Of a stretch of 64,000 nucleotides of DNA, positions 1-64,000 are shown piece by piece (position 1 is the first letter of the stretch; each line of letters starts with the position of its first letter). The stretch is from positions 256,001 to 320,000 of the forward strand of contig CAXXGI010000001.1 in the NCBI GenBank assembly GCA_963674695.2, read 5' to 3'. Source of the DNA: a bacterium. GTDB taxonomy: Bacteria; UBA10199; 2-02-FULL-44-16; JAAZCA01. Under the pieces are notes generated by a model. The model was not told the origin of the DNA. It worked only from the letters and a program-made list of their open reading frames with translations, and searched no databases. Both the position numbers and the translations under genes were made by a program.

Positions 1-3000
1 ACCGAACCCAGCGAAGAGCGCCTCTTTGAAGGGGTCATCGCCGCGATCGACTATCTGGCGGAGCTCGCTGCCGAGAAGGGATATGCGATCGATCCCGCGG
101 ATGCCTTCGCCGCACTCTCACCGGTCTTTCGCCGTCTGCGCGCCGAAGCGCTCGAGCGCGAAGCGGATGAACACGGCCGTCATCCGATCACCGTCTACAT
201 CCCGCCCTTCCTGCGAAACCTTGCGCCGGAGCGCATCCGCACCCAAACCTTTGCCGAGCAGCTCAACCAGGCGCTCAGGGCCTTCGACACCGAGCTGGAC
301 CCGCAGATGCAGCAACTCGTGCAGGCCTATCGCAGCGGCAATATCCACCATCCCCAGTATGCCACGCTCGCGCGCCTGAGCACCGCACTGGCGCTCATGG
401 ATGTCAGCCGCACCGAGCGCGACCAGGAACGCATGACCTACGAATTTCTGGCCGGCTTCATGCGCTGGATCGAGGAACTCCGCCTCACCCATCCCGACAT
501 CACCGACATCGCGGGAAAACCGGTGGGCTTGGCGCAGGACACCCCGACGCGGTTTTCGTTTCGCCTCGAGATCAACCCCACGCAGTGGAGCCGGTCGGGG
601 GACACGAGCTCCATGCGCGCGGTGCTCGCCGATGTGCGCCGCAACTACTACGACCGCTTGATCGAGAAGGTCGACGCCTACCTCGACGCGCTCGCCCGGC
701 TGCCGTTTTCGATCGCGCTGGCAACGCCGCCGCAGCACAACCTCGATGCCGGCATCGACGAAGCGCCGCAGACCATCGCGCTCGAAGATCTGCGTCAGGA
801 GTGGACGGAGCTGGCCGAACGCGAGGCGGAAGCACGCACGATGCTCGACGACGACGAAGCGACGAGCATCGAGCAACAGGAAGCCGTCGAATTCTATGCG
901 GATCTGGCCCAGCGCGCCGAGGAGACGCTGCTCTTCACGTGGGCCCACGGCGAGGCGCACGTCGGCGGCGTGCACATCCCGTATCAGGCGGCCGTGCGTC
1001 TCTCGGAAAAACACTCCGGCCTCAGGGAGCGCACGCGCGTCACGCTCTTTGTCGACGACGTCTTTGCCGCGGTGAGCGAAGGACACCTCGATGCGAAGCA
1101 GGTCGACGACATCCTGAAACTCCGGCTGATCCTCGGCCAAGCGGTCCTCGACGGTTCGATCGAGTCGAGCGCGCGACGCGATCCCGCGCGTGTGCGCGAG
1201 GCGATCGAGGAGCGCTGGCAGGGAAACGCCGAAGAACAGACACGGCTCCTGATGGCCGTCGACGAGATGATCGCCCTGGAGGGCGGGCCGGCCAAGGCAC
1301 GCCTGCAGAGTTCGCTCGCGAACGTCATCCGGACCGGCCGCAGGGTGAGTCGCCACAACGATGGACAGACACAGACGGGATTTCCCGTCGGATGGCAGGA
1401 GGATTTCGATCGGTTCATCGGCGACCTGGGCGCGAACGAATCGACGATCGCCGCAGCACGGGCCGCGCTCGTCGACTACGGCGCTGCCTCGAGGGGACTG
1501 ATCGGTCACTTCTGGGAGCAGACGCTCGAACGAGCGATCGAAACGCATGCACATGCAAACACTACCGATGCATCGCTCGTGCGCGATATCATCGTCGGAT
1601 TTCTCCCGGTGATCGGCGCCGCGAACGGACAGGCCGACACCGACTGGACCGGATACGACGACCCGCCCGAGCTGATCGCACAGCGCTCGCTGCAGGTCTA
1701 TCTCGACCTCGTCGACGATGCGACGCTCTCGCCGACCATCCCCATCGACGCGAGGCTTCTGGGCGATGTCATCGATCGTGCGCTGAATGAGCATCGCGAC
1801 ATCGGCACCCTCCCGCGACGCCGGCTCGTCCTGCGCCGCGTGCGCGACCTGATCGACGGACTCAATCGCAGCCGTCGCGGCATCCACAATGCGCCACACC
1901 CCATCACCCTCCCCGAGGGAAGTCTGGTGCCCGATGCGATCGAACGGATCGCGACAGAGATAGAAGCAAGCAACACCTTTATGCCGCGCATCGACCGTGC
2001 ACGCCTACGCCGCGCGTATGCGTACCTGCAGGGCATCCTGCTCACAGAAACATCCATCACCGATCACTCCATCACGGCCGCACTGCGCACGGAATCCAGG
2101 GGGGTCGTACCGCTCCCGACGGAAATGGCCGCACTGCGCCGACTCGCACAGGAGACGCAGAAACGGATCGCACTGCTGGCGGAGGCCATCGACCATCCGA
2201 CGATGGGGGTCGTTCCGGTCATCCGGGCCGGCCATCGCGCGCGCTACATCACCGATCGCGCGCTCACCACCCTCGCCCACGACTGGATGCGGCAGCGCGC
2301 TGTGCTCTTAAACCCCGCGTCGATCGAAGAGCTCGCTCTGAATGTCGTTCCCGAGGCGTTCGAAGCGCATCCGGTGATCGCCGAGAAGATCTCGCACGAG
2401 GCGGCACAGCTTGTCGGCACCTTCTTTCACACCGTCGAAGAGAGCTTGGGCGCACAGATCAACGCCGCGAGAGAAGCGCTGCAGGAAGCCGCTCAGGACG
2501 AGACGGTCATCGCGGGGGATGCCCAGGGTTTTGCCGACAAAGCCCTTCGCGGAAAAAACCTGCCATCGCTGGCGGTGCTGGCCGCTATGGAACGCACGCA
2601 CACGGCCGTGCGCGCACTCACCCAGAACACCATGGATGCGGTTACACCGACGCTGCGCGAACAGGCCGAAACGCTCTTCACCACGCTCGTCGATCCGCGC
2701 CGGATTGAACGCCATCGCACACTCAAAGCCAACGCGAACGCCTTTGACGAGAAGCTCGATGCCATCAGTGCCACGCATGCGCGCATCATGCTGCAGTCGG
2801 CGATCGCCCTCGAGGGCTCGGCCATTCCGACGATGGACACCGCGGCTGTCGCCAAGGCGGAGAAGGACATCCTCGCGGGAGCGAAGATCCTGACCACATG
2901 GCGCACGGAGCTGGAGACGATGGAGGCGTGGCTGACCGAAGCGCAGGATCTAGCGCTCATCCTCGAGGAACAGCACAATCCCTCCATCGTACGCCGCTCT

Positions 3001-6000
3001 CCGCTCGACCGAGGAGAACAGGCCGAGACCTGGGTGCAAAACGTGCGCGACAAGATTCAGACCGAAGCAGACCGGATGTCGGACATGAAAGAAGAGCTGA
3101 AGAAACGGCGCAACACACTTGTGCAGTTCGCGCGTGCAACAGACATCGCAGCATCGCTGACCGAACACGCCGGGCAGTTGCAGCAGGATCTCATCGCCAC
3201 GAGCCACCCCATCGACGAGGCGACCAAAGCTGCGCTCGCAGAGAACACCGAACTCATGGAGGCAGCGCTCGCGGAGGTCGACGCCATCGAGGGCGATCGC
3301 ATTCCGATGCCGCTCGTCGTCCAGGCCGAGCAGATGCAGCAAGCCCATCGAGGGGTTGCGGATAGGGCCCGCACAGCGCTCAAGGCGACGATCGCGCAGC
3401 TCAACGCCATGCCCGGACGAGCGCGCACCGACGGTCGCGATTCGACGCAGATGATCGCGGATGCCCGCGCCTTTCTCCAGGAGATCGAGACCGACGTCCT
3501 TCCCTTGTCGACAGCGATCGCTGAACTCGAAGGAACGATCGCAGCGATTCAACAGCACGCTCGCGATCTCTCGGCGCAAGAGTCGGCCCTGTCCAGACAG
3601 ACCGCTGCGCTGGCCTCATCGGTCGACAGCGCTCTCGACCGGATGCAGATCCCCGAGCCGGCGGGTCTCGATGCGATTCTCACAGAACCCATCCCGACGC
3701 CGAATTCGTCGCTCCAGTTGATCGAAGCCAACGCCCAACCGAACGTTCGCAAACGAGCCTCGTATCGCTTGCGCGCGATCCTCGACGGAGACGTCCTTCC
3801 GCAACATGAGGGGAGCCTGCTGCTTCTCAAAGAGACCGATACCCGAGGCGTGATCACCGGTTTCTTCGGACACGCGGGACGTTGGGATGGAGAGCGCAGC
3901 AGCGAACCGATCGCGCTCTCGGAACTCGCGAATCGCAACCCCGCACATCCCTTCGCCGCCATGCACACCACCCTCAGCCTCGCTCTCGAGGAAGACGGTG
4001 CCGAACACGCGGTATTGGGATATCTTGCGGCGGAAGGGCTCAAACACCATCCCGATGAGAAAGCCCGCGCGCTCCTGCAGAGCCTCATGGCCACACTCGC
4101 ATCCGAACCCGCAGCGATGAGTTCGAACGAGGCGCGCGCGCGGATCCGGAGTTGGATTACGGACCATGCGGGCAGGATCGCAGAGATGACCGCCCGCTCC
4201 TCCAAGGCGCCGAAGCTCTTCGAACCGGTCGCGCAAGCGGCGGAAGCGGATGCCCCGATCTATGCCGGCACGGGATACGACGCCGCGAAACACGCCGAGC
4301 TTTCCGGGCACACCGTCGACGATATCCTGCACGTGGGGAGGATGAATCACCTGCCGGATACGCCGATCATCCACGCCTCCTTGCGCACCCAGTATCAGGT
4401 CTATGCCGACCCCTCGCTCATGGAGTTGGGATGGCTTACCGCGCAAGCGAACGCGGGAAAGCTCGACACCGATTTTTCCCGTCTGTTCCTCAACCTGCTC
4501 GACGGCATGCACCTCGATCCGCGCTCCACCGAAAGAATGCCCTCTTCGCTCCACGACGTGCAGGCCTTCGCGGTAGACCTCTACCGGCGCATGCAGACGG
4601 ACCTCATCCACTGGCCGGAGATCGCAAACAGGAGTTATCCGAAGTCGACCGAAACGAAGCATGCTGACGAGTATGCGATCCTGTTCGAGCTGCTGCAGAC
4701 AGATCAAACCTTTCGCCACTGGTACACGATGGGGGATATGCTCGCCCTTCTGGGCAAGGCGCATGACGAGGGAATCGTTTCCCTTTCGAAGGAACAACGC
4801 GGCGCACTGAAGGCGACAGCAGACGCCAACGTGGCCTTCATCCAACGCGCCCTCGGCAAGACCGGCAAGAAGCCGCTGTCGGCGGAAAAACGCGCCGCAC
4901 TCCTTGCCGAACTCAACCTCACACCGATGTATGCGCAGGCGCGCCTGATCTTCAGGACCAAGCCAATGCGGGCGTTTCTCAACCGCGAATACGGCATTCG
5001 CCTGAAGGACGCCCCGCTCTTTGCGGAGACAAACCGGGATCTTATCCACGCCTTTCCGGAGACGCAGCTTGTCAGCCCCCTGCGCATGCAGGAGCATCTC
5101 AACGCGCACGCCACCGCACAATTCCTCGGCGAGTTCCTGCCCAAACTCCTGCCGATGTTCACGATCATGGCGCAAATCGATTGGGAAAAGGAGATCCCGG
5201 ACGCACTCTTCGATCGCCAGAACGAGATCTTTGCCGAGATCAATCGAGGCTATCGCTCGATCAACGCCAATCCGGACGCAAAGGAAAGAAACCGGCGCCT
5301 CGACGAGCTGGAGCGGAAAACGGCCGAGGCGCTCATCGCCCTCTGGACCGAGCACCGCGACGCCATTCGTGCCGCCCTGGGGAAAGAGAACGTCATCACC
5401 GGGAATACGCATGCCTACGATCTGACCGGCACCGACACCCCCTGGCGCAACGTTCACAGCTGGGAGGAATACACCGCACTCGAACGGCTGAAACTGGCCG
5501 CGCCGGATCTGATGCGGACGGAGAAGTTCCGCTACTGGGAGGAGGAGATCGAACCAACGATGCTCAAACGCTGGAAGGCTGAGGGGGATGATGGACCCAT
5601 CAACCGTCTGTGCGATACGATCGGGGCGCTCGATCTCGTCGCGCCGGAACGCTCCTTTCCACTGGTCGAGGTCTTCACCTCGCTCCTGATCCACGACCGG
5701 CTGCCGGAAAACGTCGAGGCGTTCCTGCACGAACACTATTGGGTCCATGAGGAGACCGAGAGCGAAAAATGGACACCGGAGAAGGCCTCCCCGGAGGCGC
5801 GCGCCGCGCGCGAGCGTTTCATCGAACTCATCCTCGAACCCAAGACGCTCATTCGCATCCGCGATGAACTGGATCGGCCGCTGGCCGATGGCAGCGTTCT
5901 CAACATGGCGCGCGTCGGACGCCGGTTTCCGGAGCGGCCCGATCTCATCCGACCGCGTGCGCGGCTGCACCACCGCATCACCGAACGCTTTCCACAACTC

Positions 6001-9000
6001 GCAGTCCATCGCTTGCGACGGGACCCGCGCATTCACGAAGAGCTCGCGAAAGTCGTTACCATGCTGGAGACGACTCATGACAGCACCAGCAGGGCGATCG
6101 AACATATTCCGAACCTGATCCGTTGGGGGCAGCAGACCGAGGCCGCCCTCCTCCTGCCCGCGCTCGTCTTTGGGTGGGGGCTCATCTCGCCCGAGCTGAA
6201 AAAAGCGATCGTCCGGTTCGTCGGCAGACAGATCAAGACGCTCCCGGCGCTCGCTGCTCAGGACACGAAGGCCGTGGCCCTGCACGAGGAGCAGATGCGC
6301 CAGTTCGTCGAGATCCTCGATGAACACCGAAGCGATCTCCTCACCGTACTGGCGATTCCCCTCATCCGAATGCCGGGAAAGGCAGCGCTTGTCCCCTCAG
6401 TTGGGGAACTCCCGCCGGAGACGACCGCGTTTGATCTCATCACCGGACTCGATCTGATCCTCCCCCCCGAAAGCAACCGTGCGATCGATACGCTCCCCAT
6501 CCATATCATCGAGGAACGCCTGCGTTTTCTCGGGCGCATCCTGCCGACCGATGAGAAGGGGGCGATGCCGATACGACTTCGGGAACTGATGCAGGACGTA
6601 GCCGAACGCGAGAGCCTCAAGCCCGCGGCGCTCGCTGAACTTGAAATCATCCGGGATGCGTATGTCCGGGATCAGCGAACGCCGACGGGGGCGATCGTTC
6701 GCGCACTCATGATGACCGACCACCAGCAGGGATCGAAGGACGTGTCGCCACTCGAGCGGGCGCTCCTCGACGCCTTCATCCCGGATCAGAACCGCGTCGA
6801 CCAGGAGCACTTCCTGCGCGAGGGCTATCGCCAGATCGTTTCGATGGATCGGATGGGACACATCTCGCTGATCCTGACGCATTCGGCCATAACGAAAAAA
6901 GAGCAACAGCGTCCTACCCCCCCCTTCGCGGAGGCGATCGCGCAGATCGTTCCGGACGAGGGGAACAGCTCCGACTTCACGATCCCGCAGATCGAGGCCA
7001 TGATCGAGGCGACGGGACTCGTTCCAACCGATCCACAGCAATTCAAGCGACTCCTGGCGAAGGCGCGCGCGGACATCCTGGATACGGCGATGGAGATGCA
7101 CCGGATGGAGCAGGGCCAGAAGAGACCGGACCCCCTCCGGGAGGGGCCGATCCGACAGCGGTTCCGCGATAAACTCAACGCACTGTCCGATGGAACCCAG
7201 CGCTGCCTGGTCGCCCTCATGGCGGCGGACCTCGCGCCGGAGAAATGGAATTCCGACCGATTCTATCTCGCCAACATCGTCCTGCGTCCGGCACGATCGA
7301 CACATGACGACATCCAGACCTCTTTCCAATGCCTCATCTCCAGCGCCAAAGCGATCAGGGCGGCCGTGCACAAGCGCCGCGCCGAACGCGAAGAGCAGAT
7401 CCTGCCGAAGGCGTGGAAGAGCGCGGGCAAGCTCTCGCTCGAGCAGATCGATGGCGTCATCGATGCGCTCGGTTTTGTCCCGAAGGGGAAGAATCCCCGG
7501 GGAGAACGCATGGAGCAGATCGCCGGAAAGCTGACCACGCGGGTGCTCGAAGAAAATGAACGCATCAACCCGCGCGATCCGGGGGGACTCAAGGCGATGG
7601 AGGAGCTCGCCGATGTCATGGCACGGCTCCCGGAGACCTTCTTCCGCGTCTATGCCACTTGCGTCGACATCGGCATCGAGAACCCGCTGGGAGGGGATGC
7701 CCTGCGCATCCTCCGGAGAGACCCGGATAGTCTCGGGCACGCCCTCTTCCAGGTCCACCTCTTGGACAATCGCCAAGAGTTTTTCGCGGCCTATTGGAAG
7801 CGGGAGGTCGACCGTATCCGCATCCAATTCGATCATCTGCCCACGCTCGAGATGCTGGGAACGGAAGCGACGGTCGAGCGCATCGGCGCGATCCTTGAGC
7901 GCCTCGACATCTTTCCGACAAACAAGAACTATCGCCAGGATCGCATGGCGATGTGGAGGGAGAGCTTTCGCCACAGCCTTCCGACCGACGATCCGATGAC
8001 GACCGCGCGCATGATCGCCCTCATCAACGCGCTCCCTGAAGAGGCCATTCGCTGCGCCTTTCTGCTGGGCGAAATCAACCCGGACGATCCGATCGAGGCC
8101 ATTTCCGACATGCTCGCACAGATCGCCGAACGCAACGGCGACGGCACGCCGGAGGCGATGGTGCAGCACTTCTATGCCGCAATCGGAGAACATCGCGAGC
8201 AAATCCTCCCCTACGTCGCCACGGAACGCGACCTTCGCGACCTGGGGGAGCGGACGCTTCTGCCATCGCCGTTCCTGGTGACCGAAGGAGAGAACGATGC
8301 GCGCGCGCACCGCTATCTGGACGCGCTCGACATCCTCGCGGTGGATGACCCCGACATGGAGCGGGGCATGGAGGCGATCCGCGCGAAGATCCGCACGATG
8401 AAGGGTCTGCCCGAAGAGAGCCGCGCGCGGTTTGCCGATGAGATCTCGCCACTGGCGCTCAAGATGATCGCCATCTTGAGCGTCGTCTATGAGCCTGATC
8501 ACGAGACGAACGCCTCCGGCCAGTTCGTCCGTCACCTCCATTGGCTCTACGAACGATGCTGGGGAGCAGGTATCCCCACGGACGATCACGACCGAATCGC
8601 CTCCTTTCTCTATGCGTTTTTCTGCCAGCACCGCAAAACGATCCTTCGAGAGCGCGGGCGGATCATTGCCGAAACGACGCCGCCGAAGGCAACCGCAAAA
8701 AAACGCGGCGGCAATGAAGGGGGCAGCGGCGGATCAACGCCGGCCGGCCCCGAGAATGCTGGCCCTGCGCCGACGACATCGGGGGGATCGGAGCACTCAG
8801 CCGCACCGCTCACGAACACACCGCTGGCATTCGATGCGATCGATGGGAGCGGCGATGTGTATATGCATGTAAACGATGCGCTGATCCCCATGGGCGGTGC
8901 CATCATGCCCGAGGCATATGACCTCATGGATGTGAGCGCGGAGTGCTACCTGGATGGAATGATGCCCGAAATGGGAATGATGATGCCCGCGATGACGGCG

Positions 9001-9015
9001 GGGATGATGATGTAA
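1..9015 (+). CDS. Giant hypothetical protein (>3000 aa, 5' end outside window); helical/coiled-coil, paralogue of 13498..24366; Met-rich acidic C-terminal tail
   Basis: Frame 1 is open from base 1 (TEPSEERLFEG...) through the ATG at 307 to TAA at 9013-9015. Shares colinear motifs with 13498..24366 (GFMRWIE, YYxxLxEKxDxYL, LTGTxTP), including in the region upstream of 307. Confidence 0.9.
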   Translation, partial: TEPSEERLFEGVIAAIDYLAELAAEKGYAIDPADAFAALSPVFRRLRAEALEREADEHGRHPITVYIPPFLRNLAPERIRTQTFAEQLNQALRAFDTELDPQMQQLVQAYRSGNIHHPQYATLARLSTALALMDVSRTERDQERMTYEFLAGFMRWIEELRLTHPDITDIAGKPVGLAQDTPTRFSFRLEINPTQWSRSGDTSSMRAVLADVRRNYYDRLIEKVDAYLDALARLPFSIALATPPQHNLDAGIDEAPQTIALEDLRQEWTELAEREAEARTMLDDDEATSIEQQEAVEFYADLAQRAEETLLFTWAHGEAHVGGVHIPYQAAVRLSEKHSGLRERTRVTLFVDDVFAAVSEGHLDAKQVDDILKLRLILGQAVLDGSIESSARRDPARVREAIEERWQGNAEEQTRLLMAVDEMIALEGGPAKARLQSSLANVIRTGRRVSRHNDGQTQTGFPVGWQEDFDRFIGDLGANESTIAAARAALVDYGAASRGLIGHFWEQTLERAIETHAHANTTDASLVRDIIVGFLPVIGAANGQADTDWTGYDDPPELIAQRSLQVYLDLVDDATLSPTIPIDARLLGDVIDRALNEHRDIGTLPRRRLVLRRVRDLIDGLNRSRRGIHNAPHPITLPEGSLVPDAIERIATEIEASNTFMPRIDRARLRRAYAYLQGILLTETSITDHSITAALRTESRGVVPLPTEMAALRRLAQETQKRIALLAEAIDHPTMGVVPVIRAGHRARYITDRALTTLAHDWMRQRAVLLNPASIEELALNVVPEAFEAHPVIAEKISHEAAQLVGTFFHTVEESLGAQINAAREALQEAAQDETVIAGDAQGFADKALRGKNLPSLAVLAAMERTHTAVRALTQNTMDAVTPTLREQAETLFTTLVDPRRIERHRTLKANANAFDEKLDAISATHARIMLQSAIALEGSAIPTMDTAAVAKAEKDILAGAKILTTWRTELETMEAWLTEAQDLALILEEQHNPSIVRRSPLDRGEQAETWVQNVRDKIQTEADRMSDMKEELKKRRNTLVQFARATDIAASLTEHAGQLQQDLIATSHPIDEATKAALAENTELMEAALAEVDAIEGDRIPMPLVVQAEQMQQAHRGVADRARTALKATIAQLNAMPGRARTDGRDSTQMIADARAFLQEIETDVLPLSTAIAELEGTIAAIQQHARDLSAQESALSRQTAALASSVDSALDRMQIPEPAGLDAILTEPIPTPNSSLQLIEANAQPNVRKRASYRLRAILDGDVLPQHEGSLLLLKETDTRGVITGFFGHAGRWDGERSSEPIALSELANRNPAHPFAAMHTTLSLALEEDGAEHAVLGYLAAEGLKHHPDEKARALLQSLMATLASEPAAMSSNEARARIRSWITDHAGRIAEMTARSSKAPKLFEPVAQAAEADAPIYAGTGYDAAKHAELSGHTVDDILHVGRMNHLPDTPIIHASLRTQYQVYADPSLMELGWLTAQANAGKLDTDFSRLFLNLLDGMHLDPRSTERMPSSLHDVQAFAVDLYRRMQTDLIHWPEIANRSYPKSTETKHADEYAILFELLQTDQTFRHWYTMGDMLALLGKAHDEGIVSLSKEQRGALKATADANVAFIQRALGKTGKKPLSAEKRAALLAELNLTPMYAQARLIFRTKPMRAFLNREYGIRLKDAPLFAETNRDLIHAFPETQLVSPLRMQEHLNAHATAQFLGEFLPKLLPMFTIMAQIDWEKEIPDALFDRQNEIFAEINRGYRSINANPDAKERNRRLDELERKTAEALIALWTEHRDAIRAALGKENVITGNTHAYDLTGTDTPWRNVHSWEEYTALERLKLAAPDLMRTEKFRYWEEEIEPTMLKRWKAEGDDGPINRLCDTIGALDLVAPERSFPLVEVFTSLLIHDRLPENVEAFLHEHYWVHEETESEKWTPEKASPEARAARERFIELILEPKTLIRIRDELDRPLADGSVLNMARVGRRFPERPDLIRPRARLHHRITERFPQLAVHRLRRDPRIHEELAKVVTMLETTHDSTSRAIEHIPNLIRWGQQTEAALLLPALVFGWGLISPELKKAIVRFVGRQIKTLPALAAQDTKAVALHEEQMRQFVEILDEHRSDLLTVLAIPLIRMPGKAALVPSVGELPPETTAFDLITGLDLILPPESNRAIDTLPIHIIEERLRFLGRILPTDEKGAMPIRLRELMQDVAERESLKPAALAELEIIRDAYVRDQRTPTGAIVRALMMTDHQQGSKDVSPLERALLDAFIPDQNRVDQEHFLREGYRQIVSMDRMGHISLILTHSAITKKEQQRPTPPFAEAIAQIVPDEGNSSDFTIPQIEAMIEATGLVPTDPQQFKRLLAKARADILDTAMEMHRMEQGQKRPDPLREGPIRQRFRDKLNALSDGTQRCLVALMAADLAPEKWNSDRFYLANIVLRPARSTHDDIQTSFQCLISSAKAIRAAVHKRRAEREEQILPKAWKSAGKLSLEQIDGVIDALGFVPKGKNPRGERMEQIAGKLTTRVLEENERINPRDPGGLKAMEELADVMARLPETFFRVYATCVDIGIENPLGGDALRILRRDPDSLGHALFQVHLLDNRQEFFAAYWKREVDRIRIQFDHLPTLEMLGTEATVERIGAILERLDIFPTNKNYRQDRMAMWRESFRHSLPTDDPMTTARMIALINALPEEAIRCAFLLGEINPDDPIEAISDMLAQIAERNGDGTPEAMVQHFYAAIGEHREQILPYVATERDLRDLGERTLLPSPFLVTEGENDARAHRYLDALDILAVDDPDMERGMEAIRAKIRTMKGLPEESRARFADEISPLALKMIAILSVVYEPDHETNASGQFVRHLHWLYERCWGAGIPTDDHDRIASFLYAFFCQHRKTILRERGRIIAETTPPKATAKKRGGNEGGSGGSTPAGPENAGPAPTTSGGSEHSAAPLTNTPLAFDAIDGSGDVYMHVNDALIPMGGAIMPEAYDLMDVSAECYLDGMMPEMGMMMPAMTAGMMM

Positions 9016-9018
9016 GAA

Positions 9019-9050
9019 TGAAGGGTGAGGGGCGAAGGGTGAAGGGTGAA
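9019..9050. repeat. Heptamer tandem repeat (TGAAGGG)n
   Basis: tgaaggg tgagggg cgaaggg tgaaggg tgaa directly after the stop codon. Confidence 0.7.
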
Positions 9051-9077
9051 AGAGCGGAAATATTGATAGAGCAATGA

Positions 9078-9150
9078 TTGTCATCCCCGTGAAAACGGGG
9101 ATCTCGATGGATCGTGACAATCGAGATTCCCGCCTGCGCGGGAATGACAA
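9078..9150. repeat. REP/RS3-like double-hairpin palindromic element, copy 1
   Basis: TTGTCATCCCCG-N-CGGGGATCTCGA...TCGAGATTCCCGC-N-GCGGGAATGACAA; near-identical copies at 13359 and 59230, variants at 30598 and 49933. Confidence 0.9.
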
Positions 9151-9162
9151 ACTTCGACACAA

Positions 9163-9195
9163 CACGCTTCACGAGTTACGAGTCACGAGTTACGA
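9163..9195. repeat. Heptamer tandem repeat (YACGAGT)n
   Basis: cacgctt cacgagt tacgagt cacgagt tacga; the reverse-complement family occurs at 49886-49930. Confidence 0.7.
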
Positions 9196-9207
9196 AAGGA
9201 TGTTCGT

Positions 9208-12200
9208 ATGGTTGGCTTCAAAACCGATTTAAACTTCGCGCAGCTCTTTCAGGACGCTGACAAGCGCCGGCGTGGGATGGAACTCCTGGTCTACGCCGAA
9301 GCCGAGCTGGGCTACGACCCGGAGGAGCTCACGCCGATCGCGCAGGCCATCGAACATCCGGCGCGCTTCGATGAGGAGATGCTCGAACACCTGCGCACGA
9401 TTCACAAGGAGGCGATCGCCTCCGGGTTTCACTTCCTGCGCGACGATGCCGCACCGGCAATCGCGCGACAGGCCCGTCGCTTTGCGGAGCGCGCACCGAA
9501 GACGAAATCGCCTCGAGCGCCCGCGCAAAAACACGAACCCGCACCGGCAGACACGCCCCGCCCCGAAACGACGCCCGCCCCCGCGGCCGTGCCGCCGACG
9601 CCCGCCTGGAATGCGACGCAAGCGGAATATCTCGAGCGGTTTGCCGACGAGAGCAGGGTCCTGGCGCAGAAGATCGAGGCGAATACCGCCACCTGGGCTG
9701 AGCGCTACGGCGATGCGGGGGCACAGCGCGCCGAGGCAATCGTCAATCGCCTTCACTGGCTCATCGGCGAACGGGACCGCGCACAATCGCTGCGCCAACT
9801 CGGTTATCTGCACGATGTGGTCGATGCCCTGCGCATCCTCATCAATCGCGTCGATCGCACCGAGCTCGAACTGGGCAGGGCCAATCCTTCGGGAAGCCCC
9901 TTCTCCGTTCACCTCCATGGACTTTTCACCCCGCCGACGATCCAGAGTGAAGCCCTCCCGATTGAACGGGTTCCGCGCACGCACGAAACTCGCCCCCGCA
10001 ACGCACTCCCCTTTCCGATGGGCGAATCGGTCATAGAACCCGGAACCGTGATCCCGGCACTCGAGAGCGTTCCGCGCGCGGGGCTTTTGACCCCCACACG
10101 CCCGCATCAGCTCGAGATCCTCAATCCGATCGGGGCATACTGGGCGCTCCATCGATCGCGCATCGAAGAGGAACCCGTCGCCGAGGCCTCGATCGTGGCG
10201 CCGACCGGTTCCGGCAAGACACACGAGATGGCCGCGACGATCGAGATCGGGATGCGCGAGGGGTGGCTGCAGATGAACGATGGGGGAAAGGCCTTCATCC
10301 TTACCCATCTGAGACGCATCACGGGACAGAACGAAGCGGCGATGAAGCTCCTGCTGGATCCCGTCTTCCGGAAACGCCTCGGACGCCCGATACGCGTCAC
10401 GAAGGTGGACGCCGACGGCTGGGATCTTTCGGGCGACGCGGTGCTCGTGAGCGTCCCAACGGCAGGCCGAAAGACGAACGCCGCTCGTTTCGCACACGAA
10501 GCGCAGGTTCAGTTTGCCGATCGCGCACATCCGTATGCCCTCACCCTCCTGGACGAATATCATCACGGCATTTTCGCCGCGACCTGGCGCCGAACGATCG
10601 AGGCGATCGCCGACGCCGCAACCAGCGCCTTCAACCTCGGTTTTTCGGCCACGATCCCGCAGAAACTCAGAGCCCGCGCCAACGTCATCGCCGAACAGGA
10701 CGTCCTCGACCTCATGCGCAGAAAGGTATTGCCGCCGGTCACGTATGCCCCGGTGCGCATGGGCGTCGACCTCAAGTGGATCACGACGACGGGCCACGAC
10801 CTCAATCAGAAGGATCTCTCCCAGACGGTGCGCACGCTCGAGCACCACTACCACCTGATGCGCGCGCTAGAGGATCACGGCATCCGCAGCGGACGCGGCG
10901 GGTTTGCCCCCACGCTCCACTTCGGCGTGGATGTCGCCCACATCGAGGAGTTCGCGCGCTACTATCAGTGGTATTTCTCGAAGGAAGACCGCTATGGCGA
11001 CGGCCCCGCGCGCGCGGACGCATCGCCCGCGATGGGCGTGCGGCAGATCGCCGTGATCACCGAGGAGATGAGCCGCGATCCAAAAGCGGTCAAACGCCTC
11101 ATCGACGCCTATCGTGCCGGACGCAGAACCACCTTCGAGCGATTCGTCTTCGGCGAAAAGGCAGACACCGGTGCGTTTCGTTCGATCGGCGAATATACGG
11201 GCAAGATCGACGGGATCATCGCGGTGATGACAGCGAAGACGCCGGAGAACGTGCGCGACATGCTGATGGAGGCATCCAAACCCAGACGCACGGGGCCGGG
11301 TGCGATCGAGACGCTCCTGAGCATCGGCGTCATCGGCGAGGGTGCCGACATCCCCTGGGCACAGAACATCATACCGGACAAACCGACGCTCTCCGAGATT
11401 CCGGCCAGCCAGAACCCGGGGCGCGCCTTCCGACATGACAAATGGCACATCGAATCCGACGGCACGGTCGTCTACATCCCGCCGCGCATCATCATCGAAC
11501 CGCGCTACGATCGGCCCGATCTCGTGACGGTGCTCGATGCGCTCGGGATCACCGATCACGCGCTTGCGCGCATCGGCGGCGCGCAGATCGACCTGGTGAC
11601 GGAGGCGATCGGACGCCAGGGATACGGACACTTGAGCGACGTCTGGAAATCGAACGCGGAGACCAAAGAGGTCGAACGCAAGCCGGTCGTCGTGCCGCAG
11701 CCGGAGGAACTCATTCCCATCTCGGGGGTGCGAGAACACGTCCTGCTCCCCCAGCGCATGGTCGGCGAAATGCCGCGGCTGATGCGCCACATCCTGCAGG
11801 AGGACTATGAAGGGAAGCTCGCGGAGATGGCCTTCGATCTGGCCGTGAGCGAAGCCACGCTGGTGGGATATTTGAACGGCCGCACGCCGAGCGATGCACG
11901 ACTGCTCGCGCGCATGGGGATTTTTCTCTATCAAGGGCGCGATGTCCTCGCACGCCAGCACAAGTTCGACGAGAACGGCTGGGTCCCGCGAACCGAATTG
12001 AATGCTGCCATTCGTCCGCTGGTGCAACAGGCGCGCGATCAATCCTTCGCCCTCTTCGGCGCAACCCTTCCGCGGTATGGATTCACCACGACCGACGGAT
12101 GGCGCAGCGGCCCGCTCAACCTAAATCCCGTCATCCGATTTCTGCGCGACGGCAAGATCCCCAGGAGTTTCCGTGGAAAGAAGGGAAACTTCTGGACGAA

Positions 12201-13248
12201 CCTGCGGCAGATCCTCATGAACGTCGAACGCGATGCCCAGGGAAACCACGTGCATGTTCCGGAGCACGCGGAGACGCGCGCACTCATCGAGGAGACCGCC
12301 GCCGCCCATGCCGGCTGGACGCCGATTGAGGAGCTCGACGATTCCGTACGAGCGCTCGTGCGCATCGCCAGAGAAAACGCCCTGGTGACCGACAATGGAG
12401 GCCTGATCCATCCCCGCGAAGCGGGCGATGAGGTCCAGCGCGGCGTACAGGCCTTTCTGCGCGACGGAACGATCGCACCGGCGGGATGGAAGCCCCTCTG
12501 GGAGCTCCTCCATCAGCATGTCACCCCGGCGGGCAAGGCCCGCGCCGCCGAGCGCGACGATGTTATCGAGGCATTCCATGCCCACATGGAGCGGACACAG
12601 CATTGGAAACGAATCGAGACCATCCCGGAGGGAAGACGCCCGCTCGTGGAACACCTGCGCACGCATCGACTGCGCACGGCAGGCGGTACGCCCATGGGGA
12701 ACGCGGCGCTGGATGCGTTTTTCCAGAGCGGAGCGATCGTCTACAATGATCTCTTCGATCCGAACGAGTTCTGGGATCGCTATGCGCTGACCGTCGCCGA
12801 AGCCGGAATCGCTGCCAGCGGTGCGATGACCTTCGCCCACACTCCACCCCACATTACCAGACAGGTCGAGACGATGCGACGCATCGGCCTGGCCGTCTGG
12901 AAGGCAAGCGATCAAACCGGCGACGTCGTTCATCCCGCAAACGCGCGGATCAATCCGATCTCGGGCAAAATCGAGATCCCCGAGGATGAGGACCCCTCCA
13001 AGGGGGGCGGTGGATCGAGCACGCCACCGATCGTCTCCGGCGGTGGAGAACAGACGCCGACGCCCGAAGGAACGGACACCGCCCTGCGCTCGGGGCTCGC
13101 CCTGATGGAGGCCGATGCCGCACAGATGATGGCGACGGAGGATATCGCGCTATCGCCCTTCGAACCCATTGGAATGACAGGGGAAATAGACAGCATCGCC
13201 GAATTTCAGAACCCCCTCTTCGCCCTGCGCCCCGGCCTCATTCGATAG
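9208..13248 (+). CDS. SF2 DExH helicase/ATPase (ResIII/IRC3-like core) with HTH, three C-terminal repeats and acidic tail
   Basis: Walker A APTGSGKT, Walker B LLDEYHH, motif III GFSAT, motif V GEGADIP, motif VI QNPGRAFR; HTH-like LAEMAFDLAVSEATLVGYLNG; AAGGA RBS upstream. Confidence 0.85.
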   Translation: MVGFKTDLNFAQLFQDADKRRRGMELLVYAEAELGYDPEELTPIAQAIEHPARFDEEMLEHLRTIHKEAIASGFHFLRDDAAPAIARQARRFAERAPKTKSPRAPAQKHEPAPADTPRPETTPAPAAVPPTPAWNATQAEYLERFADESRVLAQKIEANTATWAERYGDAGAQRAEAIVNRLHWLIGERDRAQSLRQLGYLHDVVDALRILINRVDRTELELGRANPSGSPFSVHLHGLFTPPTIQSEALPIERVPRTHETRPRNALPFPMGESVIEPGTVIPALESVPRAGLLTPTRPHQLEILNPIGAYWALHRSRIEEEPVAEASIVAPTGSGKTHEMAATIEIGMREGWLQMNDGGKAFILTHLRRITGQNEAAMKLLLDPVFRKRLGRPIRVTKVDADGWDLSGDAVLVSVPTAGRKTNAARFAHEAQVQFADRAHPYALTLLDEYHHGIFAATWRRTIEAIADAATSAFNLGFSATIPQKLRARANVIAEQDVLDLMRRKVLPPVTYAPVRMGVDLKWITTTGHDLNQKDLSQTVRTLEHHYHLMRALEDHGIRSGRGGFAPTLHFGVDVAHIEEFARYYQWYFSKEDRYGDGPARADASPAMGVRQIAVITEEMSRDPKAVKRLIDAYRAGRRTTFERFVFGEKADTGAFRSIGEYTGKIDGIIAVMTAKTPENVRDMLMEASKPRRTGPGAIETLLSIGVIGEGADIPWAQNIIPDKPTLSEIPASQNPGRAFRHDKWHIESDGTVVYIPPRIIIEPRYDRPDLVTVLDALGITDHALARIGGAQIDLVTEAIGRQGYGHLSDVWKSNAETKEVERKPVVVPQPEELIPISGVREHVLLPQRMVGEMPRLMRHILQEDYEGKLAEMAFDLAVSEATLVGYLNGRTPSDARLLARMGIFLYQGRDVLARQHKFDENGWVPRTELNAAIRPLVQQARDQSFALFGATLPRYGFTTTDGWRSGPLNLNPVIRFLRDGKIPRSFRGKKGNFWTNLRQILMNVERDAQGNHVHVPEHAETRALIEETAAAHAGWTPIEELDDSVRALVRIARENALVTDNGGLIHPREAGDEVQRGVQAFLRDGTIAPAGWKPLWELLHQHVTPAGKARAAERDDVIEAFHAHMERTQHWKRIETIPEGRRPLVEHLRTHRLRTAGGTPMGNAALDAFFQSGAIVYNDLFDPNEFWDRYALTVAEAGIAASGAMTFAHTPPHITRQVETMRRIGLAVWKASDQTGDVVHPANARINPISGKIEIPEDEDPSKGGGGSSTPPIVSGGGEQTPTPEGTDTALRSGLALMEADAAQMMATEDIALSPFEPIGMTGEIDSIAEFQNPLFALRPGLIR

Positions 13249-13258
13249 AAAAAACCAC

Positions 13259-13284
13259 GCAACAATTTGAAAATGTCACCGATA
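13259..13284 (+). promoter_or_regulatory. Candidate alternative-sigma promoter GCAAC-N16-CGATA
   Basis: Same two boxes with identical 16-nt spacing occur upstream of the GH13 gene (44571-44596, minus strand). Confidence 0.35.
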
Positions 13285-13358
13285 CAGAAGGGAAATCGTC
13301 GGGAAAATATACATCTTACGCAGCAATGCTGCACGAGATTGGCGACGAACCTTGCTTG

Positions 13359-13430
13359 TGTCATCCCCGCAGAAGCGGGGATCTCGATGTGCTCTGACAA
13401 TCGAGATTCCCGCCTACGCGGGAATGACAA
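13359..13430. repeat. REP/RS3-like double-hairpin element, copy 2
   Basis: tgtcatccccgcagaagcggggatctcga...tcgagattcccgcctacgcgggaatgacaa. Confidence 0.9.
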
Positions 13431-13497
13431 ACTTGGAATCGCGGGAAAAGTGACAACCTGCATCCACCGCTGAACGTCGAAACGGAGCCAGTGCCCT

Positions 13498-16400
13498 ATG
13501 GGAGATGACATCAAAAAAACGGGAGGGGCATCGCACATCCCCCACCCGCAATCCGATATCCACGAAAGCGACGAGGGCGGCACCACACCATCCGACGCGC
13601 ACGATGCGGTGGACACCTATGTCGCGGCATCCGCGACAACACCGCCCCCATCTCTCCTCTCGCGAAAGATGATCGATGCGCAGCTCAAGGAACAGGGAAT
13701 GACGCTCCATCGTGAGCACCCCTACATGAGCGTCAACGAATACGACTGCTATCGCATCCTGCAGTATGCCTACGATACCCTCGTCGACGATCTCTTTCCA
13801 AAAGTGCGTACGCGGTTTGTCGAGGGCGAACCCCCCAGCGGAAAGAAATTCGACGCGCTCATCGAACGCAGCCTCGTCATGGGTTATGCCGGACAGATGC
13901 AGGTCACGCAGAAGGAGGCGAAAGGACGCATCTCCTCATTCCGCGAAACCTACGTCACATTCATCCGGGAGAACCTTGCGCGACTGGGGCTCACCGGCAC
14001 GGGGAAACCCACATCGTCGTCACAACCGTCGACGGCGCACGCATCCACATCGACGCTCACGCCCGCGACGCTGGCCACCTTTATCCTGCACGCCCGCGCA
14101 CAGATCGGCGCGATCGAAGCACTGCTGCGCGAACTTGCGGACGAGGATCGCGTGGCGGGAGAAGAAGCGCTTTCCCGCGCACAGCGGGTCGAGGCGGAAC
14201 ACCTCCGCCCTCTGGGATATGACGAAGCGCAGATCGTCGGCAATCTCTCCCGCGGCAACCACCGCAAAGAACGCGCACAGACCATCGCCGACAAGACACG
14301 CATCATCGGCGATCTCTTTTTCGATGTTCGCGCGCAGCATACGCGCGAAACCCGACCGATCGATATCGATCGCGTCGATACCCTCATCGATGCGGAAACG
14401 GGCACCGGAAAGAAGCGCCGATCGATGCGCGACGATCTCGAAGCCTGGATCGCTCAGCACATCGACAATCCTGAGGCCGCCGAACGGCTACGCACGGCGG
14501 CGGTCATGGCCATCGGATGGGGTATGGGGGCAACCCAACCGGATCAGTTGCCAAGGCTCACGCTCTCATCCGAACGCATCGAAGATGCGGCCTTCATCGC
14601 GACGGAGAGGATCGCCGATCCGGATCAGCGCAGAGATGCACGCGATGCGCTGGCACAACAACTGCTTTCCGCACTCGCCCATATCGCACTGCGCGCCGGC
14701 CGGCGTCAGCTCCTCACCGCTGATACCGACACCCGCGCAGCAAAACCGACCGTACACGCGCGGCGAAGCGAACACCGTCTCACGCTCGCGACCGATTCCG
14801 CTCGCGGCATCCGATTCATCCCTTCGGTCAGCGGCGGCATGAACGAGCTGATCGAGGCAATCGAAGAGAAAATCGGGCCGATCGACGCCGACCGCTTCGA
14901 GCAGATCACCGACATCAAACTCTCCATCTTCCGCGGATACGGCCAGCTGCGCACGCAGCGCACCGCCAGCCGCGACAACTGGGCGACCGTCGTCGAACTC
15001 CACCAGGGCGAGACCTGGCCAAAGCTCGTGGCCATCGCCGAGGAGAACGGAACGCTCGAAGAACTGCTCACGCGTTTCCCCCCGGCCAACAGCAACGACG
15101 CGCGGTGGAAACAGCGCCTTCACGACGCGCGAGGCGACGACACGCTGATCGATCTGGCAACAGGCTACACGCCCGCAGCCTTCGTGCTCAAAGGGGGCCT
15201 GCGCCGTATGCTGGAGGCCTATCTGCCGAAGAAAGCGGACGTGCGCAAACGGATGCAACGCGAGATCGACGAATACGAGAAGGCGGGGCTCCTCGGGGAA
15301 AACGCGCTCGAGACCATGCCGACCGCCTTCACCCCTTCCGACTGGGAGCTCCTCATCGCCCACGCCGTGGCCGCCGATGAGTTGGAGAAACTGACCGTCG
15401 AACCGAAGCAGCGCGACGCCGACGAAAAGCTGCTCATCGCCTTCATCCATCTGGGCACGCTCGCGCGCAATCGCGGGTTCGAACTCGACCCGGTCGATTT
15501 CGCTGCGGCGCTCTCGCCCATTATTCGCAGCATGCGCGATCACGCCGACACAGAGGGAACCATCATCGTTCCCGTTCCGAAATTCATGGGGGACCTGGAA
15601 TATACCAACTACGGCACGCCGACGTTTGCGAGCCGCATGAAGGGGATCGAAACCGCCATGCCCGAGGCCACGCGCCAGAACCAGGCCGGTGGCCACGTGC
15701 AGCGCGCCAGTTGGCTCTCGCTCGATCGCATCAACAGCTCGCTGGCAGGACGTGATGTGAGCGAGAGCGACGATCAGATCCGTTCGCACAAGCAATTCAA
15801 CGGCGGGTTCATGCGCTGGATCGAACTGCTCATGGGCACCATACCCGACATCCGCGACGCCGCCGGACGACGCATCGACCTTGAGGGAATCACCTCGCGA
15901 TCGCGCTATCGCTTTCAGCTCGTGCCCAACGCCGCCGAATACGCCACCGACGCAAATGAGAGCAGGACGACGCAGAGCGCCCCGCGCCTTTTGGCCGACG
16001 CCCATCGCGGCTATTACGGAAAACTGCTGGAAAAGGCGGACGGCTATCTCGCTGCAGTCGAAGCACTCCCCTTTCCGGTCACCGTCACGCGCCCCGCACA
16101 TCATGGAATGGATGCGCAGACGAACACTCCGATCGATCGACCCGAAGAGGAGATTTCCCCCGCCCAGCTGCGCTCAGAAATTGCGGAGCTGATCTTGCAG
16201 GAGGAGATCCACCGCGATCGGCTGGAGCAAGGCGGCGCCTCTGCCCAGAGCGATGCCCAGACCATCGCCTTCTATCGTCGCATCGGGAGATTCGCGCGCG
16301 AGATCTTCTATCACCTTCCCATTCGGGGAGTCGCCGCGATCGACGGATTCGACATCCCCTTCCAGGCGGTAGCGAAGCTGGCTCGCCAGCGACTGCGCCC

Positions 16401-19400
16401 GGAACACGCTGGCCGCACCACGCTCGTCATCGACGACATCTTCGAGGCGGCGCATGCACAAGGGTGGAGTGCCACCCGACGCAATGCGCTCATTCGCCTG
16501 CGGCTGCTCATGGGGCTTGCCCGGCGCGAAGGACGCTTGACGCCGAATATCGTGCATGCCGGCGAAATCGTCGAGGCGCTGCGCCCGATCTGGGAAGCCC
16601 CCGAGCACCTGTTGGAACAGGCCGCGCTCGACTTCATTGCGCTGGGTCAACGCGTGCCACTCGATGATGCGGGGCAAGCGCTTGCAACCATCATCGGCCG
16701 TGGACGACAGGCGCCATCGGCTGGACCGCATGAGCCGAACCTTCCCGGACACGCCGAGACCTGGGATGTGCAGTTTCGCCAGTTCGCCGCCGAACGCGAT
16801 GCCGATTCAGCGATGATCGAAGCGGGCCTTGCCGCCATACGCACCTATTTTGCGACGACCCACGGCTTTGCCTCGCATTTTTGGAGCGCACGGCTCGATT
16901 CCGCAGTCCATGCCGCCGCCCACGAACAGGATGTCGACCCCATCGCGCTACGCGCGCTCATCTGTGAGAGTTTCGGCCGCATGGGTATCGCCAACGGAAA
17001 ACCCGTCGATGGGCTCCACATCATCGACCCAAACTCTCCGGAACACGCGGTGCGCACGCGCCTGGCCGAAATCGCGGTCTCCGCCTACATGGGGCTGTTC
17101 GCCCATGATCCGAAACTCATTCTGAAGGTGCCGGTGCAGGAAGAGCTCATCACCGATGTCGTCCGACTCACGTTGGAGGAATACGGGCAACAGCTCGATC
17201 ACCCGCCGCGTCCGCACCTCGTTGCGCGGGAGACGCGCATTCTGCTGCGCCGCCACAACGAGCGCGCACACATTCCGCATACGCGGGCCAACAACGCGCT
17301 CCCCACCACGGGACTGCTCGAAACGCGACTGGCTCACGCCGCAACGATTTGGGAGGCGAAGCACCCGGACGAAAAAATCGATCGCACACGAACGTTGGAT
17401 GCCGTTTTGGCCGCCAACCGCAGCCGCCCCTCCGACGAGAACGCCGAAGCCTCCGCGCTGCAATCGCTCTCTGAAAACGACGCCCACTTCGTGCGCCACT
17501 ATTTGCATCAGCAGCGGGAAGCGCTTGCGGATTTCGAACAGCTCATGGCCGACCCCGAAATGGGATTTGCCAAACGTGCGCGCAAACGATTTGCCGCGCC
17601 AAATGTGACCGACCAATCCCTCGTCGCCTTTGCGATAGCCTTCGCGCGGGAACGCTTGACGAGCGTTTCCCCCACGCCAGCACGTGATATCGCCTTTGAA
17701 CTCGTCGCTGATGACTTTCTGCCCTTCGAGGCCATCGCCCACCGCATGACCGAATCGCTCACCGGCATGCTGGCGACGACGTTCAGCGACATGCATGAGC
17801 AGATGCGCGAGGAGATCGATCTCGCCCGAACGGCCATCGAAATAGAGGCAAACGACGAAACCGTGGTGGTCGCTTCATTCAAAGCATTCATCGAAACGGT
17901 GTGCTCGCGAAACGAACTGGGCAGCTGGGAGGATGTACAGCAACGAGATCGATCCTGGGGACTGCTCGCCGACGTCGCTGGAATCGACGCGGAGGGAACT
18001 TCGATCGAAGCGTTTGCACGACGTCTTTATACTGAACAGGTTGTTCCTCGCTTTGAAAAGATGCAGGCCGAGCACGCCGAGAAGATCGAGCGCATCGATA
18101 CAGCCGAAGAACAGGCCGCGATCCTGCAGAACAAAATCGGCATGATCTCGGCGATGTATGCGATGGTCCCGAACACGGCCGCCATGAACGACAAGGCGAT
18201 CGAGCGCGCCCAAAAACACCTCGACCGGGGCGCACGCGTTCTGCTGCGCCAGACGACGGCGATCAAAGCCATGCTCGAAACCCACAGCGAACTCGAGGAG
18301 ATCGCCACGCAACTGGACATGAGCGATCTCATCGATCGGGTCATCGCCATTGAGGAGAAGCTTGTTACGGCTACGGAGGAAGCCAAGGCCGTGACCGCGC
18401 GATTCGAGGAACATCGGGTCCTGCTGAATAAGCGTGCTGACGAGATCGAGCAGGACAAGACCGAGCAGGAAGCGATCGCCTCCGCGAAAAAGATGGCGCA
18501 GCACGGAGCGACGCGGGCATTGGAGATCGCGAGCGCCATCGCCGACACAACCTCCCAGGCAGCACAGGCGCAGATCGATTCCCTGCAGGAAGCACAGGCG
18601 GCGTTCATCACGGCCATGGAGACCGCTCAGAACGCACCGACGATTCCACACATGACCGCGGCCGGCGCTGCACTGAATGATTTTCTTTCGATCCGCGAAA
18701 AAACAGATCCCCTCTTCGATGCAGCGACGAACACCGTCACCCATGCCCTCTCCCAGCATGCGCCGCATCCGAACAGCGCCAGCCAACTGTTGACGCGATT
18801 GCAGACCATCGATCCGGCAACGGCGGGACCGCATGCGAGGACCCTTGCTGAATCGATCACGAAGCTTCAGGACGCCATCGCGACCGCTGGAACATTTATC
18901 ACGCGCATGCAGGAGATCCGTGCGATCGGCGTCGAACCCATGTACACCGATCTGCGCGCCATCGAAGCGCGTCTTCCCGCCATGCCGCCACAACTGCCGG
19001 AACCGGGAGTGATTTCCACCGAAGACGATATCATCCTCGACGATCGTGAAGTCACCATCTCGAGGACAAGCACCGACCCGAACGCCAGCACACGGGCGCA
19101 AAAGAGGCTCGCCCCCATCCTCGACGCACGCGTTTTGCACACCGCATCGCAGAGCTTCCTCCTGGCGACGCAACAGCACACGCGCGTGCAGACGTGGCTT
19201 TCCGGAATGCGCGACGAGACGCTCACGGCCATGGACCTCTTCGGCAATCGGATCACGCTCGACGCCCACCGCTGGGGGTTTCACCTCGACAATCCCGCGT
19301 CCGGCATCGGCGCGATCGGAACAGATCACCCGTTTCATCGCATCGTGAACCTGCTCGCGGCGGCCGTGAGCACAGAGGATGGCACGCTTTTGCTCTTGGT

Positions 19401-22400
19401 GGAGCTGGCGCGCAAACAACTCTCGGGTGGCGTTGCCACCGACGACCTGCGCAACTTGCTCGCGACGCTGGCGATCGCGCCGCACCCCTCCTCGCCGGCC
19501 GATGCCCACAAGACGATCCGCCGCTGGGCGTTGGCGAGGGCGGAGCGGCTCGCACAGGTCCTGGGCACAAAACAGAATGCAATCTTCGTCGACACCACCC
19601 CGGCATCTGAAGAGGCAAAACACCTTCCGATGCTGTCGCCACGTGAGCGCACGATCCAAGCGCGGTTTTCCGCACACAACACAACCCACCCGCACCTGGG
19701 GCTGATGACGATCGTGACGCCCAAGGGGACGCATGAATTTCTCATCGATCCCGAGGAGGTCGATGCAAACAAGGCACGCGTAGACCGCCGCGAAATGCGC
19801 GCCAGCAACGCCGTCTTTCATCTCTACGATCCGACCGACAACCGAGAAAAGGAAATGAGTTCCGAAGCGATGCGCGCCATCGGGGCATGGGATGAAAAAA
19901 ACGACGTGGTCATCACGACCCCGCTGCAGGACGATCCGGTCTTGTGGCAAAAGGAGCGCTTGATCTGGCGTATCTTCGTCGACCCGCGCCTGACCAAACT
20001 CGCCGCCATCGTCCATCACCAGCGCAAAGGCACTGGCCCGGAGGGCTTCAACGACTTCCTGGAACGACTGCTCGCCCCCATCGCCTTCGCCGACGACGAG
20101 ACCGACACGTCGCTCTCGCTCATCGCCGCACAGGATATCGCCGTCGAGCAATATGAGCGCTTTCAGAGACGAGGATACGACCTTCCGGAGATCGTCAATG
20201 CCGACTTCAATGCCATCGCCAACCTGGTGCGCGGTTGGATGAGAACAAACTACCAATTGACCGAAAACGACACCGAGCACCTGCTTGACGCCGCCCGAGA
20301 AAACCCCCTCCTGAAGCGAACGCTCACACAGCTCATGATAATGGGCGCGATCATCGCTCAGCGAAAGGGCCTCCCTCCGAAGATCTCAGATCGGATGTGC
20401 AAGCACTGCTCGGATCTCCTCTCGAGCTTCGCCGAGATCCTCATCCATGCCCAGCCGAACCAGCGATCGATGCGATTCAACCGCGCACTGCGGCGATTTC
20501 CAACCGACCGTCTCTATCGCGAGGAACGCCAATGGATCGTCGATCCCGAGGGGCTGGGCCTGACCGCACCGCTCCACGGCTGGATCCATCCGACCTATCC
20601 CGACGACGCTCCCTGGCTGATGCCCACGGATTCCAGCGCGCTCATGCGGTTTCCCGAGATCGGGCGCGTCGGGATGGAGCGGATCCTGATTTTCTATCAG
20701 GAGAAGGAAGAAAACGCGGCCGCGTTCCCGAAGGGGCTTGTCGAACTCGCCTTCATCGCACCGAGTCTGGCGGGACTCTTCACCATCATCGCCACCGTCC
20801 ACCGGCGTCTGCCTCCGGAATTCGAAACCGAACTCAAGGGCATCGCGGATGCGTTCAGCAACGCGCTCCCGCGCACAAAAGTCGAACACAAAGACACGCA
20901 AACCTTCACGCAACAGCAACGGGCGATCAAGCAGACCGTACAGAAGGTCCTTTCCCTCTATCAACGACACCGGGCGATCATCCTCGAAGCGCTCCAGCGC
21001 CGCGACCTGATGGCCTACCGCACGCTGGGCTGGTGGCTGACGGGAACGGAGACGCCGCAGAACGAGGTAGAGCAAGCCATACCGGAACGCGCATCACTTC
21101 TACAGCTGCCGCTGCTGGCGCACGTTGCCCAGCCGCACCCGGCGCTGCTCGACATCCTGCCTGAATGGGGACGACCAGACCTTTCGCTTTCGAAGACGAA
21201 TGCCTTGATCGCACAGCAGGAACGGACCACACTCCCCCCGACGCTGCAGACCGCCGCGCAACACGTCCTGACGCGCACACAGGCCTGGCCGATGGCAGCG
21301 CTGGCAATGCTGACCCGCCCGCTTCTGTCGGATGCCCTGCGCACCGACCTGGACAGCGCCTTGCGCCTATCTGGAGCCGAAGCGAAAACGCTCGTCATTG
21401 CAAACGACCCCGCATCTCTGATGCACCATGATCGCATCGTCGCGCGCTTCGCTGCCGTCGCTAAAAAGCATCGTGATGAAATCCGTGAAATCCTGATGCG
21501 CCCAGCCAGCGACACCGGAATCAAGGGAACACAGGAACAGCTCCAATACGCCGTAATCGAAGACCTGCTCCACGAACAGTCCATCTTCCTGCCCCCCTCG
21601 CAATTGGACGCGATCGAGAGTTGGACCGATACGGAAACGCTCGAACAGATCGAAAACGATCTGAGCGCACTGGATTTCTTCTTTGAAGAGGACGGCGGGA
21701 CCCAGGATACGCGTTTGTCAACGACGCGCCGCTGGCTCGAACTGCAGTTCACCGTTATCGCCACAAGCTTGAAATCGGGTGAGCTGCCCACAGAACCCCT
21801 TCCGGTCATCTCCACGCAGGTCAACGAACTCCCACCGGCCATGCTGCACATGGCCCTGCTCGTGGGCATCAACGACACGCTCGGCATACACGCACAGCGA
21901 TGGATCGATCGCATCCACGATGCCGAACTGCTCGATCGCGACGCCGGCATCACCGACACGATCGCCCTGGCCAAGGAGATGTATCGCTTCCTCATCGAGG
22001 AACGCGCCCACCTCCATTCGTCGATCCAGCGCCGGCGTCTGGCGCTGCATGCGCACACAGCGGCGGAAGAAATGGACGACGAAGTTGACGAAACCAACCG
22101 CCACCGCCAACTCGGCATCGAAGCAGAGCGGATTTTGGCGCATCCTTCGCTTTCCGTCCTCACGCTGAAAACCCTACAGGGCACAGAACAGCACCTGGTC
22201 GACGACGACCAGTTTTCCCGCGACATGGAAGCCCTTCGAACGGGGGAGATGAAACCCGGACAGTTCGTCCTTCGCACCTATGACAAGCGGGACGATCGCT
22301 GGCTCGAGTTTCCGGCGCACACGATCGCAATGTGGGGAGTGAACAATATTCGTTCGGCCGCACGAATGCCGCCCCTGAACGACTTTCCACGATTTCTTGC

Positions 22401-29241: not shown

Positions 29242-30543
29242 TCAGGAAAAACGCTTTTCGATGAGATCGTGAAAATGTCGCTCGTTCTGCGCCATGCGTT
29301 TTCGATAGGTCGGCAGCGTCGATTCGATATGACGCCGAATGCTGGCACTGTCCGTTCGAAGTCGCGCCGTCTTCTCGCGCAACTTCTGCCCGATGCGATC
29401 CTCGCGATAGGCGATGAAATACGCTTCGAGAAATCCCAGTTCATCCATGATGGCCGCGATGCGCTCATCGTGTGCCAGGCCGATGGTTGGAACGAAACCG
29501 CCCATCGACAAGACCAGCGCATGATAGCGACAGGTGACGAGCCAATCGAGCCGCCGCAACAGGCCCGTCATCTGTGCCGCACTGGCATGATCGGCATCGA
29601 AGAGAGCACTCGGCGATCGCATCCGCTCCATGACCTGCCGGCAGGGCTGAGCATCGAGCCGCTCCATCGCAAAGAAGACAACCTGCACGCCCAAGTCCTC
29701 GCAGACCCAATCGGCATAGGCGGCCATCGCCTCCTGCATCGCTTTGCTTCGCTCGCGTCCGTCATCGCCCCAGCCGTGATAGTAGATCGACTTGTACCGA
29801 TCGCGGCGAACGCCGAAGAGCGCCTTGAGCGGATGTGGCGCGACCGGCCACCAGAAGAACTCTTCGAAGGCGATGCCCATGAGGGGACGATGGGGATCAA
29901 TCCCCTGGCCAGCCAGCACCATATCGACCCAGTCGCGACGCGCGGGCTCGAGCGTGAAGGCAGTGTCGGTCGTGACGATGACCGGACGCGCTACCCCCAT
30001 CGTGCGCAACGCGATCTGCGCGGCCTGCGTGCGCGTCATCAAGAGATCGATGCGATCGGCGACCTCGACGGCCCAGTCGCGGTTGCGTCCCGTGAGCTTT
30101 CCCGCATCGACCCCATAGGCGACGGTCGCAATCCCCATGCGCTGCGCAAGATCCGCGGCATAGAGGAAGAACCACAAGAGCGCCGCGGAGAAGTTTTCTT
30201 TGAAGCAGCTCCCCTCGATGAGAACGACGACATCCGCGCATCGCACCAAGCGCAAGATGCTCACGAGAAAGACCGGATGGATCTGCGCGACGCGCAGGCG
30301 ATCGTCTTCGCTGACATAGCGCAGCGTCTGGCGGCGATCGAGCGAGGTGAGCGTGATGTGCACACGCGTATCGGCGTGCAGCATCTGCCGAATCGCCTCG
30401 GCGGTGCGCGCCTCGGCACCGGTGTTGTTTGCACCGCCGTAGCCGACCAGCAAGCACTCGATCGGGTCGCTCGGTTCACGCCGACGCTGCGGCGGAAACA
30501 ATCGAGCGAACAATCGAACGAGCATGCGGAGAAAGAAAACCAT
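29242..30543 (-). CDS. Polysaccharide pyruvyl transferase family protein (CsaB/WcaK-like)
   Basis: N-terminal GYGGANNTGAEA and C-terminal VTCRYHALV motifs; start trimmed out of the repeat region. Confidence 0.8.
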   Translation of the reverse strand: MVFFLRMLVRLFARLFPPQRRREPSDPIECLLVGYGGANNTGAEARTAEAIRQMLHADTRVHITLTSLDRRQTLRYVSEDDRLRVAQIHPVFLVSILRLVRCADVVVLIEGSCFKENFSAALLWFFLYAADLAQRMGIATVAYGVDAGKLTGRNRDWAVEVADRIDLLMTRTQAAQIALRTMGVARPVIVTTDTAFTLEPARRDWVDMVLAGQGIDPHRPLMGIAFEEFFWWPVAPHPLKALFGVRRDRYKSIYYHGWGDDGRERSKAMQEAMAAYADWVCEDLGVQVVFFAMERLDAQPCRQVMERMRSPSALFDADHASAAQMTGLLRRLDWLVTCRYHALVLSMGGFVPTIGLAHDERIAAIMDELGFLEAYFIAYREDRIGQKLREKTARLRTDSASIRRHIESTLPTYRKRMAQNERHFHDLIEKRFS

Positions 30544-30597
30544 TCGACTCCTTACTACAGACCATGGACTAGGGACGACGAACAAACCCTCTTGTGC

Positions 30598-30774
30598 TGT
30601 CATTCCCGCAGGGGTCAGCGGGAATCTCGCCTGTCACGACACATCGAGATCCCCGCTGGAGCCTGCCCTCGAGTGATTGATTCGGGGGCGGGGATGACAC
30701 AACCGGGGCCATCGGGACCCCTCGACTCCGCTCGGGATGACACATCGCTTCACGCTTCACGCTTCACGCTTCAC
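30598..30774. repeat. Composite palindromic cluster: inverted REP/RS3-like element with a nested hairpin, a second REP-type half and (CACGCTT)n
   Basis: tgtcattcccgc..gcgggaatctcg..cgagatccccgc[tggagcctgccctcgagtgattgattcgggg]gcggggatgaca, then ccctcgactccgctcgggatgaca and cacgctt repeats. Confidence 0.8.
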
Positions 30775-32097
30775 TATCTTTGCCACCAGATCGTAGGCGT
30801 GCGCCTCGGTGATCTCGACCTCGGCGAAGCTGCCGGGCGCGGCATCTCCCTCGTTGATGTAGACGACGCCATCGATATCGGGGGCCTGCCCCTCGTGGCG
30901 CGCCTGCCAGAGCAGTTCCGTCTCCTCGGAGGGGCCTTCGACCAACACGCGCAGGCGCTTGCCCACGAGTGCATCGTTGTGTGCCTGTGCAATCTCCTGC
31001 TGCAATTCCATCAAGCGATCGCGACGCTCGTGGGCGAGGTCGGGCGGAACCGCATTCGGCAATGTCGCCGCATGCGTCCCTTCCTCCGGCGAATAGGTGA
31101 AGACGCCCAGGTGTTCGAAGCGTGTTTCGACGACGAAGCGCTCGAGCTCATCAAAATCAGCATCGGTCTCGCCGGGAAAGCCGACGATGAGACTCGTGCG
31201 CAAACCGATGCCGGAAATACGCGATCGCAGACGCTCGATCAAGCGACGAATCTCATCTCCATCCCCCCCGCGACGCATGGCCTTCAAGAGGGCATCGCTG
31301 ATGTGTTGAATGGGGATATCCAGATAGCGACAGATATCCGGTCCATCGCGCATCGCCTCGATGACCGCATCGGGAAAGGCGTGGGGATAGGCGTAGAGCA
31401 GGCGAATCCATTTCTGGCCGGCAAGCCCCGACAGATCGCGCAGAAGCGGGGCAAGGCCCGTATCATTGTCACGCCCGAAAGCAGTCAAATCCTGCCCGAT
31501 GAGGTTGAGTTCGCGCACGCCGCGATCGATCATCGCGCGCGCCTCGGCGACGATGGACTCCGGCGCACGGGAGCGAAAACGGCCGCGCAACTTCGGAATG
31601 ATACAAAAGGAACAGGGATGAAAACAGCCCTCGGCGATCTTGATGTAGCCCACATGCGCGGGGGTCGCGTGCACGCGCGGAGTCGTATGATCGTAGAGAT
31701 ACTCGGGGCGTCCCACGTGCAGGCGCTGACGTCCATCGCCCCCCTCGATGATCTCGGCGATGCGATGAAACTCACCCGCGCCGACAAAGGCATCGACCTC
31801 GGGCAGGAGCGTGGCCAACTCGTCGCGATACCGCTGGGGCAAACAGCCCGCGACGACGAGCAGGCGACACTTGCCCTCATCCTTCATCCGCGCCATCGTA
31901 AGGATCGTATCGATCGCTTCGCGCTTGGCATCCTCGATGAAGGCACAGGTATTGATAACGATCACCTCCGCCGCTTCGGCCTCTTCGGTGAAGGCGTAAC
32001 CACGCTCGGAGAGCAAGCCCAGCATCACCTCGGAATCGACGAGATTCTTGGGGCAGCCGAGGGAGATAAAGTGAATATTCATCATGATGAGGGTCAT
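30757..32097 (-). CDS. rimO: Ribosomal protein S12 methylthiotransferase RimO
   Basis: SLGCPKNLVDSE, INTCAFI, radical SAM CFHPCSFC, TRAM domain with APDIDG. Confidence 0.97.
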   Translation of the reverse strand: MTLIMMNIHFISLGCPKNLVDSEVMLGLLSERGYAFTEEAEAAEVIVINTCAFIEDAKREAIDTILTMARMKDEGKCRLLVVAGCLPQRYRDELATLLPEVDAFVGAGEFHRIAEIIEGGDGRQRLHVGRPEYLYDHTTPRVHATPAHVGYIKIAEGCFHPCSFCIIPKLRGRFRSRAPESIVAEARAMIDRGVRELNLIGQDLTAFGRDNDTGLAPLLRDLSGLAGQKWIRLLYAYPHAFPDAVIEAMRDGPDICRYLDIPIQHISDALLKAMRRGGDGDEIRRLIERLRSRISGIGLRTSLIVGFPGETDADFDELERFVVETRFEHLGVFTYSPEEGTHAATLPNAVPPDLAHERRDRLMELQQEIAQAHNDALVGKRLRVLVEGPSEETELLWQARHEGQAPDIDGVVYINEGDAAPGSFAEVEITEAHAYDLVAKIVKREA

Positions 32098-33419
32098 GGG
32101 ATGAAGCGCATGCTCATGGGTGTGCGGCCATCGGAGCTGAGAGCGCTTCCCGATTGCGCCAACTGCCCGGTGGTCGTGTCATAGGTCATCAATTGAATAT
32201 CGCTGGAGGCACCGTTGCCGACGAAGATCGTGGCATTCGTGGAATCGATGGCCATCGCCGTCGGCTGACGCCCGCCGGCATCGAGGGCCAGTCCCGCCGC
32301 GCGCGCCAAACCATTGACCGCATCATAGGTGAACGAGACCACATCGTTGCTCGTCTGGTTCCCGACGAAGACGAACTGGTGCGCGGTGTCGATGGCCAGC
32401 GGATAAGGCGCGACGCCGCCGGCAGAGATATTGTTGACATTGGTCAACGCACCGGCGGAACCGATGGTAAACAGGACGAGAACATTGGACGTTTCATTCG
32501 CGACGATGAGCACGTGCCCGCTGGTGTCGATGGCCAATCCCAACGGCTTGGTCCCACCCGCAGGAGTCGGCGAGGTCGCCACCGCCACGAGCTCGCCATC
32601 GGTATTGTAATCGAAGACGGCGATATCGTTGCTGGTCGAATTGGCGACAAAGAGGTGCTGCCGCGTCGGATCGATGGCCAGCGCAAACGGCCCCGTGCCC
32701 CCACAGGACACCCCCGTCCCGACCGCCGTGAGCACACCGGCGGTATCATAGCTGAATGCGGTGATCGTGTTGCTGCTGTAATTTGCTACAAACAACAGGT
32801 GCTGAACCGTATCGGCCGCGACGGCATTCGGGTTTAAACCGCCGACGCTGAAGGGCGAACCGGTCACACCTGTGAGCGATCCATCGGCCATCTGATAGGC
32901 AAAGACAGAGACCGTCGCGCTGCCGCGGTTGGGAACGAAGAGAAGATTATTGGTCGCATCGAAGGCCATCGATCGCGGATAGGTGCCACCGGAGCTCGTC
33001 GGCGAGCTGGAAAACTTCGCGATGGAGGGGGTCTGCCGATCGACGTTGAAGGTGGCGACATCGTTCGAATCGCGGTTGGCCACCACGAGCATGCTCGTAT
33101 AGGTAAAACCGTTCGTCTTCGTTCCAGTCTCGCCGGCGGTGTCGGTGACGACCACATCGACGGCACCGGTCACGTTGCTCGATGCGGGCGTGGAGACCGT
33201 GGCCCGCGTGGCCGAATCGACGCTGACGACCGTGCCCTGCGCTGAACCAAAAGCAACCGTCATGCCCGCCTCAAACCCGCGACCGGCCAGCGTCACCGAT
33301 GTGCCCCCCTGGGTGGAACCGCCGCTGGGATCGATCGAACTGAGCAGAACCGCATCGGTCTGACAATTCACGATCATCGCCGCCATCGCCACCGCTAGAA
33401 TTGCCCCCCACAGACGCAT
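32094..33419 (-). CDS. Predicted lipoprotein with IPT/TIG domain and lactonase-type beta-propeller
   Basis: Signal peptide ending IVNC; IDPSGGSTQGGTSVTLAGRGF (IPT); repeated GGxxP..AID...LFVAN..SN blades; ATGA overlap with rimO. Confidence 0.85.
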   Translation of the reverse strand: MRLWGAILAVAMAAMIVNCQTDAVLLSSIDPSGGSTQGGTSVTLAGRGFEAGMTVAFGSAQGTVVSVDSATRATVSTPASSNVTGAVDVVVTDTAGETGTKTNGFTYTSMLVVANRDSNDVATFNVDRQTPSIAKFSSSPTSSGGTYPRSMAFDATNNLLFVPNRGSATVSVFAYQMADGSLTGVTGSPFSVGGLNPNAVAADTVQHLLFVANYSSNTITAFSYDTAGVLTAVGTGVSCGGTGPFALAIDPTRQHLFVANSTSNDIAVFDYNTDGELVAVATSPTPAGGTKPLGLAIDTSGHVLIVANETSNVLVLFTIGSAGALTNVNNISAGGVAPYPLAIDTAHQFVFVGNQTSNDVVSFTYDAVNGLARAAGLALDAGGRQPTAMAIDSTNATIFVGNGASSDIQLMTYDTTTGQLAQSGSALSSDGRTPMSMRFIP

Positions 33420-33544
33420 AGATCCCCCCTCGTTGGATCAGCCATTCTAACGCCGATTCTCCAAAAACCCAAGGACGGAAACACAAAACAACCTATTGTA
33501 AATCATACCGTTCTTTGACAGGGTTCCTGCATCGAGGAGCATCC

Positions 33545-34636
33545 ATGGGATTTACCTGCGGCATCGTCGGCCTCCCCAACGTCGGCAAATCGACCCTCTT
33601 CAACGCCATGACCTCGGCGCACGTCCCGGCCGAGAACTACCCCTTCTGCACCAAGGACCAGAACACCGGCATGGTCGCCGTGCCGGATGAGCGGCTGGTG
33701 CGCCTGGCGGCGATCTTCCAGCCCGAGCGCGTGGTGCCCACGCAGGTGGAGTTCGTCGATATCGCCGGGCTCGTCGAAGGCGCCCACAAGGGGGAGGGAC
33801 TGGGCAACCGGTTTCTCGGGCACATCCGCGAGATGGACGCCATCGCCCAGGTCGTGCGCTGCTTCGACGCGCCGAGCGTCGTGCATCAATACAGTGCGGT
33901 CGACCCGATTCATGACATCGCGATCGTGAATACGGAACTCATGCTTGCGGATATGGAGACACTCGCCAAGCGCATCGCAAAGACGGAACACGCGGGCCGG
34001 ACCGGCAGCAAAGAGGCCCAGAAGGAGTTGGGGTTTCTCGAACCGATCAAGGCAGCGCTCGATGCGGGACGACCTGCAGGCGAGGCCTGGACGGACGAAA
34101 TGCCGCCTGCACTCGCCGACCTCAGGCTTCTCACGGCCAAGCCCATGCTCTATGTCCTCAACGTCAACGAAGACGACGTGCGCCACCCCTCCGATCGCGT
34201 GCGGCATGCGCTCGATCATGCGCAGGACCTGGGGGCACCGGCCATCGAGATCTGCGGTTCCATCGAGGGGGAGCTCATCGACCTCTCCCCCGAGGAACAA
34301 CGCGAGTTCCTCGACGACCTGGGGCTCCATGAGTCGGGGCTTGCGCGCCTGATCCACGCGGGGTATGTCCTGCTCGACCTGATCACGTTCTTTACGACGG
34401 ATGGACCGGAAGTGCGAGCCTGGACAGTGAAACGCGGCACGAAGGCCCCGCAGGCAGCGGGAAAGATCCATACCGATTTCGAACGCGGCTTTATCCGCGC
34501 GGAAGTCTGCTGCTTCGAGGATCTGGATGCAGCCGGATCGGAGACGGCGCTCAAGGAAGCCGGAAAGATTCGCCAGGAAGGACACGACTATGAAGTGCGC
34601 GATGGCGACGTGATTCATTTTCGGTTTAACGTGTAA
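33545..34636 (+). CDS. ychF: Redox-regulated ATPase YchF (Obg family)
   Basis: GIVGLPNVGKSTLFNA, NYPFCT, DIAGLV, GEGLGNRFL, TGS domain; GAGGAG RBS. Confidence 0.97.
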   Translation: MGFTCGIVGLPNVGKSTLFNAMTSAHVPAENYPFCTKDQNTGMVAVPDERLVRLAAIFQPERVVPTQVEFVDIAGLVEGAHKGEGLGNRFLGHIREMDAIAQVVRCFDAPSVVHQYSAVDPIHDIAIVNTELMLADMETLAKRIAKTEHAGRTGSKEAQKELGFLEPIKAALDAGRPAGEAWTDEMPPALADLRLLTAKPMLYVLNVNEDDVRHPSDRVRHALDHAQDLGAPAIEICGSIEGELIDLSPEEQREFLDDLGLHESGLARLIHAGYVLLDLITFFTTDGPEVRAWTVKRGTKAPQAAGKIHTDFERGFIRAEVCCFEDLDAAGSETALKEAGKIRQEGHDYEVRDGDVIHFRFNV

Positions 34637-34640
34637 ACCC

Positions 34641-34668
34641 GTACGTTGGTACGTTCGTACGTTTGTAC
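34641..34668. repeat. Octamer tandem repeat (GTACGTTN)3.5
   Basis: gtacgttg gtacgttc gtacgttt gtac immediately after the ychF stop. Confidence 0.6.
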
Positions 34669-34721
34669 AAAACCTGATACAAGAACAAGTTTACGTACCA
34701 TCGAACCATAAGGATCATCTC

Positions 34722-35330
34722 ATGAAACAGCTCATTCCCATCATCCTCTTCGGTGCTATCTGGGGGCTCATCGAGGCCACACTCGGCGGCGTGCTGCACC
34801 TGGTGCGCATCCCCTTTACCGGAACGATCATGGCGAGCTTCGGTTTCGCCGTTCTCTTCGCGGCCCTGCGATCGGGCCTGCGACCGGCGCAACTCCTCTC
34901 TGTGAGCCTCGTGGCGGCATCGTTTAAATTCCTCGATGCACCGCTCTTTCATCTCGCCCTCGTCGATCGGACGATCATCAACCCTGCGCTGGCCATCGCT
35001 TCACAGGGACTCGTTTTCGCGTTCATCGCGCACCGCTGGCCGATGAACGATCGCATCGCCACTCTCGCGCCGCGCATGCTCGCCGCCGCCGCGGGGGGCC
35101 TCGTCCTCTTCAATGGCATCTCATGGAGTCTCGGCTGGTCGACGCATCAGATCGCCGCTCCATGGAACACCGCCCTGGTTCAGCTCCCCCTCATGACGAT
35201 CGGGGCGACGGGGTTGGCGTGGCTGACGCGTCCGATCGAGAGTCACCTCTCATCCTGGTCGCGCCTGCAACAAACAGGAGCAGCGATGGCATGCATCGCG
35301 CTCATCCTCATCAGCCGAGCAATCCTCTAA
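34722..35330 (+). CDS. Integral membrane protein (about 6 TM; ECF S-component-like)
   Basis: Hydrophobic 202-aa ORF, FGAIWGLIEATLGGVLH motif, AAGGA RBS; family call is tentative. Confidence 0.65.
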   Translation: MKQLIPIILFGAIWGLIEATLGGVLHLVRIPFTGTIMASFGFAVLFAALRSGLRPAQLLSVSLVAASFKFLDAPLFHLALVDRTIINPALAIASQGLVFAFIAHRWPMNDRIATLAPRMLAAAAGGLVLFNGISWSLGWSTHQIAAPWNTALVQLPLMTIGATGLAWLTRPIESHLSSWSRLQQTGAAMACIALILISRAIL

Positions 35331-35357
35331 CAACCACTGCCATCGAAGGAACAGACC

Positions 35358-35879
35358 ATGCACTTCATCCTCTCCGACAACATCGATTCGGGAAAGAGCA
35401 GCTTCTGCCAGGAGCTCATCACACGACTCGTGCGCGATAGCGTCCCGGTCAGCGGCTGGATCACGCCGGCCTTCATGGAGGAGGAGAAAAAAGCGGGGCA
35501 CGACTTCATCGCGATCGAGGATGGACACCTGGAAAAAAAACTTCCGCTGACGCGCACCTACCCCTTTCCCGAATCGTTCCCGTGGAAAAACTGGCATTTT
35601 AACCCTGTCGCCTTCGAGCGGGCAACAAAGCTGCAGGCCGAGCGAGGCCTCTTTATCATGGACGAAATCGGGCCGCTGGAGTTCGAGGATCGAAAGGGGT
35701 TTTTCGAACCGTTCAAACGGGCATTCGCCCAGACGCCATACACGCTAACCGTCGTCCGATCCGGCCTCGAGGGTGCGCTCATCGACCTCTTCCCCCAGGA
35801 GGCCTTTTCACACTTCACGCTGGCAACATGCGATCGCATGGAAAACACGATCCATCAGCGACTTGCCCCACGGCGCTGA
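35358..35879 (+). CDS. NTPase_1/THEP1-like P-loop nucleoside triphosphatase
   Basis: Variant Walker A SDNIDSGKS; Walker B FIMDEIGPLE typical of the family. Confidence 0.8.
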   Translation: MHFILSDNIDSGKSSFCQELITRLVRDSVPVSGWITPAFMEEEKKAGHDFIAIEDGHLEKKLPLTRTYPFPESFPWKNWHFNPVAFERATKLQAERGLFIMDEIGPLEFEDRKGFFEPFKRAFAQTPYTLTVVRSGLEGALIDLFPQEAFSHFTLATCDRMENTIHQRLAPRR

Positions 35880-35965
35880 CGCGCAGCGTCATCCGAAATA
35901 CTTGCTTTTCCCCGCACCATTCATGCTAAGTTCCCCCCCACACAAGACCATGAGGCCACGAGACC

Positions 35966-37507
35966 ATGACTCCATTTCCGATCAAGAAAATCGTCTTCAT
36001 CGAACCGCGCTCACCGGGCAACCACGTCTATACGAAGTGGGGCCTGCCCCGGCTGGGTACGCTGACCCTCGGCGCCATTCTCAAACAGGCAGGATTCGAC
36101 GTCACCATCTTCATCGAAGATATCCATGGCATCGACTTCGATGTCGTGCTCGATGCCGACGCCGTGGGCATCTCGACGATCACCTCGACCGCGCCGCGCG
36201 CATTCGAGATGGCGCACCAGATCCGCAAGGCGAACATCCCGGTCTTTACCGGTGGACCACACGTCTCGTTCCTGCCCGATGAAGCACTGGAACACTTCGA
36301 CTACGTCCTGCGCGGCGAGACCGAAGAGACGATCGTTCCGTTCGTGCGCGCCCTGATGACGGGCGGAGATTTCGAAAAGATCGCCGGGCTCTCCTGGAAG
36401 AACGAAACCGGTTCCCACCACAACGAGCTGGCGCCGCACTGTCCGGACCTGGACCGCTACCCCTACCCGGACTTCTCCCTCATCAAGGGATCGAAGAAGT
36501 TCAAGGGGGACCTCTCGATCACGCCCATCATGACCTCGCGCGGCTGCCCCTTCGGCTGCAACTTCTGTTCGGTCACCCGCATGTTCGGACGCGGCTATCG
36601 TTTTCGTTCTGTCGAAAACGTCATGGGCGAACTGCGCGAGAAGAACCCCAAGTGGGTCTTTTTCTACGACGACAATTTTGCGGCAAAACCGGAACACACA
36701 AAAGCACTCCTGCGCCAGATGATCGCTGAGGGCATTCACCCCAAATGGAGCGCACAGGTCCGCATCGACGTCGCCCGCGACCCGGAAATGATGGAGCTGA
36801 TGAAGGCAGCTGGCTGCCACCTCTTCTACATCGGGCTCGAATCGATCAACCCCAAAACCCTCAAGGCGCTGAACAAGGGGCAAACGCCTGAAGAGATCGA
36901 ATCGGCGATCAATACCATCCACAGCTATGGCATCAACATCCACGGCATGTTCATCTTTGGCGCCGATCAGGATGATGCCAAAACCATTCGCCAGACGGTG
37001 CGGTTTGCCAAACGCATCGGGTTGGCGACCGTGCAGTTCATGATCCTGACGCCGCTGCCGGGAACGCCGGTCTTCGAAGAGATGGAGAAGGAGAATCGGC
37101 TTCTGTCTCGCGACTGGGGCTATTACGATGCGCACCACGTCGTCTTCAAACCGAAGAACATGAGCTATCTGCAGCTCCAGAAGAAGACCATCTCAGCGAT
37201 GCTGCGATTCTATTCCTTCGGCCATGCGCTGGGTCGCCTCAACCGCTTCGATCTCTGGACGATGGTGGTGCGCCTCTACGGCTGGCGCATGACGCGTCAG
37301 TCGCGCCGAAACTTGCGCGGTTTCACTAAGCAGCTGGGCGAGCTCTATCGCAATACGGGTGAGCAGATTCACACGGCAAGCCATGACCTGCAGATTCGCG
37401 CGCGCAAGACGACCGACGATATCAAGGAGTATTTCCACTCGATCAACTTCGATCGGATCCGGCAGATCAAGGAGGAGCGAATTCGTCGCTGGCGCGAAAG
37501 CCAGTGA
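35966..37507 (+). CDS. Cobalamin-binding radical SAM protein
   Basis: B12-binding domain (PRLGTLTLGA, GGPHVS, GETEE); TSRGCPFGCNFC; FYDDNF; IGLES. Confidence 0.93.
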   Translation: MTPFPIKKIVFIEPRSPGNHVYTKWGLPRLGTLTLGAILKQAGFDVTIFIEDIHGIDFDVVLDADAVGISTITSTAPRAFEMAHQIRKANIPVFTGGPHVSFLPDEALEHFDYVLRGETEETIVPFVRALMTGGDFEKIAGLSWKNETGSHHNELAPHCPDLDRYPYPDFSLIKGSKKFKGDLSITPIMTSRGCPFGCNFCSVTRMFGRGYRFRSVENVMGELREKNPKWVFFYDDNFAAKPEHTKALLRQMIAEGIHPKWSAQVRIDVARDPEMMELMKAAGCHLFYIGLESINPKTLKALNKGQTPEEIESAINTIHSYGINIHGMFIFGADQDDAKTIRQTVRFAKRIGLATVQFMILTPLPGTPVFEEMEKENRLLSRDWGYYDAHHVVFKPKNMSYLQLQKKTISAMLRFYSFGHALGRLNRFDLWTMVVRLYGWRMTRQSRRNLRGFTKQLGELYRNTGEQIHTASHDLQIRARKTTDDIKEYFHSINFDRIRQIKEERIRRWRESQ

Positions 37508-37751
37508 CCGCATGGTCGCATCACTCCCCTCCTGACATTTCTAAAGAGCAACCTCCCCCATCGCAGATCGTCTTGACGCCGATCCGTTCGCACACTATGC
37601 AGTCTGCATGAGGTCACTGCCCCGACGGCTGTCACCTATCCTCGCTTCCGGAAACCGGTTCGTCCTCATATCTCCCTCTTCAGCGCACCTTCTTCATCTC
37701 GCTTCAACACCGGCGGCGACAATGTCGTCCGCCTTCTCATAGGGGATCGCT

Positions 37752-40382
37752 ATGACGACAGTCGCTATGGCCTGTTCCGCAAAACCGCATCCGAAGATCG
37801 ATCCGCGAAACGGCGAGAAAAACACCGCCCTCCCCCAAGAGAGCGCGCCAGAGCAGACGATCTCATGTAAGGGGTTGGCGGGAGCGGCCCAACACTTCTG
37901 TGACATCGAGTCCGGCATTCCCGACGAACACGTGGAGAGCCTCTGGTCCTGCATGGAGTCGGTCTATACGGAAGCCAACCGCCCGATCGAAGATCTCAAC
38001 CGTCTGGCCAACGTTGGCATCACGCGTGACGAAACCGGCTTATCCCGATTGACCAACGACCCAGAACACGTCGAAGACCTGGAAAAAATCGAGCTGGCCT
38101 ATCGCTATCCGGATGTCTTCGGTCGCTGCATCGTTCAGGCGAAGCTTCCGCTGCCCCTGATGATGAACGACTTCGATGATTCGACCAACAAGGATCAGCA
38201 ACTTCGGCAGGAGATTCACAAATCGGTGCGCACGATCATCCAGGGCAAGCAGTCACAGACCCCTGCCGACCGGAAAGCACAGGGCGAATCCATCTTCGAC
38301 TGGGCCAAAGAAACATTCTCCTTCTTCGGCGACTGCGCCATCGAATGCACCGACCTCGAATCCGCACACTACGAACAAGGACGTTGTTCGGAAGCGAGCG
38401 CACGGCTCTTTTTCCCCTATCACGTCGCCGGCCTCGATCCGCGCATCATGTATGTGCGCAATTTCGATCCCGGCCTCGAATGGATCGACATCCTACCACA
38501 GCTGGGGCAGGCGCAGGAGCATGTCCTGATCGGCATTCCATCCGAAGCGACAAAAGGCGCGCCACTCATTCAAGCAGATCTCATCAACGGTCGGTTCGAC
38601 AAACCGTTTGAGGATGCGCACGAAATCTCAAAACGCACCTTCGTCTCGCGCTGGCTCTTCAATCGAGCCCAAGACTTGGGCAGCCACAACCGGATGCTCG
38701 AAAGCGAACAAGCACTGCAGGATGCGCTGACCCTCGATCCCGATAACATCATCATCTGGATGAGCCTGGGCCGCTATTACCATGCGTTCGGACGGCATGC
38801 CGACCGCGACTACGTCTGGGGGTTCATCCAACGAAACCTCGGCAATCATCCGTGGACGCCACTGCTGGGTCCCATGCTCCAAGGCGGACCCAACGCCTCC
38901 ATCGAGGACCCCGAACTGCGAGAGCAGGCCAACGCCAAGATCAGTAAAATGGCTGAGTCTCAACCGGAACTCGCCGCACAGCTGGCCTACATGGGAACAC
39001 GACTGGAAATCCCCCTCCTTCTCGCGACATACCGCAATGCCGTCCAGTCCAAGAACGGGATCGACCCCAAGCTTCAACAACAGCTCCATCAGGGATTCAT
39101 GAATGTCTCCCAGAACCTGGCCTTGATCCTCTCTCTCAACCCGAAGAATATCTTCGCGTACCGCGATCTGATCCAACTCCTCCAGATGAGCGGATCACCG
39201 ACATTGGGTGCGGATGCGTTTGGAAAGCTCACGCGGGATCATCCCGGCCATGCCCCCTTTCTCTATGCCTACGCGCAATTCGCCGCACTGACCTCAAAAG
39301 CGCATGGTGTTTCGCCGGAACAACGTCGACAGATCGTCGATGAAGTGCTGTCGGCATGCGACATCCTCGAGCGCATGGAACCGGATCATCCGGAACCACC
39401 GACATTGCGGGCGAAAATTCTGGCGGCACACAATCGTTTTGCAGAAGCCCTGTCTGCAGTCGAACGAGCCGACGCGCTGCAAAAAAAGCGCGGAGGGCCT
39501 CAAGATACGACCAACGACGAGATCCGCCTCTTCGCCCTCATCTATACCGGAGATGAAGAAACGCTCATCACAACGGCTCGCAATATATTCGCCCGTGCGC
39601 CGCACGCCCCCGCACTCGTGGCACAGCAACTGATGGACAGCTTCTATTGGAGCTATACTCCGGGAGAAGGCAGCCTCATTCGCGATGAGATCCAGCCCGT
39701 GAGAATCGATGGCACGCATCGCAGGCTGATGGAGCGCATCGCAGCCCTGATCATTGAACTGGACCGATTCCCCGAAGCACGTGAATCGGTCGCCCAATTA
39801 CGGGCCTTCATCGCCCCTTATGCACTCATCGTCCTCGGCCGTGAAAAAGGGCACGCATTCATGGCCCCCATTCCGCAGAACCCATCCGACCAGATCGTCG
39901 CGAAGATCGCCCAGTCCACCACGAAGCTCACCGATGAAACCCTGTTCGCATTCAACGCGGCACCGGACCGCACAACCGTCGAGGATCTCGAATGGTATCT
40001 CGATCAAGCAACGACACATCTCGCTGAGCAGCACGACGATCTCCTCAAGAAATCCCGTCAGGGCCTGTGTTGGCTCTGGGTCCTCCACGAAGACATCGAT
40101 GGCGCCAAACGCGCGCTCTCCCATCTCTCCCCACAGAAAACCGCCACCTGTCTGGCGAGCATCGCGAACACGCTGATCCGCAACGGCGGAGAGAGCCGGC
40201 GCAACACCGAGCGACTGGACTTTGCCCTGACACTCATCTGGGAGAGACGCTCGACCTTCACGCGAGAGCAGCTCACCCCGTTCGTCTGGCTCTTCGAACA
40301 GCTCGCCGAACTCAGCCGCAAACACGGTTTGAGCGCAAAGGCGAATCGGGCGGTGCAACGTTCCCGATTGCTCAAACGCTGA
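37752..40382 (+). CDS. Transglutaminase-like (Cys-His-Asp) domain plus TPR-repeat protein
   Basis: GRCSE, EHVLIG and QADL give a papain-like triad order; TPR-like helices follow (ALTLDPDN, LERMEPDHPE); start uncertain. Confidence 0.65.
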   Translation: MTTVAMACSAKPHPKIDPRNGEKNTALPQESAPEQTISCKGLAGAAQHFCDIESGIPDEHVESLWSCMESVYTEANRPIEDLNRLANVGITRDETGLSRLTNDPEHVEDLEKIELAYRYPDVFGRCIVQAKLPLPLMMNDFDDSTNKDQQLRQEIHKSVRTIIQGKQSQTPADRKAQGESIFDWAKETFSFFGDCAIECTDLESAHYEQGRCSEASARLFFPYHVAGLDPRIMYVRNFDPGLEWIDILPQLGQAQEHVLIGIPSEATKGAPLIQADLINGRFDKPFEDAHEISKRTFVSRWLFNRAQDLGSHNRMLESEQALQDALTLDPDNIIIWMSLGRYYHAFGRHADRDYVWGFIQRNLGNHPWTPLLGPMLQGGPNASIEDPELREQANAKISKMAESQPELAAQLAYMGTRLEIPLLLATYRNAVQSKNGIDPKLQQQLHQGFMNVSQNLALILSLNPKNIFAYRDLIQLLQMSGSPTLGADAFGKLTRDHPGHAPFLYAYAQFAALTSKAHGVSPEQRRQIVDEVLSACDILERMEPDHPEPPTLRAKILAAHNRFAEALSAVERADALQKKRGGPQDTTNDEIRLFALIYTGDEETLITTARNIFARAPHAPALVAQQLMDSFYWSYTPGEGSLIRDEIQPVRIDGTHRRLMERIAALIIELDRFPEARESVAQLRAFIAPYALIVLGREKGHAFMAPIPQNPSDQIVAKIAQSTTKLTDETLFAFNAAPDRTTVEDLEWYLDQATTHLAEQHDDLLKKSRQGLCWLWVLHEDIDGAKRALSHLSPQKTATCLASIANTLIRNGGESRRNTERLDFALTLIWERRSTFTREQLTPFVWLFEQLAELSRKHGLSAKANRAVQRSRLLKR

Positions 40383-40440
40383 TCCGTTTTGAACAGATAT
40401 TTCGTTGTGCTCCCGGGGAAAAATCCCTACAAAAGCCCCC

Positions 40441-41331
40441 GTGCGAAATACCACCAAACAGTTGCTGGCGGTCTGCTCCCTCATCGCCATGACCGTGATC
40501 TGGGGCAGCACCTTCATTCTCGTCAAAGGTATCGTGCGCGAACTCGATGTCTTCTGGTTCAGCTTCCTCCGTTTTGCCGGAGCCTTCGCCCTGCTCGCCC
40601 TCATCTTCAGCCGACGCATCCTGCGCGCCGATCGCGCAACGCTCAAAGCGGGTGTTGCGCTGGGCGGGCTCCTCGCTGCCGGTTTCATCCTGCAGGCCGA
40701 GGGGCTGCGATTCACCTCCGCATCGAACGCAGCCTTCATCACGACCCTCTACATGGTCTTCACGCCATTTCTCGGCCTGCTCTATCCGAGTGCCCGCCCC
40801 TCGCTCTTCTCGCTGATCGGACTGGGCCTGGCCATTCCGGGCGCGATCCTCATCAGCCACTACAGCTACACCGGGGTGAATATCGGCGACCTGATCTCAC
40901 TGGCCTGTGCGGTCGCCTTTGCCTGGCATATCGTCCTCACCGGAGAATTTACCCGGCGTCACTCCCTCGTGCCCCTCATGGGCATTCAGTTTTTCACGGC
41001 CGCGCTGGTCTGCGGCGTGATCGCCCTCATCCGGGGTACGGTGACCTTCGCGATTCCAACATCGGAATGGCCGACCCTCGCCTATCTCTCGATCATCGCC
41101 ACGGGACTGCCCTTCATCATCATGACCGCCGCCCAACGCGTAGTCGACGCCACGCGCGCGGGACTCATCTATACCCTCGAAGCGGTCTTTGCCGCCCTCT
41201 TCGCCTGGTGGCTTGCCGGGGAGACCTTCACTCCCATCGCCTTCGTCGGCGCCAGCCTCATGCTGGGCGGCATGGTCGTCTCGGAGGTCCACCCCATCGC
41301 GCGATATGTCTGGAGCAAAGTGATGGGATAA
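40441..41331 (+). CDS. DMT/EamA family transporter
   Basis: IWGSTFILVK, LRF, GLRFTSASNAAFIT, GDL, AGLIYTLEAVFA; about 10 TM. Confidence 0.92.
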   Translation: MRNTTKQLLAVCSLIAMTVIWGSTFILVKGIVRELDVFWFSFLRFAGAFALLALIFSRRILRADRATLKAGVALGGLLAAGFILQAEGLRFTSASNAAFITTLYMVFTPFLGLLYPSARPSLFSLIGLGLAIPGAILISHYSYTGVNIGDLISLACAVAFAWHIVLTGEFTRRHSLVPLMGIQFFTAALVCGVIALIRGTVTFAIPTSEWPTLAYLSIIATGLPFIIMTAAQRVVDATRAGLIYTLEAVFAALFAWWLAGETFTPIAFVGASLMLGGMVVSEVHPIARYVWSKVMG

Positions 41332-41401
41332 GTGCGACTTCCCTTCCTCGTTATCGAAATCCTTTATTTTGCGGGAGCCATCATCTCGACCCTCGGAGTG
41401 C

Positions 41402-41603
41402 ATCGAAGCATTCGGGGAGGAGGTGGTGTGCTGCGCCTTCCCTCCGCCTTTTCCTCGCGAAAAGATCGCTGGGTTCAAAGGCGCGAATTGCGGATCCTCC
41501 GTTGTCGGCTCGCAATTCGCGAACCCAGACGATCTTTTCGTTCGTCATACGGCTCCGGTCAGAGCGTCGCCATGCACACCACCCCCTCCCCGAATGCTTC
41601 GAT
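41402..41603. other. 200-nt rod-like palindromic element (structured ncRNA or MITE candidate)
   Basis: 30-bp terminal inverted repeat with one mismatch enclosing three nested stems (CGAAAAGATCG/CGATCTTTTCG, CTGGGTTC/GAACCCAG, GCGAATTGCG/CGCAATTCGC). Confidence 0.75.
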
Positions 41604-41712
41604 ATCGGTTGGGATGAAATCCATTCCCTGCATCACCGTCCTCCACATAAAGTAATGACGATTTCTGGAAATTCTGCTATGCTGCAAAAAATTCCACATG
41701 GGAGGGGGCCCT

Positions 41713-42138
41713 ATGAATGAACAAGTGATGAATGAACAGATTCAGATGCAAATGCAGCAAGCGGGTGCGGGTCTGGGGATCGGCATGATCATCTTCATCC
41801 TGGTCATGTATGTCTTCTTCGCCTATTGCCTCGCGCGCCTGGCGGTGAAGAGCGGCATGCCGTTCGGCTCGAGCTTCATCTGGGCGATCATCCCGATCGC
41901 CAACGTCTTTTTGATGCTCAAAATCGCCGACAAGCCGATGTGGTGGATCATCCTCATGTTCATCCCGATCGCCAACCTCGTCGTAGCGATCCTCGTCTGG
42001 ATGAGCATCGCCGAGCGCATGGGGCGTCCGCCCTGGTGGGGCGTGGTGATCGGGCTGGTGCCGATCGTCAACATCGTCCTCTTCTTGATGCTCGTCTTCG
42101 AGGCCAAGCGTCCGCCGTATACGCCGACCGCTGCATAA
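41713..42138 (+). CDS. Small membrane protein (DUF5684-like)
   Basis: WAIIPIAN..MLKIADKPMWW..LMFIPIAN repeated motif; GGAGG RBS. Confidence 0.8.
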   Translation: MNEQVMNEQIQMQMQQAGAGLGIGMIIFILVMYVFFAYCLARLAVKSGMPFGSSFIWAIIPIANVFLMLKIADKPMWWIILMFIPIANLVVAILVWMSIAERMGRPPWWGVVIGLVPIVNIVLFLMLVFEAKRPPYTPTAA

Positions 42139-42156
42139 GCAAGACCATCGAAAGAG

Positions 42157-42191
42157 AAAAAAGCCGCGTCCTTCCCGGGCGCGGCTTTTTT
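42157..42191. terminator. Bidirectional intrinsic terminator
   Basis: AAAAAAGCCGCGTCC-ttcc-CGGGCGCGGCTTTTTT between convergent genes. Confidence 0.85.
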
Positions 42192-42211
42192 ATTCGAACC
42201 ATTGTGAACGG

Positions 42212-44548
42212 CTATCGATCCTGGCGCACGAAGAAGGCGACCGAGCGCGGAGCGATACGAAAGGGAACTGCACTCCAGTCGCCGCTCGAGTCGATGAGAT
42301 CCTTCTTGGCCATAGGATAGTGTCCTCCAAAGCGCGGATCCTGCGTCTGGAGAACGGGAACCCAGCGCCCCGGCGGCAGGGGGAACTGCAGCAAGCGTTT
42401 TCCGGCGCGATAATCGTGGCGGGAGACATTGACGCCCACGATCACCGCATCGTCATCCGCCTCGCGCATGAGGGCCAAGAATCCCGTATCGACCGATTCG
42501 TAGATCCGCTTGATCGAATCGGGCGCATGCGATTGCAACGCCGGATGATCGCGGCGAAACGTATTCAAGGCCGCCATGAGGGCATCGGTGGGTGGATGTT
42601 CATCGAGCGGATCGCCTAAGCGCATGCGCAAAGCACTCTCGAGCATGGCATTGGCGTGATCGGTCTGTTCCGCGATATTCGCATATCGGGGATGATCGAC
42701 ACGCTCACGCATGTCGCGCACGAAGGGAAAGGGTCGCATCCAGCCCTGAAAGACCATGGGAATGCCGCGCGCAGCGAAGATGACCCCCAGGGCCATGCGA
42801 TAGGCGGGCAGCGACATGAGCTGCGCCATGCGCGTCCCGCCATAGTTCCCGCACTCATCATGACTCTCGAAGAAATTGACGAGCCCTTCGGTCATCGTAT
42901 CGAAGAGATCGTGAACCGTTACATGCCGATCGCTTCGCGCACGAAACATGTTGAGCAGCACGTGCATCAGTTCAAAATTCCAGGACAGTTCAATGCCACT
43001 CGTGTTCGCAACCTCTTTCCACGCATCGCCGTAACGACCATCCTCGGCGATGAGCACCGCTCGTTCATCAACGGCCTTGGCCGCATCGTGCAATCGATGC
43101 AGAGCGTTTGCATTGGCATCGCGATAGGATTGCAGGTGAGCGACCCTCGGATCGGGAATGCCGATATAGGAGGTCATATCCAGCCGAATGCCGTCGACCC
43201 CGTATTCGTCGATCCACATCTGCATGACCCGATCGCTGATATCGAGATTCTGTTCGACGATATAGCGCCGCTCCGGAATCTCGGCTCCCCTGCCGTCGAG
43301 CCCGGCAAAATCGAGACCACGCCCCCACTTCGCCCCCGGGGGCCCGACCTCGACGGGCGATAACCGATCATTGAAGAGATGATGAAAAACACCTTCGGTC
43401 CCCAGATGGTTGAGCTGAACATCGAGCACGACGGAAAGCCCCATCTCATGGAGCATGCGCACCGCCGCGCGCATCTCATCGGGCGTCCCCAGACGACTCT
43501 CCGGCGCAAACGGATGCGTGCCGTCATACCCCCAGTTGGCCCCTCCCGGAACCTCGGAGGGAGGCATGATCTCCACGGTGTTGAACCCGCGATCGATGAT
43601 CCAGCGTTTGAGGCGCGCGCGCCCTTCCTCCGAAACGAGCCCCTTCCAGGTGCCGTCGGGAGAAAAGGTGGACAGGTGTATTTCCGAAAGACGCATCTGT
43701 TCGCGCGTGCGAAAGCGATGTTTCTGTCGGCCCCATTCGAATGCAGAGGGCTTCACCACCTCGGAGGGTCCGAAGACGTCAAAGGGTTGAAAACGCGACC
43801 AGGGATCGGACAGACGATAGGTGGTGCCATCCGAGGCAACGACCTCGAACAGATAGTGAGAACCGTGGGGAAGCTGTTCGGTCGCGATCAGATAGTTGCC
43901 ATGCAAATCCCGATGCAGGGGAAGGCGATGCTTCGGCACGAGCTCCCGCCAATGCTGCATCTCCGCATCCAGGTCATCCGGGAGGGGCTCGAGGTCCTCG
44001 CGGGAGACAACGATGAGCGTCGCGCTCTTCAGGTGCGGCGCCCAGAGACGCACGACGGTCTGGTCATCCATGACGGTCGTCCCCTCCGGAATGATGCGAG
44101 AGAAGAGCATCCGCGCCATATCCACGCCGAAGGCCTGTTCAAGGGGATCGATACCGGTGACGGCGAAGTCCCAGGGTTTATTGAGACCCGCCAGGGCTTC
44201 ATCTATTCGACCTTCACCGATGGCGTCCTTCCACTTCTTGATCCATCCCTTCACCCGGCGAAGCGTGTTGCGATCCGGTTCCATGCCGTCATCGTCCCCA
44301 CCACCGCCGCCGGCGCCGCCGATGACGTCGCCACGCCCTGAATCAAACGGGATCGCAAACACCGAAGATGCTCCGGTCCCGCTGTTTTCCACCGGCACCG
44401 GACCCGCTTGGAAATAGGAATCGAGGACATCGGTACCGTCTGACAGCGCCCCCATACCCATCTCGCCAACCGAGTCGACCTCCTGACCCAGGGGCATGAA
44501 CGAAAAGCGACCGGGGAAGAACAATGCTGGATTATAAATGGTGCTCAT
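42212..44548 (-). CDS. GH13 alpha-glucan enzyme (TreZ/branching-enzyme-like) with unusual acidic, Gly-rich N-terminal extension
   Basis: VRLWAP (CBM48-like), WGYDG, LDVQLNHLG, DGIRLDMT (nucleophile), LIAED (acid/base), FFESHDE. Confidence 0.85.
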   Translation of the reverse strand: MSTIYNPALFFPGRFSFMPLGQEVDSVGEMGMGALSDGTDVLDSYFQAGPVPVENSGTGASSVFAIPFDSGRGDVIGGAGGGGGDDDGMEPDRNTLRRVKGWIKKWKDAIGEGRIDEALAGLNKPWDFAVTGIDPLEQAFGVDMARMLFSRIIPEGTTVMDDQTVVRLWAPHLKSATLIVVSREDLEPLPDDLDAEMQHWRELVPKHRLPLHRDLHGNYLIATEQLPHGSHYLFEVVASDGTTYRLSDPWSRFQPFDVFGPSEVVKPSAFEWGRQKHRFRTREQMRLSEIHLSTFSPDGTWKGLVSEEGRARLKRWIIDRGFNTVEIMPPSEVPGGANWGYDGTHPFAPESRLGTPDEMRAAVRMLHEMGLSVVLDVQLNHLGTEGVFHHLFNDRLSPVEVGPPGAKWGRGLDFAGLDGRGAEIPERRYIVEQNLDISDRVMQMWIDEYGVDGIRLDMTSYIGIPDPRVAHLQSYRDANANALHRLHDAAKAVDERAVLIAEDGRYGDAWKEVANTSGIELSWNFELMHVLLNMFRARSDRHVTVHDLFDTMTEGLVNFFESHDECGNYGGTRMAQLMSLPAYRMALGVIFAARGIPMVFQGWMRPFPFVRDMRERVDHPRYANIAEQTDHANAMLESALRMRLGDPLDEHPPTDALMAALNTFRRDHPALQSHAPDSIKRIYESVDTGFLALMREADDDAVIVGVNVSRHDYRAGKRLLQFPLPPGRWVPVLQTQDPRFGGHYPMAKKDLIDSSGDWSAVPFRIAPRSVAFFVRQDR

Positions 44549-44570
44549 AGGGATTCATCCTTCTCCCCCT

Positions 44571-44596
44571 TATCGCGGATAGGCAAAAAAAGTTGC
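44571..44596 (-). promoter_or_regulatory. Candidate alternative-sigma promoter GCAAC-N16-CGATA
   Basis: Minus strand GCAAC-TTTTTTTGCCTATCCG-CGATAA, ending 22 nt before the GH13 start; matches 13259-13284. Confidence 0.4.
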
Positions 44597-44685
44597 GCGA
44601 TCTCTTCCCAAAAGAAGGTCGGAATAATCCATTCATTTCAATAAGATACAGCAGATCCTGCGCGCATTCGCCCGACAGAACCCCA

Positions 44686-45876
44686 TCAGGCGCCCATGAG
44701 GCCCGGCAGATGTGCCTTGATTCGCTCGGCGGCGGTCTCGCATTCGGCCTCCGAGGGAACGAGGGCAAAGCGCACGAACCCCTCCCCCGGATTGCCTTCA
44801 GGGGTTTCCTCGCTCACCCAACCGCCCGGCGTGGATACGACCGCGATCTTCGGATCGAGCAGATGCTGGGCAAACTCAACCGAACTCACCCCATCGGGCA
44901 CGCGCTGCCAGATATAGAGCGTCGCATCCGGCGTGCAGTCGGGCAGTCCCATCTCGACAAAGGCGCGCGCCATGATGTCGCGCTTGCGGCGATAGAGCCC
45001 GCGCAGATTCTCCACGTGCGCTTCATCGCCGAGGGCAGCCACCGCCGCATCCTGGATGAAGTTCGCCGTGCCGGAATCGACATTGGTCTTGAGCTTCTTG
45101 AAGGCATCGACGATGCGCGCATCGCCCGCGATCCAGCCGACACGATAGCCGGTCATGCAACTGCGTTTGGACAGCGACTGAAAGACCACCACGCCATCGC
45201 GCGCCACCTCGAGAATCGAAGACGGCGGTGTTCCGTAATAATTTTCCGAGTAGGCCTCGTCGGAAGCGATGATGATGTCGTTGTCCTGGCCAAACCGCAC
45301 CACGCGTTCGAAAAAATCGCGATCGGCTGTGACGCCCGTGGGATTATTCGGATAGTTGATCCACATGAGCCGCGCACGTTTCCGAACATCACTGGGGATC
45401 GCATCGAGATCGGGGAGAAAATTGTTCTCGGGCAGCAGGTTCATGAAGTGTACCTGGCCTTCGGCAAAGCGCGTGCCACGCGTATAGGGCGGATAGCCCG
45501 GGTTGGGCACGAGCACGACATCCCCCGGATCGATGAAGGCCTCGGGAAAATTGAAGACCGCCTCCTTCGATCCGATGGAGGCGCAGATCTCGCGCTCCGG
45601 ATCAAGAGCAACGCCAAAGCGGTTTTTCGTCCAGGCAACGATCGCGTCGCGAAAACGACGCGCGCCGACGTAGCTCGGATAGCCCCCCTGCATGTGTTCA
45701 TCCACGCTGTGCTTGACCGCCTCGCGCACGACCGTGGGCGTGGGCTCAGACGGGTCGCCGACGCCGAAGTCGATCGGATCGATACCGGCGCGTTTCAGTT
45801 CGGCCACCCGCTCCGTGACGGCGGCGAAGGCATACGTGGGCAACTCGGACAAGCGCTTGGATAATTGAATCTGCAT
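44686..45876 (-). CDS. Class I/II PLP aminotransferase (LL-DAP/DapC-like)
   Basis: IDFGVGDP, GSKEA, NYPNNPTG, SDEAY, SLSKRSCMTGYRVG; GAGG RBS. Confidence 0.92.
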   Translation of the reverse strand: MQIQLSKRLSELPTYAFAAVTERVAELKRAGIDPIDFGVGDPSEPTPTVVREAVKHSVDEHMQGGYPSYVGARRFRDAIVAWTKNRFGVALDPEREICASIGSKEAVFNFPEAFIDPGDVVLVPNPGYPPYTRGTRFAEGQVHFMNLLPENNFLPDLDAIPSDVRKRARLMWINYPNNPTGVTADRDFFERVVRFGQDNDIIIASDEAYSENYYGTPPSSILEVARDGVVVFQSLSKRSCMTGYRVGWIAGDARIVDAFKKLKTNVDSGTANFIQDAAVAALGDEAHVENLRGLYRRKRDIMARAFVEMGLPDCTPDATLYIWQRVPDGVSSVEFAQHLLDPKIAVVSTPGGWVSEETPEGNPGEGFVRFALVPSEAECETAAERIKAHLPGLMGA

Positions 45877-45885
45877 GAACGTTCC

Positions 45886-45923
45886 TCTCGTGGTCTCGTG
45901 GTCTCGTGGTCTCGTGGTCTCGT
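45886..45923. repeat. Octamer tandem repeat (TCTCGTGG)4.75
   Basis: Perfect tandem copies overlapping the aminotransferase RBS region; degenerate reverse-complement copies at about 35945-35968 before the radical SAM gene. Confidence 0.85.
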
Positions 45924-46001
45924 AAAGTCGTGAAAAAAGCCTTTTGGTGCAAGGGGATTCGCACGTTCTTCCGCATCGAAAAGAAAAATTTTGCCAAGGG
46001 G

Positions 46002-46031
46002 TTGACAAGTGAACGGGCGTTCACTTACGGT
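46002..46031 (+). promoter_or_regulatory. Sigma70-type promoter with overlapping palindromic operator AAGTGAAC-N4-GTTCACTT (SOS-box-like)
   Basis: TTGACA 46002-46007, TACGGT 46026-46031; perfect 8-bp-arm palindrome 46007-46026 containing GAAC-N4-GTTC. Confidence 0.7.
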
Positions 46032-46037
46032 GGGGAC

Positions 46038-46274
46038 ATGGCACAACGAACAAACCAAGGCAGAAACGGGGCTTTTCTTCGGCGGCTGCTCAAGCATCTG
46101 GCCGCACAGCAAGAGGATGCTGTCATCGAGCCCATCCGCCCCTATTGGCGCTCAAACTGGAATGAGCCGGAGCCCGGCGCCCCCCAACTGGATCTGTTCG
46201 ACGAATTTCACCAAGACCCTTGTCCCTCGATAAGGCGCCTGGATCACGATGAATCCAGCCTCCTATACGACTGA
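46038..46274 (+). CDS. Small hypothetical protein (78 aa) with beta-clamp-binding motif QLDLF
   Basis: ATG directly downstream of the promoter; sequence includes PGAPQLDLFDEF. Confidence 0.55.
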   Translation: MAQRTNQGRNGAFLRRLLKHLAAQQEDAVIEPIRPYWRSNWNEPEPGAPQLDLFDEFHQDPCPSIRRLDHDESSLLYD

Positions 46275-46371
46275 TGACGGCACCTCCGTCCCACCCCTCC
46301 CCCTGTGTTTCCCCCCCTTCGCAGGGGGAGGGGCGTGGGGAAAACCAGGTCTGAAAAAATGGGGATCTCTC

Positions 46372-46469
46372 AAAACCTATAATGAGTCACCGCGAGGGGA
46401 AAATGGAGACCTTTTTTACAGGGTTATCGGAAAAAAGGTCTCCATTCTCCCCGGGAGGTGACATCAATA
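46372..46469. repeat. ~100-bp long-stem inverted-repeat element (MITE-like), copy 2
   Basis: Highly similar to 24378-24476, including the loop TACAGGGTYATCGG and flanks AAAACCTATRATG / CATCAATA. Confidence 0.85.
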
Positions 46470-46509
46470 ATTGAGCTTTGAGAAACACTCGAATTATTTG
46501 GATACAACG

Positions 46510-47085
46510 ATGAACAACATTGAAGAGACAAAACTCGATATCCTCCGGCGCTTCTGGCGCGCGAACCGGCGCATGCCCACCTATTCGGAGATGTGCCGCA
46601 TCTTCGGCTACAGTTCGAAGAATGCCGCGTTTCGCTTTGCCAAGAAACTCCTCGACGAGGGGTATGTCGAAAAGGATCCGGCCGGGCGCCTCATCCCGCA
46701 GGGGGATCGATTCGGCATTCCGCTCATGGGGTATGTGCAGGCGGGTTTCCCCTCGCCCGCTGAAGAGGAACTCATCGACACGCTCTCGCTCGATACCTAC
46801 CTCATCGATAAGCCGGAGGCATCGTTCCTCCTCCAGGTCTCGGGCGACTCGATGATCGATGCGGGGATCCACGAAGGCGATCTGGTCATCATCGAACGCG
46901 GGCAGAATCCAAAAAACGGCGACATCGTCCTGGCCTGCGTCGATAACGACTGGACGCTCAAGTACTATCAGCGCCGCAGCGGGGCCGTCGAACTCGTCCC
47001 CGCCAATGCGAAGTATCCCATCATCCGCCCCGAGAACGACCTCACCCTGGGCGGCATCCTGCGCGCGGTGATCCGCAAATACTGA
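46510..47085 (+). CDS. lexA: LexA-family repressor / S24 peptidase
   Basis: wHTH MPTYSEMCRIFGYSSKNAA; cleavage site VQAG-FPSPA; catalytic Ser (GDSM) and Lys (TLKY). Confidence 0.88.
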   Translation: MNNIEETKLDILRRFWRANRRMPTYSEMCRIFGYSSKNAAFRFAKKLLDEGYVEKDPAGRLIPQGDRFGIPLMGYVQAGFPSPAEEELIDTLSLDTYLIDKPEASFLLQVSGDSMIDAGIHEGDLVIIERGQNPKNGDIVLACVDNDWTLKYYQRRSGAVELVPANAKYPIIRPENDLTLGGILRAVIRKY

Positions 47086-47136
47086 CAACGAACCGAAGCG
47101 ATTGACAGATATCCCATCGCCCCCCATATACGCCTC

Positions 47137-47811
47137 ATGTTTCAGACCAAGACCATCCGCACCATCCTCGACGCCCTTGCGCGTCACTATCCTCGTGGAG
47201 CAAAACCCTGGACAGGCGGTGCCGATCCGTTTCAGACGACGATCGGCACGATCCTCTCGGCGCAGACCACCGATGACCAGGTCGATCGCGTGACGCCAGA
47301 ACTCTTTCGACGATATCCCACGCCCGCGAAACTGGCCAACGCCAAGACAGCGGATGTGGAGTCCATCATCAAATCGGTGGGACTGCACCAGACCAAGGCA
47401 CGCAACATCATCGCCGCGGCGCGGATGATCGTTTCAGTCTTCGAGGGGTGCATCCCGAAGACGCGCGAAGAACTCGTGAAACTCCCGGGCGTTGGGCGCA
47501 AGACGGCGAACGTGGTGTTGATCAAAGCGTTCGGAAAACCCGCGATGCCGGTGGACACGCACGTCCTTCGCGTCACGAACCGCATCGGCCTGGCAAGCGC
47601 CAAGACGCCGGAGAAGACCGAGACACAGCTCGAAGCGATCATTCCAAAAGCAAAACTCGGTGCCGCCCACTTCTGGCTCATCCACTTCGGCCGCACGATC
47701 TGCACGGCCCGAAACCCACGCTGCCCTGAATGTCCGATCAAGAAGTGGTGCCGCTATCCAAAAAAAACAGAGCCCTTTTTTAAAGGTAGCAACGCGCGAA
47801 CCAGTCCATGA
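47137..47811 (+). CDS. nth: Endonuclease III
   Basis: ILSAQTTD, HhH LPGVGRKTANVV, VDTHV, 4Fe-4S CTARNPRCPECPIKKWC. Confidence 0.96.
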   Translation: MFQTKTIRTILDALARHYPRGAKPWTGGADPFQTTIGTILSAQTTDDQVDRVTPELFRRYPTPAKLANAKTADVESIIKSVGLHQTKARNIIAAARMIVSVFEGCIPKTREELVKLPGVGRKTANVVLIKAFGKPAMPVDTHVLRVTNRIGLASAKTPEKTETQLEAIIPKAKLGAAHFWLIHFGRTICTARNPRCPECPIKKWCRYPKKTEPFFKGSNARTSP

Positions 47812-48466
47812 GGAGGTTGGATGTGGCGTGAAAGAGGATGGGGGCGGTGATGCTGCCAGTGCGTTCGCGCAGCCAGCCGAAGACGAGCGCGGGAAAGAAG
47901 ATGGAGAAGTGCCACCAGCGAAAGACGATGAGCGTATGGGCGATAGCAAAGATCACCGCCGTGATAATCCAGGCCCACCCCAGATCCACACCGAAGAGGC
48001 GCCAGCGCTTTTTGCAGATTGCATCCATTGTCGACTGGAAGTAGCCCCGAAAATAGAACTCCTCAGGCAATGCGACGAGGACGATCTGAAAGGCGGCCGT
48101 GTGCAACAGGTTCGGAAAGCTCGCCCAGTGGAAGTCCATGCGATGCCAGACGTAGACCTGCCAAAAATGTGCGACGAGAAAGAAGAGGGGAAAGATGACG
48201 ATGGCGACGATCAGAAAGGTCAGGAGTGAGCGTCGCCATGCCGTCCACCCGCGGTCGAGAAAATCGATCGGCCGACGGCGCACCCACAGGACGATGACCG
48301 GTGCATACAGAAAGAGTACCGCCACGATTGTGGAGACGGCCGGGCCCACAACCGCGGCCCCACGAAACCGGTAGAGGATATGCCCCGCCACCAGGAGCGC
48401 GAGCGTCACGACGATCAACTCGCCGATGAGTTTTCGAGAAGAGGGCTGTGCCGATGGAGCCTTCAC
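47780..48466 (-). CDS. CPBP/Abi intramembrane glutamic endopeptidase (myxosortase/JDVT-CAAX-like)
   Basis: LPEEFYFRGYFQ, FAIAH, FFPALVFGWLRERTGS, FHATSN; GTGA overlap with the lgt stop. Confidence 0.85.
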   Translation of the reverse strand: MKAPSAQPSSRKLIGELIVVTLALLVAGHILYRFRGAAVVGPAVSTIVAVLFLYAPVIVLWVRRRPIDFLDRGWTAWRRSLLTFLIVAIVIFPLFFLVAHFWQVYVWHRMDFHWASFPNLLHTAAFQIVLVALPEEFYFRGYFQSTMDAICKKRWRLFGVDLGWAWIITAVIFAIAHTLIVFRWWHFSIFFPALVFGWLRERTGSITAPILFHATSNLLMDWFARCYL

Positions 48467-49260
48467 CCAGCATTCCTTTCCGGAAGACGGTCGCGCCGAC
48501 TCTGCACCCGCCAGATAATGAGGCCGGCGATGATCGTGCCGATCATGGCGATCTGCGCGGTCGAGAGCATCCCCCCGAACCAGATTCCCCGATCGACATC
48601 GCCGCGCAAGAATTCGATGAAGAAGCGCGAAACACCATAATAGAAACAGAAGGTCGCCACCACCTGTCCGTAGAATCGGCGATAGCGATAGGTCGGATAG
48701 AGCACGCACCCCATCAGGATGGCGTTGAGCATGTTATAGACCTGGGTCGCATGCAGCGGTTCGTTCAAGTGCGCATAGCCTGCGGTGGAGGCCGGGTCGG
48801 TGAAGGTGAGATGGATGAAGAAGTCGGTCGGCTTGCCGTAGCAACAGCCGACGAGCAGACATCCGATGCGCACGCAGAAGATGACGATAGGCGCAGCTAA
48901 AATCGCCAGATCCAGATAGCGCCAGGTCTGCAGCCGGCGTTTGCGGATATAGATCAGCCAGCCCACGAGCGTTCCCAGAAAAGCACCGATCGAAACAAAC
49001 CCCCCCTGCCAGAAATAGAAGACGCGGATCGGATGTGCCCAGTAATAGGCGGGATTCTCCACCAGGATATGAACGAGGCGCGAGCCGATCACGGAGGCGA
49101 TCACCGCGATGATACCGAAATCGAGGATGACCACCTGATCGGCCCCCTCACGCTTGGCCATGTATGAAACGAAGAAAGTCGAGACGAGCGCGCCCACCAT
49201 GATCATGAAGAAAAACGATGGCACGCCCGTATCGCCGATGTGAAAGAGAAATGGTCTCAT
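48463..49260 (-). CDS. lgt: Prolipoprotein diacylglyceryl transferase (copy A)
   Basis: IGSRL, WQGGFVSIG, RIGCLLVGCCYGKPT, HATQVY, RFFIEFLRGD. Confidence 0.92.
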   Translation of the reverse strand: MRPFLFHIGDTGVPSFFFMIMVGALVSTFFVSYMAKREGADQVVILDFGIIAVIASVIGSRLVHILVENPAYYWAHPIRVFYFWQGGFVSIGAFLGTLVGWLIYIRKRRLQTWRYLDLAILAAPIVIFCVRIGCLLVGCCYGKPTDFFIHLTFTDPASTAGYAHLNEPLHATQVYNMLNAILMGCVLYPTYRYRRFYGQVVATFCFYYGVSRFFIEFLRGDVDRGIWFGGMLSTAQIAMIGTIIAGLIIWRVQSRRDRLPERNAG

Positions 49261-49338
49261 AAAAACCTCGAAGGACGATGGACGACCGCGAATGCGATTC
49301 GCTCGGACGAAGGACGAAAAATCACGTCTCCTCCCGCA

Positions 49339-49869
49339 TCAACGAGCAGTCCGTTTTTCAAACAGAGCCGACCAGATGAGCAGGATCATCGCAACCGTAA
49401 TCGCGCTGTCGGCGATATTGAACGCGGGCCATTCGAGTGCAGTCTGTACCTGCCAGCCCCCGATCGAGAAATCCAGGACGTGGTCGCCGAGATGAAATGA
49501 GAGGAAGTCGACCACCGATCCCAGACGCACGCGGTCGAGGATATTGCCTGCAATTCCGCCGAAGATGAGCGCGAGCGAAACCTGCAGGAGGCGATCGCGA
49601 TCGGGCAGCGATCGGTAGAGAAAACCCAGAGCGATCGCTGCAACCGCAGCGACCGCATAGAAAAACGGCACGCGCACCGAAGCGCTCATGGTCGAGAAGA
49701 GCCCGAAGGCCGCACCGAGATTACGAAAGTGCACCAGGTCGAAAAAACCCGGAATGATGGGGATACGCATCCCCTCGGGAATCCAGGCCAGGACCGCCAG
49801 TTTCGAGAGCTGATCGAGGATAAAGACCAGCGGCGCAATGATGATGAGCAATCGATATTTGAGTGACAT
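49339..49869 (-). CDS. lspA: Lipoprotein signal peptidase II
   Basis: LDQLSK, NLGAAFG, GNILDR, VVDFL, FNIADSAI; GAGGAG RBS. Confidence 0.96.
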   Translation of the reverse strand: MSLKYRLLIIIAPLVFILDQLSKLAVLAWIPEGMRIPIIPGFFDLVHFRNLGAAFGLFSTMSASVRVPFFYAVAAVAAIALGFLYRSLPDRDRLLQVSLALIFGGIAGNILDRVRLGSVVDFLSFHLGDHVLDFSIGGWQVQTALEWPAFNIADSAITVAMILLIWSALFEKRTAR

Positions 49870-49885
49870 GAAACTCCTCAAGAGC

Positions 49886-49962
49886 CGTGACTCGTAATTC
49901 GTAACTCGTAACTCGTGACTTGTGACTCGCAAATCGAGGTCCCCGTTTTCACGGGGATGACA
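49886..49962. repeat. Heptamer array (CGTRACT)n plus half REP/RS3-like element
   Basis: About six heptamers at 49886-49930; 49933-49962 is the reverse complement (1 mismatch) of the left half of the 9078 element and abuts the ileS stop. Confidence 0.8.
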
Positions 49963-52761
49963 TCATCCCGCTACCACCCTGACACAGCGAGCGCACAGTT
50001 CCGGATGTTCGCTGTTCGTGCCCACGCTCGTGGCCGTCTTCCAGCAGCGCGCACATTTTCCGCCGTCGGCCTTGAGCGCGGCAACGGAAAGCCCCGCGAT
50101 CTCGGAGCTTTGTTCCACATACTCGCCCTCGGCCTTGCCGAACGCGACTGCGGAGACGATGAAGAGGTCATTGAGATTCTCGCCGAACGTCTCGAGAAAA
50201 GCGCGCGTGTCATCATCGCACTCGATGACGACCTTCGCCGCCAGCGAATTGCCGATGAACTTCTCAGCGCGCGCATGCTCCAACGCCTTGGTCACCACCT
50301 GTCGAATCGCGATGAAGCGCGAGAAGCGATCGAGCAGCGCCTGATCGAACGCGCCCGCCTCGGGCATGTCGGCCAGAAAGACGGAGTCGGGCGCACCCGC
50401 GCGTGCCGGCATCGTTCGCCAAATCTCTTCGGCGGTAAAGGAGAGCACCGGCGCCATCAGGCGCGTCACCGCATCGAGGATACGGAAGACGACGGTCTGC
50501 GCTGAACGTCGAAGCTTCCCATCCGCGCGCTCGGCATAGAGCCGATCCTTGAGAAGATCGAAGTAGAACGCCGAGAGTTCCACTGCAAAGAAGCGATTGA
50601 GCGTATGCACGATGGTATGGAATTCAAACCGATCATAGGCATCGTGAATACGCGCGGTCACACGCGCGAGTTCACTCAGCGCCCAGCGATCGACCTCTTC
50701 GAGCTCCGCTTCCACAACGGCATCGGTGTCGGGATTGAAATCGTAGAGGTTGCCGAGCATGTAGCGCGCCGTGTTGCGCATTTTGCGATACGATTCGATG
50801 CAACGCGTGAGGATCTCATTGGAGAAGCGGATGTCCTCGCGATAGTCCTCGGCCGCAACCCAGAGGCGAAGGATCTCCGCGCCGTGTTGGTTGATGAGTT
50901 TTTCCGGCGGCACATAGTTTCCCGCGCTCTTGGAGTATTTGCGCCCCTCGCCATCGACGACGAAACCATGCGTGAGCACGCGTTTGTACGGGGCGCGACC
51001 GCGCGTTCCGATCGACGTGAGCAGTGAGGTGTGAAACCAGCCGCGGTGCTGATCGCTCCCCTCGAGATAGAGGTCGGCCTGCTCGGTGATCCCCTCCTTG
51101 TTCTCCATGACCGCCGCGAACGAAACGCCCGAATCGAACCAGACGTCGAGGATGTCCGGCTCTTTGCCAAAGCGCTCGCGCTCACCGCAGGAGGGACAGG
51201 CAAACCCTTCCGGTTTGAACTCGGCCGCATCGTGCGTAAACCAAGCGTCCGCACCCTCTTTTTCAAAAAATTGCGCGGTGCGTTCGACGAGCTCCGGCGT
51301 GGTATGCGATGTGCCGCAGGCCTCGCAAATGAGCGCGATGACCGGAACACCCCAGAGGCGTTGGCGCGAGATGCACCAGTCGGGGCGAGCAGCGACCATG
51401 CCGCCGATGCGATTGGAACCCCACTTGGGAATCCACTCGACCTCTTCGATCGCCTTGAGCGCCTTCTTGCGCAGATCGCCCTGCTCCATCGAGATGAACC
51501 ACTGATCGGTCGCGCGAAAAACGATGGGGCGTTTACACCTCCAACAGTGCGGATAGGAATGTGCGACCTCATGACTCGCGACGAGCGCACCGACCTCGGT
51601 GAGCTTTTCTATGATCGGTTTGTTCGCATCCTCGACGAAGACGCCGGTGAGCCAGGAAAGCTGCGCCTCGTCGGTGAAGCGCCCTGCGTCGTCGATGGGG
51701 GCGAGCACCTCGAGGCCATAGCGCTGACCGGCATCGTAATCATCCTGTCCGTGTCCGGGAGCGGTGTGTACCGCGCCGGTCCCTGCCTCCAGCGTCACGT
51801 GCTCGCCAAGGATGACGAGCGAAGTTCGATCGATGAGCGGATGCTGGCAGTGCTTGTGCTCGAGATCGGCGGGTAAAGGTTTGCCCACGACCGTGGAATA
51901 GGTCTTGCCCACCGTCTGCATGACGTCGTCGACGAGCCCCTCGGCGAGAATCCAGACTTCCCCATCGACCTTGACCGCCACATACGGCAGGTCCGGATTG
52001 AGCGCGATGGCCAGATTGGCCGGAATCGTCCAGGGCGTCGTCGTCCAGATGACGAGCGAGATCGGTTCGTCGGCAAGACCCCACGCCTTCCGAAACGTGC
52101 CGTCATCTTTGAGCCCGAACTTCACATAGATCGAAGGGGCGGTGTGATCGGCGTATTCCACTTCGGCTTCAGCAAGTGCGGTGCGACAGGAAGCGCACCA
52201 GTAGATCGGCTTTTTCCCCTTGTAGAGCCCGCCGTTGGCGACGAACTTTCCGAACTCGCGTGCGATGGAGGCCTCATAGTCGAACGCCATCGTGCGATAC
52301 GGATCCTCCCAGCGCCCGAGACAACCGAGACGCTTGAACTCCTCGCGCTGAATGCCGACGAAGCGATCGGCGTGCTCGCGGCAGGCCAAGCGCACATCGG
52401 CGGCCGACATCTCGCGCTTCTTGGAACCGAGTTTCCGATCGACCGCGAGTTCGATGGGAAGACCGTGGCAATCCCAGCCCGGCACATAGGCGCACTGCAG
52501 GCCGGACATGTTCTTGTATTTGACGACGACGTCCTTGAGAATCTTATTGAGGATCGTTCCGAGATGAATATTCCCGTTCGCGTACGGCGGGCCATCATGC
52601 AAAATGTAACGCGGCTTTCCCTCGCGCGCTTCGACCATGCGATGATAGAGCCCGTCCGCTTCCCAGGATTTGAGCTGTTCCGGCTCGCGGATGGCCAGAG
52701 AACCCTTCATCGGAAAATCGGTTTTGGGAAGATTGAGCGTTTCTTTGTAGTTCTGAGCCAT
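49963..52761 (-). CDS. ileS: Isoleucine--tRNA ligase (type 1)
   Basis: HDGPPYANG, HLGT (HIGH), WTTTPWT, KYSKS (KMSKS), C-terminal zinc finger CARCW...LCARC. Confidence 0.98.
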   Translation of the reverse strand: MAQNYKETLNLPKTDFPMKGSLAIREPEQLKSWEADGLYHRMVEAREGKPRYILHDGPPYANGNIHLGTILNKILKDVVVKYKNMSGLQCAYVPGWDCHGLPIELAVDRKLGSKKREMSAADVRLACREHADRFVGIQREEFKRLGCLGRWEDPYRTMAFDYEASIAREFGKFVANGGLYKGKKPIYWCASCRTALAEAEVEYADHTAPSIYVKFGLKDDGTFRKAWGLADEPISLVIWTTTPWTIPANLAIALNPDLPYVAVKVDGEVWILAEGLVDDVMQTVGKTYSTVVGKPLPADLEHKHCQHPLIDRTSLVILGEHVTLEAGTGAVHTAPGHGQDDYDAGQRYGLEVLAPIDDAGRFTDEAQLSWLTGVFVEDANKPIIEKLTEVGALVASHEVAHSYPHCWRCKRPIVFRATDQWFISMEQGDLRKKALKAIEEVEWIPKWGSNRIGGMVAARPDWCISRQRLWGVPVIALICEACGTSHTTPELVERTAQFFEKEGADAWFTHDAAEFKPEGFACPSCGERERFGKEPDILDVWFDSGVSFAAVMENKEGITEQADLYLEGSDQHRGWFHTSLLTSIGTRGRAPYKRVLTHGFVVDGEGRKYSKSAGNYVPPEKLINQHGAEILRLWVAAEDYREDIRFSNEILTRCIESYRKMRNTARYMLGNLYDFNPDTDAVVEAELEEVDRWALSELARVTARIHDAYDRFEFHTIVHTLNRFFAVELSAFYFDLLKDRLYAERADGKLRRSAQTVVFRILDAVTRLMAPVLSFTAEEIWRTMPARAGAPDSVFLADMPEAGAFDQALLDRFSRFIAIRQVVTKALEHARAEKFIGNSLAAKVVIECDDDTRAFLETFGENLNDLFIVSAVAFGKAEGEYVEQSSEIAGLSVAALKADGGKCARCWKTATSVGTNSEHPELCARCVRVVAG

Positions 52762-52808
52762 GAGAAAAACCTCTATTGTCATGCGAACCAGGAAATACAC
52801 GTGAAAGC

Positions 52809-52967
52809 ATCTGAAAGCGTGACGTTCGTACTCATCCTCTCGCTTACGGCTCCTCGCCTCAAACGCCGGCTCGTCACCTGCTCTTCTCGCACCGCAGGAT
52901 AAGAGGCTTGGATGGCGGCGCTCGAAGAAGCCGCTCGAGGAGGAGTACGAACGTCACGCTTTCAGAT
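52809..52967. other. 159-nt element bounded by perfect 25-bp inverted repeats in the ileS leader
   Basis: ATCTGAAAGCGTGACGTTCGTACTC (52809-52833) / GAGTACGAACGTCACGCTTTCAGAT (52943-52967); interior also self-complementary. Confidence 0.8.
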
Positions 52968-52996
52968 CATTTCAACACACCATTCAATATATCTCA

Positions 52997-53479
52997 TCAC
53001 TCGCTGACCCCTAAGTTGGTGATCGTCGGCTCTCCCTTGCGCAGGAAGTTGCCGATGTCGGCCAGCACCTGGCGTTCGATGACGCCGGAGCTCTTGAGTT
53101 TATCGACGAGCGATTTCACGCGCGTGCCCACATCGACCTGCGTGCGCCCATCCATCGGAACGACGCGGATGTCGAGCTGAAAGAAGGAGTTGGTGACGCT
53201 ATATTCCTTGCGATTGAAGAGCGGAATATAGTGCGAATCGGAGGTGACCGGAAGCCACGCCGTGGTGAAGACACCATCCTGCATGTTCTCGGCGTTCATC
53301 GGAAACCCGTTCTGCTCGAGCGCAAAACGCAGCGCATAATAGACATCGTTTGGCTGCGCGGCGTAGTCGTCGCTGAAGTAGTGGATATTCTTGATCACCT
53401 GCGCATCGGCCAGGGGTTTACTGCACCCGACCGCCACCAGCATGAGCGAAACGACAACGAGGGAAGCGATGCCTCTCAT
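52997..53479 (-). CDS. Predicted outer-membrane lipoprotein (possibly BamC-like fold)
   Basis: Signal peptide with lipobox AVGC; GVFTTAW motif; lies inside the lgt-ileS-lspA run. Confidence 0.7.
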   Translation of the reverse strand: MRGIASLVVVSLMLVAVGCSKPLADAQVIKNIHYFSDDYAAQPNDVYYALRFALEQNGFPMNAENMQDGVFTTAWLPVTSDSHYIPLFNRKEYSVTNSFFQLDIRVVPMDGRTQVDVGTRVKSLVDKLKSSGVIERQVLADIGNFLRKGEPTITNLGVSE

Positions 53480-53482
53480 AGT

Positions 53483-54283
53483 TCAATTTCCCTTCTGGGC
53501 AGCGCCGCGCGAGCGAAGCAGGAGATAGAGCGCAAGCCCCGCGGCGAACAGGATGATCGAGATGAACTGCGAGGTCGACAGCCACGGCTCGACGACGAAC
53601 CCGCGCTCGTAGTCGCCCCGGAAGTATTCGTTGAAGGCGCGCAGAACCGCATACATCATCAGGTAGGAGGCGATGAGCTGCCCCTCGAAACGCTGAAACC
53701 GCCGGATGAGGAGCAGGAGACTGAAGATGAGCGTCTCGCCGACCACCTCCATGAGTTGGGTCGGATAGAGACCCACCCCGCCAGGGGCAAAGGAGCCCAC
53801 GCCCGTCGGAAAGATGAGCGCGTACCAGGCGTCGTGCCCCACGATGCGACCGTGGCAACAGCCCGCCAGCAGACAGCCGATGCGCCCGATGGCATGCCCG
53901 ATGGCGATGGCCGGCGCGAAGATGTCCATGGTAACCCACAGCGGCATGCGGTGTCGGCGGATATACCAAACGCCGACGGCGAGCGCCGCGATCAGCCCCC
54001 CGTAGAAGACCAGCCCCCCCTCCCAGATGCGAACGATCATGAGGGGGTTTTGCAGGAATTGCTCGCGTTCGGCGACGATGACGTGCAACAGGCGTGACCC
54101 GATGATGGCGGAGAGGATGATATAGAAACCCAGATCCAGCATGCGCGCGGGGCTCTGGCCCGCACGGCGGCTGGCAAAGCTGACCCATCCGATGGCTACC
54201 ACGAAGGCGGTGGCCACCATCACGCCGTAGCTGTAGACCGTGATACCGCCGAAGAGTGGAATCTTGAAGAGAACCGGATACAT
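53483..54283 (-). CDS. lgt: Prolipoprotein diacylglyceryl transferase (copy B)
   Basis: MYPVLF, YSYG, WEGGLVFYGG, GRIGCLLAGCCHG, YPTQL, EYFRGD. Confidence 0.95.
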   Translation of the reverse strand: MYPVLFKIPLFGGITVYSYGVMVATAFVVAIGWVSFASRRAGQSPARMLDLGFYIILSAIIGSRLLHVIVAEREQFLQNPLMIVRIWEGGLVFYGGLIAALAVGVWYIRRHRMPLWVTMDIFAPAIAIGHAIGRIGCLLAGCCHGRIVGHDAWYALIFPTGVGSFAPGGVGLYPTQLMEVVGETLIFSLLLLIRRFQRFEGQLIASYLMMYAVLRAFNEYFRGDYERGFVVEPWLSTSQFISIILFAAGLALYLLLRSRGAAQKGN

Positions 54284-54462
54284 AGGCGACTCACTAGCGG
54301 AGGTGATGATCGAACGCAAGCGGAAAGGCGAAAACGCCCCCGATCGAATCGAAAGAGGGTCATCGTCAAATCAATGCGGCCATCACCCCGCTGAAAACTT
54401 TGCAACTATAGAATATCGCTTGAAAAATGGACGGTAGCCGGATAGCACGGAGACCATTTTTC

Positions 54463-64000: not shown

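What the first reader, a model, noticed from the sequence alone, without database searches (positions are those of the whole stretch)
1..24366. Two giant paralogous proteins define a multi-thousand-residue family with no domain I can recognise
Seen: colinear similarity over more than 1300 aa between 1..~4250 and ~15390..19600. Examples: GFMRWIEELRLTHPDITDIAG / GFMRWIELLMGTIPDIRDAAG; LADVRRNYYDRLIEKVDAYLDALARLPF / LADAHRGYYGKLLEKADGYLAAVEALPF; IPYQA..TLFVDDVF / IPFQA..TLVIDDIF; HFWEQTL / HFWSARL; PNVRKRASYRLRAILD / PNASTRAQKRLAPILD. Both have a central coiled-coil-like stalk. No RTX, RHS, haemagglutinin, NRPS or Ig motifs are present. Inference: an old duplication with a conserved N-terminal body (possibly delivery or scaffold) and variable C-terminal modules, as in polymorphic toxins or MARTX-like proteins.
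Basis: partly seen in the sequence, partly recalled or inferred. Interest (0 to 1): 0.75.

Follow-up and report, generated by a model that had tools for sequence, protein, structure and literature searches.

The report
Orphan giant proteins with shared tail
The two huge genes are real relatives and belong to a small, unnamed family of giant proteins found only in one uncultured bacterial lineage; they share an unusual tail and promoter type with a dozen other proteins, which suggests a set of exported proteins whose transport route is not yet known.

Summary
Observation confirmed and extended. The two ORFs (window 1-9015, cut by the window edge, full length 3763 aa; and 13498-24366, 3622 aa) align colinearly (26% identity over 1473 aa, E 2e-80). 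They are two of four paralogs in this 3.03-Mb genome, three of them in tandem. A profile of the core finds only 50 proteins among 1.84 billion cluster representatives, nearly all 1500-4400 aa. None of the 4 paralogs or the 16 relatives scanned matches Pfam. PDB sequence searches found nothing, and two confident AlphaFold models (pLDDT 79 and 78) match no solved fold.

The MARTX or polymorphic-toxin reading is not supported. The C-terminal half is made of conserved modules, not variable toxins. It ends in a Gly/Ser/Pro linker plus an acidic, Met-rich tail shared by at least 12-16 proteins, including a helicase, a hydrolase and a kinase-domain protein. Ten of these are encoded consecutively.

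The tailed proteins lack signal peptides and are strongly cysteine-depleted. They are enriched for a sigma-28-like promoter, which also precedes giant homologs in 8 of 10 relatives' loci.

No T1SS, T4SS, T6SS or flagellin marker was detected. The genome does have a non-flagellar type III apparatus. My best reading, at moderate-to-low confidence, is Sec-independent exported cargo, possibly of that apparatus.

The parts
1..9015 (+). Paralog B (P0001): the C-terminal 3004 aa of a 3763-aa giant protein. The gene starts 2277 nt before the window, at G000:C1:253724.
8773..9012 (+). C-terminal tail of paralog B (last 80 aa; acidic, Met-rich, ends MMPEMGMMMPAMTAGMMM), preceded by a Gly/Ser/Pro linker
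9016..9207 (.). Intergenic spacer with heptamer-type tandem repeats and a multi-hairpin element of about 80 nt that recurs at 13362-13431
9208..13248 (+). 1346-aa SF2 helicase-like protein (ResIII domain at residues 297-484; Walker A APTGSGKT and DEYH box seen in the sequence). It has zero cysteines and the same linker plus tail.
13258..13284 (+). Sigma-28-like promoter motif CGCAAC-N16-CGATA, 212 nt upstream of paralog C
13498..24366 (+). Paralog C (P0002): complete 3622-aa giant protein
15265..17952 (+). Universal core of the family (residues 590-1485), holding the GFMRWIE, IPFQA and HFW blocks. The AlphaFold2 model has mean pLDDT 79.3 and shows helical domains plus an alpha/beta region; no solved fold was matched.
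17935..19047 (+). Pro/Gly-poor helical stalk (residues about 1480-1850). Its length of about 380-410 aa is conserved across the family, but its sequence is not.
19045..21177 (+). Post-stalk domain plus the first copy of the roughly 500-aa module (residues 1850-2560). The AlphaFold2 model has mean pLDDT 77.9 and pTM 0.54; no solved fold was matched.
22123..24006 (+). Second, diverged copy of the module (residues 2876-3503)
23995..24363 (+). Gly/Ser/Pro linker and C-terminal tail of paralog C (contains PLVV and ELLEMGGADF; ends AGAALAF)
24391..27690 (+). 1099-aa protein with an alpha/beta-hydrolase domain (GHSFG nucleophile elbow seen in the sequence) and a tail. It starts 24 nt after paralog C.
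27718..29232 (+). 504-aa protein of unknown family with a short acidic-hydrophobic C-terminus (weak tail; true start uncertain). It is the last gene of the run.

Best explanation
P0001 and P0002 are two of four paralogs of a lineage-restricted family of giant proteins of about 2000-4400 aa. The proteins are largely helical and have a fixed plan: an optional N-domain, a universal core of about 900 aa, a helical stalk of conserved length, a post-stalk domain, one or two copies of a roughly 500-aa module, a Gly/Ser/Pro linker, and an acidic, Met-rich hydrophobic tail. They belong to a set of at least 12-16 proteins in this genome that carry the same tail, lack signal peptides and are almost free of cysteine. 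The set includes a helicase, a hydrolase, a kinase-domain protein and an HATPase-domain protein, and its genes are enriched for one sigma-28-like promoter type.

I read the set as Sec-independent exported cargo, and the giants as long-stalked structural or effector proteins that act outside the cytoplasm in cell-cell interactions. The only candidate machine I detected is the organism's non-flagellar type III apparatus, which has a FliA-like sigma gene beside it.

Shown: the paralogy, the distribution, the architecture, the shared tail, the cysteine depletion, the promoter, and which secretion markers are present or not detected. Inferred: export itself, the route, and the role.
For: Family and distribution:
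- B vs C 26-27% identity, E 2e-80 to 5e-115; A vs C 31% over 2644 aa; D 23-27%.
- 50 hits at E<=1e-3 in 1.84e9 representatives.
- 13 of 40 relatives carry the family, and 11 of 21 in the order.
- G001 has tandem giants in the same chromosomal neighbourhood, beside a pyruvyl transferase and a MiaB-like gene.

Architecture:
- Block HMMs over the 50 homologs.

Tail:
- Seen on 10 consecutive plus-strand genes, C1:234723-285232, and on dispersed genes.

Cysteine depletion:
- Median 0.2% in 16 tailed proteins against 1.2% in 1999 other ORFs, Mann-Whitney p 3e-7.
- 5 of 16 have no Cys at all, including proteins of 2257, 1412 and 1346 aa, against 24 of 1068 background ORFs of at least 350 aa.
- No strong hydrophobic segment.

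Promoter:
- The motif C[AG][CA]AAC-N16-CGA[TA]A has 128 sites against 4-8 in shuffled genomes.
- It lies upstream of 7 of 16 tailed genes against 70 of 2259 others, Fisher p 3.5e-7.
- A relaxed form lies 28-90 nt before the giant homolog in 8 of 10 relatives' loci.

Secretion machinery:
- SctV passes the SctV model (793.7 against a cut-off of 692) and fails the FlhA model. SctR passes yscR and fails FliP. An SctN/FliI ATPase, an SctQ-like protein and SctU are present.
- No flagellin was found in a 100%-complete genome.
- An LcrH/SycD-like TPR protein lies in the cluster (66 bits, below the cut-off).
- The best FliA/WhiG-like sigma lies 2.5 kb from SctN (132.7 bits, below the cut-off).
- No VirB4, T4CP, VipB, phage sheath or HlyD-type adaptor above cut-off. 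The only ABC_membrane protein is fused to GGDEF.
Against: - No experiment or proteome shows export.
- Known type III signals are N-terminal, whereas what the set shares is C-terminal.
- No tailed gene lies next to the type III genes.
- The type III gate is in 39 of 40 relatives, but the giants are in only 13 of 40, so there is no discriminating co-occurrence.
- The promoter class is large (128 sites) and drives many ordinary-looking genes, so sharing it is weak evidence of a specific link.
- The tail profile finds nothing in the 40 relatives. The tail is conserved only in kind (acidic then hydrophobic), judged by eye.
- Paralog D, the helicase and several other tailed genes have no motif hit.
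- The class II chaperone motif PxLxxP occurs in only 4 of 16 tails, and shuffled tails reach that in 20-83 of 1000 trials.
- A helicase is an odd exported protein.
- Both the FliA-like and the LcrH-like matches are below their curated cut-offs.
Confidence: 0.35

Rival explanations
1. The giants are cytoplasmic scaffold or cytoskeleton-like proteins. The linker plus tail is a tethered docking peptide, in the manner of the SSB or FtsZ C-terminal peptides, that brings the giants, the helicase, the kinase and the hydrolase to one intracellular hub. Nothing is exported.
For: - No secretion machine that uses C-terminal signals was detected.
- The tailed set includes typically cytoplasmic enzymes: an SF2 helicase, an ABC1 kinase domain and an HATPase_c domain.
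- A flexible linker followed by a short conserved acidic-hydrophobic end is the grammar of hub-docking tails (recalled, not tested).
- The stalk of fixed length suggests a spacer or ruler.
Against: - The extreme cysteine depletion of the whole set is unexplained for cytoplasmic proteins in a genome with a median of 1.2% Cys.
- Fast divergence and repeated lineage-specific duplications suit conflict or surface proteins better than a housekeeping scaffold.
- The family is missing from 27 of 40 relatives.
Confidence: 0.25
2. The giants are exported or surface proteins that use a route other than type III: an undescribed pathway that reads the C-terminal tail, the nearby Tad-like apparatus as with the Myxococcus Kil system, or vesicles or lysis.
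For: - Same cargo evidence as the best explanation.
- Paralog D lies about 5 kb upstream of a Tad locus with TadE, RcpC, secretin and CpaF.
- In Myxococcus, a Tad-like and a needle-less type III system act together, and their effectors are reported as unknown (PMC10433427 and PMC10849154, passages read).
Against: - The Tad ATPase homolog was not found in 4 genomes that have giants: G016, G018, G019 and G026 (completeness 94, 83, 81 and 98%). It is present in 4 family-mates without giants.
- The main island is not near any secretion genes.
Confidence: 0.2
3. One reading: polymorphic-toxin or MARTX-like proteins with a conserved delivery body and swappable C-terminal toxin modules.
For: Giant size, tandem paralogs, low cysteine, and neighbours with enzyme domains.
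Against: - No RTX, RHS, haemagglutinin, CPD or toxin domain in the 4 paralogs or 16 relatives.
- The C-terminal halves are homologous modules, and the ends are a common tail.
- No type I secretion parts were detected.
- No small immunity-like genes follow the giants.
Confidence: 0.05
4. The island is a helicase-centred anti-phage defence or other conflict system made of very large proteins.
For: An SF2 helicase sits between giant genes of unknown function, and the genes evolve fast.
Against: - No PADLOC model matches any of the 11 proteins, apart from a coiled-coil-level LmuB hit at E 0.0014 and a mad6 hit at E 0.0043.
- The chromosomal position is conserved between genera.
- The relatives' loci often lack a helicase neighbour.
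- This reading does not explain the tail on dispersed, unrelated proteins.
Confidence: 0.07

Closest known systems
Cargo sets marked by a shared C-terminal tag, such as type IX secretion CTD proteins and Legionella Dot/Icm effectors with C-terminal signals (recalled)
   Same: Many unrelated proteins, including enzymes and giants, end in one lineage-specific C-terminal element after a flexible linker. The genes are partly clustered.
   Different: No T9SS-type CTD or T4SS was found. The proteins have no Sec signal peptide. The tail is low-complexity, acidic and Met-rich, and not detectable by profile outside the genus.
Myxococcus xanthus needle-less type III system (T3SS*) and the Kil Tad-like apparatus, whose effectors are reported as unknown (PMC10433427 and PMC10849154, passages read)
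   Same: The genome has SctV, SctR, SctN, SctQ-like and SctU genes and an LcrH-like TPR protein, no flagellin, and no secretin among the ORFs scanned in the three type III loci. One relative's contig is labelled an uncultured Myxococcales bacterium.
   Different: No link between that apparatus and the giants has been shown. The type III genes here are scattered over three loci. I did not test for T3SS* hallmark parts such as SctD, SctJ or SctI.
Giant type III effectors such as LifA/Efa1 (lymphostatin, about 3200 aa) of E. coli (recalled)
   Same: Multi-thousand-residue proteins with no signal peptide, in a genome with a type III system.
   Different: No sequence or domain similarity. The glycosyltransferase and protease motifs of that family are absent from the Pfam scan.
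MARTX / RTX toxins and Rhs-type polymorphic toxins
   Same: Size, tandem paralogy and low cysteine.
   Different: No RTX or RHS repeats, no type I secretion parts, no variable toxin tip, and no immunity genes.
Sigma-28 (FliA) regulons coupled to type III export (recalled consensus TAAA-N15-GCCGATAA)
   Same: The -10 element GCCGATA lies upstream of three of the four giants here and of their homologs in 8 of 10 relatives' loci. A FliA-like sigma gene lies beside the type III ATPase cluster.
   Different: The -35 element reads CGCAACTTTT. The regulon is very large (128 strict sites). The sigma match is below the curated cut-off. I did not search for an anti-sigma of the FlgM type.

Membership tests
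MARTX / RTX toxins | Glycine-rich RTX nonapeptide repeats and effector or CPD domains | tested here: not met
   Pfam scans of P0001, P0002, paralogs A and D and 16 relatives gave no RTX, CPD or toxin family.
MARTX / RTX toxins | Dedicated type I secretion system (HlyB-type ABC, HlyD adaptor, TolC) | tested here: not met
   TIGR01843 best hit is 35 bits against a cut-off of 208. The only ABC_membrane protein is a GGDEF fusion beside metabolic genes. TolC-like proteins do exist.
Polymorphic toxins (Rhs, CDI and similar) | RHS/YD or haemagglutinin repeats, a variable C-terminal toxin tip and an adjacent immunity gene | tested here: not met
   No such Pfam domains. The C-termini are a tail shared with unrelated proteins. 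The downstream genes are large tailed proteins, not small immunity genes.
Type III secretion substrates | A non-flagellar type III export apparatus in the same genome | tested here: met
   The SctV and SctR equivalog models pass while the FlhA and FliP models fail. SctN, SctQ-like and SctU are present. No flagellin was found.
Type III secretion substrates | Export that depends on the apparatus, with an N-terminal signal or chaperone-binding region | not testable with these tools
   The N-termini are polar and Gly/Pro-rich, but no predictor was available. The PxLxxP chaperone motif is in only 4 of 16 tails.
Type IV secretion (VirB/D4 or Dot/Icm) effectors with C-terminal signals | VirB4-type ATPase and coupling protein in the genome | tested here: not met
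   PF03135 and PF02534 gave no match in a 100%-complete genome.
SMC-like or other nucleotide-driven coiled-coil machines | Walker A/B ATPase heads flanking the coiled coil | tested here: not met
   No conserved Walker A in the four paralogs; one non-conserved match in A only. The LmuB hit of paralog A is at coiled-coil level only, E 0.0014.
Known anti-phage defence systems (PADLOC-DB 2.0) | A match of any component to a defence-system model | tested here: inconclusive
   11 proteins scanned, with only two marginal hits at E above 1e-3. The library dates from 2023.
Sigma-28-type regulon | Promoter with a GCCGATA -10 element at fixed spacing from a -35 element | tested here: met
   The motif lies upstream of A, B and C, and of homologs in 8 of 10 relatives' loci. 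There are 128 genome sites against 4-8 in shuffles. The consensus used for comparison is recalled. Which sigma factor reads the motif is not shown.

The most novel reading that the evidence does not exclude
The Gly/Ser/Pro linker plus acidic, Met-rich tail is a new kind of address label. It marks a sigma-28-controlled set of cysteine-free cargo, including 3000-4000-aa stalked giants, a helicase, a lipase-like hydrolase and a kinase, for export through the needle-less, myxobacterial-type type III apparatus. That would give the first candidate substrates for a system whose effectors are still reported as unknown.
Probability: 0.15. Interest if true: 0.85.

Novelty: new variant of a known kind. 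Interest (0 to 1): 0.6.

Why it matters
If the reading holds, about 2% of this small genome (roughly 50 kb in one run of genes) encodes an undescribed family of giant proteins and a tail-tagged cargo set. That would be in a lineage whose only detected Sec-independent export machine is a non-flagellar type III system of the kind used by myxobacteria to kill prey, for which no substrates are known. The family offers new folds: two confident models have no structural match. It also shows a conserved stalk length that suggests a molecular ruler or reach, and a regulatory handle in the conserved sigma-28-like promoter that could be used to find the rest of the cargo in related genomes. If the proteins prove to be cytoplasmic, the shared docking tail on unrelated enzymes would still be an unusual organising principle.

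Tried and rejected
Searches for relatives or known folds that found nothing:
- Word-indexed search of 5.8 billion proteins with P0002 residues 635-2030 found only the genome's own paralog. The same search for the helicase found only itself.
- ESM Atlas gave no usable hit for the core or for fragment P0043.
- PDB sequence searches with profiles A2 and A3 and with the helicase found nothing better than E 0.045.
- NCBIfam found nothing for five tails or for the island proteins.

Links I tested that failed or were weak:
- The tail profile A4 against 40 relatives gave no hit besides its own 12 training sequences.
- The Tad link was weakened by phyletic mismatch.
- No sigma-54 promoter-like sites lie upstream of the tailed or type III genes: 0 of 16 and 0 of 7, against 74 of 2015 in the background. 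An earlier run had an indexing bug and is void.
- The PxLxxP chaperone motif shows only weak enrichment.
- No Walker A or metal motifs are conserved, and BLAST finds no internal repeats.

Other:
- Sequencing runs: 3 DNA holders from one study, and no RNA holder listed. I did not lay reads.
- My ORF calls in the type III loci picked several antisense ORFs, so gene content there is incompletely described.
Full report
1. WHAT IS THERE

The window is G000:C1:256001-320000 of a 3.03-Mb genome in 3 contigs, 58.5% G+C and 100% complete. Its first 29 kb hold five consecutive plus-strand genes:
- an ORF open at the window edge (1-9015; P0001);
- a 1346-aa helicase-like gene (9208-13248; P0003);
- a 3622-aa ORF (13498-24366; P0002);
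- a 1099-aa alpha/beta-hydrolase protein (24391-27690);
- a 504-aa ORF (27718-29232).

The 971-aa ORF at 29269-32184 is an antisense artefact. The opposite strand encodes a pyruvyl transferase and a MiaB-like radical-SAM enzyme. The rest of the window is ordinary chromosome, including YchF, IleRS, LspA, two Lgt genes and Nth.

P0001 and P0002 align colinearly at 26% identity over 1473 columns, E 2e-80. In the genome, P0001 starts 2277 nt before the window and is 3763 aa long. The full-length proteins share further HSPs at both ends.

Two more paralogs exist. Paralog A (3209 aa) lies directly upstream of P0001 and is 31% identical to P0002 over 2644 aa. Paralog D (2902 aa) lies on contig C2. 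Block HMMs find no fifth member and no other ORF sharing any block.

3. HOW WIDE THE FAMILY IS

A profile of the 1068-position core, searched with HMMER against 1.84 billion cluster representatives, finds 50 proteins at E<=1e-3 and 39 at E<=1e-30. Most are 1500-4400 aa. The 16 I scanned have no Pfam domain.

In whole genomes, the family is in 13 of 40 relatives. That is 8 of 12 in the same family, 11 of 21 in the order, and 2 of 19 in the rest of the class. One relative's contig is titled an uncultured Myxococcales MAG.

In G001, four tailed genes (2289, 2850, 1104 and 405 aa) lie next to the same pyruvyl-transferase and MiaB-like genes as here. This is therefore a conserved chromosomal locus, not a mobile island.

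A quick maximum-likelihood tree puts A, B and C in one clade, ((A,C),B), with SH-aLRT 99 and long branches. D is unresolved, and genus g2 has duplications of its own. The careful tree search did not finish.

4. ARCHITECTURE

Mapping 13 block HMMs on the 50 homologs gives the following plan, in P0002 numbering:
- an N-domain (1-420) present in a subset;
- a universal core (600-1480);
- a spacer whose sequence is not conserved but whose length is about 380-410 aa wherever both flanks are mapped, and which is Pro/Gly-poor;
- a universal post-stalk domain (1850-2050);
- a two-block module (2050-2560) present once or twice, twice in P0002;
- lineage-specific segments;
- a Gly/Ser/Pro-rich linker and a tail.

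There is no conserved Walker A, metal or Cys motif and no convincing transmembrane segment.

5. THE SHARED TAIL

All four giants, the helicase, the hydrolase and at least six more proteins end in the same arrangement:
- a low-complexity Gly/Ser/Asn/Pro/Thr linker;
- often P-L-V-V-E;
- an acidic-hydrophobic stretch with a recurring [ED]-[LM]-M-[DN]-[ML]-G-A-[DE] element;
- a Pro/Met/Ala-rich hydrophobic end.

Ten consecutive plus-strand genes, C1:234723-285232, carry it. Dispersed carriers include a 2257-aa protein with an ABC1 kinase domain and an 899-aa HATPase_c protein. Four further candidates are weaker, and several more tail-like ends turned up among the promoter-driven genes.

The tail matches no Pfam or NCBIfam model. 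Its profile detects nothing in the 40 relatives. By eye, however, the relatives' giants end in comparable acidic-then-hydrophobic tails.

6. SIGNS OF EXPORT

None of the tailed proteins has an N-terminal hydrophobic signal. Their cysteine content is extreme. The median is 0.2% against 1.2% for 1999 other ORFs, Mann-Whitney p 3e-7. Five of 16 have no cysteine at all, including proteins of 2257, 1412 and 1346 aa, against 24 of 1068 background ORFs of at least 350 aa. Several of those background ORFs are envelope or secretion proteins.

7. WHICH MACHINES EXIST

Not found:
- VirB4;
- the type IV coupling protein;
- the type VI sheath;
- a phage-type sheath;
- an HlyD-type adaptor above cut-off;
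- a HlyB-type exporter, since the single ABC_membrane protein is fused to GGDEF;
- flagellin.

Found:
- a type II system, a type IV pilus and a Tad locus;
- a type III export apparatus spread over three loci.

The type III parts are as follows. SctV scores 793.7 bits on the SctV model (cut-off 692) and fails the FlhA model (683 against 772). SctR passes yscR and fails FliP. An SctN/FliI ATPase passes both kinds of model. There is an SctQ-like protein, and SctU falls just under both cut-offs. FHA/YscD-like proteins lie beside SctV. A TPR protein has LcrH/SycD as its best match, at 66 bits, which is below the cut-off.

The gate protein is in 39 of 40 relatives, so it neither supports nor contradicts a link by co-occurrence. 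The Tad ATPase was not found in four giant-bearing genomes, which weakens a Tad route.

According to two reviews (passages read: PMC10433427, PMC10849154), the effectors of the myxobacterial needle-less type III system and of the Tad-like Kil system are unknown.

8. A SHARED PROMOTER

Upstream of A, B and C and of four other tailed genes lies C[AG][CA]AAC-N16-CGA[TA]A, with consensus CGCAACTTTT...GCCGATA. Its -10 part equals the sigma-28 -10 element as I recall it.

The strict motif has 128 sites in the genome against 4-8 in shuffled genomes. It lies within 300 nt upstream of 7 of 16 tailed genes against 70 of 2259 other ORFs, Fisher p 3.5e-7. A relaxed form sits 28-90 nt before the first start codon of the giant homolog in 8 of 10 relatives' loci from several genera. 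I estimate the chance expectation at roughly 0.01 per 400 nt from base frequencies; this figure was not computed by a tool.

The best FliA/WhiG-like sigma gene (132.7 bits, below the 189.6 cut-off) lies 2.5 kb from the type III ATPase. The regulon is large and mixed, so this is a regulatory association, not proof of a secretion link.

9. READING

The evidence best fits a lineage-specific set of Sec-independent, cysteine-free cargo proteins marked by a common C-terminal tail. The giants would be its largest members: stalked, modular, fast-evolving proteins that act outside the cytoplasm.

The type III apparatus is the only detected candidate route, but this step is inference. The main objection is that known type III signals are N-terminal.

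A cytoplasmic scaffold with hub-docking tails remains a serious rival. The polymorphic-toxin or MARTX reading and a defence-system reading are poorly supported.

Noticed in passing
window 9016-9207 and 13249-13497: Both spacers hold the same multi-hairpin element of about 80 nt (TGTCATCCCCG...CGGGGATCTCGATG...ATCGAGATTCCCGCCT.CGCGGGAATGACAAACTT). The first spacer also has heptamer-type tandem repeats (GAAGGGT-like and CACGAGT-like). These are probably the intergenic repeat families that earlier notes on this genome describe.
   Followed up: no
genome G000: C1:140901-143066, C3:8530-24918, C3:761006-762082: A non-flagellar type III secretion apparatus is scattered over three loci in a genome with no flagellin. 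A FliA-like sigma gene and an LcrH-like TPR protein lie in the main cluster, and SecA lies directly next to SctV. The gate protein is found in 39 of 40 relatives of the class.
   Followed up: partly
genome-wide (128 sites), e.g. window 13258-13284: A very abundant promoter-like motif, CGCAACTTTT-N12-GCCGATA (sigma-28-like -10), precedes many large proteins. These include a 3396-aa ORF (C1:508009-518199) and two paralogs of about 1300 aa (C1:39198-43163 and C2:55659-59582).
   Followed up: partly
G000:C2:526741-565167: A 12,808-aa ORF ends in a Gly-Gly-Gly-Cys-Ser type motif. Several other large proteins end in GGGC/GC plus a hydrophobic helix plus an Arg/Lys cluster, resembling MYXO-CTERM-like sorting signals (name recalled, not tested).
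   Followed up: no
window 48463-49260 and 53483-54319 (minus strand): Two prolipoprotein diacylglyceryl transferase (Lgt) genes lie 4 kb apart, flanking lspA and ileS.
   Followed up: no
window 29269-32184 (+): A 971-aa open frame that is antisense to two real genes (a pyruvyl transferase and a MiaB-like enzyme). It is a high-GC artefact, not a gene.
   Followed up: yes
L019 9314-14585 (relative G008): Two further large ORFs (866 and 890 aa) directly follow the giant homolog in this relative. I did not examine them for tails or domains.
   Followed up: no
G000:C2:755473-758610, C3:176873-177961, C3:802570-804666, C3:830412-831926, C1:989739-991235: Additional cysteine-poor proteins behind the same promoter motif have Met/Ala/Pro-rich hydrophobic C-termini. 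They are probably more members of the tailed set.
   Followed up: no
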